From: Isurus oxyrinchus
Lineage: Eukaryota
Direction: 5' to 3'
Length of the DNA: 64,000 nucleotides
Assembly (NCBI GenBank): GCA_026770705.1
Contig: JANJGN010000020.1
Coordinates: 80,166,001 to 80,230,000 of the forward strand
Part shown: in pieces, positions 1 to 64,000 of the stretch
Position numbering within the stretch: the stretch's first letter is position 1
Layout: every line of letters begins with the position of its first letter
Position numbers and translations under genes: made by a program
Notes under the pieces: model-generated
What the model was told of the DNA's origin: nothing
The model's database searches: none
The model's input: the letters and a program-made list of their open reading frames with translations, nothing else

Positions 1-432
1 TGTTTAGAGAAACTCTGATTGTTCTCACTAGAACGAGGGAGATTGAGGGGCGACTTGATAGAAGTTTACAAAATTATGAGTGGCATGGACAGAGTAAGTA
101 GACAGATGCTTTTTCCAAGGGTGGAAGAGTCAATTACTAGGGGACATGGATTTAAGAGGAGAGGAGAAATCTATAGAGGAGTTGTACCAGGCAAGTTTTT
201 TACGCAGAGGATAGTGAGTGTCTGGACTTCGCTGCCAGAGCAGGTGATGGAAGCAGGTACGATAGAACTGTTTAAGAGGCAGCTTGACAAATACGTGAAT
301 AGGATGGGAATAGAGGGATACGGACCCCGGAAGTGCAAAATGTTATAATTGACGGGCAATATGATTGATGCAGGCTTGGACAGCCGAAAGGCCTGTTCCT
401 GTGCTGTACTTTTCTTTGTTCTTTCTTGTTCT
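1..432 (+). mobile_element. CR1/HER1-type LINE, 3' end (ORF2 C-terminus and 3' UTR)
   Basis: ORF 19..348 reads FSLERGRLRGDLIEVYKIM...FFTQRIVSVWTSLP, the typical CR1 ORF2 C-terminus. It is followed by the tail GGCCTGTTCCTGTGCTGTAC and a short TTCT/TTGT repeat. Confidence 0.92.
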
Positions 433-814
433 AAACATGCAGACGGAGAGTGCAGACATAATCTAGGTCGTGGAATGTATTTGATATTGAGGAGATCTGT
501 TTAAATGTTAACTGTAAACACGAACTCAATAACAATCGCTGTGAAAAAAAAAACTGTTGAGCAGACTATCCTCTGGTGCATTCAGGCTATAGTGGTTTTC
601 CCTGCTTTTGCGGTAATATTAACCTTAATCTTTCTGCGCATTAAATGGGGAAGTAAAGGTCTACAGAAAGTACTTTTAGAATGGCCTCAGCCTACCCTGC
701 AACAATCGTCAGTTCTAGCATGAAATAATAATGTCCTTGATTTGATCCATCCATTGCAGATGATGTCACCATTTTAAGAGGAGGAAGCCACATCGTGATA
801 TTTTCATGAAATTA

Positions 815-1112
815 GCATCAGAGACCTGAGGCAATGTTCTGGGGACCGAGTTCGAAATTCGCTAAGGCAAATGCTGAAAAATAAAATCTGCAAAATGATC
901 TTTAATCAAAAGTTTGATGATAGCCATGAAAGCATTGCCGATTGTCTTTGCAACCCATCTGCTTCAGAGAAGGAAACTTCCTGATATTACCTGGTCTGGG
1001 TTAGATCTGACTCCAGATCAAGAGCAATGTGGTTGATTCTTAAACGCTCCCTGAATAATAAATGGGCAATAAATGCTGACCGAGACCCCAACATCATATG
1101 ACTGAATAACAG
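815..1112 (+). mobile_element. tRNA-derived SINE (SacSINE1-like, name tentative)
   Basis: B-box-like GAGTTCGAAATT near 848, body TTACCTGGTCTG...GACTCCAGA...GCAATGTGGTTGATTCTTAA, and a 3' tail GGGCAATAAATGCTG...GAATAA shared with the LINE at 22075. Confidence 0.6.
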
Positions 1113-1339
1113 TTTAACATTTGAGAAACGTGTTGTGTTGTTCTTCTGACAAACATCTGAACAGGCACAGTTTTATTTAATATGATAGATACCAACATAC
1201 AAAGAGACTTGCTGTCAAAATGTCTAATTGTTGAATGTTTATCCAGAGTGAATTTATCAATTAAGGAAATATTTTATCTTTAATGCATTCATGCAGTGCA
1301 TGTTAAGGACATTGTTCAGTACACGGGAAAAAATGTATA

Positions 1340-2440
1340 CTGACTCAACGCAGTACTGTTGGTGTTCGGGCCATGGTCCGGAGAAGGTAGGAGGAAGTGT
1401 TTGCGTGTTGGCACTCAGCTCTGAGAGGTTTGGGTCAGTATGCCAAACAACAACAGCAGCACCCTCGTCTGCAGGCTTGATTACAAAGTCAGGTTTTGGC
1501 CTGAGAGAACGGAGTGCGGCAACGTCAGAAGGAGAGAGGTCAGAATGAGTGAGCGGAGCACAGAAATTGAGAGAGCCGATGACACACCAACAGCTCTCAA
1601 TGACAAGATCAAGAGCAGGTAAGAGGCCAGAGGGATGGGTTCAACTGCCGGGATAATGCTCGAGGCGGGTGAATGGATCCATTGAAGGTGGTGGGGGAGA
1701 GGGGAGGAGGACTCCTACCAAGAATGTGAACGTGGAGCTGACGGCACCGGAAGAAGCGTTCAGCATGATGACGAGTCTAGGCTTCATTCAATAAAGGGTA
1801 TGAAATTGTGCTTTGCTAAGTACTGAATGTTCAATATCAGAGAAGGGAAGATTAGGGCATAAGAAGAATACAGGCCGGGGCTAGGACCAGAAGAAAGGAT
1901 AGGGCCAAGGGGTCGGGAATTGGTGGAGGGTCGTGGATGTGCTTTGGCATCAATGAGTTTTTGGAGCTTGCGTCTCTTAGCAGCTGAAATAAAGACACAA
2001 AGTTTCTTATTAAGCCATCGGATGAGGGGAAGAATAAAACGAAACTGAGGACAAGGACAGCTATGTGTTAGGGTGAGTCTGTGCTGCTGCGGGGAGGGGT
2101 CGAGTGTATTTGCATAACAGTGCATGGCACTGAGCGAGGATCTCAGGATGTGCCAAGAACAGCATTCCGAGGAGCGTTGTATGTCCCGGAGATACCTGTA
2201 ACCCTGGGCGAATTCAAAACATGAGGGACGGAATCCACGAGGGGTATGTCGGAGACAGAGGTCGTCACTGATGAAGCATATATGGCAGTGAAAGCGAGTT
2301 TCAGTGAAAACCTTGTCAGAAACCCGGAGGGAAATGGGAAGCAATGAAGATGCACATGGCAACAGAGACAAGCAGAAATCTTCTCAGATACAAGAGCAGT
2401 ACTTATTCTAGGTGCGCATTCCTGGAAGAGAAGTGGCATT
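1340..2440 (-). mobile_element. Penelope-like retroelement, degenerate N-terminal/RT ORF
   Basis: Minus frames give DKVFTETRFHCHICF, RHHAERFFR and LRSLRPKPDFVIKPADEGAAVVVW, matching the PLE IKPADKGGAVVVW motif. Frameshifted. Confidence 0.8.
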
Positions 2441-2454
2441 CAATCAAACACTAA

Positions 2455-2635
2455 GATAAAAGCTGAATACTGCAGATGATGGAAATCTGAAGCAAAAACA
2501 ACAATTTCTGGAAAAGCTCAATTGGTCTGGCAGCATCTTTGGGGAGAAAGAAGGAGCTAATATTTTGAGTCCTTATGACTCTTCTTCAGAAAAAAAGAGA
2601 AGTAGAAATGTGATGAAATCTGTACTATTTAAGGT
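2455..2635 (-). mobile_element. Penelope-derived terminal repeat (hammerhead-like relic)
   Basis: TGCAGATGATGGAAATCTGAA...TCTGGCAGCATCTTTGGGGAG...GACTCTTCTTCAGAA. Same family as the copies at 4110, 6675, 10790, 57795 and 58100, and directly adjacent to the PLE ORF. Confidence 0.6.
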
Positions 2636-3789
2636 TGGGGGGGGGGGGGGGGGTGGAAGTTTCTGTTCACTTGGGGATCGCACCGCACCTTTCACTTATT
2701 GCATTCAGTCCTTACATTTCAGGGTATAGCGTCACTTAAATAAATCAACTCCAACAGCATATGGAGATAACAGCTGAATTGCAGAAATGAAAACAGTTAC
2801 AATGAGGAACCAGGAGAGCGAGGACTGTCAGTAAGTACCGTAGATCTGGTCACGGTCTCAAATATTGGACCATATTTCCCCGTCCATTACAATCCTCTCA
2901 GAATTATCATCGTGAAATGACTGCATTTTTTCAGACAGTAGCCAGCCCTTTATCGGTTGAAAGTTTGGCCACTTAACTTGCTCTTGAAGCTCACAGCGCT
3001 GCTTTTCCTGAGCAGCACCACAGCCGGTCTTTCTTCTTCCAGGCATTTCCAGTGCCAGGCTTTTACAGAGAACAATTAGATCATTCAGCATTTACTGTTT
3101 TTCAGACCGAGAACTCCTCTGATTGGTCTCTCTTTAATGTACCTGATTTGCCAAAGTTCTTCCCCAATCTGATAACTGGGAGACAGAAGAGGGCAGGATT
3201 TAGCCGCCACAGCGGTCAGACCTGAAGAGTTCACCATTTCAAAAAACCACCAATTTCGGTGTAGTAAAGAAGCAGATTAAAATAAATCCACCCTCAGTCA
3301 GAGATTTGAATGCCATTGATATTTTCTTGTTTTATTCAACTATATGCCGTAAAATCGCAGGCGCTGTTTTGAAATCCATCATAAATTGTGGTTCACTCTG
3401 CTGTCGTTTTCAAACTTGACTGGGCGGGGTTAAGTCCCGATTCACAACATTCCAGGAAAGGAAACATTTTAGTTCAATCTTTCAAAAAGTGACAAATGAG
3501 ACTTGAACATCCGTCCCTATTCACAGATACTCCTGTGGGATTTGAGGTGTTGGGGGGAACCTGCTTCATAACTGTAGTAACTCTCCTTCCTCAACCTTCT
3601 CTGATTCTTGCCGCCTGTCGCTGGCGCTTTACTCAAGGCTCCCTTGGACCCTTCTTTGGAGTTGTTCTCTACTCAGAAATTTTCAATCGCAATTTCAGAC
3701 ACGGAAATAACTCGATCCACCTCTGAACAGGGATTAAATAGGCAGCCCCACAGCGCTATGCTAATGTTGGATGGCTGAAGGGCACGATT

Positions 3790-4375
3790 GGCATTGCTGA
3801 GGTAGTGTACGTTTGGTTCCGAAATAATTTATCTCCATTTCATTCTTTCATGTTTATATTATTGTTTATTGTTTGACAATCAGACGCATTTTAACAGCCA
3901 CCAGAGCCTGCTGGTGGTTCACAAATGTAAGAATCAGACTGACCCAGAGATGGAAAACAGAAGCAATTCCATTATTTCCCTGTTCACTGTACGAGGCAGT
4001 TTTATAGTGTTGTGTCTGTTCTGTAACTAACAACTTAGTTGTTCATTGCCTCTGTTCATTGATTATACACCTCTGGCATTCATAACCTCTGAAACAGGTT
4101 AAATGTTGATCAGCTCTGAAGAAGTAATACAGACTCGAACCTTTAATTCTGTTTTCCTCTCTACAGATGCGCAAGTCTTGCTGAGTGTTTCCAGCAATTT
4201 CTGTTGTTATTTCAATCTTCCAGCATCCAAGTATTTTGCTTATATGTACGTACACGTACTTGAGTTCTTGTACAAACACGTGTTTTGGCAGCTACACAAA
4301 CTAAATTCAGGGAAGGATCGAAGAAGGTGGTTAAATCTGGTTCAACGGTTAGTTGGACATTGGTCAGAAAAATGA
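3790..4375 (+). pseudogene. GPR139-like GPCR pseudogene, copy A (TM5 to C-terminus)
   Basis: Broken frames read LTIRRILTATRA, NQTDPEMENRSNSIISLFTVRGSFIVL, YLSSCTNT and ATQTKFRE. Frameshifts plus a repeat insertion at about 4110-4240. Confidence 0.85.
4110..4240 (+). mobile_element. Penelope-derived short repeat inserted in GPCR copy A
   Basis: CTCTGAAGAAG...GACTCGAACC...CTCTACAGATGC...CTTGCTGAGTGTTTCCAGCAATTTCTG interrupts the TM6-TM7 region. Confidence 0.7.
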
Positions 4376-5087
4376 AAAACCAAATCGAAGTTTCCTCTCC
4401 TAACTAGAACTCACTTAATGTACCTTTTCTAATTTAGATTGACTACCTTTCTAATACGCAGTAAATAACATTCTCCTGTTTTGGAATTGAAAATGTTTCC
4501 TCAACTTCCTACCGTGCGGTGCCTGCAGCTTTCCCGCGATGAGTATTGTGGTTCCCTGTTAAAACAACACAATAGCAAAGAAGGTTTACAGCAAGCTGTT
4601 AGAATTCAGCTACAGGAATATCTCAGCCTTCGGGGTAAACGTGAACGTTTCACTTTCTGTACTCCTTTCTGGGTGGATCTTTGCTTATCTCGAAACTTTT
4701 CTCCTTGTCACTTTCAAACAATGAATTATTGCAATTGTGACGTGTATCTCTGCCTTGCATTCTGTATCTGACACATTTTGGAAAGCCTGTTTATTTTGCT
4801 CTTTTCCCCTGTCGCTGATCTCTCTGTGTAATAAAAGATTATTCGAAACGGGCTTGTGAGTGAACCAATGTCTGTTCCCATACCCAATGATTTGCTGAGC
4901 ACTGAATAATCTATGGATCTCAGCTTTCAACATGTTGAGCTCCCCCAACCCTCTGGGATAGAAAATTTCAAAGATTGACAAACATCGGAATGAAGAATTG
5001 TCTTCTCATCACTCATAATTCAAAGATCCATAAACTATAAGCTCATTTCACTCAATCTCTCCTCTGAACCCAGGAATGTTTCACGGG

Positions 5088-5850
5088 ATAAGACCATGGG
5101 ACGGAGGAACAGAAGTAGGCATTTCGGACAAACGAGTCTGCTCCTTCATTCAATGAGACAATGGCTAATTTGATTGTCTGCAACTCGGCATTCCTGCCTT
5201 GTCTCTCGATAATCCCTGATTTCATTAATGATTAAAAATCTCTCTATATCACCGTTGAATATAGTTAGGGACTCAGACACTATAGTCCTCTGCGGTAAAT
5301 AATTCCACCGATTCACTACCCTCTGAGAGAAGAAATTCCTCCTCCTCTGTTTTAAATGGGCATCTCCTTATTCTAGATTTCGTCTTGTGGTCCTTGAATC
5401 GCCGAGAATGCAAAAAGAAACTTTTCAGCACCTACGCTTTCAAGCCCCCTAAGAGTCATATATGTTTCAAGCCGATCAGTTCTCATTTTTCTAAACTCCA
5501 AAAGTATAGGCCAAACTTACTCAATCTCTCCTCACACGAAAATCCCTCCATACCATGGATCAATCTCGTGAACCTTCTCGGGACTGTTTTCAATTCCAGC
5601 ATATATTTTCTTCGAAAAGGGGAGCACAATTGCTCACAATATTCTAGGTGTGTACGAACTCGTGCCTTTTATTGTATTAGTAAGGCTTCCCTATTTTAAC
5701 ATTCTGTTCCATTTGAAATAGAGGCCAACATTCCATTTACCTTCCCTATTACCTGTTAATCTTGTATGCTGCTTTTTTTTTGGGATTCATGCACAAGGAC
5801 TCCGAAATCCCACTGTACTTCCGTCTTCTGCAACCTTTCTCCAGCATGCT
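5088..5850 (-). mobile_element. CR1-type LINE 3' fragment
   Basis: Starts with the reverse tail ATAAGACCAT...GAAGTAGGC, then antisense ORF2 C-terminal sequence (CTCTGAGAGAAGAAATTCCTCCTC, AACCTTCTCGGGACTG). Confidence 0.8.
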
Positions 5851-6560
5851 AGACTTTCAAGACGTTAATAACCTCGACAAACTTCAACACGATGAAGAAG
5901 GAGGTGAATTTGTGTACTTTGGGCGGACTAACATGGAAAGGCAGTACACTGTAAATGCGGGAATTTTGGAAAGTGTAGTTGGGCGGAAAGACAATGACCC
6001 CCATTTACACAAACATCATAATATAGTTTGAAAATCATATTGGTTATTCGGGGTTATAAATCTAGAAATAGTTTATAAAGCACTGGGATCGTGCTAGAAC
6101 TTTAAAACCTGACGCGTGGTCGTATAAAGGAGTCTTGTGGTTAATGTTGCACGTCACTCCTCAGCAAAGACATTAGAAAGGAGCTGAGAGCGCTTACTGA
6201 GAGGATTTCAATGAAGAAATAATTCAGTTATCAGCAGTTGAATGAGAAATTCTGGGTTGTTTTCCATCGAACAAAGCAAAAAGAAAATATCCTAAAACTG
6301 GTTTTGCAGATGATGTGAGGTTTGCAAAGAGTAAACAAGGGAAACAATCTATCTGTGTTAATGTAAAGAAGTAGGGGTCGTGAATTCAAAATCATTGACT
6401 AAAGAAATAGAGAAGACGGTAGCAGAGACATCAATTTCACTCAGGCTTTTTCGGATCTGGAACTCTCTACCTGAAAAGATGATAGATGGTAATGTCATGA
6501 AAAATTTTCAAAGGAAATTGGAAAGATATTTGAAGACGGGCATCTTGCAGAAAAACAACG
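5850..6560 (+). mobile_element. CR1-type LINE fragment
   Basis: ORF pieces YFGRTNMERQYTVN and RIWNSLPEKMID...FQRKLERYLK. Confidence 0.7.
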
Positions 6561-6674
6561 AACTACGACAATGCAGGAGAAACAAACACAAACAACATTC
6601 ACAGGTATAAGCACAAACACACGCAAATGGGCCTGCACAAACTACAAGACGCATATACAACTAGATGACAGCAA

Positions 6675-6925
6675 AACACTGTGAATGCTGGAAATCTGAA
6701 TTAAAAAATAGAAAGTACTGGAAAAACTCAGCTGGTGTAACAGCATCTGTGGAGTGAAAAAAAAACAAAGTTAATTTTTCGAGCTTTTATGACTCATCTT
6801 CAGAGCAGAAGAGTATTTCGAGTCGTTTTGACTCTTTAGTTCTGACGAAGTTAAATATGTGTTTTTCCTCTCCACAGATTCTATTAGACCAGCTAGGTTC
6901 ATTTCCAGCATTTCCTGTTTTGGTT
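6675..6925. repeat. Inverted pair of Penelope-derived terminal repeats
   Basis: Left arm CTGGAAAAACTCAGCTGG...CAGCATCTGTGGAG mirrors right arm CTCCACAGATTC...CCAGCTAGG...TTTCCAGCATT. Confidence 0.7.
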
Positions 6926-7148
6926 GTATATATAATTAGACATGGAGTAACTGAGAAAAATGTGGAGGGGACCAGAAGGAAGCCTTTAACTAAATTGGCT
7001 GAAATAATGGCAGAAATTTCGCAATTACATACAGATAAATAAGAAAGAGAGGTTATAACTGCTGTTGTTAGTCAGTGCAAGGTTTCATTTCACGGAAGGC
7101 ATATTTCATCTTGGTCAAATTTTGAAATTGAATGAGTAAATTGAGGCA

Positions 7149-7229
7149 GGCAGTAATGAGGATTCGAAACAGAATGGTGAGATCTCAGTCAGTTTCGATT
7201 CCATCGCCTTACCCACTCGGCTTTTCTAC
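7149..7229 (-). tRNA. tRNA-Ser pseudogene (anticodon reads CGA)
   Basis: Reverse complement GTAGAAAAGCCGAGTGGGTAAGGCGATGGAATCGAAA...GTTTCGAATCCT aligns to vertebrate tRNA-Ser GTAGTCGTGGCCGAGTGGTTAAGGCGATGGACT. Stems are broken. Confidence 0.7.
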
Positions 7230-7819
7230 GAGAGAGCGCAAGCGACCCTAATTTCAACTCAAAACAACTCTCAGGGTGAGTCTTGCATTACAATTTTGAC
7301 TTCTTGTGCTGGATCTAACACCTTGTTTCAACAACTTTGCTGATTACATGGATCGGTACTTCCCCCTATTTCGGATGGATTTTATTTGATCTGCGAAGAA
7401 TTGTATACCTCATTATTCTCGAAAGCTGCATGTGTGCCTGTGGGATTATTTTTTCAATGATTTGAAAGTAATAGGAGCATTAAACAGGCAGGAAAGAAAA
7501 CGCTTTCCGTTTGAACCATTTGAGCAAGAACAGAGGAACATGAATAGATGAATATCCAGAGCAAATGAAGCATCACACATTACGCTGACATATTCTGGTT
7601 CTCTACATGTATACATGGACAATTTACGTTAATTACTTTATACCCCATACCTCTAATAGCATCAATGTTGCTGCATGATACCTCTGTTTTTTTTTCCGGT
7701 CTAATTGAAATTAACGTATCCAACAGGTTGATGTTGTGTCTAATGTGTGGGTGAAGAGAGTAATCATGCTTTCTCGTTTTGTGCGCTGAACTGCATCTCA
7801 TTTTCAGCCCTCACTGCTG

Positions 7820-8010
7820 GCTTACAAAAATGAGAAGGTCTAAATCTTAGTACGTTGATGAAAAACCTCTTCATGAGCAAGTTCTCAGTTCTGCATCTTT
7901 GCAGTGAACATGGAAGCTGTACCCACATAGCTCCAGGCTCAAGTTTCAGTGAAACACAGAGCAGGTTGGCCTCAGGTATGACATGTACAGGACGACTGGC
8001 ATGTGGACTC
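7820..8010 (-). mobile_element. Possible non-LTR retrotransposon endonuclease remnant
   Basis: Minus frame ALCFTET* resembles the APE motif VLCFTETWL. Heavily decayed. Confidence 0.3.
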
Positions 8011-9049
8011 TGGATTTGAACTCACAGTTGTGGGAAAATAGCTCCACTGCGTTGTGCATACCTAGGGAGAGCAAATTCTATGGTTTTAAGTACTTTGAAA
8101 ATATGTCGACTGGAGCGCAATGCCATATTCATGTCTGAATATGTCAAAATCCTGGCGACTTCTGCAACCAACCTCATGCCAAATGCAGTCTTTTCCATTG
8201 CTGTAGACTCAACCAGGGAGGTCAGTAGTGGCACCCTGCCATTTGGGCAGTCCAATATCAACATAGATTTTTCCAAAACAGGAGCCCAGGAGAGAGGACA
8301 CCCCATTTTCTGTGCAGAATGTTAACACAACACGGTGAAAAGTAGCTATACTGATAAACCCAACTTGATTACCATGGAGGACGTACGCTGCAGGCAGGCT
8401 CCGATGGTGTGATGGACTATGGGATCTCTCTGGTCAGTTGCCACCCACCTCACGTTGGGCAGCACTCGGCTACTGAGGAGATAACCCATCACAGTCCATC
8501 TGCTTCAAAGGGTTCTTCTACATTAGGGTCTCTCTTCAACAAGTGGATAGAAACCATTGCACCAGACAAGTAAATGAAATAAAATAAAATAAAGGAGATG
8601 TCAATTCTTCCAATGGCAAGCGGGAACTCAGGGCCATGTGCACAAATCTGACAGACTACATGGAGTTCGATAACACATGCTAGAATATCTATGATCGACA
8701 TGGAACTTGAATGGCTGAACTGAAACTTAGCATGCCAACAAGAGAGAGGCTCGCGGATGGAGGATCAGTGAAAGAAAAACATTACACGTCCATCTGGTAG
8801 TGGAAGTGTTCTGTGTTAACGTGTTATTGAGAAACTAGACTTTGCTGTAGGGAACTCACTACCAACGATGGTAGAACCTCCCTCAAATGCTGCAGAACAT
8901 GTTCGCTCGATTTGTTCTTGTGATGGAATTTGTCCTTTCAAAACCCCTTTTATTTTATTAAGACAGACCCAAAACAAAAATGTAAAGAGATTGGAAACTG
9001 ACTCTTTCAGTTTCTAAGGAAACAAAAACTGAAATTGAAATTTGGAATC

Positions 9050-9666
9050 CAAATTTCGGTGCAAATGCAAACTGCTACAGTGAATTTAAGAACAGAATTT
9101 CTGCTAAACTATTAGTGGAATATCACATTCTGACATGCCTATGAACATAAACTGATCATTATCAATGTACACTGGCGTTTACGCCCGAGCGTGGATTTAC
9201 TTTTCATTGCCTGCTGGGATAGCTGACTTTGGGTTCGGCGGTATCTTCTCTCCTGTACTTCCTTTTGTTTTTATATTGTTATTCAATGGTTTGATAATCA
9301 GACGCAATTTAGCAGGTGCCAGAGCCCGCTGGGATTTCCAGGGTCACAGCCGTCAGATTCAGAATGAATTAGAGGTGGAAAACCGAAGGAAATCCGCTAT
9401 TTTCCTGTTCATTATATCAGGCAGCTTTATAGCGTTGTGGTTGAGATTTGGTGTCTATTCTGTACCTAAAGACTGAGCCGTGCATTACCGACCTCATTAT
9501 ATATTTTCAGTATACATCGCCGCTCAAACATGTTACATGATGATGCATTTGAGTGCCTGTACAAGCACGTGTGTTCATGCAGCTACACACCCTCACTTCA
9601 GAGATGAACTGAAGAAGGTGGTTTAATCTGTTTGAACGGTTATTCGGACATTGGTTAGAAAAGTGA
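9050..9666 (+). pseudogene. GPR139-like GPCR pseudogene, copy B
   Basis: ORF 9165..9476 reads LPFVFILLFNGLIIRRNL...EVENRRKSAIFLFIISGSFIALWL. After a premature TGA it continues YRPHY...IAAQT...LSACTSTCVHAAT...FRDELKKVV. TM1-TM3 were not found. Confidence 0.88.
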
Positions 9667-10789
9667 AATCGCAAACGGAAGTTTCCTTTCCTAACTCGTG
9701 TTCAATTAATGCCCCTCTTCTAATTCATATTGACGGTCTTTTTGCTACGACATATCTAAATTGAAATCATTCCCTCAGCTTCCTGCTATGCGGTGTGCGC
9801 TGCTTTCCCGCTGTGAACATTGTGGTTACGTGTTAAAAAAGAAAACTCAACGACAAACTAGATTCATAGCAAACAGTCGGAATTCAGCTTCAGCAGCGTA
9901 TGAGGTCTCGAGGGCAATATGGTATGCTTACATTGTGATTCAGGTTCCTGAAAGTATCGGTGAAATGTATTGACACTTGTTTTCTGGAGGGTCGGCTTGG
10001 CGCATGGCCGAACAGATACGGCATTTAAGCCCCGTTTATCATACAACGGTATTAGAAGATTGATGAATTCAGCCGTATTGTGGTAGTAATATGCAGATAA
10101 AACCGGTCTAACAGAATTAAATCAATTTCACTTCACACTCATGAGCTGAAAGCCCTGCTCTTCCTCCGAGACATTTCCTGGCTCTTTATTAAAATAAATT
10201 TAAACCTATTTCTGAGTTTGTTGTTCACCAGCTTTAGAAGTTTCTTCAGTATCTAACAAATCAACATTACACAACTGATCTGGATAAATTATTTGTATTT
10301 CGAAGCTTAGTGTCAATTGATAAGCTGAAAGGCATTATTGAGTTAGCAACCTAATGGGAGAAGATAATCACTTCAATCATTGAGGCTGCAAGTAGCTTTT
10401 AAGTTATCAAACCGAAGCCCATGTACAATACCTTAACCAATTGGCCACAACAGCTCGACAAATGCAGCCGTGTTACATGTCTGCATGAAACAGCAGGCAT
10501 AATAATCAGTAGCGAACGTGGTGGAACTGCATGGAAGGAATCATTAAGTCATTCATCACCTTCGCGTCTTGAGCCGTTTTCCAATTTCCCAGCCTGTGTA
10601 GAAATCAGACTCGTGAATCAGAGAATCCTGGTGTTCAAAAGGAGGCCTGTCGGTCCATTCAGACTTTGCCAGCTCTGGGAAACGAACCTTTTCCACAATC
10701 CAACTTCCCCCCATCTCCATGTCAATTAGTTCTGTTGAAAACGCGATTGAATTTGGTTTCACACTCCTTTCAGTTGGAAAGGTAAAGTA

Positions 10790-11110
10790 ACACTGCAAAT
10801 ATGAAAATAAATCAGAAAATTTTTAGAACGTTCAGCGGGTCAGGGCGCAGCAGTGGACACAAACAGAGTGAACGGTTCAAGTTTTTGACGTTTCTTCAGA
10901 ACTAAAGAAAAATATAAATATAACAGGTCTTGAACCAATGGAGACAATGAAGGGGCAGGACGTAGAAAAGCCAATGTCTTATGGTGGAGGGAAGAAGAGA
11001 AAATGTGTCATGTTACAAAATACAAAGGAGAGTTATAACGTGTATTATAAATAAACAAAAGGAGTGTGCATATGTGGTTGTGAATTGTTGCATAACAGCT
11101 GTTCAAGTGC
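10790..11110 (-). mobile_element. Penelope-derived 3' terminal fragment
   Basis: CAGCGGGTCAGG...AAACAGAGTGAACGGTTCAAG...TTTCTTCAGAAC followed by a purine-rich UTR-like stretch; same family as 57795 and 58100. Confidence 0.55.
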
Positions 11111-12481
11111 ACCTAGAAGGAATAAAGGAACGTAACAGAACCAAACCAGCGAAAACCAGCAAGAAACAATAGATGTTATGAAGTTCAAATCACCCCAACA
11201 AAATCCGAATAAAGCATTTGGATTGACGTTGCACAATAAAGAAGGGCGAGTGGACAAAATTGCCTTTGGAGGTTAATGTTAAGGAAGCAGATTTTATTAT
11301 TACAGGTGATATCAGAGAGCAAGCAAGGGATGGATTGATTTCTGTTACAGCACACGTTATGCAGGAGATGCGGAGGGATAAAGGATGAAAATTTTTCATG
11401 AAATCCTACGGCTGATATCTCAGTCGTTATCCTACTCTTTGTGCCTGATACAATTTAAACGTTCCTCCGAGTGAGCTTTCTTGCCTTCGAGGGGATAATG
11501 TCACACTTTTCAGCAACAAACATCGTAGAAATCGCTTCAGTTCGCAAAATTAACCTTTGCCCATCTGTACCTTCCCAATGCACTTTCAACAATAAATACA
11601 ATCTCCAAAGTTTTGAAATCACGGTATAGATGAAAGTTTTCATTTTCCACTGACATGCAGTCCCGTAATATACGAACATTTATGTTTGCAGCAAATTATT
11701 TGTATACAATTCAAAACTTTACAATGAAAATTTGTGCTTCGAGTTGTTACTATGTTTAGTTGGTGAACGTAACTACTTAGTAAACAAGGGATCCTGATTT
11801 AAATATACACGGTGTGTTTAGTCAATCACGATTTAAATTCAAACCAATGACGTCCAGCAGTAGCTTAGAGAATTATGCGCCCACACGTAGAAGTCGCAAG
11901 AGACCAGTGTTACCATTGGAGGCTAATAGTAAGGAACATTTTAAGTGATGCCGGCGATAATTATGTGCTGGAATTGAATGATTTATGTTACTCCGTGTTA
12001 TGCAATAAAGATTATGGAAGACTAGATGTTGGAGCCTTTTGATGAAGGCCTTAAGCTGACAGATCTATCAACACATCCTACACTTTGATACCCGAAATGC
12101 GGTTTTTGCTTGCATTCTGCCACAACAAACATCATGTGAATTGTTCACCCACCCGTGAAATCCATCTCTGCTCTTTGCAGCTTCCCACTCCGATTCCAGC
12201 AAATTAATATCTCCCCGAACTGAATTCAATCTTCAAAGCTTTGAAAGTCCAGCGCCGTTACCTGGCTGACAACAGTTGTCACTTCACACGTCACTGGTAA
12301 GTGGAGAGTAGTTGGTGAAATGTAGAAGATTTGAGAAATGAAGCCAAAAGGGAGGCTGCCGTCTGCCTGTGGGGGAAATGTCCTTTAGAAAGTGAATTAC
12401 TAAAGAAGGAAATGCAAAGATATAGGTCGGGATGCCTCTTGTCAATCAATGAAGGCACCCATGGGAAAGCTGGCAGGTGGA

Positions 12482-12555
12482 GTTAGTGTAGATCCGTCGG
12501 CAGAGCATCAGGCGTTTAATCTGAGGGGTGCAGCATTCCACTCTGGGTCAGCCAC
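12482..12555 (+). tRNA. tRNA-Lys(TTT) pseudogene
   Basis: GTCGGCAGAGCATCAGGCGTTTAATCTGAGGG versus canonical GTCGGTAGAGCATCAGACTTTTAATCTGAGGG. The T arm and acceptor stem are decayed. Confidence 0.65.
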
Positions 12556-13869
12556 TGCCCACTCCCTAAAAAGTGTTGACGCCAGTTGCACCCGATTCCC
12601 ACTTTTCAACACTGAGCGAATAGATGGCTGATGATCTAATCTCCAATATCAGCTTCCTGGTGAGATCACAGCTGGACTATGCCCCGAGTGGGAAGGACTC
12701 AATGCTTATTAAACATCGAGTTCAGTTCAGTCAATGTTCCACAAAACAATGCGGCACTTTGCTATTATCGTGGCGGAGGCGGGGTGAATGGCGTGGGGGG
12801 CGTGTTTGGGAGGTGTGGGCAGATACAAATATTACATTTTTCATCAACCAAAATACTACGACCACATTTTTACACATTGCTCTCAATTCCTTGACATGGT
12901 TATCCATATAATACTGTGTTACATAGTTCTTCTATTGTGAAAATTCAATGTCATATAATGAGAAGTGAAGTTGTTTATCTTTATTGAATGTCGATAGCTT
13001 TCGTTACTGAACAAGCTGTTCTTTTACCATCAGCCATACGAATTACACGCTTAACTTTTTCCCTGCAGTATTGTATCAGTCTTGATCAATATAACTGAAA
13101 TTCTACCAATTCTTGATTTATTAATTTTGGTCTTCACCTGTATCTTTGCTGTCAATTGAAATGAATCCGTAAGACAAATTATTTTATTTCTACACGTGAC
13201 CAAACGAGTAAAGCTTCCTGAAGCTTGTGAATTAGTGCAATAACTTAATTTTAAATGATTATCAACATACTTCATCCTGCAACTGACCCTTGCTGAAGAG
13301 TCTGTGCTGGCCGGATAACCTCCTGCTGATGCAAATGGACAAATTATTCGCTACTTAGCAGTCAGTGACAAAAGAAGGCACCTACAAAAATGTTAGGATA
13401 CAATATGATGCAATATGAACAAACTTTATGGCAGTTTTACTAATTGTAATCGAGAAGGTATTCAATGCTGCAACCACCTGTTCGAAAGCATTCCTGTCGT
13501 TTCCGGCTATCCATTCCAGAGGGATGGACCTGCAGGTCTTTGACTGGAATCTCTCCTGCACGCTGGGCAGCTGCCACCTGTAAAATCCATTCTTCTCTTA
13601 TCAGTAGATGCAAGGACCTAACAATCTCCTACAAAAAGCTATTAAATAAATGCTTTAGGTGCACTTTCCGAGATTCAGTGGATTTTGAATTTATTAATCA
13701 TTGATATAGTTAGACGAGTTGTGCCCAGGAGATTGAATATAAGGAGGGAGGGAAGGAGCACACTGCTTCCATGATTTGAAGGATCAGGAGTGAACGCCGA
13801 CAGGTGAGAAGTTGTAAAGAATTTAGAAAAGACAGAACAAGCAATCCCTTTGCTTGAGGAATGAGAGTT

Positions 13870-14610
13870 TGGTTGCATAGGTTGTTGATCGCATTGGGTG
13901 GGCAATCGGCTTACCACGATGGGTTGCCCAGTTGCACAGGCAGTTGGGCCATGTAGGTGGGTGATCAGGTTGGGTGGACAGTGGCTCGGGCAGGCAGTCA
14001 GATCGGGATTAATCAGTTTGGGTCAGTTGGGTGGTTGAGTACAGTGGTGATTCAGGTTGGGTTGAAGAGTTGGTCGTATGGTATAGCTGTGTTGGCAGGT
14101 AATCAGTTCACGAAAGAGCAGTCAGGTCGTGAGGAGAGATGGGGGCTATTAGGGGGCTGGTTGGTTGGAGAATAGCCGAGTTGGAAGGTGTAGACGGGGC
14201 GGAGAGAGGGTAATCAGGTGGGCTTGGCAATCAGTGGCATGGACAGTTGTGTTGGTGGGATGTTGCATGTCATGAGCAGTCGGATCGGGTCGGCTGTCAA
14301 TTTTGGGGAAGTTGTCAGGTTTTTGGTGTGGTGGTGGTGATGAGTTGAAGACTTGGATGTTGGGCTCAGTTCAGTTCTCCTGGTTAATCTCTGAGATATA
14401 TCAACTATTACCCAGCATAACATTCGCAGCGCAAGCATCTAGGCAAGTCCCGTGTATCTGACCCCCAACTCTCCGACACTGATCTCAGTGCATGGGAAAT
14501 TGACAGTGGTGTCAGGACAACCCGAATCTGCCAGTCAGAAATTAAAACTTTCTGGGCAATTTCACCATGTGTATACTTGTCAGGACGCCCGCAGTGTTTG
14601 GGATGCATAA
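13870..14610. repeat. G/T-skewed unclassified repeat
   Basis: Runs of GGGT/TCGG/TTGG. A C-skewed counterpart of similar style lies at about 44930-45800. Confidence 0.35.
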
Positions 14611-14971
14611 CAGAAAATTAAATTCACTCTTGTGGACATTGGAAGTTTTGGAACTTTAGCTGTTTACTACACTGGCTCTTCTCATAGCAGTACCTGCCAT
14701 GCAACCGAGTTATGGTCAATATAGAGAGGTTTTACTCCAGTGTTGAAAAATGTTAATGGCTGTTCTCTATGTACCCTGAATGGCAATTGTGCCACAGTAG
14801 GAAGAAACTATTATAATCTCCGTGGAAAATCAGCATACATGAATCAAAGTGGACAATGTTTTATGATATTTCTTAACTAAAACAACACATTGTGGGGGCA
14901 GCGAAAAGGCCACCATTCAAGCCTGGAATATTGGCTGCAATTTATATATTGTTAGAACAGGTAGAGTTCGT

Positions 14972-15875
14972 TTAATTTTGAATTTTTTTTATCAATATCA
15001 GAATTATTGTCCTAGGAGATTTTACTATCTTCTTCAGCTCTCCCTGAATTTGGTTTGTGTTGCTGCATAAATAAACGTGTTTGTGCAGGAACTCAAATAC
15101 ATGAGTATTTTCCGGTTTGAGTGGCGATGAATGCAGGAGCTGCATAATCCGGTCGTACATGAAGGACCATACCACTGACTAACGAACAAACGACTGCCGT
15201 CAGCCACAATATTATAAAAGCTATCGATACAGTGATGAGTAATATAATCGATTTTCTTCGGTTCTGTATTTCTGGATCACTCTGATTCTCGCTACTGAGA
15301 CCTCGGAGCTCCTTACAAACTGGACTGGCTAATACAATCCGCCTGACTGTAAAGCAATTAAACAGTAATATCAACGTGAAAGGAATCGATATCACTAAAA
15401 TATTTTGTAGTCAAATAATTATTACACAAAAATGAGATGTATAAAATTCTTGGCTGGGTTTGCAACCCCGGTGAGAATTGTTACTTCTTCGCTCAGGTTC
15501 AAATGCAAATCAATTTGCTGTGTTCTCTAAACGTGTGAGGACACAGATTGTGGTTAGAACTGCAGCCGCAATTGTCACTGTATAATACCTTGTCATAAAC
15601 TTGTGGCTACTTGTAGATACGAACCGGTCAAATGTGAAGGAGACTGTAAACCATACCGATAAATACAGGTTGGTACTAACTGAGTACATAATGAACTTGC
15701 AGTTTGATGTACAATACATGATTATATGTGGAAAACGCAAACTCAGGCTTTTTTTACGAGAACATTGATGAGCATAACCAGTAAATCGGATATTGCCATG
15801 GACACCATGTAGAAAGAAATACATTTTGAAAGGCCACATTTTCCTCTGGATACATTACGATTCACATCAGGTTCG
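14972..15875 (-). pseudogene. GPR139-like GPCR pseudogene, copy C (complete exon 2 remnant)
   Basis: Acceptor TTTTTCCCACAG|CGAACCTG at 15876/15875, then SRGKCG, KCISFYMVSMAISDLLV, LSVWFTVSFTFDRFV, IPFTLILLFNCFTVRRIV, NQSDPEIQNRRKSIILL and RPDY. Multiple frameshifts. Confidence 0.9.
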
Positions 15876-16050
15876 CTGTGGGAAAAATGGAGAGAAGGTA
15901 GGTAGCATGGACACTCAGATACATTCCGCAGAATATTATGGGAAATGTTACCATGAATTTCTACCCAGCGTTATATACATATTTCTGATTCATAATATTG
16001 GCCAATGTTGATGAAATTGCTGAAAAATAATAAACGAATATACACTCTAT

Positions 16051-16970
16051 TGTGATGAAATAGTTCCAAGGGCAGTATTTTTCCGTCTAGCCCTAGCTGA
16101 GAAAAGAGACCGGAAACAGGTTTCTGGAGGAAGAATGTCTTATTTGGACACCAGAGTTCTGAGAAATAAACCTGAGCACGTAACTGACAAGGAAACTGAA
16201 ACTGATTCGGAAATATCAATGGATTGGGAGTCAGATTTCAGTCTGTGGTCAGAACCAGCCGGAGTCTAAAACGTTAAATTGTTTTTTTTTCAGCAGGGGC
16301 TGGCCAGGCCTAGGTGTTCTCGCTGAAGCTATCTGAGGGAAGAAGCTTAAAAGTCTAAACCCTGAGAAAAGCTCTGAACCACCCCGGCAAGCTGAAGAGC
16401 AAGGATTTTTTTCCTTTATTACCCAGAGCAAATCATAGGTTGTTCTGACGTTATTGAAATGTGTATGGCAGTGATTCTGGGAAAACCCCGCTATCAGGTA
16501 TCTTGTGACCAGAGTCAAACGGGCTCCTCAGAAGTAGGACTTATTGATGATAATCATATTCATGGACCTTGGATTGAGTCCAATGGATGTTCGAGGCCAT
16601 TTGGGAAACAGGCCCTGCGTCACGAAGAGTGCTTGAGCACTGCTGGAGCAAGATCGAGTTGTGAGAATCATGGGGACAGGACACAGAGCCAACTATGTCC
16701 TGAGAACTAGCTGAGCAATCCCTGAGAATTATCATGGTTTCAACAGCTACTTCAACAATAACTAACACGTTCTACTGAATGAAATTAGCCAATAATTATA
16801 CACTTATTAACTTTGGTTTAGGGTAAATGTTTTAAAAAGTGAAATTTTGTCCATTGTTTTCTTCCATCGGGCTCCTTCAGGAAGTTCGGCTCTTTCAGGT
16901 AATTGATCTTCAAGTCCACTGTAACGCTATGGATAAGGGCTTGGATTTACCATCATCCCGGTAAATTACA
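16051..16970 (+). mobile_element. Putative solo LTR
   Basis: Begins TGTGATG, non-coding, with a 3' segment (AAAGTGAAATTTTGTCC...) resembling fish Gypsy LTR ends. Termini and TSD not confirmed. Confidence 0.3.
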
Positions 16971-17909
16971 GTCTGATGTTATCATGGAGCTGAGGGAAAG
17001 GCCACTCTAATTCCATCTGGAGAATAGTAAGGGTGATTAGCCCCAAAGTCCTCTCTTTACCACCGACCCGAATGCACTGATGCCTCAACTGAATCTAATC
17101 TTTGCTTCAGACAATAGTGTAAAACTGATTAAACCGGATCAGGCGTCCGTCATACAGATTGCCCGATTGCCTTTGAATGACCATCTTCCCTGACACTGGA
17201 TTGAGGCTCAATTGAACTATACAGGACAAGTTACCCGTGAGTATCTCTCAGCGACAGTCCAGTTACCGAATTAAATTTCGTTAAGGGAAATAGGATATTT
17301 CTATAACTTGGTGAATTTCAGCAGTCAAATAATATACTGATTTCCTGAAATACAATCTTCCTGTCATCAGGCATTTATCGTCCAATAAACAGAGTAAATG
17401 TGATAACCTGTCTCTGGGGCTACTGTTACAATAAATAGATTTTTACAGTCGGTTCCTTCTGATTATTCGGGAAGGACATCAGATGGCAGCTGTGTTCAAT
17501 ATAATTTCCAATCCATTACAGGAATAATTACATTCAAATAAAACTTTTAGCTGAAGAAAAAATCTATCCAATTTAGTTCAAAAGATTGCCATTTGCCTAT
17601 TTAAAATCGCTCTGATGGACGCCCTCAGGAACTTAATGGGAGGTGGTGGATCTTCAAAGATTGTTTGCGAGGGAGGAATGAGGAGCAGCCCCCTGTTTCC
17701 CAAAACATCTTCCCATCCCCTTCTGGGCAGAGGACGCTGAAGTTTTGGGAAATATCACTGCAATGTACACAATAGGCAGCATAACATTTGACATAGTTAC
17801 TTTGGACACTAAGCAAAACATTCTTTAGAGGACTATAAACTGTTGGAGTGACGGGAAATCAACCTCCCTCTCCTTCAGTGTGAGGAGGATAATTATGCTC
17901 CAGATGCCC

Positions 17910-17972
17910 ACAATTTGCCGAGCAGAACCGCGGTTCACGTGCCATGTGAACGGGTCGGATTCCCGCTATAAT
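17910..17972 (+). tRNA. Possible tRNA-Gly(GCC) relic
   Basis: Perfect 5-bp arm TTCAC-GTGCCAT-GTGAA with GCC centred, followed by CGGGTCGGATTCCCG (T-arm-like). The 5' half is poor. Confidence 0.35.
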
Positions 17973-20687
17973 CAGCAATTTACTCTGCTGGAGTAATTAC
18001 ATGGCAGGAAGACATTCTCGCAATCATCCAAATACTCATCAGCATTGAAATACTATGCAGTGGTTAGACAACACTGACTTAGCGGGAATACCAATGGCTG
18101 CGAGAATTGGGTACTAAATGTTCGATTCTTGTCGGATCGTTTGCTGGATATTTTTTTTAGAAGGATGCGAGAGTTCATCCACTTTTCTGATTGTATGGAA
18201 CATCCGTAACTGCTTCCACTTATATAGGCCAACCTGTTTCTAAACGAGCTATGGATGTAATTACATAACTTAAACTTACTATCTTCTGTGGCGACACCGC
18301 GTCATTACTCTGAGTTATTATTACATACCATGATATTGCTCTAAAATTGGCAGTGCTGGAGATATCCGTATACTTATGCTATTGCTGTTAGTCAACAATA
18401 CTAGTCATTATCTAATCTAATATGAATAGTGGAAAACATGGTAGAAAATTGTCTGTGCTGATGTTAATCTATTATTCCCAATGCAAATTCCACTCAACCA
18501 TAAGGATGCTCTGCTCTCACGCTATTTTTCGTGAAATACCAGCAGTAAATGATCAGAATACTGAACCGATCTTGTAGCATCACTGGAGAGCGAATCAGAG
18601 CTAATGTTTCAGGTAGTGGTCAGCATTTACTTTCTCATTCCAGGTTTCTAGAATCACAGTATTTTGTTTTCGGATTATTGAGTTTGATCCTATTCCAGAA
18701 TTTTCAAGGTCACGCTATCATCATGCCCATGATGGTGATATTGGCATAACATCACTGGTGGTAACCCTACTGCTGAGTTACAGGTCAGGCTCCTGCTCAA
18801 CTCTTACTCATGATATCCTTTCACTGACATTGCTGTTGGTGACGTCATCGTAGCTGAACTGATATTGAATTTAACTTCACTGAGGAAGCCCCTACACGAG
18901 CATTAATCATTGTACACTTTCGAGCTGTGACCCTACTCGAACGTTATGCCTGCGTCCTGTAAGCCAAGTTATTCATGATGACATCATTGACACATTTTTT
19001 GGATGTGATCTGGTGCCTCCAAGATTTCTTTTCTTGTTTTGTTTTATTTGCTTCCAAAATCAGGCCGCCGGATTACGAGGTAATGCTCCGCATTGCCGGA
19101 CTTACATCGGGAGCATGTTTAATGCTTTGGGTAAATATCATGACACACGTAAGCTTGGGAATAGCTGAAAGAGGAATAAGGAAAATAAATCAAATAGACT
19201 TTTAGGCTGTAACTGGGTTTGGAGAATGAGAGGGAGGCATAATATGTCACTGAAAAAATGCTGCTAGATCAGAGAAATCTATTAATTGCTCACATTTAAT
19301 AAAGGCGGAACCATTTAACCATGAATATGCAGAGTTGATAACGACGTTTACACCTGATAACTGAACACAAAGCAGAGCCAAACAATGAAATGGCATGTCA
19401 ACATTCTGGAGCACATTACTACTTCCAATTGGCGAGGTATTGATTGTGTATCACACCAGTCGATAGCGATGAAAACAGGAAAAAATTGACTTAAGTCCAG
19501 TTGGCTAATGATTGACAATATTTGCATTCAAGTGGGGAGTTAAATGTAGATATTACACTGAGTACCTATGCAAGGGACAGCTTACCAATCTGCCAATTGC
19601 AATAAATATTATCCAGGATAGAGCGGGTGGGACCATAAAGCCCACTTGTTTCCCAACCATGCGCCAATCGCTTAAAATGTCGTTAGATAGTTGTGAAGCA
19701 GCTGTTTTGTTTGCATTTGACAGCGGTTAATTCAAGGAATCTGCTCTCTATCTTGCAACCAGGTGAGAAGACTCCTTGTGTTTAAGAAGCGAGCGGTCAC
19801 TAATTATTTCATTTAAATTACTTTTATTCATTTTCACCTACTCTATACTAAAGCCATTGCGAGTGGCGAGTGTCATCTGAATTTAAATTGCCTTTGCAGC
19901 AGTTGTTACTGGAGAACATCGGGACGACGCTTGAATGATTTATATTGTCAATATCATTTTCGTTTTAAACCTTGCAGTGCAGCATCGAGCTCGTAAACAG
20001 GCACCCCGTCTTTCACAATTATCATTGCCCACAAAACAGGCCACAAAACGTAAGATAACTGGGATTTCACACTTCCAAGTGGTTACTCTGTAAACCGAAG
20101 AGGAAATGAGGTGGGATGGTGGGGCGGGAGAATCCTTCACCCCCTCTCTAACATACAGAAAAAGACTGGCCGCAGCTGTCCTAACAGATATTTAATACAG
20201 AACCAGAGAATGCTGAAAATACAGGGCGGGTCTGGCAGCTTCTGTGTCATCAGGTCCATGAGTTTTGGTCAGAACGGACATATTTATTTCGTGTTAGTGG
20301 CTAATGTGCCGCAATTCTGGTTGTCCACAAATCAATCTGCGGAATTACTTACACGTTGCGTTCAGGTTTTAAGGTTGTTTGGGGGCGAGGTGGAAGGAGC
20401 ATGTGTTGGTGCAAGCAGAGGATGGGGATACCTAGGGAATGTGGTCAGGCCGGAAATTCCAGTCATGTCTTAATTTGTATGGAGCCATAAAGCAAATTAT
20501 ACTCTATTGGCTGGGCATAAATAATTTGAAGCAAATGTTGGGCATTCACTTTATACATAGCATGCTTGCGAATCCTTGCAAGTGCGGCTGCCTTCCATCG
20601 TCCTGATTATTGTATGTGGTGCAATAAATTTTTACTTTCCCCTGGTGTTGAGTACTTTTGGTGAAACGGCATCAAAGAAAGGTTACC

Positions 20688-21630
20688 CATAGAATTATAG
20701 AATGGTTACTGTACTGAAGGAGGCCATTCAGCACAAGATATCTCTCTGTTCTCTGCAATAGCAACTTGGTCAGCCCCACTCCTACTCCTTTACCATGTAG
20801 CCCTGAAAATATTTTGTTTTCTGATAATTATCCATTTGCATTTTGAAAACTGCAATTGAACTGTCTCCACGCACACTCAGATCCAAACAAATTGTTGCAT
20901 AAAGATGTTTATCCTCACTTCACCTCTTTTTTGTTAATTTTGTTAATCACATTAGTTCCTCGACCCCTTGTCAATGGAAACAGCTTTTCCCCACTTATAC
21001 TATCGAGACCCCTTATGATTTTTAGTACGACTAACACATCTCCCCTCAACCTTCTCCTCCAAGAAGAACAGCCCCAGTTTCATCCATCTATCCAAATAAC
21101 GGAAATCGCTCTTCTTCGATAATATCCTCGAAATTCAAAAATTAATCATTTTGTGAACAATTTGTAAAGCATTCATTTTAGTTGAGCCTACATTTTATGA
21201 AAGTTCATAGCATAGTTCTTTTTGTATTCTATGCCCCGATTTATAAAACCCAGAATATAGGACCCAGGATTGCTTTCTCAAACAGCCCTGCACATTCACT
21301 GATTTATGCACATATACACCCATGTCCCTCTCTCCTGCATCATCTTGAATGATATTTTTTATTTTACATCATCTGTCCTCGTTAACCTGACCAAAATGTA
21401 TCAGTTCATACTTCTGTGCATTAAATCTCCCCTGCCTCCCGTCTTTCCATTCCACTAGCCTATCATTATACCCTTGAAGTCCATCATTTTTCTTTTCACA
21501 ATTCACAGTACTTACAAATCGTGCACCAATGTCAAATTCTGAAGTTATTCCCTGCACACCCAGGTCTAGGTTATTCAAATCAATCAAGAATAGCAGTAAT
21601 CTCGCTACATACCACCAGCATCCCCTCTCC
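20688..21630 (-). mobile_element. CR1-type LINE 3' fragment
   Basis: Reverse tail CATAGAATTATAGAAT...GGAGGCCATTCAG. ORF 21369..21587 reads LQGYNDRLVEW...FNAQKYELIHFG. Confidence 0.8.
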
Positions 21631-22074
21631 TCCAGTCAGAAGTAAGTTAAGTTTTCTGTAATTCATGCTTTAATAGGCTTGAATTCAATTTTTAAACTGT
21701 GGCATAGTGAATTTCTAGCTTTGCTAAAGACTAATCATTCACAACACCATGTGGTTATCAAAAAAATGCTTCCGGGAACTAATAATGTTCAATAAGAAAC
21801 ATCGGTTCAATGACATTTGGGGACTCAAATCATTAACAGAGGGAAAGAACGTTAAAATACATTTAGAAACGTTCTAACCAACTCGTTTGCTTAGAGCCCC
21901 TGCATCTTAAAATCTCCGATTTCACCAGAGCATTTAAATCAGTCGTATGGGGTATTAAAACCACATCAAGTCATAATTGATGTCCGACCTCTAAAATATT
22001 AGATAACGAGGTCTTGTGGACTCTGCAAAAAACCCCAGTTTCAAGTGCCACTACAGAGCATAATGAACAAGAAT

Positions 22075-23255
22075 CATTGTTATTCATTTACGGGATGTGG
22101 GCTTCGCTGGATCAGCTAGCATTAATTGCTTATCCTTAGTTGCCAACGAAAAGGTTTTTGTGAGCTGCCTTCATGAATCGCCACAGTCCCTGTGGGTATC
22201 AGTTTACCAATAGTGTAGTTAAGAAGGTACCTCCAGGGTATTTAAGCCTGTGACAGTGAAGAAAGTGCGCTATATTTCCAATTCAGGCTGGTGAGTGACA
22301 TGGAGGGGAAAATTCAGCTGGTGGCTTTCTCAGGTATCTGCTGCTCTTGTCCTCTTAGCTTGTAGTGGTCGTTTGTTTTGTAGGTGTTGTATTGGCAGCC
22401 TTGGTGAATTCCTGCAGTACATCTTGTAGATGGTACACACTGCTGCTATTGTGCTTTGACGGTGGGGGGATTGAATTTTTGTGGACGGCATTCCTATCAA
22501 GCGGGCTGCTTTGTCCTGGATGGCGTCAGTCTTCTTGAGTGTTGTTGGAGCTGCACTCATCCAGGCAAGCGGACAATATTTCATCACACCCCTGACTTAT
22601 ACCTTGTAGATGGTGGACAGGCTTTGTGGATGAATGAGGTGAGTTACTCGCAGCATGATTCCTAACCTCTGAACTGCTCTCACAATCACAATTATTATAT
22701 GGCTAGTCTAGGTCAGGTTCTGTTCAATGGTAATCCCCAGGATGTTGATAAAGGGGAATTCATTTTCGTAATTTCATTTAACACAAAGGGGCAATGGTTG
22801 GATTATGTCTTGCTGGAGAATGTCATTGCTTGGTGCTTTGCGCGAATGTTACTTGGCACTTGTCAGCCCAAGCCTGGATACTGTCTAGGTCTTGCTGCAT
22901 TTGGACATGGGATGCTTCAGTATCCAATGAATTGTGAATAGTGCTGCACGTGTGCAATCATCAGCGAAAATCCCCACTTCTGACGTTCTTATGGAAGGAA
23001 AATCATTGATGAAGCAGCTGAAGACAGTTGGGAGACAAGACGAACCTAAGGAATTCCTGCTGTGATGCCCAAGAGCTGAGATGTTTGATCTACAGCAACC
23101 AAAACTATATTCATTCGTATTTGGTATGACTCCAATCAACAGAGAAGTTTCCCCCTAGTTCCAATTCGCTCCAATTAGGATTGGAGTCGTTGACACCACG
23201 CTCTGTCAAATGTTGCCTTGATATGAAGTCAGTCACTCCCACATCACCCAAGGTA
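22075..23255 (-). mobile_element. CR1/L2-group LINE, RT and 3' tail (second family)
   Basis: FSCFINDFPS...EVGIFADDCT (RT catalytic motif) and YCPLAWMSAAPTTLKK.DAIQDKAARLIG. The tail ends TTATTCATTTACGGGATGTGGGC on the + strand. Confidence 0.88.
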
Positions 23256-23599
23256 CATCAGTAAAATCAAGCAAAGCAAACAGTTCAGACAGACCCGTGG
23301 AAAGCTCCAAATGAGTTTCCTTGGTATCAATGCGATGGTGTCACTTTCTCACAACACATAACATATGAAACCGTTTACTCAATGGGGAAATCAACCTCTG
23401 TGCCATCGTATCTCCAACTGAAATTTCTGAAACTTTATATTTTCCCCAAAATATGTAATCATCAAAGCTTTAAAATCCTAATATGGGTGAAAGTGCATGA
23501 TTTGCTCACTCAAAACCCGATAACTGATGAATAGTGATGGTTGCAGCAAGAAAAGGGATAAAATTCAAAACTTCGCATTACATAGCCTGGCTCTAATTT

Positions 23600-23673
23600 C
23601 CTATCGTGCTTTAGTTGGTTAAGGCCCTTATCTTGTAAATAGGTGACACTAATTTCAAGTTTCACTAATGCAT
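23600..23673 (+). tRNA. tRNA-Thr pseudogene (anticodon reads TGT)
   Basis: CGTGCTTTAGTTGGTTAAGGCCCTTATCTTGTAAATAGGTGA versus tRNA-Thr CGTGGCTTAGTTGGTTAAAGCGCCTGTCTnGTAAACAGGAGA. B box degraded. Confidence 0.62.
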
Positions 23674-24528
23674 CTATCCATTAAGTCAATGTTTTAAAAG
23701 TGATTATCTAACGAATGCTCAAAGTGGTATTGAAAATCATCTGCCCACATAAAGAAGCCAGATAGGATAAATGTCGCCTTCAGGGGTTCATACACGATGA
23801 AATTTTGAATTATCGCTGGAGATAACTGTTAGCGAGGATTAATTAGCGTTTGTTACTGCACCTAGGCAGGAAAGTGTGGGGAGGGCTCATTCAGAGCATT
23901 GTTCTGTTCTGATGAAAAACCATCAGCCTAAACTGTTCTCTTTGCTTGTCTCCACTGGTGTTCCTGGGTGAGATAAGAATTGCATCAAGGTAGCACTTGA
24001 CAGAGCTTCGCATCAAGGAACACGAGTTAAATTTGCTTCAATGGGGAAAGGGCGGAAAACTCTGTGCTGTTTGGAGTGCCAGAGCTTTTCGTGATTCTCA
24101 CAATGTAGAACGATACTCCCAAAGAGCTCTCTTGCCTTAAAAAGGGTTAATATCATACTTTCCAGGAACAAGCACAATGTGGAATTGCTTACCTATTCAC
24201 AAAATCCAACTCTGTGTGCTTGGAGCTTTCCTCTCCAATTTCTTCAATTTCACATCTCGCTGAAAGAAGCACAATGTTCAAAGCGTTGAAAGTTCACTGC
24301 TGATACCTAGGTACCAAAAGTTGTCAAATTACCAGGCACGAGTAAGGTGCAATTAATTGTTGTAGGTTAGAAGATTTGTGAAATGAAGCCAAAGAGAGGT
24401 TGCTGGTCTGCCCGTGAGGGAAATGCACTGCAGACTGTGAATTCCCAAACAAGGGAATGTAAGCAATAAAAGTTTGTAATGCATTGTGTTAGCCAGAAAA
24501 AAAGATCTATACGAAGCATGGAAAATCC

Positions 24529-24601
24529 TGCCGGATATCTCAATTGGTAAAGCATCAGAGGGTTAATCTACGGGTCTATGGTTCGAATCCCGGTTCATCT
24601 G
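24529..24601 (+). tRNA. tRNA-Lys(TTT)-derived pseudogene (anticodon loop mutated)
   Basis: GCCGGATATCTCAATTGGTAAAGCATCAGAGGGTTAATCTACGGGTCTATGGTTCGAATCCCGGTTC aligns to tRNA-Lys GCCCGGATAGCTCAGTCGGTAGAGCATCAGAC. The B box GGTTCGAATCC is intact. Confidence 0.75.
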
Positions 24602-26225
24602 CTGCCGATCGACTTATGTTGTTCCCCCTGTGATGCAACAGGGGTGAAATGAGTAAGGGATGCTGAGTTCTTGAAGAGAGAAGAAGAGACAGATATATTT
24701 CTTCGAATTGCAGAAACATACTGTCTTCTGGAAAGTATTGCAGCTTCGATCATATTTTAAGAATTCTTTTATAGTTGTCAAGCTGTCCTAAACGTCAAAG
24801 GAGTTTCCTGGTTTTCCTCTCGTTTGGCCGAGGCACCGTCGCTGTGAATCACTGGCAACAATATGACATGTTGCAGCCCCATTCCTGGCGCCAACGAAGG
24901 CAGTTTCCCTCTATTTAACCTACCTTGTGGTTTAAACTGAACAGAAGCCTCGATCAGATCACCCTCAATTCGTATTTTCTCAAAAGATTCGAAAAAGGGA
25001 GGGTCTCTGAAAAGGAAAAAAAAATGTGCAGGAGGAGGCAGGATATTGACAATGGTTTAATTTCTCCTTCAGATAGCCAACACAGACAGGATGGAACGAA
25101 TAGATCCCTTTTGTGCTGTATCAATTCTGTGATTATCACTTTCTCGGATTATCAAACCTAACGTCCTGACACTACCGACTGAACTCTCAAATCCCACTGG
25201 CGTACAGTGCCATCATGGATAACGCACCCCTAATGAATTTCAAGTCGCCGAAGAGGTGAACAATGATTTCTACTGCAAAATAATGGGATCCAATTCAAAA
25301 CATTGCATTAGAAAACACATTAGTAGGTTTTAAGCCACTCTGTTAGTTACATGGATCTCTATTCAAATTGTAGCAGAAAATTCAAGACAGTTGTCTAAAC
25401 ATCGAATGTAATGATTGGATCTTCGGATATGAAAGCGTGGCAGTTGAGATCTTTTTTTAATAGATAATGAGTGGCGAATATTGAGCCCAGTACCTGGAGA
25501 CCTAACTCTGTCTGCTTTTCAATGGCCCCATTTTCCTCGCAACATCGAAAATAAACACATTGCTTAAATAGTGCCTGAAATATGTACTAATTGTGTACTC
25601 GCCATATCTTTACTAAGTGGCTCTGCATCAACTGCTCATTGTATTCCATTTCTGCCTCCTGTGTTATGAATACACAGAGCGTCAAAAGAAGCAGTTTCTT
25701 TCAATTAATTCTTTCGAATTGTCTTGATAGTTTCACAAAACTGAATTGTGGAATGAATACGGAAAACGATAATGCAACTAAATTTCTGGTCCTGCCATTA
25801 AAAGGTTGTTTACCTGTTGCGCCTTTAAAGGACCTGATGTGGCATCTGGTCATTGCGTTACTGCAGCATCTGAAAGCCCTTTTATAATTAACACTGTTTT
25901 GTTTGAAAATTGATTTTGTGCACATCGGTGTGCTCGTTCTGAATTAACGTGCGTGTGACTGTTTTATCTCTCAATGTATTTGTGTGTCTCTGCATTGTGC
26001 ATAAAAATATCTAGGAGTGATTGGGAAAACAAAAGAAATAGGCAGAAAAAAACCTTTCTGCATCAATCCGGATTCAGACCAAATGAGGAAAACGCAGATC
26101 TGTGTAACCAGTAGAATGATCAAACGTTTTATATTCGGCACAAGAAGTCAAAATCACACCAACGAAAGACACTTTCTCAGCGTTGTTAACAGCGGCGATC
26201 AAAGTGCGTTTCAGTGCCATATTAA

Positions 26226-26308
26226 GTATTCGTGGCCGCGTGGTTAAAGGGCTGGACTAGAAGCCCTTTGGGGACTCCCCGTGCAGCTTCATAATACTTC
26301 CCACCACG
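26226..26308 (+). tRNA. tRNA-Ser(AGA) pseudogene
   Basis: GTATTCGTGGCCGCGTGGTTAAAGGGCTGGACTAGAAGCCCTTTGGGGACTCCCCGTGCAG...CCACG versus canonical Ser-AGA. Long variable arm retained, T loop mutated. Confidence 0.8.
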
Positions 26309-26599
26309 CGACTTGATCAGTCTTAAAATTGACCGAATTCCTTGGGCACACATCATGTGTACATCATCCGATATCCCACGCCTTTCAATAACAGAAGTCA
26401 TTTTCCTCATTATTATTCATCTGTGTGTATTCACAACATTTCTGTCGTGAAGGTAGCTAAATTAATGACAGCCTTCTTTTCAGAGCTGTCACTTCAAGTC
26501 TAATTATATGCGCCCTAATACGTGCGTGGGCATGTTTGTTGCGTGTGTTTGTACTTGTGTGCGTTGTTTTTGTTTATTGCTCTTTCGTTGTTCTTTGCT

Positions 26600-26990
26600 T
26601 ATTGTGCTTTTGTGAGATGTTCCTCAAAAAAATCCAATTTCCTTCTAAAACTATTCATGAAATTATGTTCTACCACCTTTTCAGATAAAGCGTTCCAGAT
26701 CCCAGCAACTCTGTTTGTAAATGACTGCTCCCTTCCTCTGCATATATTATGTCAACTACTTTGAGTCCATGGTCCTAAGTTATTGGCTGACACGCAGAGG
26801 GACTATTTTTCCTGTTTACCCTCTCAAGTTTCGCACCATCTGGAAAACCACTATTAGCTGATTTGCTAATCTTCTATGTCCGAAGTACAACAGCCGAACT
26901 TCCACAATAACTCCTGATAACTGAGAAAGCCTCGCGGTACGCATCCTTTGCCTGCTTTCTAATGTTATTGCTGAAAAGCGGTGAACACAA
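26600..26990 (-). mobile_element. CR1-type LINE remnant
   Basis: Antisense ORF2 C-terminal signatures TCTACCACCTTTTCAG...GCGTTCCAGATC. Confidence 0.55.
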
Positions 26991-27434
26991 TCAATCACAA
27001 GGCTCCTTTGAGATGTCGAATTGCAGGTTTCAAAGTTCTAGTATTATCCAGGTGGTTAAGTATACTTTTCTCAAATTATTACCAAATAAACAATGTGATT
27101 TTGAGGTAAATTATGAATTGTGAGTATACGGATACAACTGTCTCTCCACCCATCCACACATCATAGAAATCCCTCATTTACACTGACAGAAGATATGCAG
27201 AGGACTGGCGTAGAGACTCCACTCAGGGCAGGTGGGATTTGGAACGCTCTAACTGTAAAGGTGGTAGAAGATAATTACTTCAATAATTTTAGAAGGAAGT
27301 TGGAAATGTTTTGAAGACGTTCTTTATCAGGCTTCCAAAAGTTCATAATTTCATTGCTGAATTCCTTGTGTTGAAAATTGCCCACCTTTTTCACCTGTTA
27401 TTTTGTGTGCGTCTGACTTTCTGAGCTCCTTTCT

Positions 27435-27470
<36 letters not shown>
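27435..27470. repeat. Poly-G tract (about 36 nt)
   Basis: Directly visible; a shorter G run lies at 2637-2653. Confidence 0.9.
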
Positions 27471-27471
<1 letters not shown>

Positions 27472-28079
27472 GGTAAGGGGGTGGGGGGAATATTTGTTTC
27501 TCGGGCAGTATTTCTCATTGTCACTTTCAACTAATGAAGAGATGGAATTGCGATGTGTATCTCTGTCCATCATTTTCTACCTGCCGCTTTTTGAATGTCT
27601 CCCTGTCTCTCTGATTCCCTCTCCTTGATCTTTCCATGTAATAAAAGAAATCTTCCAATCGGGATGAAAAATTGATCAATGGCCATTCCTATACCCTGTG
27701 ATCCCCTCTCTATTCGATAATCTATGCATCTCAGTTTTGAATATGTTGAGATCCTCCAAACCTCTGAGGGAGATAATTTCAAAGTTTATCAAACATTTGA
27801 AGAAGACATTTCTACTCATACTAAACGCCAGAGAGTATAGACTCATTTTACTCAATCTCTGCTCCAGATCCAGGAATGAATCTAGGAATCAAGCTATGAT
27901 TTCAACATGTGCAGTTGGAACTTTAGGAAATTCAAGATTTACTCAGCAAGTAGGGCAGCACTTTTGGGTTACCGGCCTGAAAGATTAATATTATTTCTCT
28001 CCAAGGATGATGTAGCGACTGCAGAGCGTCTGGAACTTTATATTTCTACTTCAGATTTCCGATATCTGCGGTTGATACG

Positions 28080-29290
28080 AATATGCAAATTAGGAGCAGA
28101 AGTAGGCGAATTTGCCCCTCGAGTCTTCTCCTCCGTTCACCAAGATCATGGTAGAAAGTTTTGTATTTCGACTTCAGCATTCTCATCTACCCCGATAATC
28201 CTTTTGAATACCCTTTGTTGCAAGAATCTATCTACCTCAAACGTTAAAATATTAAATGACACCTTCTCCACTGCTTTCTGATGCAGAGAGTCCTGACGTC
28301 GGATAACTCTCTGAGAGAGAGAGAAAACAATCCTCATGTCTCACCTACAAGGGAAAATAAAACGAATTTAAAACAATGCCCCCTCCTCCTCAACTCACCC
28401 ACAAGAGGAAATCTCCTTTCCACGTCCACATTGTCAAGATCATTAGGTGGCTAATATGCTCCAACAAATCACTAATCAATTCTATAAAGTTCAATGGAAT
28501 CAAACCCAGCCTGTCCAAACTCTCCTCATAAGTCAACCGACGCATTCCAGGTATCAATGCAGTACACCCACTTCGAGCCACCTCCAAAACATTTACATCC
28601 TTCCTTAAGTAAAGAGGACAAAACAGCACGCAGTATTCAAGATCTGGTGTCATCAATACCTTGTATATCTGCATCATTACACCCTTACGTTTGTGTTCAA
28701 TTCCTCTAGTAATGGAGGATATCAACCCGTGGGCCTTCTGCATTACGTGCTGCACCTACCTTTAGTGACACACGAGCCCTCTGCACCTTGGAATTCCGCA
28801 TTCACTGTTAAAGTAATATTTTTTTTTATTGTCCCGGTCAAAGTGAACAACTTCACATTCTCTAGCAGTCCATGTATTTCCATCTGTACATTCCTCATTA
28901 CTTCGTCACAACTTCCCCAGCTATCTTTGTGCTATATGAAGATTTAGCTACCATGCCTTCATTCCCCTCATCCCAGATATTGATGTAAATTGTAATGTAA
29001 ATGAAGCGCCAGCACATATCACTGCGCGAGACCACTCGTCACAACCTGCCAATCAGACTTAGGCCTATTTATCACTGTTTACTGACAGCTAGCCAGTCTT
29101 CAATGAATGCAAATTTGTCACCACCTACACCATGACCATGTATTTTCCGCAAAAACCTTTGATGTGGCACCTTATCAAATGCCTTTTGGAAATGCAGTGC
29201 GTCTACAGGACTACCTTCATCCACAACACACGCTTCTCCTTCAAAGAAGAATAATAAATTGGCTAAAGATGATTTCCCTGTCACAAACAA
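28080..29290 (-). mobile_element. CR1-type LINE, RT to 3' end
   Basis: GKSSLANLL.FFE...FQKAFDKVPHQR (29072..29290) and IYKVLMTPDLEYCVLF.PLYLRKDV (28390..28755). Tail at 28080. Confidence 0.9.
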
Positions 29291-29449
29291 ATACTCAGTC
29301 TTGCTTTTTCATGAATCTAGTGCACTCTCGTTTTATCATATCCACTGGAAGTATTACGTCCTTCAGGTAGCATACAGACACATTTATTTCAGGACGCTTA
29401 CTGCAAAGGCTGATCAGAGTAATGAGAAAGTGGCCGATGTCATCATCCT

Positions 29450-29607
29450 GGAACTCCCTCCCTCACATCAGTCTGGGTGTACCTACAACACATGGATTGT
29501 AGCAGTTCAAGATGGCAGCTCGTCACCACTTTCTCAAGGGCAATTAGGGATTGGCAATAGATGCTTGCCGAACCTGCGGCGCTCATATCACATGAATGAA
29601 TAAAAAA
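29450..29607 (+). mobile_element. LINE/SINE shared 3' tail
   Basis: GCAGTTCAAGATGGCAGCTC...CAAGGGCAATTAGGGATTGGCAATAGATGC...ATGAATGAATAAAAAA; same tail as the 22075 element. Confidence 0.7.
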
Positions 29608-31599
29608 TCATCCTGACATTGTGTATAAAATGAACAATATGATTGTAGTGATGTTTGTAAACACAGACGGTGCTGGGAATATGCACTGACGTAGCAAAGG
29701 TGTCAGTGGGACTTGATTGTTGCGCAAATTTCGAGACAGTTTTCGAATCCCTCATGGCAGCCATGGTTATAACTGCAGTTTGACCACCTCGAACTTAGGA
29801 TTGTAAAATTATTTTTCATATCAAAATTTAGGGAACTTTGTACTGGGAGAAGAATTTCCCTTTGCTTCCCTGCTCCCTGGTCTATTTGTCCTCACTATCG
29901 TGAAAACATTACGCCGACATGACACATGGTGCCGGCAATATGGGCTCTTTTTTGACTCCCAAATTCTTAGTGAACGGCGCTGTCTCTACTGTTCACTGTG
30001 CTTCACTTTTTCCCCCTGCGTCCTGTGCACACAGTTGGAGAAGGTAATTTATTCGATTCAACCTATCCTGCAAAATGTTTAATTTATAACTCCTCAAATC
30101 CAAATGCACAAGGAATACGGAATTTTTTTGAATAATGTAAATGGGTTCTCTTCGCATTTCTAAAAACAAACACCGGCAACTTTATAGCGCTTTAAACACA
30201 GCTGTGCTGGTGTCTCCAGCCTGGCTTACATCGGTTTCGAACTATATATATTTATGAAAAGTATTGTGTTGTTTCCAAACGGATTGTGAATGTATCAATA
30301 ATATATTCGGGATATGTCTTGTGTACCTGTGTGTTATTTCTAAATGCGTTTGTGTTTTGAGTATTGAAGCTTAAGGGGGAAATAAATTTACAGACAAAAA
30401 TAAACCTCGAAATAAGTCAGATTCAGGCGAGTTAATGAACAGAGAGTAGAGATAAATCTAAGTTAAACTGTAAACAGCAGAGTCATGAAACCTATCACAC
30501 AAAGTCAAAAATATATCAAACTGAGACCTGGTCGGTTCAATTATATTTGCACTGTTCGCTTAAGTTTCAGAATGGTTTCCTGGTAATCAAGTAGTGAGGA
30601 TTGGGAGCGTTGACCTCTGCAGCCCAGTCAGGAAAGTGCATTTCACAAAATAACTAACATCTTCGACCGCATTTGTCAGTGAAGGTCAATTCCATTCAGA
30701 CTATGAATAGCCTCTATGGAAGCAAATATTTATCAAGTGAGAAAGGACCTTTTCGTGCATCATGAACGTTGATAACATCCAGATGTAAAACACCATTTTT
30801 GTCGCCGCGCGTCAAATAATGTTTTCAGGGAGGCAATGAAATACTGAATCCTCTGCACTCTCTCCTTTGAACTCACCCTCATTCAAAGCCATAGGAGTTG
30901 CACGAGGGAAAAAATAACCATTTATTTTAGAATTTTGAATTAGCTTCCGAATTGTCTTCCCTGAATTTTCGGAATGAGATCATTCTCTTCTGGATGCAAT
31001 TGGATGAAAAGCGGCCGCCCTCGGACGTGGGGAAGTGCCCTTCCAATTCTGTCAACAGGAAATACTTTGGATAGAGTGTCTCGCGTTCTATAACGACCTA
31101 AGTCTGATGATGCCGTTCCCAGAAAATGATATTCACGAAAAAAATCAACAGGCCGCAGCATTAATTGATTACTTTGAACGTAATACTTAATCTATTTTTA
31201 ATCACTTGGATGTAGGCGCATTGTAGTTCTGTTTTTTTTTTCTCATTTTAATTCAAATAGGTGTGTCCAACAGGTTGACCTGGCATGTCTAAGTTTGTTC
31301 TAAGAGAGTTATCATTCTTTCTGCTTTTATGTGCTACATTGGTTCTTATTTTCAGCCCACGCTACTGGCTGACAGGAATTCCGAAAAAGAGAGCAAAATC
31401 TATAATCTCCCCCTGGCAGTGGAAAGCCTCTCAATCATCACTTCTCAGCTGCGCCTCTTCGCAGCGATCATGGAAGCTGCTTTCTCACTGCACAGACTGC
31501 AGATTGAGAGGAACGCAGAGCAGGTTGGGCAAGAGACTTTCAGTGTCCAAGTCCACCAATTTCCCCAGGAACTATTTGAAGTAAAGTCCACCATTCTGT

Positions 31600-32270
31600 T
31601 GGGCAGTTAAACCTCAATAGAATATTGAGTTGTCATTCAACAGAAATCATGGCTCAATTAAAATCGACTGCAGGAGAAATCATCACTGACTGCTATTAGC
31701 TGTTGGTGAGATGGTGAAACATTACCTTGGGTGGGATTTTCAGGGAAGCATTGTCACCAAGAAGATCTAGGCACCATAGAAATCCAGCGTGTCTTAGCAG
31801 AGCTGGATATTGAATCAAACTGGAGAAGCTTTCAATGACATTCACTCACTTGGTAGGAGCAAATCTCCAGGTGTTGATGTTTTCTCACGAGAACTCAAAA
31901 AGCACGGGAAAATAAACATCCCTACAGCAGCTGCAAGAAATTCTGTGTCTCTGCTGGAGGGAGGAGGAAGTGCCCAAGCAAATGCACAAAACATATATTG
32001 TAAAACTGTGCAAGAACAAGGACGACCACACTGATTGTAAAAATTATCGAGGTTTCTGCCTGCTGAACTTCAAGTGAAAGCTACGTGCCCAAGTTTCCCT
32101 TGTCAGGCTGCAGATCTTGGTTGAATTCAAGTGTGGTTTCAGAATTGGAAGTTCTGCAATTGTCATTCACTTCTCAATCCGGCATCTGCAAGCAGAATGC
32201 CATGAAAAAAGGAAACCACTGTACAATGTCTTCAGCGATCTCATCAAGACATTCGACCATGTGAACTGAG
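31600..32270 (+). mobile_element. RTE-clade LINE fragment
   Basis: LKSTAGEIITD, KSPGVD...ELKKHG, DCKNYRGFCLLN, CGFR, and QAECHEKRKPLY..FSDLIKTFDHVN (RTE RT N-terminal motifs). Stops and frameshifts present. Confidence 0.8.
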
Positions 32271-33679
32271 GTACATATTTTGTTTCTTTATTATAATCAT
32301 TACAATTCTCTTTGCTTTCCGACCATGAAACTATTTGTTTGCTGCCTGCTGGCCTCACAGGCCTTCGCTTTTATACTTCCCAACTATTATGTTTATACCT
32401 TCCTTCATTATAATAAGAAATCATCTCTCAAACGTTCGCTCTGTTTTTCTCAAGAGAAGTTCGCTCACATTCTGAGAAACTTCGCCATTTTCAGTTCATT
32501 TCATATTTTCAGCAGCCACACTATTTGTTTTTCTAACTGACAGGATGGTGGAACCATCTTCAAAATGGACTTCAAAAAATCTAATTCAGAGGGTAATGGG
32601 GGGAGGGGGGAGTAGAATTGTTCAAAGAATCTGACAACTCTTTTCAAGATCCTGCACAGACTGGAAGGGCCAACAGGCCTCCTTCTGAACGGTGGGATTC
32701 TATGATAACAAGAGCTTCATCTCTATATAGATTGGGAGATTAGAAACGTCTCAAGACATAAAGCTGATAAATGAATGATTCTGGATTATTGCCTGGTTGT
32801 TTGTACAAACGATATATTGCAAGTAACAAGGCTGCATTTGGCAGCCGTGGTGGTCAAGGGGGTAAGTTCTTTATCATGAGCTTGTAGATGGATTTCAGTG
32901 TGAACGTTCAAACACTGGTTGTAGCCTCTAAGTTTGGAATAATTATGATCTTCGATCAGCTTCTTGAGTTGAAAATGCATTAAATTTAATAATTTGACAC
33001 AGCACTTTTCAACACAAGTAATATATCTGAGATCAATTGTTTAACATTGAATTGTTAGAAAGTGAACAACATGTAAAAATAAGAGAGCAACCGGCACCGA
33101 AAACTGCTTGAAATGCATTTTTTCCAAATAACCTGGAAACGTTTTGGAGGAAAATCAGGATCTTTCGCTAATGAACGCTAATCTGGTTTGGTTTCATTCA
33201 GTTGGGCTAAATTTATCTGCCGTATAAACGATAGGCCTCGAACCAACAATTATCAGATAGTATCACCATTTACGCCAATGGCTAACGTGTGATCCAATCG
33301 GCATGCAAGCACCACAGCTTGATTTAGGCAGAATTTAATAACGAGTAATTAAAAAACATGATTGTCTTTATATTCTATTTCCTGGGCACTGCACTAATTA
33401 GAAGATCCTTGGCAGTAAGGGACATGAACTCCAGTCCATCACTGTTTCTCCTCACCAATATTTCAGCTTTATTCCCTTTGCATCTCTTTTTGTCCCTTGA
33501 ACTCCTTCCAAGGTCCGCTCAATTCCACACATTAAACAAAAGCCTGGCCCTCACATTTAAGACAACGACTGCCCATTTAACCAATCCCTCGCTTATGATT
33601 GAAATAGCAATTTTAACCAAGTTTGAATAGTTAAGGGGAACATATGGAAAAACAAAAAACATGGTATGTAAGGACTTAC

Positions 33680-34195
33680 AATCAGGAATAGGTGCTTCAG
33701 CAATTCGAGCTTGCTCTGCTATTCGAGAATATCATGGCTGACCTAGTTGTGGTCTCAACACGACTGGGCTGTGTATCCTTCATGACCCTTCAGAATCAAA
33801 AAATCTGTCTTAGTTAGCCTTGAATAAATTCAATTACCCAATCCCTAATAATTTTGGGGGAGGTTGCTCGTTGGGTGGTGGTGCACGCTGAGTGTTTGGG
33901 AGCAGTGAGGTGGGGGTGTGTTCCGAGAAGTGGGGTGCAGAATTATACAGGTGAATGCCATTCGGGGAGAAAACAAAATCTTCATCTCATCTTAAAATGG
34001 AGACCTCTCCTTTCTCCAATGTGTCTCTTAATTTTCGTCTCCACCTGATTAAGTCATCTCAGGTTCGGGTTTGATTTAATAAGATCACCTCGCCTTCTTC
34101 TGAACTCCAATGAGAGCAGGCCCAAACTGTCTTCATAACATAAACCTGGTATCATTGGAATGAATTGAGTGAATTTTCTCTGAAATGCTTCATAT
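33680..34195 (-). mobile_element. CR1-type LINE 3' fragment
   Basis: Reverse tail CAGGAATAGG...GAGCTTGCTCTGCTATTC...ATCATGGCTGA, and AAGATCACCTCGCCTTCTTCTGAACTCC (antisense of LEFRRRRGDL). Confidence 0.7.
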
Positions 34196-34200
34196 TCATT

Positions 34201-35111
34201 TGTTATAACATCCATGCAATATGTGCCAGTTGAACGTAATCCACAGAAGAAACTTGGCCACTCTATCCCAACGGTCTTGCAATTTGTATTTATGATATGA
34301 TGGCTTATGCACTGAACTCAGAGGAATTGTTTCCTATAACACTTTTAGACATTTTAAAATCAAGTTAATGCATTGAATAACAAAAGGAAAAAAATGAAAA
34401 TATAAACACACACAGGATTAATGTTGGACGGTTATTTAGCCTTAGCAGTTCCCAAAATTCTTAATTAAGCAAGCTGCCAACTCCACTTCCCCTATGAGGC
34501 AACAGTCCAAAATAGATTAAAGCAGCAAAATCAAACCAAACACGGTTACCACAACAACAACTCGATAGTGGATTCCAGAAGCTTTTCACCCAACTTTTTT
34601 TTACTGACACAGCAGGCCTCTGCTAAAGCGGCTGGATGGTTTTACCCAAGGACTGCTTCACACGGTGTAGCTTTCCATATCATATGGCCACACCCCCTAT
34701 ATAGTCTTTCATGCCTCTTTATATGTGTTTTTCTCTCTCTTTAATCTGTAAATTCCATTGCTCCTTAGACATTTACTTTTACCATACTACAGAAATAAAA
34801 ATCTTTCATGTAGTCAATATCGCCTCTATCATTTTGGAAAAGAAAACAAACGTTATATCTTAGCCCTATTTACCTCTTTATTTGTATACAGCCTACCATC
34901 CCTTTGAAACCCAACCACATTTGCACTTTGTCAAAAATACAATTTTCCTTCCCACTCTACACGCTGCCCTCGTCCAAATTTCCACCAGCATTTCTGCTTA
35001 ATTTTACACTGAAATTATTTTGAAAATTTCATCCTTGCAGCCCACTTGTTCGGAATTCAATTAATTCAGTCACACACAGAACCATACATAAACATGTAAG
35101 CTTATGATAAC
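34201..35111 (-). mobile_element. Putative solo LTR inserted in CR1
   Basis: Bounded by TGTTAT...ATAAC, non-coding, and CR1-like antisense sequence resumes after 35111. Confidence 0.35.
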
Positions 35112-35694
35112 CTGGAAAATACTATTGTTTCATGATGAATTAATGCATTTTATTTCAAATACCGAAGCCAGAACTGTACACAGAATTCCAGACATGCTCT
35201 GCCCAAACTCCTGTAGAGCTGCAGTAAAACTTCACTACTTTTATACTCAACTCTCCCTCAATAAATGCCAACACCCTCTTTCCCTTCGTCATCACTTCCT
35301 GATCATCAAACAAAATTCTTTAGTGATTCATGTACTTGGACACCCAGATTTCCCTGTGCAAATATGGTCAACTGAATGAAGCTATGCCCATTCGCTTGGA
35401 AGCTGGGAACAAGGACCATAGTTTAAGAAAAAAAGACAGGTTTCAACATTGAAAATAGGAAACATTCCCACACACCAAGGATGTTGGAAGCTCAGAGGTC
35501 CCTTTGGTACATGGCAATTGGTGGTTTCATTTTAAACCTGTGATCGATAGCATTTTATTACACAAATCTGTTGATGCACGACAATGGCTGTATTTTATAA
35601 CCCTCATCCTTACTTCGGTTCCCCTGCATGAATTAGCTCTTAATTTCTCTGAAACTTCCTTAAGTCTAACAAATCTTCTAGATTCATGCCCTTC

Positions 35695-35880
35695 TGCCAT
35701 CTTGAACATTCTCAATTTTGATCCCTACAGCATTGACAGTCGTGCTTTCAGCTGACTATTCTAAAAATCTGGTGCCCTTCCCTATAAGTTTCCATTTCTC
35801 CAGCTCCCTCTCACCTTTAAACGCTCCTTAAAGTCTATGCATTAACCAAACTTTTGTCATCTGACCTAATATCTCCTTCT
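35695..35880 (+). mobile_element. L2 LINE 3' end
   Basis: CGTGCTTTCAGCTG...CTTTAAACGCTCCTTAAAG...ACCAAACTTTTG, similar to the L2 C-terminus RAFS...SFKTLLKT; homologous to 61590-62130. Confidence 0.6.
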
Positions 35881-35971
35881 GTGGGACAACAACAACTTTG
35901 TGTTAAGTTAAATCCAAAACGCTCTTGTCAACTACCTTCAGAAATTTTGTTCGATGGGGTTTATGCAGCCT

Positions 35972-36043
35972 GTCATGTTGGAGCAGTGGTTAGCATATCC
36001 TCCTTTGGAACAGTTATTCGCCATCTGATTCCCGCCTTTCGCA
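35972..36043 (+). tRNA. tRNA-Gly(TCC)-derived pseudogene
   Basis: AGTGGTTAGCATATCCTCCTTTGGAACAGTT...GATTCCCGCCTTTCGCA is collinear over 72 nt with Gly-TCC AGTGGTTAGCATAGCTGCCTTCCAAGCAGTT...GATTCCCGGCCAACGCA. Confidence 0.55.
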
Positions 36044-36429
36044 ATATGCTGAATGTTATCCTCCGAAATCAGCAGTTTGAACTGAATTTGACAATTTTCG
36101 GTGCGATTCTGCTCCGAGAACGACACGTGTCGAATTTAAATAAAGAGATATCGAGCCTGCAGGTACCTTCCATTTAAAATGTCACTCAGTGTTGTGCCTT
36201 ATTGCTGGTAGTGATGTGTTCCACTGAACTGCACTGTGGAGCAGTGATAGAATTATTCAGAACAAGTGACATGCACTGATTCTCTGACTCTGTTCCCTCT
36301 GCTGCTTCCTGTTTGATAATTGAGTGTCGATTCATGCGCTGGGATTGTTTCATTGTTCAAAAAGCTAGACACTGCTTAATCTGGGCAACTGTGATAATAG
36401 CGTAAGGTGAAAAAATCACTTTGATTCTT

Positions 36430-37168
36430 TAAATATCAGACACTGCTAATATTTGTGAACTTGGCATTCATTCTGTAAATGTCACTCTCTGGTACTGTTG
36501 TGAGAGTGGAATTGATTTAATTCAGTCACTGGTACATCTTGTGAGTTTGGGATTTATTCTGTAAATATTAACCTGTGGCACTATCCCTGGGTGTTGGACT
36601 GAGTCCGTAAATGTTACTATCTGCTGCTTACTGTGAGTGTAGGATAGATTCTATACATATGAGTCACTGGTACTATTTTTCATGTAGGATTGAATCGTTG
36701 AATCTGTAAGTATCAGTTTCGTGCACCCTCTCTGAGTGTGGGATTGAGTTGGTAAACATTGGCCTCTGGTAGTATCTGTGAATGTGAGATTGACAATGTA
36801 AATATCAGTCTCTGGTACGGTCTGTGAGTGTATGATTGAGTCTATAAATATCAGTCCCTGGTATTGCCTGTGAATGTAGGATTAATTTTCTAAATATCAG
36901 TCACTTGTCCAGTTTGTGAGTGTGGGGTTAATTCTGTAAAGATAAGTCGCTGGTACGAACTGTTTGTGTGGCATTGAGTCTACAAATATCAGCCTCTTAT
37001 ACGACCTGTGAATGTGGGTTCGATTAAGTAACTATCAGTCCCTGGACCTCTCTGTGAGTGTGGGTTGATTCTGTAAATGAAACCCTCTGGTACTAGCTGT
37101 GAATGTGCAATTTATTCTGTTTATGTCAGTCTTTGGTATTATCTGTGAGTGTGGCACTTATTATGTTA
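36430..37168. repeat. Degenerate 46-bp minisatellite, about 16 units
   Basis: Consensus approximately TAAATATCAGTCTCTGGTACTATCTGTGAGTGTGGGATTGATTCTG; AATATCAG recurs at 36801 and 36847. Confidence 0.9.
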
Positions 37169-37640
37169 ATAAGACAAGGCAAGCAAAAGAGCCATCTGCA
37201 GGTTTGCAGACATTCTGCGAGTTGTATTGATTTTATGATTTATCAACAAATTCACCACATTTAAACAGAGCAGCCACATTCCAGATTACAGAGGAGTAGA
37301 ACGGATGGGCATTCTGAAGTTAAAATTCAATTACTGAGTGATCAGTTAGATTGAATGTCCTCTCTGAAACAATATGAGATCAAGAGCTGGGAGTCATGAT
37401 ATTTGAAGAGACGTTCCTGTTGCTGTTTAACACAGTTTCAAATTAAGATTTGCTATTTAATACGTTCAGATTTTTCCAGCATATGAGGTCGGGCATCGCC
37501 ACATTAAATCTCATTGCTGCATCTAATCCGTCAGCAAGAAATTAACACAGGTGTCATAATCTGTTTGTTCAACATTTGAGAGAAATAAAAAACGTTGAAC
37601 AATTTTGCAAAGTGAATCCATCCGTGGAGATCCTGGAGGA

Positions 37641-37646
37641 TATAAG
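37641..37646 (+). promoter_or_regulatory. TATA-like element upstream of the GPCR start
   Basis: TATAAG about 90 nt before the ATG at 37734; positional evidence only. Confidence 0.2.
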
Positions 37647-37733
37647 TTAAATGCATTGGGGATGTATCACCTGAGGTTTTAACTCAGAGCCATTGCGTGC
37701 TGCGCCAATGAACAGAATCACTTCACACAGAAA

Positions 37734-37800
37734 ATGCATCAACCTATTCAATGGGCCTGGAACATATTCTATATGATCCTTGCTATAGTTGGTGTTCCTG
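37734..37800 (+). CDS. GPR139-like GPCR, exon 1
   Basis: AAAATG start encodes MHQPIQWAWNIFYMILAIVGVP (first half of TM1) and ends in phase 1 at the donor G|GTAAGT (37801). Confidence 0.88.
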
Positions 37801-37914
37801 GTAAGTATATAAAACCAAAGGTGTTGAGTGAATTTGGACGTGACCTGGTTTTTGCTATTGTTCTGCGAATGGTTATGTTACATTGGGTCGAATTTTTATG
37901 GTAATACGGGCACT

Positions 37915-38075
37915 CATTCTTTTCTTCATATTCACTCAGTACATATGTGCTTCGCTGCCAATTACAGCATTTAATACCTATCGCTAGTTGCCCTTCAGAA
38001 GCTGGTGGCGAACTGCCTTCATGAAACTCTGCAGTCCGTGAGGTGTAGGTACACAAACGGTGCAATTAGAATTGA
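37915..38075 (-). mobile_element. LINE/SINE tail within the GPCR intron
   Basis: AGTTGCCCTTCAGAAGCTGGTGGCGAACTGCCTTCATGAA...GTGTAGGTACAC matches the 22075 and 29450 tail. Confidence 0.65.
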
Positions 38076-39361
38076 GTTCCTGATTAAATAATTGGAGTAA
38101 TTAAATCTCCTGAAACCTGTGCAGCTATATCTAGTTGCATAAACTGTTTCTAGCTCACAGGCACTTTATATGATAAAGTGATTGCATTCAACACAATGTT
38201 GTGTCCTGTTGAATCAAACTTGAAAATGAGAAACTCCTGAGACGAATGTGTAACTGGCGGTATGTTTCAATGTCATATTGTATTGTATGTGCTCACTAAC
38301 TGTAAAGGAACACGAGACCCCAGAAAACGTGTATTACTGGGACTATTTGTTTCTTTAAAATTGAGCTGTGTGGGTTACTAACTGAGGTGCAACACACGAA
38401 GGCAGTGAGCATATATTGCCTGGAGTATCTGCCTTTTAAAAGTTGTGTTTAGTGTGGGAAACCATCATGCATTACTCCAAGTAAAGGTAATGACAGCAAT
38501 TCTATTACTGATTAACCTTCTTCCAACACATGGTCCAGATAATCTATGGGTCACGAGTGCATTGCTTTAATATATAATCTGTTTCAATATTATGAAAAAT
38601 AATCTGATATATATGTATAGTTAATACTCAAGTTACACATTTGGTAACAGAGAAATTCGTCCCAATTGGGTAACGTCAGTCTTCATGCTCAGCACGAGGC
38701 TCTTGAAATTCCACGTCATCCAAACTCCATCCCTGCGTCAAACATGTAAAACCTGGCTACTTCTCAAATAATTTTACATCAAGCACTCTATGTCGTAACA
38801 AATTCACATTCTCAACATTTTCGGAGTAAAGCATTTTCTCTTGAATATTTTAGTGGCTTTATATAGATTGTCACACCTCTGAGTTTTGGTATTATTGTGC
38901 AACTGCCCCAAAGACTCGAACTTTGTTTTGTAATGTCAATACGAGAACTATACACAGTATGCTAAGTGTGTTACACCAAGATTATATAAAATATAGCATT
39001 GACTCTTTTACTTAGGAGATATCCTAGTAGGGATGAACACCTGTGCATTGAAGCGATTTGCATCATCTCATTAAACTTCTTTCTCAATTTAAACCTTTCA
39101 TGCATCAATGGTCCTGGTACCACAATCATAGGGAGTGGCCCAAGGTGAATGCGGTTCTCTGCTCTGAGGGAGTGCATAGAGTCTAGGAAGAAGCCAGGAA
39201 ATGTATTGGTTGGAGGCGAGTAGAGGACATGATTGAGGTTGACCAATCTCTGATGCGATCCCAACCCACAAGGTTTTGATGCTTAATTCAATTCTTCATC
39301 CTCAGAAAAAGAGGATATATGTCAGCAATTTAAGGTCTATCTTCCCTCCTTTCTCTTACAG

Positions 39362-40257
39362 TTAATTTGGTGGCAATTGTGATCCTGTCCCGTGGAAGTT
39401 GTGGCCTCTCCACCAGTACCACTTGCTACTTGGTGGCAATGGCATCGGCGGATCTCATGGTCCTTATTAATGAAGTTATACTCAACCAAATCAGTAAATA
39501 TTTATTCCCATTAAATTTCATGGACATCACCCCTGTGTGTAGTATTCGTTATGTCCTTCCCCGTGCAGCTACAGACTGTTCTGTCTGGTTCACCGTTGCC
39601 TTCCCTTTTGAGCGATTTGTCGCCATTTGCTGCCGGAAGTTAAAATCTAAATATTGCAGCAGGAAAACTGCGTCTATTGTCCTAGCAACAACCGGCATTT
39701 TACTCTGTTTAAAAAATATTCCCATCTACTTTAGATTTAAAACGAGAAGGATCGTCCACAATGTATCATGGTTGTGCTCTCATAAGCCAAATTATTTAAC
39801 TGATGCTCGATGGATTAGATTTAGAAAGTTTGAAAAGATTTTAACCCCATTGATACCATTTGGTGTAATTCTGTTGCTCAACGCTCTGACCGTCAGACAC
39901 ATTTTAGTGTCCAGTCGAGTCCGTAAAGGCCTGAGGGGACAGAGTAAGGGAGAGAATCACAGTGATCTGGAGATGGAGAGCAGAAGGAGGTCTGTGATAA
40001 TACTCTTCGCTATATCGGGCAGCTTCATACTCCTGTGGTTGGTGTATATTTTATATTTCTTTGATGCTGCAAATGGCTTAGATAATTATTCTTTTTATAT
40101 CGTTGAAAACATTGCCTATATTCTACGGAATTTAAGTTGCTGCACAAACACAGTTATTTATGTGGCGACTCAGTCCAAGTTCAGAGAGCAGTTGAAGAGC
40201 ACTTTGAAATATACGGTTATATCAATTATTAAATTAAATAATAAGCAAAAAACTTGA
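39362..40257 (+). CDS. GPR139-like class A (rhodopsin-family) GPCR, exon 2; spliced product 320 aa
   Basis: Polypyrimidine tract and CAG acceptor end at 39361. Open frame NLVAIVILSRG, YLVAMASADL, SVWFTVAFPFERFVAIC, PFGVILLLNALTV, GSFILLW, NLSCCTNTVIY, SKFREQL. 67+896=963 nt, in frame. Confidence 0.95.
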
Positions 40258-40879
40258 GAGCAGCTTAAAGGTAGAGAGTAATGGGGCAAGAAGCGACCGC
40301 CAGTGGACCGAAAGGAAAGAGCCTGGAGGATTAACAGACATCAGAGAGCTGTTAATGACGGGCAAAGGGGGCTAGGGAGAAGGAGGATGAGACAAAAGTT
40401 AGCAGCAGGTACCGGTTACGTCGAACTGCATTGAGCCAGGATAAAGGGCAGATATTCAAAGAACCAGAGATAAATGAGCAGCAGTAAACAGACATAATGT
40501 GGAGCAGCAGGACAAACGCACGTGAAATTTTAAAATAAGCTGCAGTGACTCTGCAGACGGAGTCAAACATGCCAGTGGTCAGCGGGACAATGGCGCTAGG
40601 TGGCATGTGGAGTCCGGGAGTAAATTAACAGCAGGGGTCAGGAGGGGAAGAGAGCAGTGAACACAGGACAAAAGCGGACATTCGGAGGAGCGCACTTTGA
40701 GGAGCCAGGGAGACAGTCAGAACGTTCCCCCAAGGACAGGAAGTAGAACAGCAGCCATAGTTTCTCCTAAACCTCCTGTGCTGCGAACCAAACTCCTTAC
40801 AATTTCTGAAAGAGAAAACAAAACGATTTCTTGCAAAAGAAAAATGCTGAAAATTTCTGAAATCTGCTTTGACCAATGC

Positions 40880-41015
40880 NNNNNNNNNNNNNNNNNNNNN
40901 NNNNNNNNNNNNNNNNNNNNNNNNNNNNNNNNNNNNNNNNNNNNNNNNNNNNNNNNNNNNNNNNNNNNNNNNNNNNNNNNNNNNNNNNNNNNNNNNNNNN
41001 NNNNNNNNNNNNNNN
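40880..41015. other. Assembly gap (136 N)
   Basis: Run of n. Confidence 1.
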
Positions 41016-42230
41016 TCCTCCCGTCCGCCCACCACCTGGAACTAGACATTTGCACCATCACCTTTACTCACCTCTACAGCGTCGCCTGACTCCCTTCCCG
41101 TTTCAGCTCAGCAATAGCTGAAACCCTCACCCATTTCACTATTTCCTCAAACACGATTGTTCCAGTGCAATTATAGGAAGTCTACTACTGTCTATCCCAC
41201 ACCACCGTTCCTTATAAACTCGACATCAGCAAAACCTGTGATGAACTCACACTAGGTCCCGCAGTCCAATCTTCCTCTCTGCTCTCTGTCTGGTTTTCCG
41301 TCAGTCAAAACCTTGATTTCAAAAAGCTAAAAAATGCATTCAAATCTCTTCACACCAAAGCTCCTCCTTCTCTGCTTAAACTTAGCGAATTCTGCAAAAC
41401 TGTCAAGAGCAATAAGCTGCTCCAGTCCCTAAAACCGCCTCTCCTATCACTTTGTAACACGCCCAGCACCTATGAAACAATTCAAATTTGTACTCTCCTC
41501 CAGCCGCAATAACAATCCCTACCATGGAAACATACTGCTGCATTCGCTATAAGTCCGCTCATCTCTGCAAAGTACCGCATCCCTATAGTTCCAATCTTTT
41601 TAAAGCTGATTCAGCCATTACAACACTACATATCTCAGCAAACTGCTCCAGTACCCTCAACCCTCCCTATCTCTGAAACCTTCACCTGAGCATTCAACTC
41701 TCCCGATCTCTGTAACCTACTACAGCCTCTACAACACTGCATACCTCTGTACCCTCGCCCAGCAACTACAGCCTTTCCTATCTGTGCATCATTGTCCAGC
41801 CCCTAGAACCCTCACTATTGTTGTAACGTCCTAGAGGCCATGCAGCTTTCCCCACCTCTGTAATCTCCTTCGTTCCCGGCAACCCTACTTATCTCTGTAA
41901 CCTACTCCAGCCTCAGCAACTCACCTCATCTCTGTAACGTCTTCCAGCCCCCACAACTTTCCCTAAGTCTGTAAAATCCTCCAGCCCATGCTACTCTCCA
42001 TAATTCTCTAATAACCTCCTGCCACTCGAACCCTACAGGGTATCTCTACACTCCCATTATGGGCCTCTGTATTTTACCATTTTAAATTGCTCCACTTTTG
42101 GAGGCCATGACTTCAGCTGTCTGGCCGAAAGCTCTGGAATTATATCCATAAACCTCTCCGCCCCTTTCATTCTCTGGTAGAGGACGTGCCTTAGAATCAA
42201 TCTCTCCATCCTAATATTGACTTAGATTTG
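41016..42230 (+). mobile_element. L2 LINE 3' part containing an internal tandem expansion
   Basis: GCTGAAACCCTCACCCAT (AETL.H), GATTTCAAAA and TTCAAATCTCTTCAC; after the array GGAGGCCATGACTTCAGCTG...CTCTGGAAT. Homologous to 61590-62130. Confidence 0.7.
41360..42050. repeat. Degenerate 37-bp minisatellite, about 18 units
   Basis: Unit approximately CTCTGTAACCTCCTCCAGCCCCTACAACCCTCCCTAT; CTCTGTAA recurs at 41893 and 41930. Confidence 0.8.
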
Positions 42231-42329
42231 TGTAAAGATTTTGCTCTCCATCTCTTTTGTGAAGAGTCTTGGAAACTTTTACTATCAGAAAGACATTTAA
42301 TAATTATAGGCTGTTTTCAAATTATCCTG

Positions 42330-43110
42330 TCTGTGCCGTCTCTCTCTCTCTTTCCCTTTCTCTCTCTCTCTTCCTCTCTGAATATCTGTATCACTGCTTC
42401 TCAAAAACTTTCAAATTGCCTCTGTCCCTGTTTCTATCTCTGTCTCTTTCTCACTCTCTCTCTGTATCTCAATCTCTCCCTCGCTCTCTCTCTGAATTCC
42501 AATATCACTGTTTCTCGAACACTCTAACACTGTACCTTCCTCTCTCTCTGCTTCGCTATCTTTCTCTCCTTCTGTCGCTGGCAGCTTTGTCTCTTCTTGT
42601 CACTCCGCGTCCCTTTAATGCTCTTATTATTATCCCCCTCACTTTCTCCAGCCAGCCTTTGCTCCCTCTGTCTTTCACTGTCTGTACGATTATTTCAACC
42701 ACATTTTATTCTCATGCTGACACACTCTCTCTCGCTTTACATTTATTTTAGGCTGCCTCTTTTTCTTGCCTTTTTATCTTTTCTCTTGCTCAAAATCTCT
42801 CCTTCATTCTGGTTCTTATTCTCTGAATGCCTGTCTCTTCATTGAGACCCTTTCTCTCTCTCTCATATTTTTATCGGTCTCTTTGTTCCTAACACTCTCT
42901 ATCTGTCTCGATAATCCTCTCCTGTTACATTTTTCTCTCTTCAGTTATTTCCCTTACTATACCTTGAATATCTCATTATCCTGTTCTCGCTATCTTCCCA
43001 TCTCTTACATATTCCCTGTCCATCATTCTTGCTCCTTCCCTCCCTGCTCCAACATGCCTTTTCTATCTCCCTCTGTGCCTCGAGGGCTTTCGTGCACTAT
43101 CTCCGTGTCT
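42330..43110. repeat. CT-rich low-complexity region
   Basis: Degenerate (CT)n/(CTGT)n, producing spurious Leu/Ser ORFs. Confidence 0.85.
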
Positions 43111-44329
43111 CTGAAAGTTAAATTCTGTTCGAATCTTGTCAATAACATTGATTTGAAACTCGCTATCCAATAGGAAGGGGTCAACATGCAGCATAAAGAT
43201 GATCATCAATTCCCCGCCATGGTAGCAATAAAACATTGCAGTTTTATTTATCCAGTTCAGTTGCAGACAACCCAAATTAAACAAAATTGATCTAACTGAA
43301 ATGCACTGTACTCTGGCAGAATTGTTGAAATCATGGACTCACTTAGTAACTTCCAAAGTTTTCCTCGCACTTCCGGGAGTGAAATCTCGGCAGCACCTGC
43401 ATCTATTGACTTTCATTTTCAAGAAAATGCTGCTGAACCTGAAATAAATAAATGAATAAAAACGTGAGGATTACTTTTTTTTTCTCTGACCTATTTATCT
43501 CCTAAGAATTCTTCAAACTACCCGTACTTAACTGGTCTTGGCCTTATGAGTTCCATCTGCTGGGACGTTTCTACTGTGGATTTGTCTAGGTGATAATGCT
43601 CTTTCGCCTCTATTGGGGATCACTGAAACCATGCCAAACTCCCTCCACATCTCGAGCTATTTCCGTTTACCCTCCCATATGACATTAACCCATAAATTAT
43701 TAGCTGCTGCAACAACATTTCGGCCATGGCGGCTTCTGCTTCTATGATGTTCTCAGGATGGTTCTGTATTTTCCATTCTACAGTGTTGCACACTTTACAC
43801 ACGATCACCACTTGATGTCTGTCCAGATTACTACTATTACATCCCCTGTATACCCTAGCAGAGAGCCTTAACACCGTTACTGAATGCTTCCTCAACTGGG
43901 ATTAATCGTCCGACTCATTGTTCTGACTGGAGTTACAAGTCCTTATTTTCATCTCGGGCACTTCATTCTCCCAGTCCATAACCTTCACTGCTTGTCCATC
44001 ATTCTTGACATTAAATCAGTTCTTATATTCTACAGTACTTTTCCCTGCTCGTCCTATTATTTTTGCATCCCTCCAGTTATTCTATCCCCATGAAGGGCCT
44101 GATATTTTTGAACTGAATTTGTGCGGTTGGCTTTCAGACCAAATAGCCCTTGCCGGTTCATCACTTTCAGTCTTTCTCTTGGCATGAAATCCCTGATCTA
44201 TCACAGCTTGTTCCTCCTTAAAAGGAGGATTAGGGCCGATTAGGGACCAAAAAGACGTTTTATACTGATCGATGTTGTGGGCAAAGCTGAGATAGTTAAT
44301 TAATATTTTGAATATATATATTTTTTTAA

Positions 44330-44635
44330 CCAAGAATGAAAATCTTGCCCAAGGCACCGTGAAACAGAATCAAATTCAGTCACTGGAAAGGGATAAAATT
44401 GATAAAAATGAGTTGTTGAAGAGGCTGCCTGCATTTGAAGTTGACAAAGCTTCGTGACAGGATGATTTCCATCCAGGGCGATTGAGGGCATCGAGAGATT
44501 TATTTCAGATGACATAATTTTTCAGTCTTCCCTAAACTCAGGGGTGGTGCCCGGCGACTGGAAAATTGAAAACATTACACCCTTGCTCAAAAAAGCGCAC
44601 AAGGATAAGCCCAGCAACTACTGATCTATCAGGTC
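44330..44635 (+). mobile_element. CR1 ORF2 internal fragment
   Basis: IFQSSLNSGVVPGDWKIENITPLLKK...PSNY. Confidence 0.8.
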
Positions 44636-46879
44636 GCATAGAAGCAGTTTTTTTGGCGCCACTTACACATCTTCACCCGATAGTGAAGCCCATTCTTCAT
44701 TTTCTTGTAACAATCCAATTCTGCCAGATGTCCCAACCTTCCCCTCAGCAATGCTGGTCACACTATGCAGTTAAGTTGGAATGCAACAATTACAATAAAA
44801 GTCAACTTCCTTTCATCACAACTTGTCACAAACACTGGATACCACGCAAGTTGGTAGAGCTTGGATTCCATGGCCCCTAACGTCCGAGTTCCAGAGCACT
44901 GTACACGGGTAAACCACAAAGGTGAGCTTGGAACGCACACCACACCAAACCACCCCACCAACATCCACCTCCAAACCCCACCTCCCAACCGCCTGCCCAC
45001 CCGCCCGCCTGGAGGTTCTCAGGTAAGTGTGGCACAAAAATTGCCTTGGAAGGTCAAACTTATTTTGGGCAATTTCCCTGCACTGGGAAACATCCGAAAC
45101 AGCAATTTAAATTGGAGACTTCCGCTGGTTCCAACCATCTTACGTCAATAGTTACCCAGAAAAAAAAAATTCTAACTTCTGGTTTACTATTCCAAAGACC
45201 GGCACGGGACCCACACCAATGGAACCCAATTCCTGACCCTACACCCCCCCACCACCACCACTCACACACACACACCCGAGACCACCAGGGGACTCCTCCC
45301 TGCCCAATCTACCCCACACTCACGGAACACCACCCACGCCTCCCCGGCTGCACCCAACACTGACCCCAACCGGCCTCCCCGCAACTGGCGATCCCTCCAA
45401 CTCGACTAACTGAAGCGCCGACAACCCGACACCACAAAAATCCGCCACTCCGACTGGACGACCCAACCCAACAAGGCCATCCTCTCCCGCAGAGTGTATG
45501 GCGGCCTGCCTAGTGCCCTAGACTGGCCCTCCCTCTGCACCACTGAGTGCTGGAAATCCCGATGACCTGACCCTTCATCTGAAATGCCTAATCATTTTTC
45601 CCCGATGGCCTGTGCAGCCACTGCCCCAACTGTTTTCCCCCACTCCCTCCAGGTTTCCCGCCACTCCTTCCGCCCCGGCTGACAGACCACGTCCCCAGTA
45701 CCCCACCCCCCACCCCGATAAGCAAATTCTAAACACTTGCTGGTCAAACCTCCCAACACCCAGCTTTAAAGTGGCTGTACCTTTAAACTTACGTGATTTA
45801 TGGCAGCTGGTGCAGTAAAAGTGGACACGTGGTCTGTTTGCATCCGCCCCTGCCCTGGTGTACGACAGGAACAGGAAGTGTGCTCGAATGTCATGGAAAG
45901 AAAATAGCAGTGGAAAGGTAATGCGACTCTGGTTGTCACTGCACGGAAACTCAGGCCCAATATTGATGTTGATCTAATGAACGTCATGTGGCATGCTGCA
46001 TTAAAATTTGATTATGAAAGGGAACATTTAAATAATATTATACAATTATTCCCATTCACATGTAAATGCATTACACAACTGTTAGCATAAAGATTTCAAT
46101 TACTTTTGTGACATTGAAACAAGGCAACATAGGTTTCTTGGCCCCACATTACATGTATTTGAGCACACCATTACAAAACGTACAGATTACAGCTGCAATG
46201 AATAATAGTTCTTTAGGAATTCAATTGAGTTCCACTTTTGAACGCTCTGTGCTGGGATTTTTGTTTTAAATTCAGATGCTCGGCACAGAGGGCTATTTGT
46301 TTACATTTTCTCGCTTCCACCATTGGCAGCAGGTGTACATATTATTTGCAGAATCTTATGAAGTGTTAAGTTCAAGTTCATTTAAGGAACATTTAACTTA
46401 CCACCCTTGATCAGCTATGATAGATTTACTCTTGTTTTTTTTCATTATACTGAACACATGTTGGATTTCCCGTCACTTTTGTAAACAGACAGTGATCCCA
46501 AGGCCGACCTTCGACGCTTCCGGTGTCTGGAAGTGAGTGGATTTAAAAAACAATTCCAGTGCATTAGATATTAAATCGAATATTCTCACCGCTCATTCCC
46601 AGCAAGGAGATTACTGTTGTGCTCTTCTCTTCTTGTTTTTTTTTCCAAAATAAAGTTCTGAAATGACCGTTTAAACTACACATTAATATAACTTTAATAC
46701 ATTTTGCATTGATACCAGCCTAGTCTACTTTGACGCGTCCTGCCAAGGGGATTTATGTTAAGCATGGAAACAAAGGATAAAAGCAAACAGCTTCTATAAG
46801 TTCAAAAAGTTCTGTAAATAACTCCCACAATTTAAGAATATTTTAAGCAACTTAGAATGGAAGGACTGCGCATATTAGA

Positions 46880-49800
46880 TTAATCAGGAGAGGCAAACCG
46901 AATCTGGAGATCAATGAATGTGGGCAAAATATATGTAACACATGAATGACTGGTAAGTAGTGGGTAAGTTCTGGTGAGTATTTGCTACTTTTATCGCTTG
47001 CAGATTAAGCTTTCTTGTGCTATATAGTTTGCATATTCTACATAATGAGGATCAGGAAAGAAGGGCTCTAGAGTAATTGATAAAAAAGGTTTAATTTAAA
47101 AAGATAAGTTATGGCAGGAGAGCTCAAATCTGTGGTGTGCTCCACGTACTCCATGTGGGAAGCTGGGAACATTTCTAATGCCAGGGTCCAGCATGTGTCC
47201 CGGAAGTGTGCCGAACTGCAGCTCCTGGAAGCTGGGGTTTTTGAGCTAGAACGGCGGCTGGGGGCACCATGGAACATCTGTGAGTCTCAGAGCATCATGG
47301 ATAGCACCTTTAGAGAGGTCCAACCACAGCTGAAGGGACTTGAGGAAGGAAGGGAAATGTTGACCACGAGGACATCCAAGATAAAAAGGCAGGTCGTTCA
47401 GGAGTTGCCTGTGGTTCCACTTGCAAACGATATTCCATTGTGGAGGCTGATGAGGGCGCTGGTTCCCCCAGGGATTGTAGTCAGAGCCAGCTTCTGGCAC
47501 CACAAGCAGCGTCTCTGTAGAGGAGGGGAGGAAGAGACGAAGAGCAATAGTAATAGTCAGTTCAAAAGTCCGAGGAACAGATAGGCACTACTGTGGCCAT
47601 CAACGTGGCTCAAGGATAGTGTGTTATCTCCCTGATGCCAAGTTCCTACATGTCACTGAATGGCTGCAGGCCATTCTGAAGCGGGAGGGTTATACGCCAA
47701 AGATCATGGTACATGTTGGCAACAATGACATAGGTAGAAAGAGGGATGAGGTGTTGCATCAACAATTCATGGAGTTAGGCAGGGCCTCCTGGGTTGTAAC
47801 CTCTCAATTCCTTCCAGTGCCCGTGCTAGCAAACACAGAGATAGGTGGATAGCGAAGATGAGTACATGGCTTAAGAGTTGTTGCAGGAGGGAGGATTTTG
47901 AACCCTGGATGACTGGTGCTGCTTCTGGGGAATGTGGGACCTGTACAACTGTCTGGTCTACATCTAAACCAATGCGCGGCTCAAATCCTTTTGGAAGGAA
48001 TTGCTGCTGCTTGTGGGAGGAATTGAAATATTTTGGCAAGGTGAAGGGACACAGAATGTTAGCAGAATCGGGACCCTCATAATTTAGTAAAACAATAAAT
48101 TCAGAGGGAGTATACCTGCATTAAGTCTCAAGAGAGTAAGGCATGCCTAGATGTCATCTAGTTGAAGGCCAGCAGCATTAAAGGTAAAACAAATGTACTA
48201 AGGGTGAGGATTGACGTGTGGAATTATGATGTATTTACCTACACAGACAGGAGGCTGAGGGAGGGGTAGGATTGACGGCTCAAAATTCCGCCGATATAGA
48301 ATCTTCAGGCGAGCCAAGGGAGGTGGTAAATAGAAAGATGCATTGCAGTATTAGTTAAGGAGTCGGTTACTGCAGTACTGCATCGAATGTAGATTTGTGG
48401 ATAGTGGTTAAGAGTAAAAACGAGGCAGCTACATTGATAAGTGTTTATTATCGACCCCCAGATAGTCAGTGGGAAATTGAAAGGCAAATATGTGCACAAT
48501 TCGCGGAGATGTATAACAGTAGGGAAATTATATTAGTTGATTACAAGTTTCCCAAAAAATAATTGGAATACATATATTGTTAAGGACTTGACTGGAGTGG
48601 ATTTCTTGCAATATGTAGAGGGCTCAATATGTAGAGGATCCAACAAGGGAAGGCGCATTGCTGGAACAAGTTCTGGGCAATGAAGCCCGACAGGTGGCTG
48701 AGGTGGTGGTGGAGGATTATTTTAGTAATAGCGAACACAACATGGTACAATTTAAGCTTGATATGGACAAAGAAACAGACAAATTGCAAAAAATATTTTG
48801 GATTAGGTGGGAGTGGATTTTCGTAAAATAAGGCAGGATCTGGCAAAGTTGGATTGTGAACAGCTTCTTGTGAGGAAATCTACAGAGGTGAAGTGGAGGG
48901 CGTTCAAATAGGAAATGCGGAGGGTACAGGCTCAACATGTTCCCTCTCGGGTGATCGCAGGGAGTAACAAACCCAGAGAACCTTGTATGCACAGAGATAT
49001 TCAGGTTACAATGAGAAGGAAAATATTGGCTTTTCGTACTTACAAGGGGATCAAATGAGCGCAGGCATCGCTAGAGTACAACAATTGCAGGATGGAGCTT
49101 AAGAAACCAAGTAGGAGAGCATGCAGGGGATATGAGTATACTCTGGCTTGTAAAAGTAGGGAAAATCGCATGTAAAGGTATATCAATTGGAAGAGGATAA
49201 GCAGGGCAAGAGTAGACCAAGGGGCAATCTATTTGGGGGAGCCAAGGGTATTGGTACAGACTTGAATGAACGTTGGCAGGCTCAAAAGTGGACGTGTCTC
49301 CCTTCTCTTCCCTTCTCTCTCTCCTCCTTTGCTAAACTTTCCCTCTGGAGTTCACGTTATTGCATTTCCATTTCTGTTTGAAATACTCTTTCATTTTTGC
49401 TTTTTTCTCCAAATCAAGTACGTTGGTGAAAAAGACATATGAGCCACTTCCCTTTATCAATCAGCACTCATTTTAAAGTTGTACAGAACCTGGCTTAGGC
49501 CACAGCTCGAGTGCTGAGTGCTGTCCTGGCCGCCACATTATAGGAAGAATGTGATTGCGCTAAAGGTGGTGAAGAAGAGATTCACAGGCTGATGCTTGGG
49601 ATGAAACAGTTAAGTTATGAAGAAAGGTTGCATAGACTTGGGTTGTTTTTGTTGGAGCTCAGATGACTGAGGGACGACTGGATCGAGGTGTACAAGATCA
49701 TGAGGGGCATGAACAGGCTTGATAGGGAGCAGCTGTTCCCCTTAGTGAAGGGTCAGTCACGAGGGGACATACGTTGGAGGTGAGGGGCAGGATTTATCGG

Positions 49801-50060
49801 GGGGATGTGAGGAAAAACGCTTTTACCCAAACGGTAGTGACGGTCTGGAATGCACTGACTGGGAGGTTGGTGGAGTCGGGTTGCCTCACATCCTTTAAAA
49901 ATTACCTGGATGGGCACTTGGCATGTCTTAACATTCAAGGCTATGGGCCAAGTGCTGGCAAATGGGATTAGGTAGGTCGGTAAGGTTTTTCTCACTTGTC
50001 GATGCAGACACAAAGTGCCGAAGGGTCTCTTCTGCTCTCTGTGATTGCCTGATTCTGTGT
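46880..50060 (+). mobile_element. Long CR1/HER1-type LINE: ORF1, endonuclease, RT core deleted, 3' end
   Basis: ORF1 MAGELKSVVCS...KCAELQLLE..V.ELERRL (zinc finger/leucine zipper) and VHVGNNDIGRK (SGNH esterase). ORF2 has YYRPP, PTREGA and SEHNMVQF. It then jumps near 49270-49470 to LYRT...FTQTVVTVWNAL and the tail. Confidence 0.9.
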
Positions 50061-51367
50061 ATTCCCTTCGACTTGTTTGAACTCCACAACTGCATTACAT
50101 TACTCTTCTCCGGGTTAAAATCCATTTGGCACTTCTCCGCCCATCAATTTTTACCTTTCTGCCTCCTCACATAAAACACAGTCATTTTGTTACGTTGCCT
50201 GAAAGCTTCATGATGATTCGTATATGTATGTCCAAACAGTTAATAAGTAACACGAAAAGAAAAGAAACACGATTGTTACAAACTAATCTCCAAAGGAACG
50301 CTCATGCTGATGTTTTCAGGATTCCCTGTCGGTGCTCGGGCGCTCTTTTAAGAGTAAGTTCTCCACTCGCTCCGTCATGCAGCCTGATAACAGATGAGAA
50401 ATTCCCCATGTGTTTGCAGCAAAAGAGTGCAATGCAATTGAAAACTTTGCATTATAACTATGTGTTGTTGATTGGTGACACATAATCTCCTTGGCTCGGA
50501 TGCCGTTGCCTCCCCCTTCAAATTCAAACCAATCTCGGAGACTTAGTTACTAAGACACCAAGCAGAGGGTAAACTCAAGGAAACATAAGATTGAGCTCCC
50601 CCCACAATGTTGCCCTGTGGCCTGTGAAATGGCGCTGCTGTATGACTGTTACTCAGAAAAATACATCACAACGGATGTTAGCTTGTCATTTACCACTTTC
50701 CCAAATTGCGCTAAACACCTAGCGTAATTGTTTCAGGACCAGGCGGAAATATATTTCAGTGCCTGCCTTGCAGCTCCCCCAAAATATAGGGCCAAATTTA
50801 AATGTCAACAGGCAGTCGAAAAATTCCCGTTGAAGCCCCCGTCGTTAGTTTGCCCGACTGTGAGCTCCTTCCTTCTAATTCGCCATGAAATCCACACACT
50901 TCAATTGCAACATCCTTGAGATACGGCCACATTTCGACTTTAGTTTTACTTCAATGTTTGAAGTGCCTATACTCTTTGAATATAGCATCGTTCTGAAGGC
51001 AATTGTGAATGACAATCTTACACTGTTCATGCGCGATATGCTCACAACCCGTGAAAGGAATAGAAAAGTAGAGATTCCTAAGTTATCAAACTATTGATGA
51101 CGAAAACTTGTGTAGTATGAGGTTTGCTTTCTGCGGAATATTTTCAACATTGAGATGAAGGAGAGCGTATCTGTTGCTGAACAGCATTGTGAAGATTGGA
51201 TCATTCAGCAGCCCCTGGGAAAACATACCCTTACAGCTCACTGGTAACCTGAAACTTAGACTCATGAAATAGGAGGATTCCAGCCTGCGCGCGAGCAGCC
51301 AGCAAGGAAATATGCTGAATTCTCCACTCACTGCCTGTTGAATTTGAAAACCTCGTGACAAGACCCA

Positions 51368-51441
51368 GGGAGTTTAGTTCAGGTGGTTAGAGCGTGCTGC
51401 TGATAACCCCAACGTCGCGGTTTTGATCATCGTGCTAACCA
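51368..51441 (+). tRNA. tRNA-Ile pseudogene, anticodon reads GAT
   Basis: GGGAGTTTAGTTCAGGTGGTTAGAGCGTGCTGCTGATAACCCCAACGTCGCGGTTTTGATCATCGTGCTAACCA is collinear (74 nt) with Ile-AAT. Acceptor and T stems are broken. Confidence 0.8.
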
Positions 51442-53236
51442 ATCCCGTTTACCTCTTTTAGAGTAAGTATAAGCCACACCGTTCAGTTGTAATGCCTGCC
51501 CTGTCACATCGGTGAAGGATTTCCAATACGACCGCGTTCACCTGCGGCGTCGCCGATTGTGTCTGGTTTTCTTTCGTACGTCTTGAGTCTGGAAAATTTC
51601 TGCCTCCTTGATGAATTCGTCATTTGCTTCTGTGTCACAAATCTGTTGCCATCATGTCTACCATAAATTGCTGCTGTACTGCGGAACACGTGCAGGCGAG
51701 CAGTGACACCACTGTCTGCAGAGTCAATGCCCCTCGTTCACTGCAATTTTGCAGGGACATTTACTCAAGCCAATTTGCAACCGCCAGTGCAACCAACCAT
51801 TATAGCCGACTCATTTGCATTGAAACTATCAACAGTCTTCGACACGAATTAGTAACTCGCTTCCAAACAATTTCACGCAAACACGGTATCTGTCAGCAAA
51901 ACCTATTTGTTATCAAATTTCTTAACAGGCAGTCAGCTGCTGGGGAGGCCAAAAAGCATTTGCTCTTTCTTTCTGCCTGTTAGAAATGCTGCACAACGGA
52001 CTCCTAAGTCTTGTTCATTGCATTGTAAAACGGCCGGAACGGAACAAAATACCAAACGGCGGGACATTTAAATCATTGCTGAGCTATTTGGAAGCGACAC
52101 ATAAACTGCGCGGCTGAGAGTCCAACGCTTCACGTCTTATTCAGATAAATAAATCAATAACAAGGGCAGTAGATCTGCCAATTGTTCTGTCTTTTACTGC
52201 TTTCCCAATTTGCTCTAAACGCCTAAAGTCATTGATGAGAGCGAGGCGGAAATAGACGTCAGTCCCTGCCCTGGCAACTACCCCGAATTATAGCCCCACA
52301 GTTCTATTTCAACAGGTATTCGGTAATTTCTTGTTAAAGCCCTCCTCGTGACTTTGCGTGACTGCGAGCACCTTCCTTGTAATTCGCCAGGAAATGCACA
52401 GGCTTCAGTTGCAACATCCTTGAGATACAGCAGCATTTTGATACAGTTTTTACTTCACTGTTTGTAGTCGTTATACTCTTTATATTTAGCATCCTTCTGA
52501 AAGCGATTCTGAATGATCAACTTACACTGCTCATACGCGACTTGCCCACATTCCATGAAAGGCATTGAAAAAAGAGATGCCTGAGATATCAGCCTATTGA
52601 TGACTAGAATTTGTGCAGTTTGAGATTTGCCTTCGACAGAATATTTTCCACATATGGCAGAAGGAGAACATATCCTTTGCCAAAAAGCTTTGCATTCAGC
52701 AGCTCTGGGTCAATCATATCCTTACAGCTCGCTGATAACTTGAAGTTTTGACTGGGCAACTACATGATTTCCAACCTGTGCGGGATCAGTCAGCAAGGGA
52801 GAATGCTGAATTCTCCACTGACTGCTAGAGTGAATTTGAAAAGCATTTGATCCAAATGGCGACCAGTTAGCTCCTCGGTAACCTGAAGCTTTGCATTTAC
52901 AAATACAATAGTTTCAACGTTCCAACTGGTGCGTGGTCAGTCAGCAATGACTGAGTGTCGACGGCCCTTGGCTCATTCTTCGGTACCATTCCAGACACAG
53001 AATCCGAGTGACTCCCGCCCCCTGCTGCCCTGATATTGTCTCAAAGAAGTTTTCTGGAAGGATATTGAGCGTGCATTGTGTTCATGTTCTGAAAAAGTGT
53101 CCGCATCTATGATAGGAAAGAATCAAAAGAATCAAAGCACATCATAGTCAGTCGAAACACATCTGACCATTCCTTCTACATACTGTGATACTTATCTGGC
53201 TGTCGATTTTACTGATCTCGATTCCCTCTTTCTTAC

Positions 53237-54165
53237 GGAGAACGTATTAATAATCATGATTCGCGCCAGAAGTAACTGGGGCTTTCCAAATGTATCTCTG
53301 TCTATATGGTGTCAGGCAAAAACAGATCTACTTCATATATTAGAATTTCAAACTTTCAGCAAAGTCTAACACATTCATTCCTCTCCAACACTGTCATTGT
53401 TACGGCAATACCAAACTTTAAATTGAGCAGGCACTCGGTCATTTCGCACTGAAGCACCCGTCACAAGTTGGCAATGAAGTTGCTGCCTTACTTCTCATTT
53501 GCAATTTAGTTCTATTTCTAATCTTCAATTGCCACTGTCACTGTGTGCGATATATGGCCAGAATTTTAAAGCAAACTATGTCACTGGGAGAACTGCTACA
53601 GTGACCATAACTGCGGTCTCTGTGTTGATCTATTGGGAGAATATGCAATTTCGGTTGCCTAGGAACACAAATGTTCATTTATAAGCAACTGAATAAACTG
53701 CAAAAACGGGTGATCAACAAACTGATCATTAACAATGTTCACTCGGGATCCCGCCCTGGCGCGGATTTTCTTCCATCGTATTTCCGGGTTGCGGACTTTT
53801 CGGATGTATTTTGTCTCCATTTCTGAAGTTCCTTTTTATATTATTTAACTGCTTGACAATCAGACGCATTTTAACAGCTACCAGAGACCGCAGGAGACTC
53901 CGGGCGCACAACAGCAAGAAACAGAATGACACAGAGGTGGGAATCCGAATAAAACCCGTTATTTGCCTGTTCACTATATCAGGCAGTTTTATGATGTTGT
54001 GGTTGACAGCTGCTGTCTGTTCTGCAACGATCAGCTTAGCCGTTATTTACCGACCCGATTTTACATCCCTGGCATACATCGCCTCTCAAACTGTTTATAT
54101 GATGATTTACTTGAGTTCCTGTCCAAAAATTTGCTTTTATGTAACTGCACAATCTGTTACCAAGC
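53237..54165 (+). pseudogene. GPR139-like GPCR pseudogene, copy D
   Basis: SKCISVYMVS (TM2 region), RTATVTITAVSVLIY, and ORF 53811..54176 FNCLTIRRILTA...LFTISGSFMMLWLTA...YRPDF...YLSSC. Frameshifts; acceptor degraded. Confidence 0.88.
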
Positions 54166-55999
54166 GGTCACACTGATTAACCCCGTCCATATGAATGAAA
54201 GCATACCGCGTTAAAGCTCATAAGCTCAAAATCCTGCTTTTCCCCCAAACATTTCAACCAGTTTCCCGAACAACTGTTTTTGCAGCTTGTTCCTTTTCTG
54301 GCAAATCTACATTATCTAATTGATCTACGTAAATTATTTGTGTTTCCAAGCTTTGGGTCAATGGGTTTAGTTTAATGCATTTTCTGGTCAGGGAGCTGGT
54401 ACGAGAAGATATCATTTCAATCATGGAAGCTGGGAACATTGTTTGAACATTCACTCCAAAAAACCTACACTACAGTCATGCGCAACTCATTAACCACTCG
54501 GTCGCCACAGCTGGACGAATGCAATCTTTCTCCATGTCGGTACAAAATGTCAGGCATTATATAATGTAGGGAACATCAGACAATTGCCTGGAATCATTCA
54601 TTCATCACCTTCACCTCATGAGCCCTTTTCTAATCTCCCAGCCTACGTCGAAATGAAACTCGTGAATGGCGGATTCGTATCATTCGGAAGGAAGCCTGTC
54701 GGCCCATCGAGTCTGTCTATGCACTTTGATCGATCTGTTAATAATGTTCTACAATCCAGCTTTTCCCCTTTACCATGTAAATTAGTCCCATTGAAATTCC
54801 GATTGAACCTGATTTCACCATCCTTTCAGGTGGGAAAGTAAGCGTGAAACCTGGCAATATGAAAAAAAAAACTGAACTGCCAAAGAGAGAAATGCAACAA
54901 AAGTTTGCGATGCCTCTTCGTGGACAGTGAAGGAGGCTGTGGGAAGCAGGTGAAGCGAAGCCCGGATACATACGTCTGTAGGCTTTTATCCTGAGAGTCT
55001 AGGTTTCCATCGCTGTTTGGTTGTTGCCTTTTTGACTCAAGGTGTTGATGTCCAGCAAAACGGCAACAAAACGAGTAATCGCCTTTGAATACTGCAAGGA
55101 GAAATAAAGAAAAGGAGAACCCTGCGATTTACAGAAAAATACCCACCATCTCGTAATTTTGGTAGCTTCGATCGTCCTTACAATTGTTTTCAGATTTCCA
55201 GCTACTCTAAGTGTGAAAAGTGCTTCCTGATTTTTCCCTTGTTTGGCACGATCGCTGTGGATTAGAAGCAAAAACATGGCAAGATGCAATCCAATTTCTA
55301 CTGGCGGGAGAAACAGTCTCTCCGTGTTTAACCTAACAAATCACTTTAACAGGTTCGAAACCTTCCTCTTTCTATACTCAAAGGAATAGAAAAGTTTGGA
55401 AGCCCTGAAAAGGATGGGGGTGCCGCGCTGTGATATCCAGGGATCAGGAAGAAGGTGAAGGATTGACACTGGCTGAAGTTCTCCTTCTGAAAGCCAGCAC
55501 AGACAGGATGGGCCAAATTGCCTTCTGTGTTGTGCCCATTCTATGATTATGTTTTCTCTGTCAGTGTGTAGGCAATGAGGTTGAGGTCACTATGAGATTC
55601 TTTCAACTGAGACTTGGACACGACCCCAGGTTACGGTTGCCGTGAAGTTTGGAATACATCGGCAGTGTTTACTATTATTCGTCCTTGGTGATAGAATTGC
55701 TGGTAAGGCCAGCATTTATTTGTGGAGCCGTCATCTCCATTATAGATGTTTAATTCTCCACTATCATTCGTGAGTGTATGTGTAAGCACTGCACACATTT
55801 AATCTGATCCGTTGATTGTGAGATCATATCCAAAGCGTTTGTCTGTGAGGACAGGAGACAATAGGTACAAACAGCAAGTGTTGTACTGTGAATAAGATGA
55901 ACAGGATTTGCAGAAGGAACTGGCTGAGTCTCAATTGTTGTATCCCGTCTGACTCTAGGAGCTGCTCATTATGAACGATGTGGTGATGTGAAGGATTTT

Positions 56000-56360
56000 G
56001 GAAATAGGGCAGGAAAGATTCACGAGATTGCTCCTGGAATGAGGAACTTCAGTTATGATGGTAGATTGGAGAAGTTAGGACTGTTTTCATGGGAGAAGTG
56101 AAGGCTGAGAGGAGATTTGATAGAAGGATTGCAAATCACGAGGTACCTGATCAGAACCGACAGGGAGAAAGTGTTATCGTTCGTGAAAGGTTCAAGACTT
56201 TGAGGGTTGAAATTTAAAGTATTTTGTAAAAAAAAATGTCAGGAGGAAAAATATTACTTTTCTTGCCAAAAGTGGTTAAGGCCTGGAATGCATTGCCTGG
56301 GAGTGTGCTGGAGGCAGCTTTAAATGAAGCATTAAAAAGAGAGTTACACTGTTATCTGGC
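56000..56360 (+). mobile_element. CR1-type LINE 3' fragment
   Basis: RFTRLLLE/GMRNFSY..RLEKLGLFS..K.RLRGDLIE and WNALPGSVLEA. Confidence 0.85.
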
Positions 56361-57291
56361 TTTAAATCCTTGCCTGTGACCCTGGGTCCGAGTGTCCAAA
56401 TCATAGGAATTAACATAAAAATACATATCAAATTCCTCCTGAAATCATGAGTATGGGTTTTCGGTAAAGCGGCTGTCAGTCGGTAAAATGTAGGGACTGA
56501 GCTGTGGTTTAATTTCTAGATCTGAAGAGTGTTAGGAAGAAGTTCAAGAAGCAAACAATGTTCCATTGGGGGAAAACCGAATGTTTGACGAGGAATATGA
56601 ATGCCGTTCACCATCTTTCAAATTTTATTCAGTGAAGGACCCAAAGTGTAATTCAACTCTGTGCCAAGGAGCTGCTGATTAGTGCAATGACCGGAAAAAT
56701 GACCTGAAAATAGCAGAATTCTGGTGTTTCCCGAGGGAGAGGAAACGGGGTAAGCAAGGACACAAAAGATGGTGGATTTTGAATAGCTGCTGTCAGAAAG
56801 CAAAGTAAATGAAGGAAAAAATAAAAATAAAAATGAACAAAATGGTGGCAGAGCTTAAAATGTAATTTACTGCGTCACATTATGGTCACGGTTTACAAGA
56901 TGCACGTTTATTGACAGATTATTAATGAATTCTGCGTTTGTTTTCATTACCAAATCGAGCATACCCGGCTCCTTTCGGTTTTGTAGGATGTTGTTTCAGC
57001 CAACCGTCCTCGATTCAATCTACCAAACCACTAATTTCACATAAATTCTGATTCAGCTGAATTGAGGTGAAAGAGATAGTTTCTGTGTTAGAACAGAGAC
57101 GGAAATGTCGCCTGACTGTGTGGGTTAAGAACCATTCTTTTCTAATTGCGCTAATATCCCGGGATCTCTGAAAACAACTGCAGATTCTTGACTCTATTGA
57201 TACGCAATTTTTATCTACATCCCATATACGAACCAAATTCAAATGAAGTTTCCAATTTTACGTGCTTTCTCTGTATAAATACCAGAGTACT

Positions 57292-57363
57292 GTCTCCATC
57301 GGGGAATTGAACCCTGATCGCCTGCGTGACACAAGGGGTTTCTAACCACTAGACTAACGAGTG
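57292..57363 (-). tRNA. tRNA-Asp(GTC) pseudogene
   Basis: Reverse complement CACTCGTTAGTCTAGTGGTTAGAAACCCCTTGTGTCACGCAGGCGATCAGGGTTCAATTCCCCGATGGAGAC versus canonical Asp-GTC. A/B boxes largely kept; anticodon stem mismatched. Confidence 0.82.
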
Positions 57364-57794
57364 AATTGAATTACACGCTGTGTACAGGCTTAGATCTTCC
57401 ATGCCTCTGACATGCACGCACAAACCGATTTACAGCGCAGCAAAGCAATGACCATTGCGCTGTTGCAGAGGAGACGTATCTGACTGATCTAAACGAGCAT
57501 AATAATCGTCCTGTGTATAGTAATCTATCATCTATAAAGCCACAAAATGGAATGATGAACCTATTTGTGTGTGTGATGCGGAGGTAATGATAGAGAGGTG
57601 GGGAGAGAGACAGAGAGAGAAAGAGCCAGTGATGCCAGATGACTGGAGGATTGATAACGTTATATCCGTGTTGAAGAAAGTAGCGGTTGGAAACCTTCTC
57701 ATTTGAATTTTTCCCGCGTGTGTTTTTGGAACAAAATCTCACCTTAACAATCAAAATAATCTGCGGACGTGGCGTTTCTTATTTGAACAATAAT

Positions 57795-57892
57795 AACAAC
57801 AAAAAATGTTCGAAAAACTCAACAGGTCTGACAGCGTCTGTGGAGAGAGTAATCAAGTTAACGTTTCGCGTCGTCATGACTTCTTCAAACTG
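57795..57892 (-). mobile_element. Penelope-derived terminal repeat with hammerhead-like core
   Basis: Reverse complement TTTGAAGA-AGTCATGACGACGC-GAAACGTTAAC. Confidence 0.6.
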
Positions 57893-58099
57893 CGATATGC
57901 GGGAATGAAAGATGAATCCACTGCGCGGATGACAAATTATATTCCCCACTGCACCACAAACGCTGATTACAGACCCTTCAATGCCGGCAAAAATGCCACG
58001 ACAATTACCAAGAGTGTTATCATGAAAAATAAAATGGCCGGTTGCTATGCAGCCATTCACAATCTCATCTGGTCACAGCCTTTGTTTTTTTTTACTAGA

Positions 58100-58400
58100 A
58101 CCAATGCAATTCTGTTCAGCTTTTGTACCCTGAAGCCTTTTCTCTCCTCCACACCAACAACCCACCGCCCCACCAAAAACCCTTACTCATTTCTTTTGTT
58201 AAACCTGCGCCCTCCCGCTCTCCAGTTGTTTAAACATTTTATCCTTACACATTTTTTTTGTTCTGATGAAAAGCCATCGACCTGAACAGGTCACATTGTT
58301 CGTCTACACTGATGCTCTAGGTTCCATGACCTACAAAACATTTTTGGGTCTATTGATTTTTTGTTTTGTTTTTTTCTCTTCCTTTTCCAGTGACTACACT
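58100..58400 (+). mobile_element. Penelope-derived terminal repeat with hammerhead-like core
   Basis: Pyrimidine-rich UTR, then TTCTGATGAAAAGCCATCGACCTGAAC (CTGATGA at 58263-58269). Confidence 0.6.
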
Positions 58401-58479
58401 GTTTTCCTTTTCCATTTGAAATCTCTGCGAAAAAGTGGCGAACGATACTTATATATTTCGCTCTTGCTCCTTGCCAATC

Positions 58480-58912
58480 TACCAGTTTGCTTCCTCCATT
58501 GTTCATTTGAACCTGCCTCACCCAATCTCAGACAGTGCATCCTAGATCTGAACCACTTTCAGTGAAAAAATAAATGCTTCCGTCGTGTCATTTTAATTTA
58601 TTTTATCAATTTGTTTCAACCTGTGCCCTCTCGATCTCGTTCCTTCCACGGGTGGGAACCTGTTGGGCTATGTACATTGCCCAAACCCCTCATGATTTTC
58701 AATACTTCTTTCAAAACATCCTCCAACCTTATCTTCTCCAAGGAAAACAGTGCTAACTTCTCCAATCTATCTCCGTAACTGAAGTTCCTCATCCCAGAAA
58801 CCACTCTTGTGAACCTTCTCTGCCCTCCCTCCAACATTCTTGACATCTTCATATTCTTCCTCAAGTACAACGCCGAGAACAAGCTGGTGCTGAAATAGTG
58901 CCTCAAGCACAT
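58480..58912 (-). mobile_element. CR1-type LINE 3' fragment
   Basis: ORF 58616..58912 reads QRRFTRVVSGMRNFSYGDRLEKLALFSLEK...VLKIMRG. Confidence 0.88.
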
Positions 58913-60449
58913 CCCATTTGCCTTATGCCCATTACAAAACTATTTTTGCATGAAAAATGTTGTCTCCTGCCTAACAGGCAAACGCTTTCAGAGTGACCCC
59001 ACAACCAATGGATCAGATCACATCTCTGCAGTCCTGTCGCATCGAGTCAGACCTTCCACATGGTGGTGGACAATCAAACGGCTAACTGGAAGGGCAAGCT
59101 GCACGAAAAAATGAAGGCCTGTTACACAGCAACCTAAATGCTTCCTCCCGACTTGCACATGACTTACTTAGTTTGAGTGCAACAACAGCTGGTGCTGCAT
59201 TTGGAATCTTAAAGCTTATTTGACCAGCAAAGAACATTACACACTTCTGTCCATTCTTGAATATCTCTTTGTTGCACTTTATTTTGGGCTTGTCTAGCAG
59301 TTACTGCTGGAATGTGTTTATGCGATTAACAATAGAACAATTGTGCCCACTATTGCTGCATGTGGAAAATCACACGATAGGTCCCTTTCTCTGCATCTGC
59401 TGATTAATTGTCCATAGATTCGGTCGGCTGTTGTGGAAGTGACCTGACATGTCTATGATGAATACTGAAGTTGAACGTGATTCTGAACGGGCCTTCCAAT
59501 GTAACCCATATCTTTACGCATCCTTTAGCTCTTCTGCTGTTAATCCTGACATGTTCAGCCTGCATAGACCTTCGTTCACAGTTTTAGGCGAATTTTGAAG
59601 GCTTGCTTGTCTGACTGAGGTACACCTGAATCAAGAAACCATAGCTCTGTTTAAACATTTTGAATTCTTGTAAGCTGCATCCGAATTCAAGCTGGGGAAT
59701 TTTGTGGATATTTTGAGAAAGACGCTTTGCCCTTCCATCTTCTGTGGTACCTGGAATGACTGTCACTCTGGCTGCTTTTGCTGCCTTTTCTCAAGTTGTG
59801 CCAATATAATCGCAGCCTTCTCTGGCCTGATTTCTATGCAGTTTTTCTTGAGTTTTTTTTTCCTTCTTTGACTGTCTCTCACTCTCTGTCAATCCAGTCC
59901 ACGCCCTGGTCAGTTGCCTTTCTTGACTGACATAATCTGGAGCTGGTCCTCTTGAAACCCTCTCCCAATCACTGAACTGACAAGTCAGACATTGCAATCT
60001 AACCATGAGGGACTCGTCTGTTTTCCTGCGCTTCATTTGTACACTATCTGACTCTGTCTTACAAGCTTTTCTGGAGAGTCGGTACGCTGCTTTCTCAATA
60101 ATCTCCGACCCTCGACTCTCTTTAGGTCAGTTCAAAACGTCAAGAGTCACCTTATGCCATGTAGCACTACCTGATACTGTTCACCAATCGTATATGTAGT
60201 TAATCTTACTGCCAGGCTCTCTGTCCACCGCTGAACGCCATGTGCTGTTTTTATAAAGATTGAAGCGACAATCACCATTATGACGTTCGGTATTTATGAT
60301 ACTTTACCCAGTCAGTTGCATGTCATCAACTATGGTGGTCTGGTGGTCAGCGGAGATGATTTCCAAGCAGTTGATTTGCTTTCCATTCCCACCAATCACA
60401 TTGTGTTCTTTTTAGATTTCTGAGTTCAGGATATCCAAGCTGGAGTCGA

Positions 60450-60707
60450 TTCTGATGACGTGAGATTTTGTTCCGAAAAAACACGCTACTGGAATTCAAG
60501 CGCAGCGATTTCGAAGGTCCATATATATAAGGGAGGAACGAAGTCATGGAGGGATTTGAAATTGAGGATGAGGATTTAATAATAGAGGAGCTAGTTTGCA
60601 TGGTCAGGAAACACGGGGGTGATTCTTATGGTTTCATATACTTCGATATGGCAGACAAGTATTTGTCCAGAGGTAGAAAGCTTGAAAGCATCACAGATGT
60701 GCCTTGA
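60450..60707 (+). pseudogene. Coding-like relic, possibly an AlbA_2 (Schlafen/SAMD9-type) domain
   Basis: One frame reads REILFRKNTLLEFKRSDFEGPYI*GRNEVMEGFEIEDEDLIIEELVCMVRKHGGDSYGFIYFDMADKYLSRG. Motif resemblance by eye only. Confidence 0.3.
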
Positions 60708-61589
60708 TTTGCTCACAGACAGCAGCGAAACTAAGACTGTATGGCATGGCCCATTTCCCTTCCACTGAATGCTGTCCCTTAAATGCAAATTAGAAAACCC
60801 ATGCATGATTTAGCCTAGAATAAGCAAGATGTCAGTTTGATTTCGCAGCATATGACCAACATAACTTCAGATAAAGCATTATTTTGCAAGGAACTGAGCA
60901 CAGACTTGAATGTTCCACAGGGAACATTGAGTTGGGAGAGAGGTGAGAGACTGAAATAACTTATCTCAAATAAACGAAAAAGGCCGGAAAAATTCGGCAT
61001 CTCTGACAGCTTCGTTTATCGGGTCATAAGGAAACCTTCCTTACACTATCCTTCCTTTGTGGGAGCTGATTGCAGCACCTTCTGTCCTTATTTCAGATTC
61101 CCAGCGTGAGCAGTCTGTCCCTTTCTGAACAATAAAACAATCTCTGTGCGTGAATAGACCTTCAAATAAATAATTAAGAAGCAGCAGAGGGAGAATGTTC
61201 AGAGAATTAGTGAATTTTACTGAATGCGAGTAATCCTATCCCGGCTCCACACTAATGTTTGGGGAAAAGCTTAATTATCAGCCAAGAGGAACAAGCTGAG
61301 TTACATTTTAAATGGAAGATAAGGGAAGGTTGTATTTTTTTTTTTACCCGAATTGCATCTGCGCGTGTGTTCTGTGGAAGATCTTACCGAAATGCTTCAA
61401 ATACATTTCCGAGTGTCGTGTTTCTGATTTGAGAGGTTTAAAAAATCAACAAAGTGCCTTGAATTGAGGCAGAGGCAATTGCTTGAAAAGAAAGGCCGCT
61501 CACCACCATAGCTGAATTCGGTATTTTCGCCGCAGCAAACTATCGCAAAGCACAAAAGCGTTATCATGAAAAATAAAGCTGATGCTCAG

Positions 61590-62130
61590 CAACTGAAGGA
61601 GAAATACGTTCAGGTGACAAAAGCTTTTTCAAAGAGGTAGATTTTAAGGAGCTTTCTAAAGATGAGAGGGAACTAGAGAAGTGGAGGTTTTTAGGGAGGG
61701 ATTAGAGAATTTTAGACCAAGTCAGTTGAATGCACTGTTGTCAAATCTGTGGGGATCAAAACCCGGAATGTACAAGATGGCAGAAGAACAGGAATATGGA
61801 AGTTTTGCTGGGCTGGAGAGGTTACAGAGAAATAGAGGGGTGAATTCAGGGAGAGATTTTAAAATAAGGATGAGATTTTTAGAATTGACGCATTGCCGCG
61901 GCAGGAACTAATGTCCGTCAACAAACCCAGGGTGATTGGTTAAATGGACTTGGTTCAGGAGGCAGAATTTTGGATGAGGATAAGTATATGTAGGGTGGAA
62001 GATTGGGGGCCGGCCAGGGAAATACTGGAATATTCAAATCTAGAGTGATAAAGGACATGGATGAGGGTTTCAGCAGCAGATGTGCTGAGGCAGGGTCAGA
62101 GTTGGCCGATGTATAGGGTGTGCAAGTACA
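61590..62130 (-). mobile_element. L2 LINE 3' end
   Basis: CAAAGAGGTAGATTTTAAGGAG, GGGCTGGAGAGGTTACAGAG and ATGGATGAGGGTTTCAGCAGCAGATG, the antisense of the L2 C-terminus (AETLIH). Confidence 0.85.
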
Positions 62131-64000
62131 TTGTGTTCATCTGATAAAAGACTTTCAGTCTTTCTAATATCATGCAGTTTTATCAGAGACATTGGGGCTA
62201 AAAGGCATACAGCATCAGACATTGTTGTTCAGTATTAATATTGTTACTGCATGTTTATCTCTGGAACAGTATGTCACCGCGGGACTTTTCACATTTCACT
62301 GCAGTCAGAAGCTGAACAAAATGTCCCAGACAGTGGTCAAAGACTGAGACTCTTTAAAGCTGAAATTTGTCCCTTTAACTCGCCCAATTAGGATTATTCC
62401 CTGCAGGATTTTTGCTGTTCATGGACCATTAATTTCAATAATTCCTGGCATTTGGTTCACTGAGAGGGATTAAGAGTCAGTGAACAGAGGGAGTGTCAGA
62501 GTTGTTCTTTTCCTGACTCTCCATTTCCCGGTCTTTTAGTGAGGAATCGGTCACCCAGGGAATGTGTGTCCCAAATTCCGCACGATTCCCGTCTTTAACC
62601 ACTAAGTGAACTGAAAGCTGTCAGTTACTCCACTATCATCATCCTGGAGAGGTCATTGTGGTTCTCTGTTTAATCAACACAATATTAAACAAGGTTCACA
62701 GAAAATAACAAAATTCAGATTCAGGTGGGTATCAGGCAAAGGGGCAATGTGGGCTGTCTACTTTCTGATTCAGGTTCCTGAACCTTACGGAAAATGAATG
62801 ATATTTGTTGCATTGTTGTCATTGTGGTCGGAGGGCATACTAGATGAGACGTTTTACTTCCCTATGTTTTGCAAGGTTATCAGAATATTGTGGATTGGAG
62901 TCCTGCAATTTGCTTTTTGATCAATTCACGTAGATAAATTGCCGTGTACAGAAGTTCTCGCACACTTTGTGTGCAGAATAATTTTCCAATTCTCTCGGTA
63001 AAAATTCTGGTTTTAATTGTTTGACGGTGGCACTAGGTCCCAGATTCCCAGTCGGTGTAATAATTTTAGGCTGATCTTACTTGTTTAAAGTTAAAAAAAT
63101 AATTACTGAGTCCCTCCTGCAATCATGAGGAAGGACCTCGGTAAAGGAACAGTCATTGGGTTAAATATAGGGGCTGAGATGTGTTTTTTGGTCGGGAATT
63201 GAAGAGGATCAGGAGAGACAAACAGAATTGAAGAGAAGAAAACTGAAAATTGGCGAGAAGGAAGAGAGAGGATTATGAATGGCCTTCAACATCTTTCAAC
63301 AATTATTCAATGAAAGATCAAAAGAGAAATTAATCTCTGTGCCAAGGAGCTGCTGATAGTGCAGTGACAGGAAAATAGAGGTGGAATTAGGAGAATAATC
63401 GTGTTCACTGAGGTAGAGGCAATGGAGAAAGAAAAGAAAAGTGAGACGGCGTGGGAATGAAAGGAAGATCCTGAAAAGTTGCCGTCCAAAAGCAAAGGAA
63501 GAATGGGGAAAATGCATTTAATAAATTAACAAAATTATGACAGTGTTTATAATGTAAGTTAGTCTGTCATGTAACAGGAATATGCCGATTTACTTTCAGA
63601 TTATTAATGAACTCTACCTCGTTAGTCATTACTGCATTGAGTGTGGCCGATTCCTCTCAGTTTTAAAATATCGAATTTAATACACGCTGTCCTGGTTTCA
63701 AGCTATCAATTCACTGAAATTCAGAGTCAGCCCACTTGAAGTGAAAGAGTCATCATCGGTCTTGGGACACATATGGAACTGTAGGCTCACTGTTGGTGCG
63801 AAGGGCTGTTCCTTTCAAAGAAATCTAACATTCCGGAATCTCTCAAAGCAACCACGGATCCTGAATCTCCCTGCCGCTGAGACAAAATATTCACCTGCAC
63901 TTTCTCCAGCATATCAACGAATGTCCAACGTACGTTTCCAATCTTGTGTGCTTCCACTTATGAAGATAATGGAAATACACCTTATCCAATGTCTCCCGCT

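Follow-up and report, generated by a model that had tools for sequence, protein, structure and literature searches.

A putative chemosensory repertoire of clustered class A receptors in cartilaginous fish

Formyl-peptide receptors (FPR), MRGPRs, nematode srw receptors and mollusc FMRFamide-like receptors are peptide-receptor-derived expansions with diversified pockets. Because variable pockets mark immune and nociceptor repertoires such as FPR and MRGPR as well, pocket variability does not point to smell. GPR139 and GPR142 are class A orphans activated by L-Trp and L-Phe, and GPR139 couples to Gq or Gi. Its gene has two exons, and the human and zebrafish proteins are 70% identical (PMC7318219).

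Sharks are credited with very few olfactory GPCRs in PMC11979771, which gives 2 OR, 6 OR-like, 3 ORA, 3 TAAR, 2 TARL and 32 V2R genes for catshark, and a general GPCR paucity is described in PMC8455134. Non-traditional olfactory mechanisms have been suggested for these animals (preprint 10.1101/2025.02.19.638963). Here we describe what is likely a large predicted chemical-sensing repertoire, apparently undescribed, in a group to which few receptors of this kind are attributed.

Five receptor loci in one shark window

The window, a 64-kb stretch of Isurus oxyrinchus DNA that we analyzed as a whole, holds exactly five family loci when searched by tblastn with its open frame as query. A family HMM run over six frames returns the same five, and everything else in the window scores 8 bits or less. 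The five are not chance matches, since the domain E-values of their best pieces run from 8e-10 (pseudogene A) to 5e-56 (pseudogene C). Rfam yields no matches.

Disablements were read from a frameshift-aware alignment to the family protein P0173, in which the open gene (gene D) serves as a control and shows neither frameshifts nor stops. Pseudogene A (3817..4404, + strand) keeps only the 3' half, from TM5 to the C-terminus, with one stop, four frameshifts and a 144-nt insertion, and pseudogene B (9023..9704, +) extends from ICL2 to the C-terminus with one frameshift and five stops. The whole of exon 2 is present in pseudogene C (14975..15853, - strand; three frameshifts, two stops), and pseudogene E (53241..54155, +) spans TM1 to TM7, stopping at helix 8, with seven frameshifts. 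Exon 1 of these four was not found with a matrix that is biased to the gene D subfamily. Thus tblastn, the HMM and the alignment all confirm what an earlier note on this DNA had claimed, namely one open and four disabled 7TM paralogues.

That note had also read the loci as a paralogous array. Birth and death is upheld by the four disabled loci out of five, but the five loci do not represent recent duplicates of a single gene: identity in local DNA blocks is 59-80%, and they are split between two deep subfamilies. All four pseudogenes match best the P0173 subfamily, which is not that of gene D, and by these matches they are assigned to an old subfamily separate from gene D. Recent duplication of gene D was rejected on this ground, and an assembly artefact was rejected because the copies are only 59-80% alike. 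The 3' flank of pseudogene B (10233..10811, +) is 67% identical to 54278-54869, 3' of pseudogene E, a likeness left either by segmental duplication long ago or by a repeat common to both.

Gene D (37734-40257, +) has two exons and encodes a receptor of 320 amino acids. Exon 1 (37734..37800, +; 67 nt) runs from the Met to the first half of TM1 and ends at a phase-1 GT donor; it is the sole strong match (39 bits, the next scoring -5.6) of a matrix built from 71 family N-termini. The sole coding intron (37801..39361, +) is GT-AG, and exon 2 (39362..40257, +), preceded by a pyrimidine-AG acceptor, carries the 7tm_1 domain from the second half of TM1 to the stop. In 59 of the 120 best relatives, counted by eye, the start lies 22-24 residues ahead of the TM1 Asn, and the gene D model agrees. 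Pfam 7tm_1 scores 62.8 bits against a cut-off of 30.5. An AlphaFold2 model (mean pLDDT 86.6) has seven helices and an ECL2 beta-hairpin, and superposes on class A receptors with VIA Z 23-24 and rmsd 3.0-3.4 over 253-267 residues. The class A marks N1.50, D2.50, C3.25-ECL2 Cys, D/E-R-Y/F, P5.50, W6.48 and Y7.53 are all present and are 96-99% conserved across the family; P6.50, P7.50 and W4.50 are missing from gene D and from most family members. With these features gene D qualifies as a class A (rhodopsin-like) GPCR. Over 133 conserved sites it departs from the consensus 13 times, the median being 4; as many departures are found in 7 of 120 relatives, and the range within its subclade is 2-14. 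At 3.47 it has a Pro that occurs in none of 218 other aligned sequences. Gene D itself may be weakened.

A contig from a related species (run X1; 93% identical) covers 39016-40700 at depth 285, equally similar intron pieces having 3.6-5, which hints at transcription in that species if X1 is RNA, itself a guess. Its match begins at 39016, with 36 unmatched letters ahead, at a point where a pyrimidine run and an AG occur in the window; a 5' extension of exon 2 (39016..39361, +) starting at this site is faintly suggested as a possible alternative. The loose end has no match in the window at up to 3 mismatches (the best has 10 in 30), and no upstream exon for it was found there. Exon 1 (37734-37800) is covered in none of the four runs, to which no weight attaches as evidence. 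Runs X4, X5 and X7 give short paralogue pieces only, some crossing the intron pyrimidine tract, and these are possibly DNA. Over residues 24-70 eight differences between the X1 contig and the window are listed, 6 amino-acid-changing and 2 silent, near neutral proportions for a single contig with 10 listed coding differences classified in all.

Size, descent and pocket variation of the family

At E<=1e-3, 2080 of 3232 candidate database clusters match the family, and of the clusters formed at 50% identity 109 pass E<=1e-30. The best 120 of the 2080 are all elasmobranch, from 12 species, and 69 of these 120 are from Heterodontus, 36 of the 69 lying on one contig; such copy counts come from the annotations of species other than Isurus oxyrinchus and may be inflated by pseudogenes and partial genes among the database models. 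Each of the 19 representatives of the family clade that were checked comes from a chondrichthyan, including one Callorhinchus protein nested inside the family, and subfamilies persist over sharks, rays and a chimaera. The Heterodontus clustering and the disabled window loci are both marks of birth and death. These counts sustain the proposal that cartilaginous fish have a large repertoire, clustered and confined to their lineage.

The family is real, apparently undescribed and multiplied to dozens of copies in shark genomes, as judged from database sequences. No description of it was found among titles and abstracts, subscription journals lying outside this scope. GPR139 has no mention in the main text of PMC11979771, PMC8455134, PMC13694853, PMC11589774 or two preprints, and searches of supplements gave nothing in the files covered from PMC7677710 (3), PMC10529500 (1), PMC13188829 (8) and PMC8455134 (12 of 24). 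Some members are named FMRFamide- or capa-receptor-like in the database, one carries PF10324, and ESM Atlas neighbours, which are leads only, include Srw-bearing clusters.

Monophyly of the family has moderate support (SH-aLRT 77), and its sister is an amphibian/sturgeon orphan, the P0240 group (SH-aLRT 83; FastTree 0.93), in trees that were built without true GPR139 or GPR142 sequences; an amphioxus-protein query for these returned only 11 amphioxus proteins. In each species the orphan is represented a single time, and it is found in 20 clusters from amphibians and in sturgeon. Descent from GPR139/GPR142 themselves is not borne out, the sister being this separate orphan and the Trp/Phe pocket being lost.

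The intracellular face is conserved (ICL1 CGLS, DRF, ICL3 D-x-E-x-E-x-R-R-K-S, N-T-x-x-Y and helix 8), as is the C3.25-ECL2 cysteine pair, and hypervariable positions face the pocket from TM2, TM3, TM5, TM6, TM7 and ECL2. Entropy is 2.36 in the pocket, 1.50 in the remaining extracellular-half TM sites and 0.75 in the intracellular half (n=176, permutation p<1e-4). For the same three classes, pairwise identity is 0.45/0.72/0.88 among Heterodontus paralogues and 0.98/0.83/0.81 in an amphibian orthologue control. Tree-based relative rates run in opposite directions, 2.06/0.85/0.34 in the shark (Heterodontus) paralogues (p=6e-5) and 0.26/0.71/0.76 in the amphibian orthologues (p=2e-4), so that the pocket is the fastest class in the former and the slowest in the latter. 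The 26-site pocket set was picked after the entropy table had been seen; with a set taken from a GPR139 review, which reduces this bias without removing it, the inversion appears again (p=0.026, 0.017). Pocket strings are distinct in 66 of 69 Heterodontus paralogues, as against 5 among 22 amphibian sequences, and net pocket charge is negative in 49 of the 69. At the level of sequence, this inversion is what one expects of a ligand-diversified repertoire and not of neutral decay, and pocket-focused diversification is supported by entropy, identity and rates alike.

Putative function and rival explanations

We propose that a GPR139-related orphan would have grown by tandem birth and death into a set of cartilaginous-fish class A GPCRs that senses water-soluble molecules combinatorially, as a chemosensory repertoire. 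Each paralogue would bind a different ligand set, probably short peptides, amino-acid derivatives or amines, and all would use a common G protein, which by analogy with GPR139 would be Gq or Gi. Expression would be in scattered sensory cells, either of the olfactory rosette or of other epithelia that are exposed. That the five loci belong to such a family, with this putative role, we hold at a probability of about 0.45. It is doubtful, though conceivable, that the family is an additional vertebrate olfactory receptor family, larger than shark V2R, that arose independently from the GPR139-related peptide-receptor branch.

The same pocket-diverse, clustered and pseudogene-rich anatomy would suit receptors that leukocytes, mast-like cells or nociceptors carry as an immune or sentinel repertoire, sensing microbial or host-damage peptides as formyl-peptide receptors and MRGPRs do. 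The closest folds are peptide receptors, and according to PMC8455134 cartilaginous fish lack MAS1 and its relatives, which leaves that niche open; we nevertheless consider this role unlikely. One small supplement of a nurse-shark spleen study, a weak test, contains no match, and the skate signal is not significant: in PMC13694853, a little skate gene labelled gpr139, a label that may not mean the shark family, is present in 1.5% of the cells of a DRG cluster at an adjusted p of 1 and has 'little or no expression' in situ. A skate gene with this label, which may be the true orthologue, marks a spinal cluster, as would fit a neuromodulator system like that of GPR139 but multiplied, made up of receptors for endogenous neuropeptides or amino acids in brain and gut. 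Among human proteins the family profile matches GPR139 best, at 78 bits with 57 for the next, and the amphibian sister keeps F3.33, W6.48, K6.51 and N7.39. Receptors for endogenous ligands retain their pockets, however, as in amphibians (0.98), and the shark paralogues do not (0.45), which makes this reading improbable.

A reproductive role in sperm, gonad or social peptide signalling has been put forward for the expanded FMRFamide-like receptors of snails, and for the shark family we rate its probability as slight. It would accord with the FMRFamide- or capa-receptor-like database names, with the expansion of Lymnaea FMRFamide-like receptors and their differential expression in reproductive glands (PMC11589774), and with testis-enriched expression of some shark OR and V2R genes (PMC11979771). 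Neutral passenger duplication, in which repeat-rich regions accumulate copies that degenerate without having had functions of their own, seems very unlikely. Four of five window loci are dead, gene D has unusual substitutions and the small X1 comparison is near neutral, but among the 69 paralogues intracellular sites evolve six times more slowly than the pocket, subfamilies persist in sharks, rays and a chimaera, and decay would not spare the G-protein face.

At least 69 distinct clusters in one shark, together with a diversified pocket, make the family a direct candidate for non-traditional olfaction, and a cheap one because catshark and skate tissue atlases already exist; an immune role would instead make it a sensing branch, so far unrecognised, of the immune system that is oldest among jawed vertebrates. 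The single-copy amphibian sister, present in Xenopus, may provide a tractable route to the ancestral ligand.

Comparison with known receptor systems

Among solved structures GPR139 is the best sequence match (E 2.4e-8 for the single sequence, 4e-21 for the family profile), and it shares with gene D a two-exon gene and the absence of the NPxxY proline of TM7. Identity to human GPR139 is only 21-23%, however, the shark family is multi-copy whereas GPR139 and GPR142 are single, and P6.50 is lost in most shark members. When pocket positions are placed by their distance from the helix anchors in the gene D-GPR139 alignment, gene D keeps one of six GPR139 pocket residues (E3.32, F3.33, H5x43, W6.48, R6.51, N7x38), namely W6.48. 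Across the family the Trp/Phe pocket residues are kept in 0 (E3.32), 16 (F3.33), 19 (H5.42), 3 (R6.51), 4 (N7.39) and 172 (W6.48) of 176 sequences. Gene D was accordingly rejected as a GPR139 orthologue on identity and pocket residues. Fold searches do not discriminate, GPR139 ranking 14 by Foldseek and 4 by VIA among near-tied peptide receptors, and the 60 best PDB matches of the family profile consist of GPR139 together with peptide, chemokine or orphan receptors.

The nearest relatives in both trees are single-copy orphans, the amphibian/sturgeon P0240 group and the coelacanth/teleost P0242 group, the latter possibly being GPR210A/B of PMC6504862, matched by that paper's description only. 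These bony-vertebrate orphans share with the shark family an ICL3 D-P-E-x-x-R-R-R-R-S stretch, but differ in that each species has a single cluster and the pocket does not vary. In tandem clusters, many pseudogenes, short N-termini and a variable pocket set against a fixed signalling face, the family behaves like OR, TAAR, V1R/ORA, V2R and T2R receptors. Its origin is separate from that of OR, TAAR, V1R, V2R and T2R, Pfam matches in the shark family being to 7tm_1 only: no OR, TAAR, V1R or T2R domain was found in gene D (E<=0.001) or in P0173, P0240 and P0151 (<=0.01). The resemblance to the FPR/MRGPR, srw and FMRFamide-like expansions lies in their diversified pockets.

One open receptor gene among four pseudogenes

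The longest open reading frame in the window (39334-40257) corresponds to the second exon (39362-40257) of a two-exon receptor gene on the forward strand (gene D, 37734-40257), whose first exon (37734-37800) ends in a phase-1 GT donor and whose spliced product is 320 amino acids long. This protein matches 7tm_1 alone in Pfam, and its alignment-based AlphaFold2 model (pLDDT 86.6) exhibits seven helices and a hairpin in extracellular loop 2 (ECL2). Searches of the window with tblastn and a family HMM revealed four more family loci; nothing else scored above 8 bits. Frameshift-aware alignment indicates that all four are disabled: pseudogene A (3817-4404, +) by four frameshifts, one stop and a 144-nt insertion, B (9023-9704, +) by five stops and one frameshift, C (15853-14975, -) by two stops and three frameshifts, and E (53241-54155, +) by seven frameshifts. 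Gene D, the control in the same alignment, carries no stops or frameshifts. These three methods bear out the map of five seven-helix loci with a single open frame proposed in the earlier note.

The pseudogenes represent a separate subfamily. Each has the Heterodontus protein P0173 as its best-scoring family protein, and the clade of gene D, composed of Scyliorhinus, Mustelus and Heterodontus proteins of at most 74% identity, is distant from P0173. Local DNA identity is 63-80% between pseudogenes and 59-61% between pseudogenes and gene D; B and E also share a 3' flank (67% identity). The separate subfamily and the 59-61% identity rule out the pseudogenes as recent copies of gene D. In Heterodontus, the contig that carries P0173 equals in length that of six close relatives of gene D, so that mixed clusters of both subfamilies are likely an old arrangement.

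Several other sequence features are present. Part of the pseudogene A insertion (4117-4211) matches 57792-57887 at 74% identity, and the insertion is likely a dispersed repeat. Directly upstream of pseudogene E lies a 670-bp tandem duplication (50684-51350 and 52188-52842, 75% identity). Frames at 19-348, 28390-28755, 47108-47852 and 58616-58939, which we take to resemble the C-terminus of CR1-type LINE ORF2 and pieces of the ORF1 esterase, have no Pfam match, nor does a fragment at 1257-1640 (-) that presumably resembles the N-terminus of a Penelope-like reverse transcriptase. A 54-nt poly-G run occupies 27435-27488, and a long pyrimidine-rich low-complexity tract spans 42195-43173.

Condition and possible transcription of gene D

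Gene D may be weakened. Its sequence deviates at 13 of the 133 conserved sites, against a median of 4; seven of 120 relatives deviate at as many, and the range in its own subclade is 2-14. Furthermore, it carries Pro at helix position 3.47, which none of 218 other sequences has. At this position, a contig from X1, a sequencing run of a related organism whose nature as RNA is a guess, has the family's Thr codon. Among the 40 of 207 X1 difference rows drawn upon, eight fall in residues 24-70, two silent and six amino-acid-changing; they cluster at the top of TM2, in near-neutral proportions.

The X1 contig spans 39016-40700. Over these roughly 1,684 letters it differs from the window 119 times, and its coding part is free of indels. 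Its depth is 285, versus 3.6-5 for intron pieces of similar identity, and its start coincides with a pyrimidine-AG site in the window. Such contigs are blind to level, strand and start, and this one fits a putative transcript, with an alternative 5' end, of a gene D orthologue. Within the intron of gene D (37801-39361), position 39319 has an in-frame ATG that a stop codon at 39331 closes in the window. Because X1 differs within this codon, an extended exon (39016-39361) would allow a 312-amino-acid form in that organism.

Neither AATAAA nor ATTAAA occurs in the window from the gene D stop to 42500, a stretch that includes a 136-N assembly gap (40880-41015) about 620 bp past the stop, and this may place the poly(A) signal in the gap or further downstream. 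Upstream of gene D, a degenerate 46-bp minisatellite (36421-37171) stops some 560 bp short of the start codon. Supplements of a skate study (PMC13694853) include two genes labelled gpr139, which may or may not be family members, each in about 1.5% of cells, one in a DRG cluster and one in a spinal cluster; for the DRG gene they give an adjusted p of 1 and little or no in situ signal.

A chondrichthyan family distinct from GPR139

The exon-2 protein of gene D matches 2080 of 3232 candidate clusters (defined at 90% identity) at E<=1e-3. The best 120 of these 2080, from which taxonomy was taken, are all elasmobranch, represent 12 species and nearly all bear the automatic name 'probable/putative G-protein coupled receptor 139'; Heterodontus supplies 69, and a single contig carries 36 of these. 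The score of human GPR139, just 37 bits, falls short of what the cluster search requires, and so most of the 2080 clusters are probably family members, some of which may be partial or pseudogenic models. At E<=1e-30 there are 109 representatives at 50% identity. All 19 family-clade representatives looked up are chondrichthyan, including one from Callorhinchus milii that nests within the family in a maximum-likelihood tree, and therefore the radiation likely predates the shark-chimaera split. A Chiloscyllium member (P0178) clusters with a protein named RING-type domain-containing, which suggests a gene-model fusion with an adjacent TRIM/RING gene.

The loci had previously been called GPR139-like. 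GPR139 is indeed the closest solved receptor by sequence, but at 21-23% identity, versus 70% between the human and zebrafish orthologues (PMC7318219). Two orphan groups of bony vertebrates are nearer: one of 20 amphibian clusters, one species apiece, plus sturgeon, and one of coelacanth plus one teleost, which may be the GPR210 orphans of PMC6504862, to judge by their description. In the tree of 89 sequences, built without true GPR139 and GPR142 and with 60 of the top 120 and other near-identical rows omitted by design, the 72 family sequences form a single clade (SH-aLRT 77). Its sister is the amphibian/sturgeon group (SH-aLRT 83), followed outward by the coelacanth/teleost group and then amphioxus. 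The amphibian/sturgeon orphan (P0240, P0298-P0317), with its near-invariant pocket, occurs in salamanders, frogs, a caecilian and sturgeon, is mis-annotated as GPR139, and has no amniote or teleost members among 25 matches.

Pocket diversification and candidate functions

In an alignment of 176 family sequences, the peaks of variability follow a helical period and fall on pocket-facing sites (2.57, 2.61, 2.64-65, 3.28-29, 3.32-33 and 3.36 in TM2 and TM3; 5.39-43, 6.51, 6.54-58, 7.35-36, 7.39 and 7.42-43 in TM5-TM7). ECL2 and ECL3 also vary, and the intracellular face is almost fixed. Mean entropy is 2.36, 1.50 and 0.75 bits at pocket, other extracellular-half and intracellular-half TM sites, respectively (permutation p<1e-4). 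The 26 pocket sites, standard class A positions, omit TM4 and were chosen after the variability table was seen, and for this reason we added controls. In 22 amphibian orthologues, pairwise identity for the three classes is 0.98, 0.83 and 0.81, versus 0.45, 0.72 and 0.88 in 69 Heterodontus paralogues, and a site set based on a GPR139 review yields 0.99 versus 0.54. Tree-based site rates confirm this inversion (amphibian 0.26, 0.71 and 0.76; Heterodontus 2.06, 0.85 and 0.34). Distinct pockets number 66 among the 69 shark sequences versus five among the 22 amphibian ones. Furthermore, the amphibian gene retains F3.33, W6.48, K6.51 and N7.39, as in GPR139. The shark family keeps W6.48 (172 of 176 sequences) but loses the other three residues, which argues against plain Trp/Phe sensing.

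These patterns suggest, with a probability of roughly 0.8, that the family is a ligand-diverse repertoire of some kind. Each member would act as a ligand-gated switch built around a pocket of its own, all members would feed one common G-protein pathway, and the whole set would read many water-soluble molecules combinatorially. External chemosensation is a plausible but tentative assignment, at somewhat under even odds. An immune or sentinel repertoire seems rather unlikely, and a reproductive one would be surprising. We likewise consider endogenous neuromodulation improbable, since a fixed endogenous ligand is incompatible with such pocket turnover. The possible weakening of gene D and the near-neutral X1 proportions count against a functional repertoire, yet neutral accumulation of copies is the least credible explanation, given that the G-protein face is conserved whereas neutral decay should affect it too.

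NCBI annotates the family genes, but its name for them misleads; no description of the family turned up in our search of listings and abstracts in open PMC and bioRxiv. In its section 13, a catshark sensory paper (PMC11979771) lists only the OR, ORA, TAAR, TARL and V2R families. A whale shark paper (PMC8455134) notes a paucity of GPCRs, and a Greenland shark preprint (10.1101/2025.02.19.638963) calls for non-traditional olfactory mechanisms. The type of system proposed here is already known; what appears to be new is its origin, in vertebrates, from a GPR139-related receptor branch.
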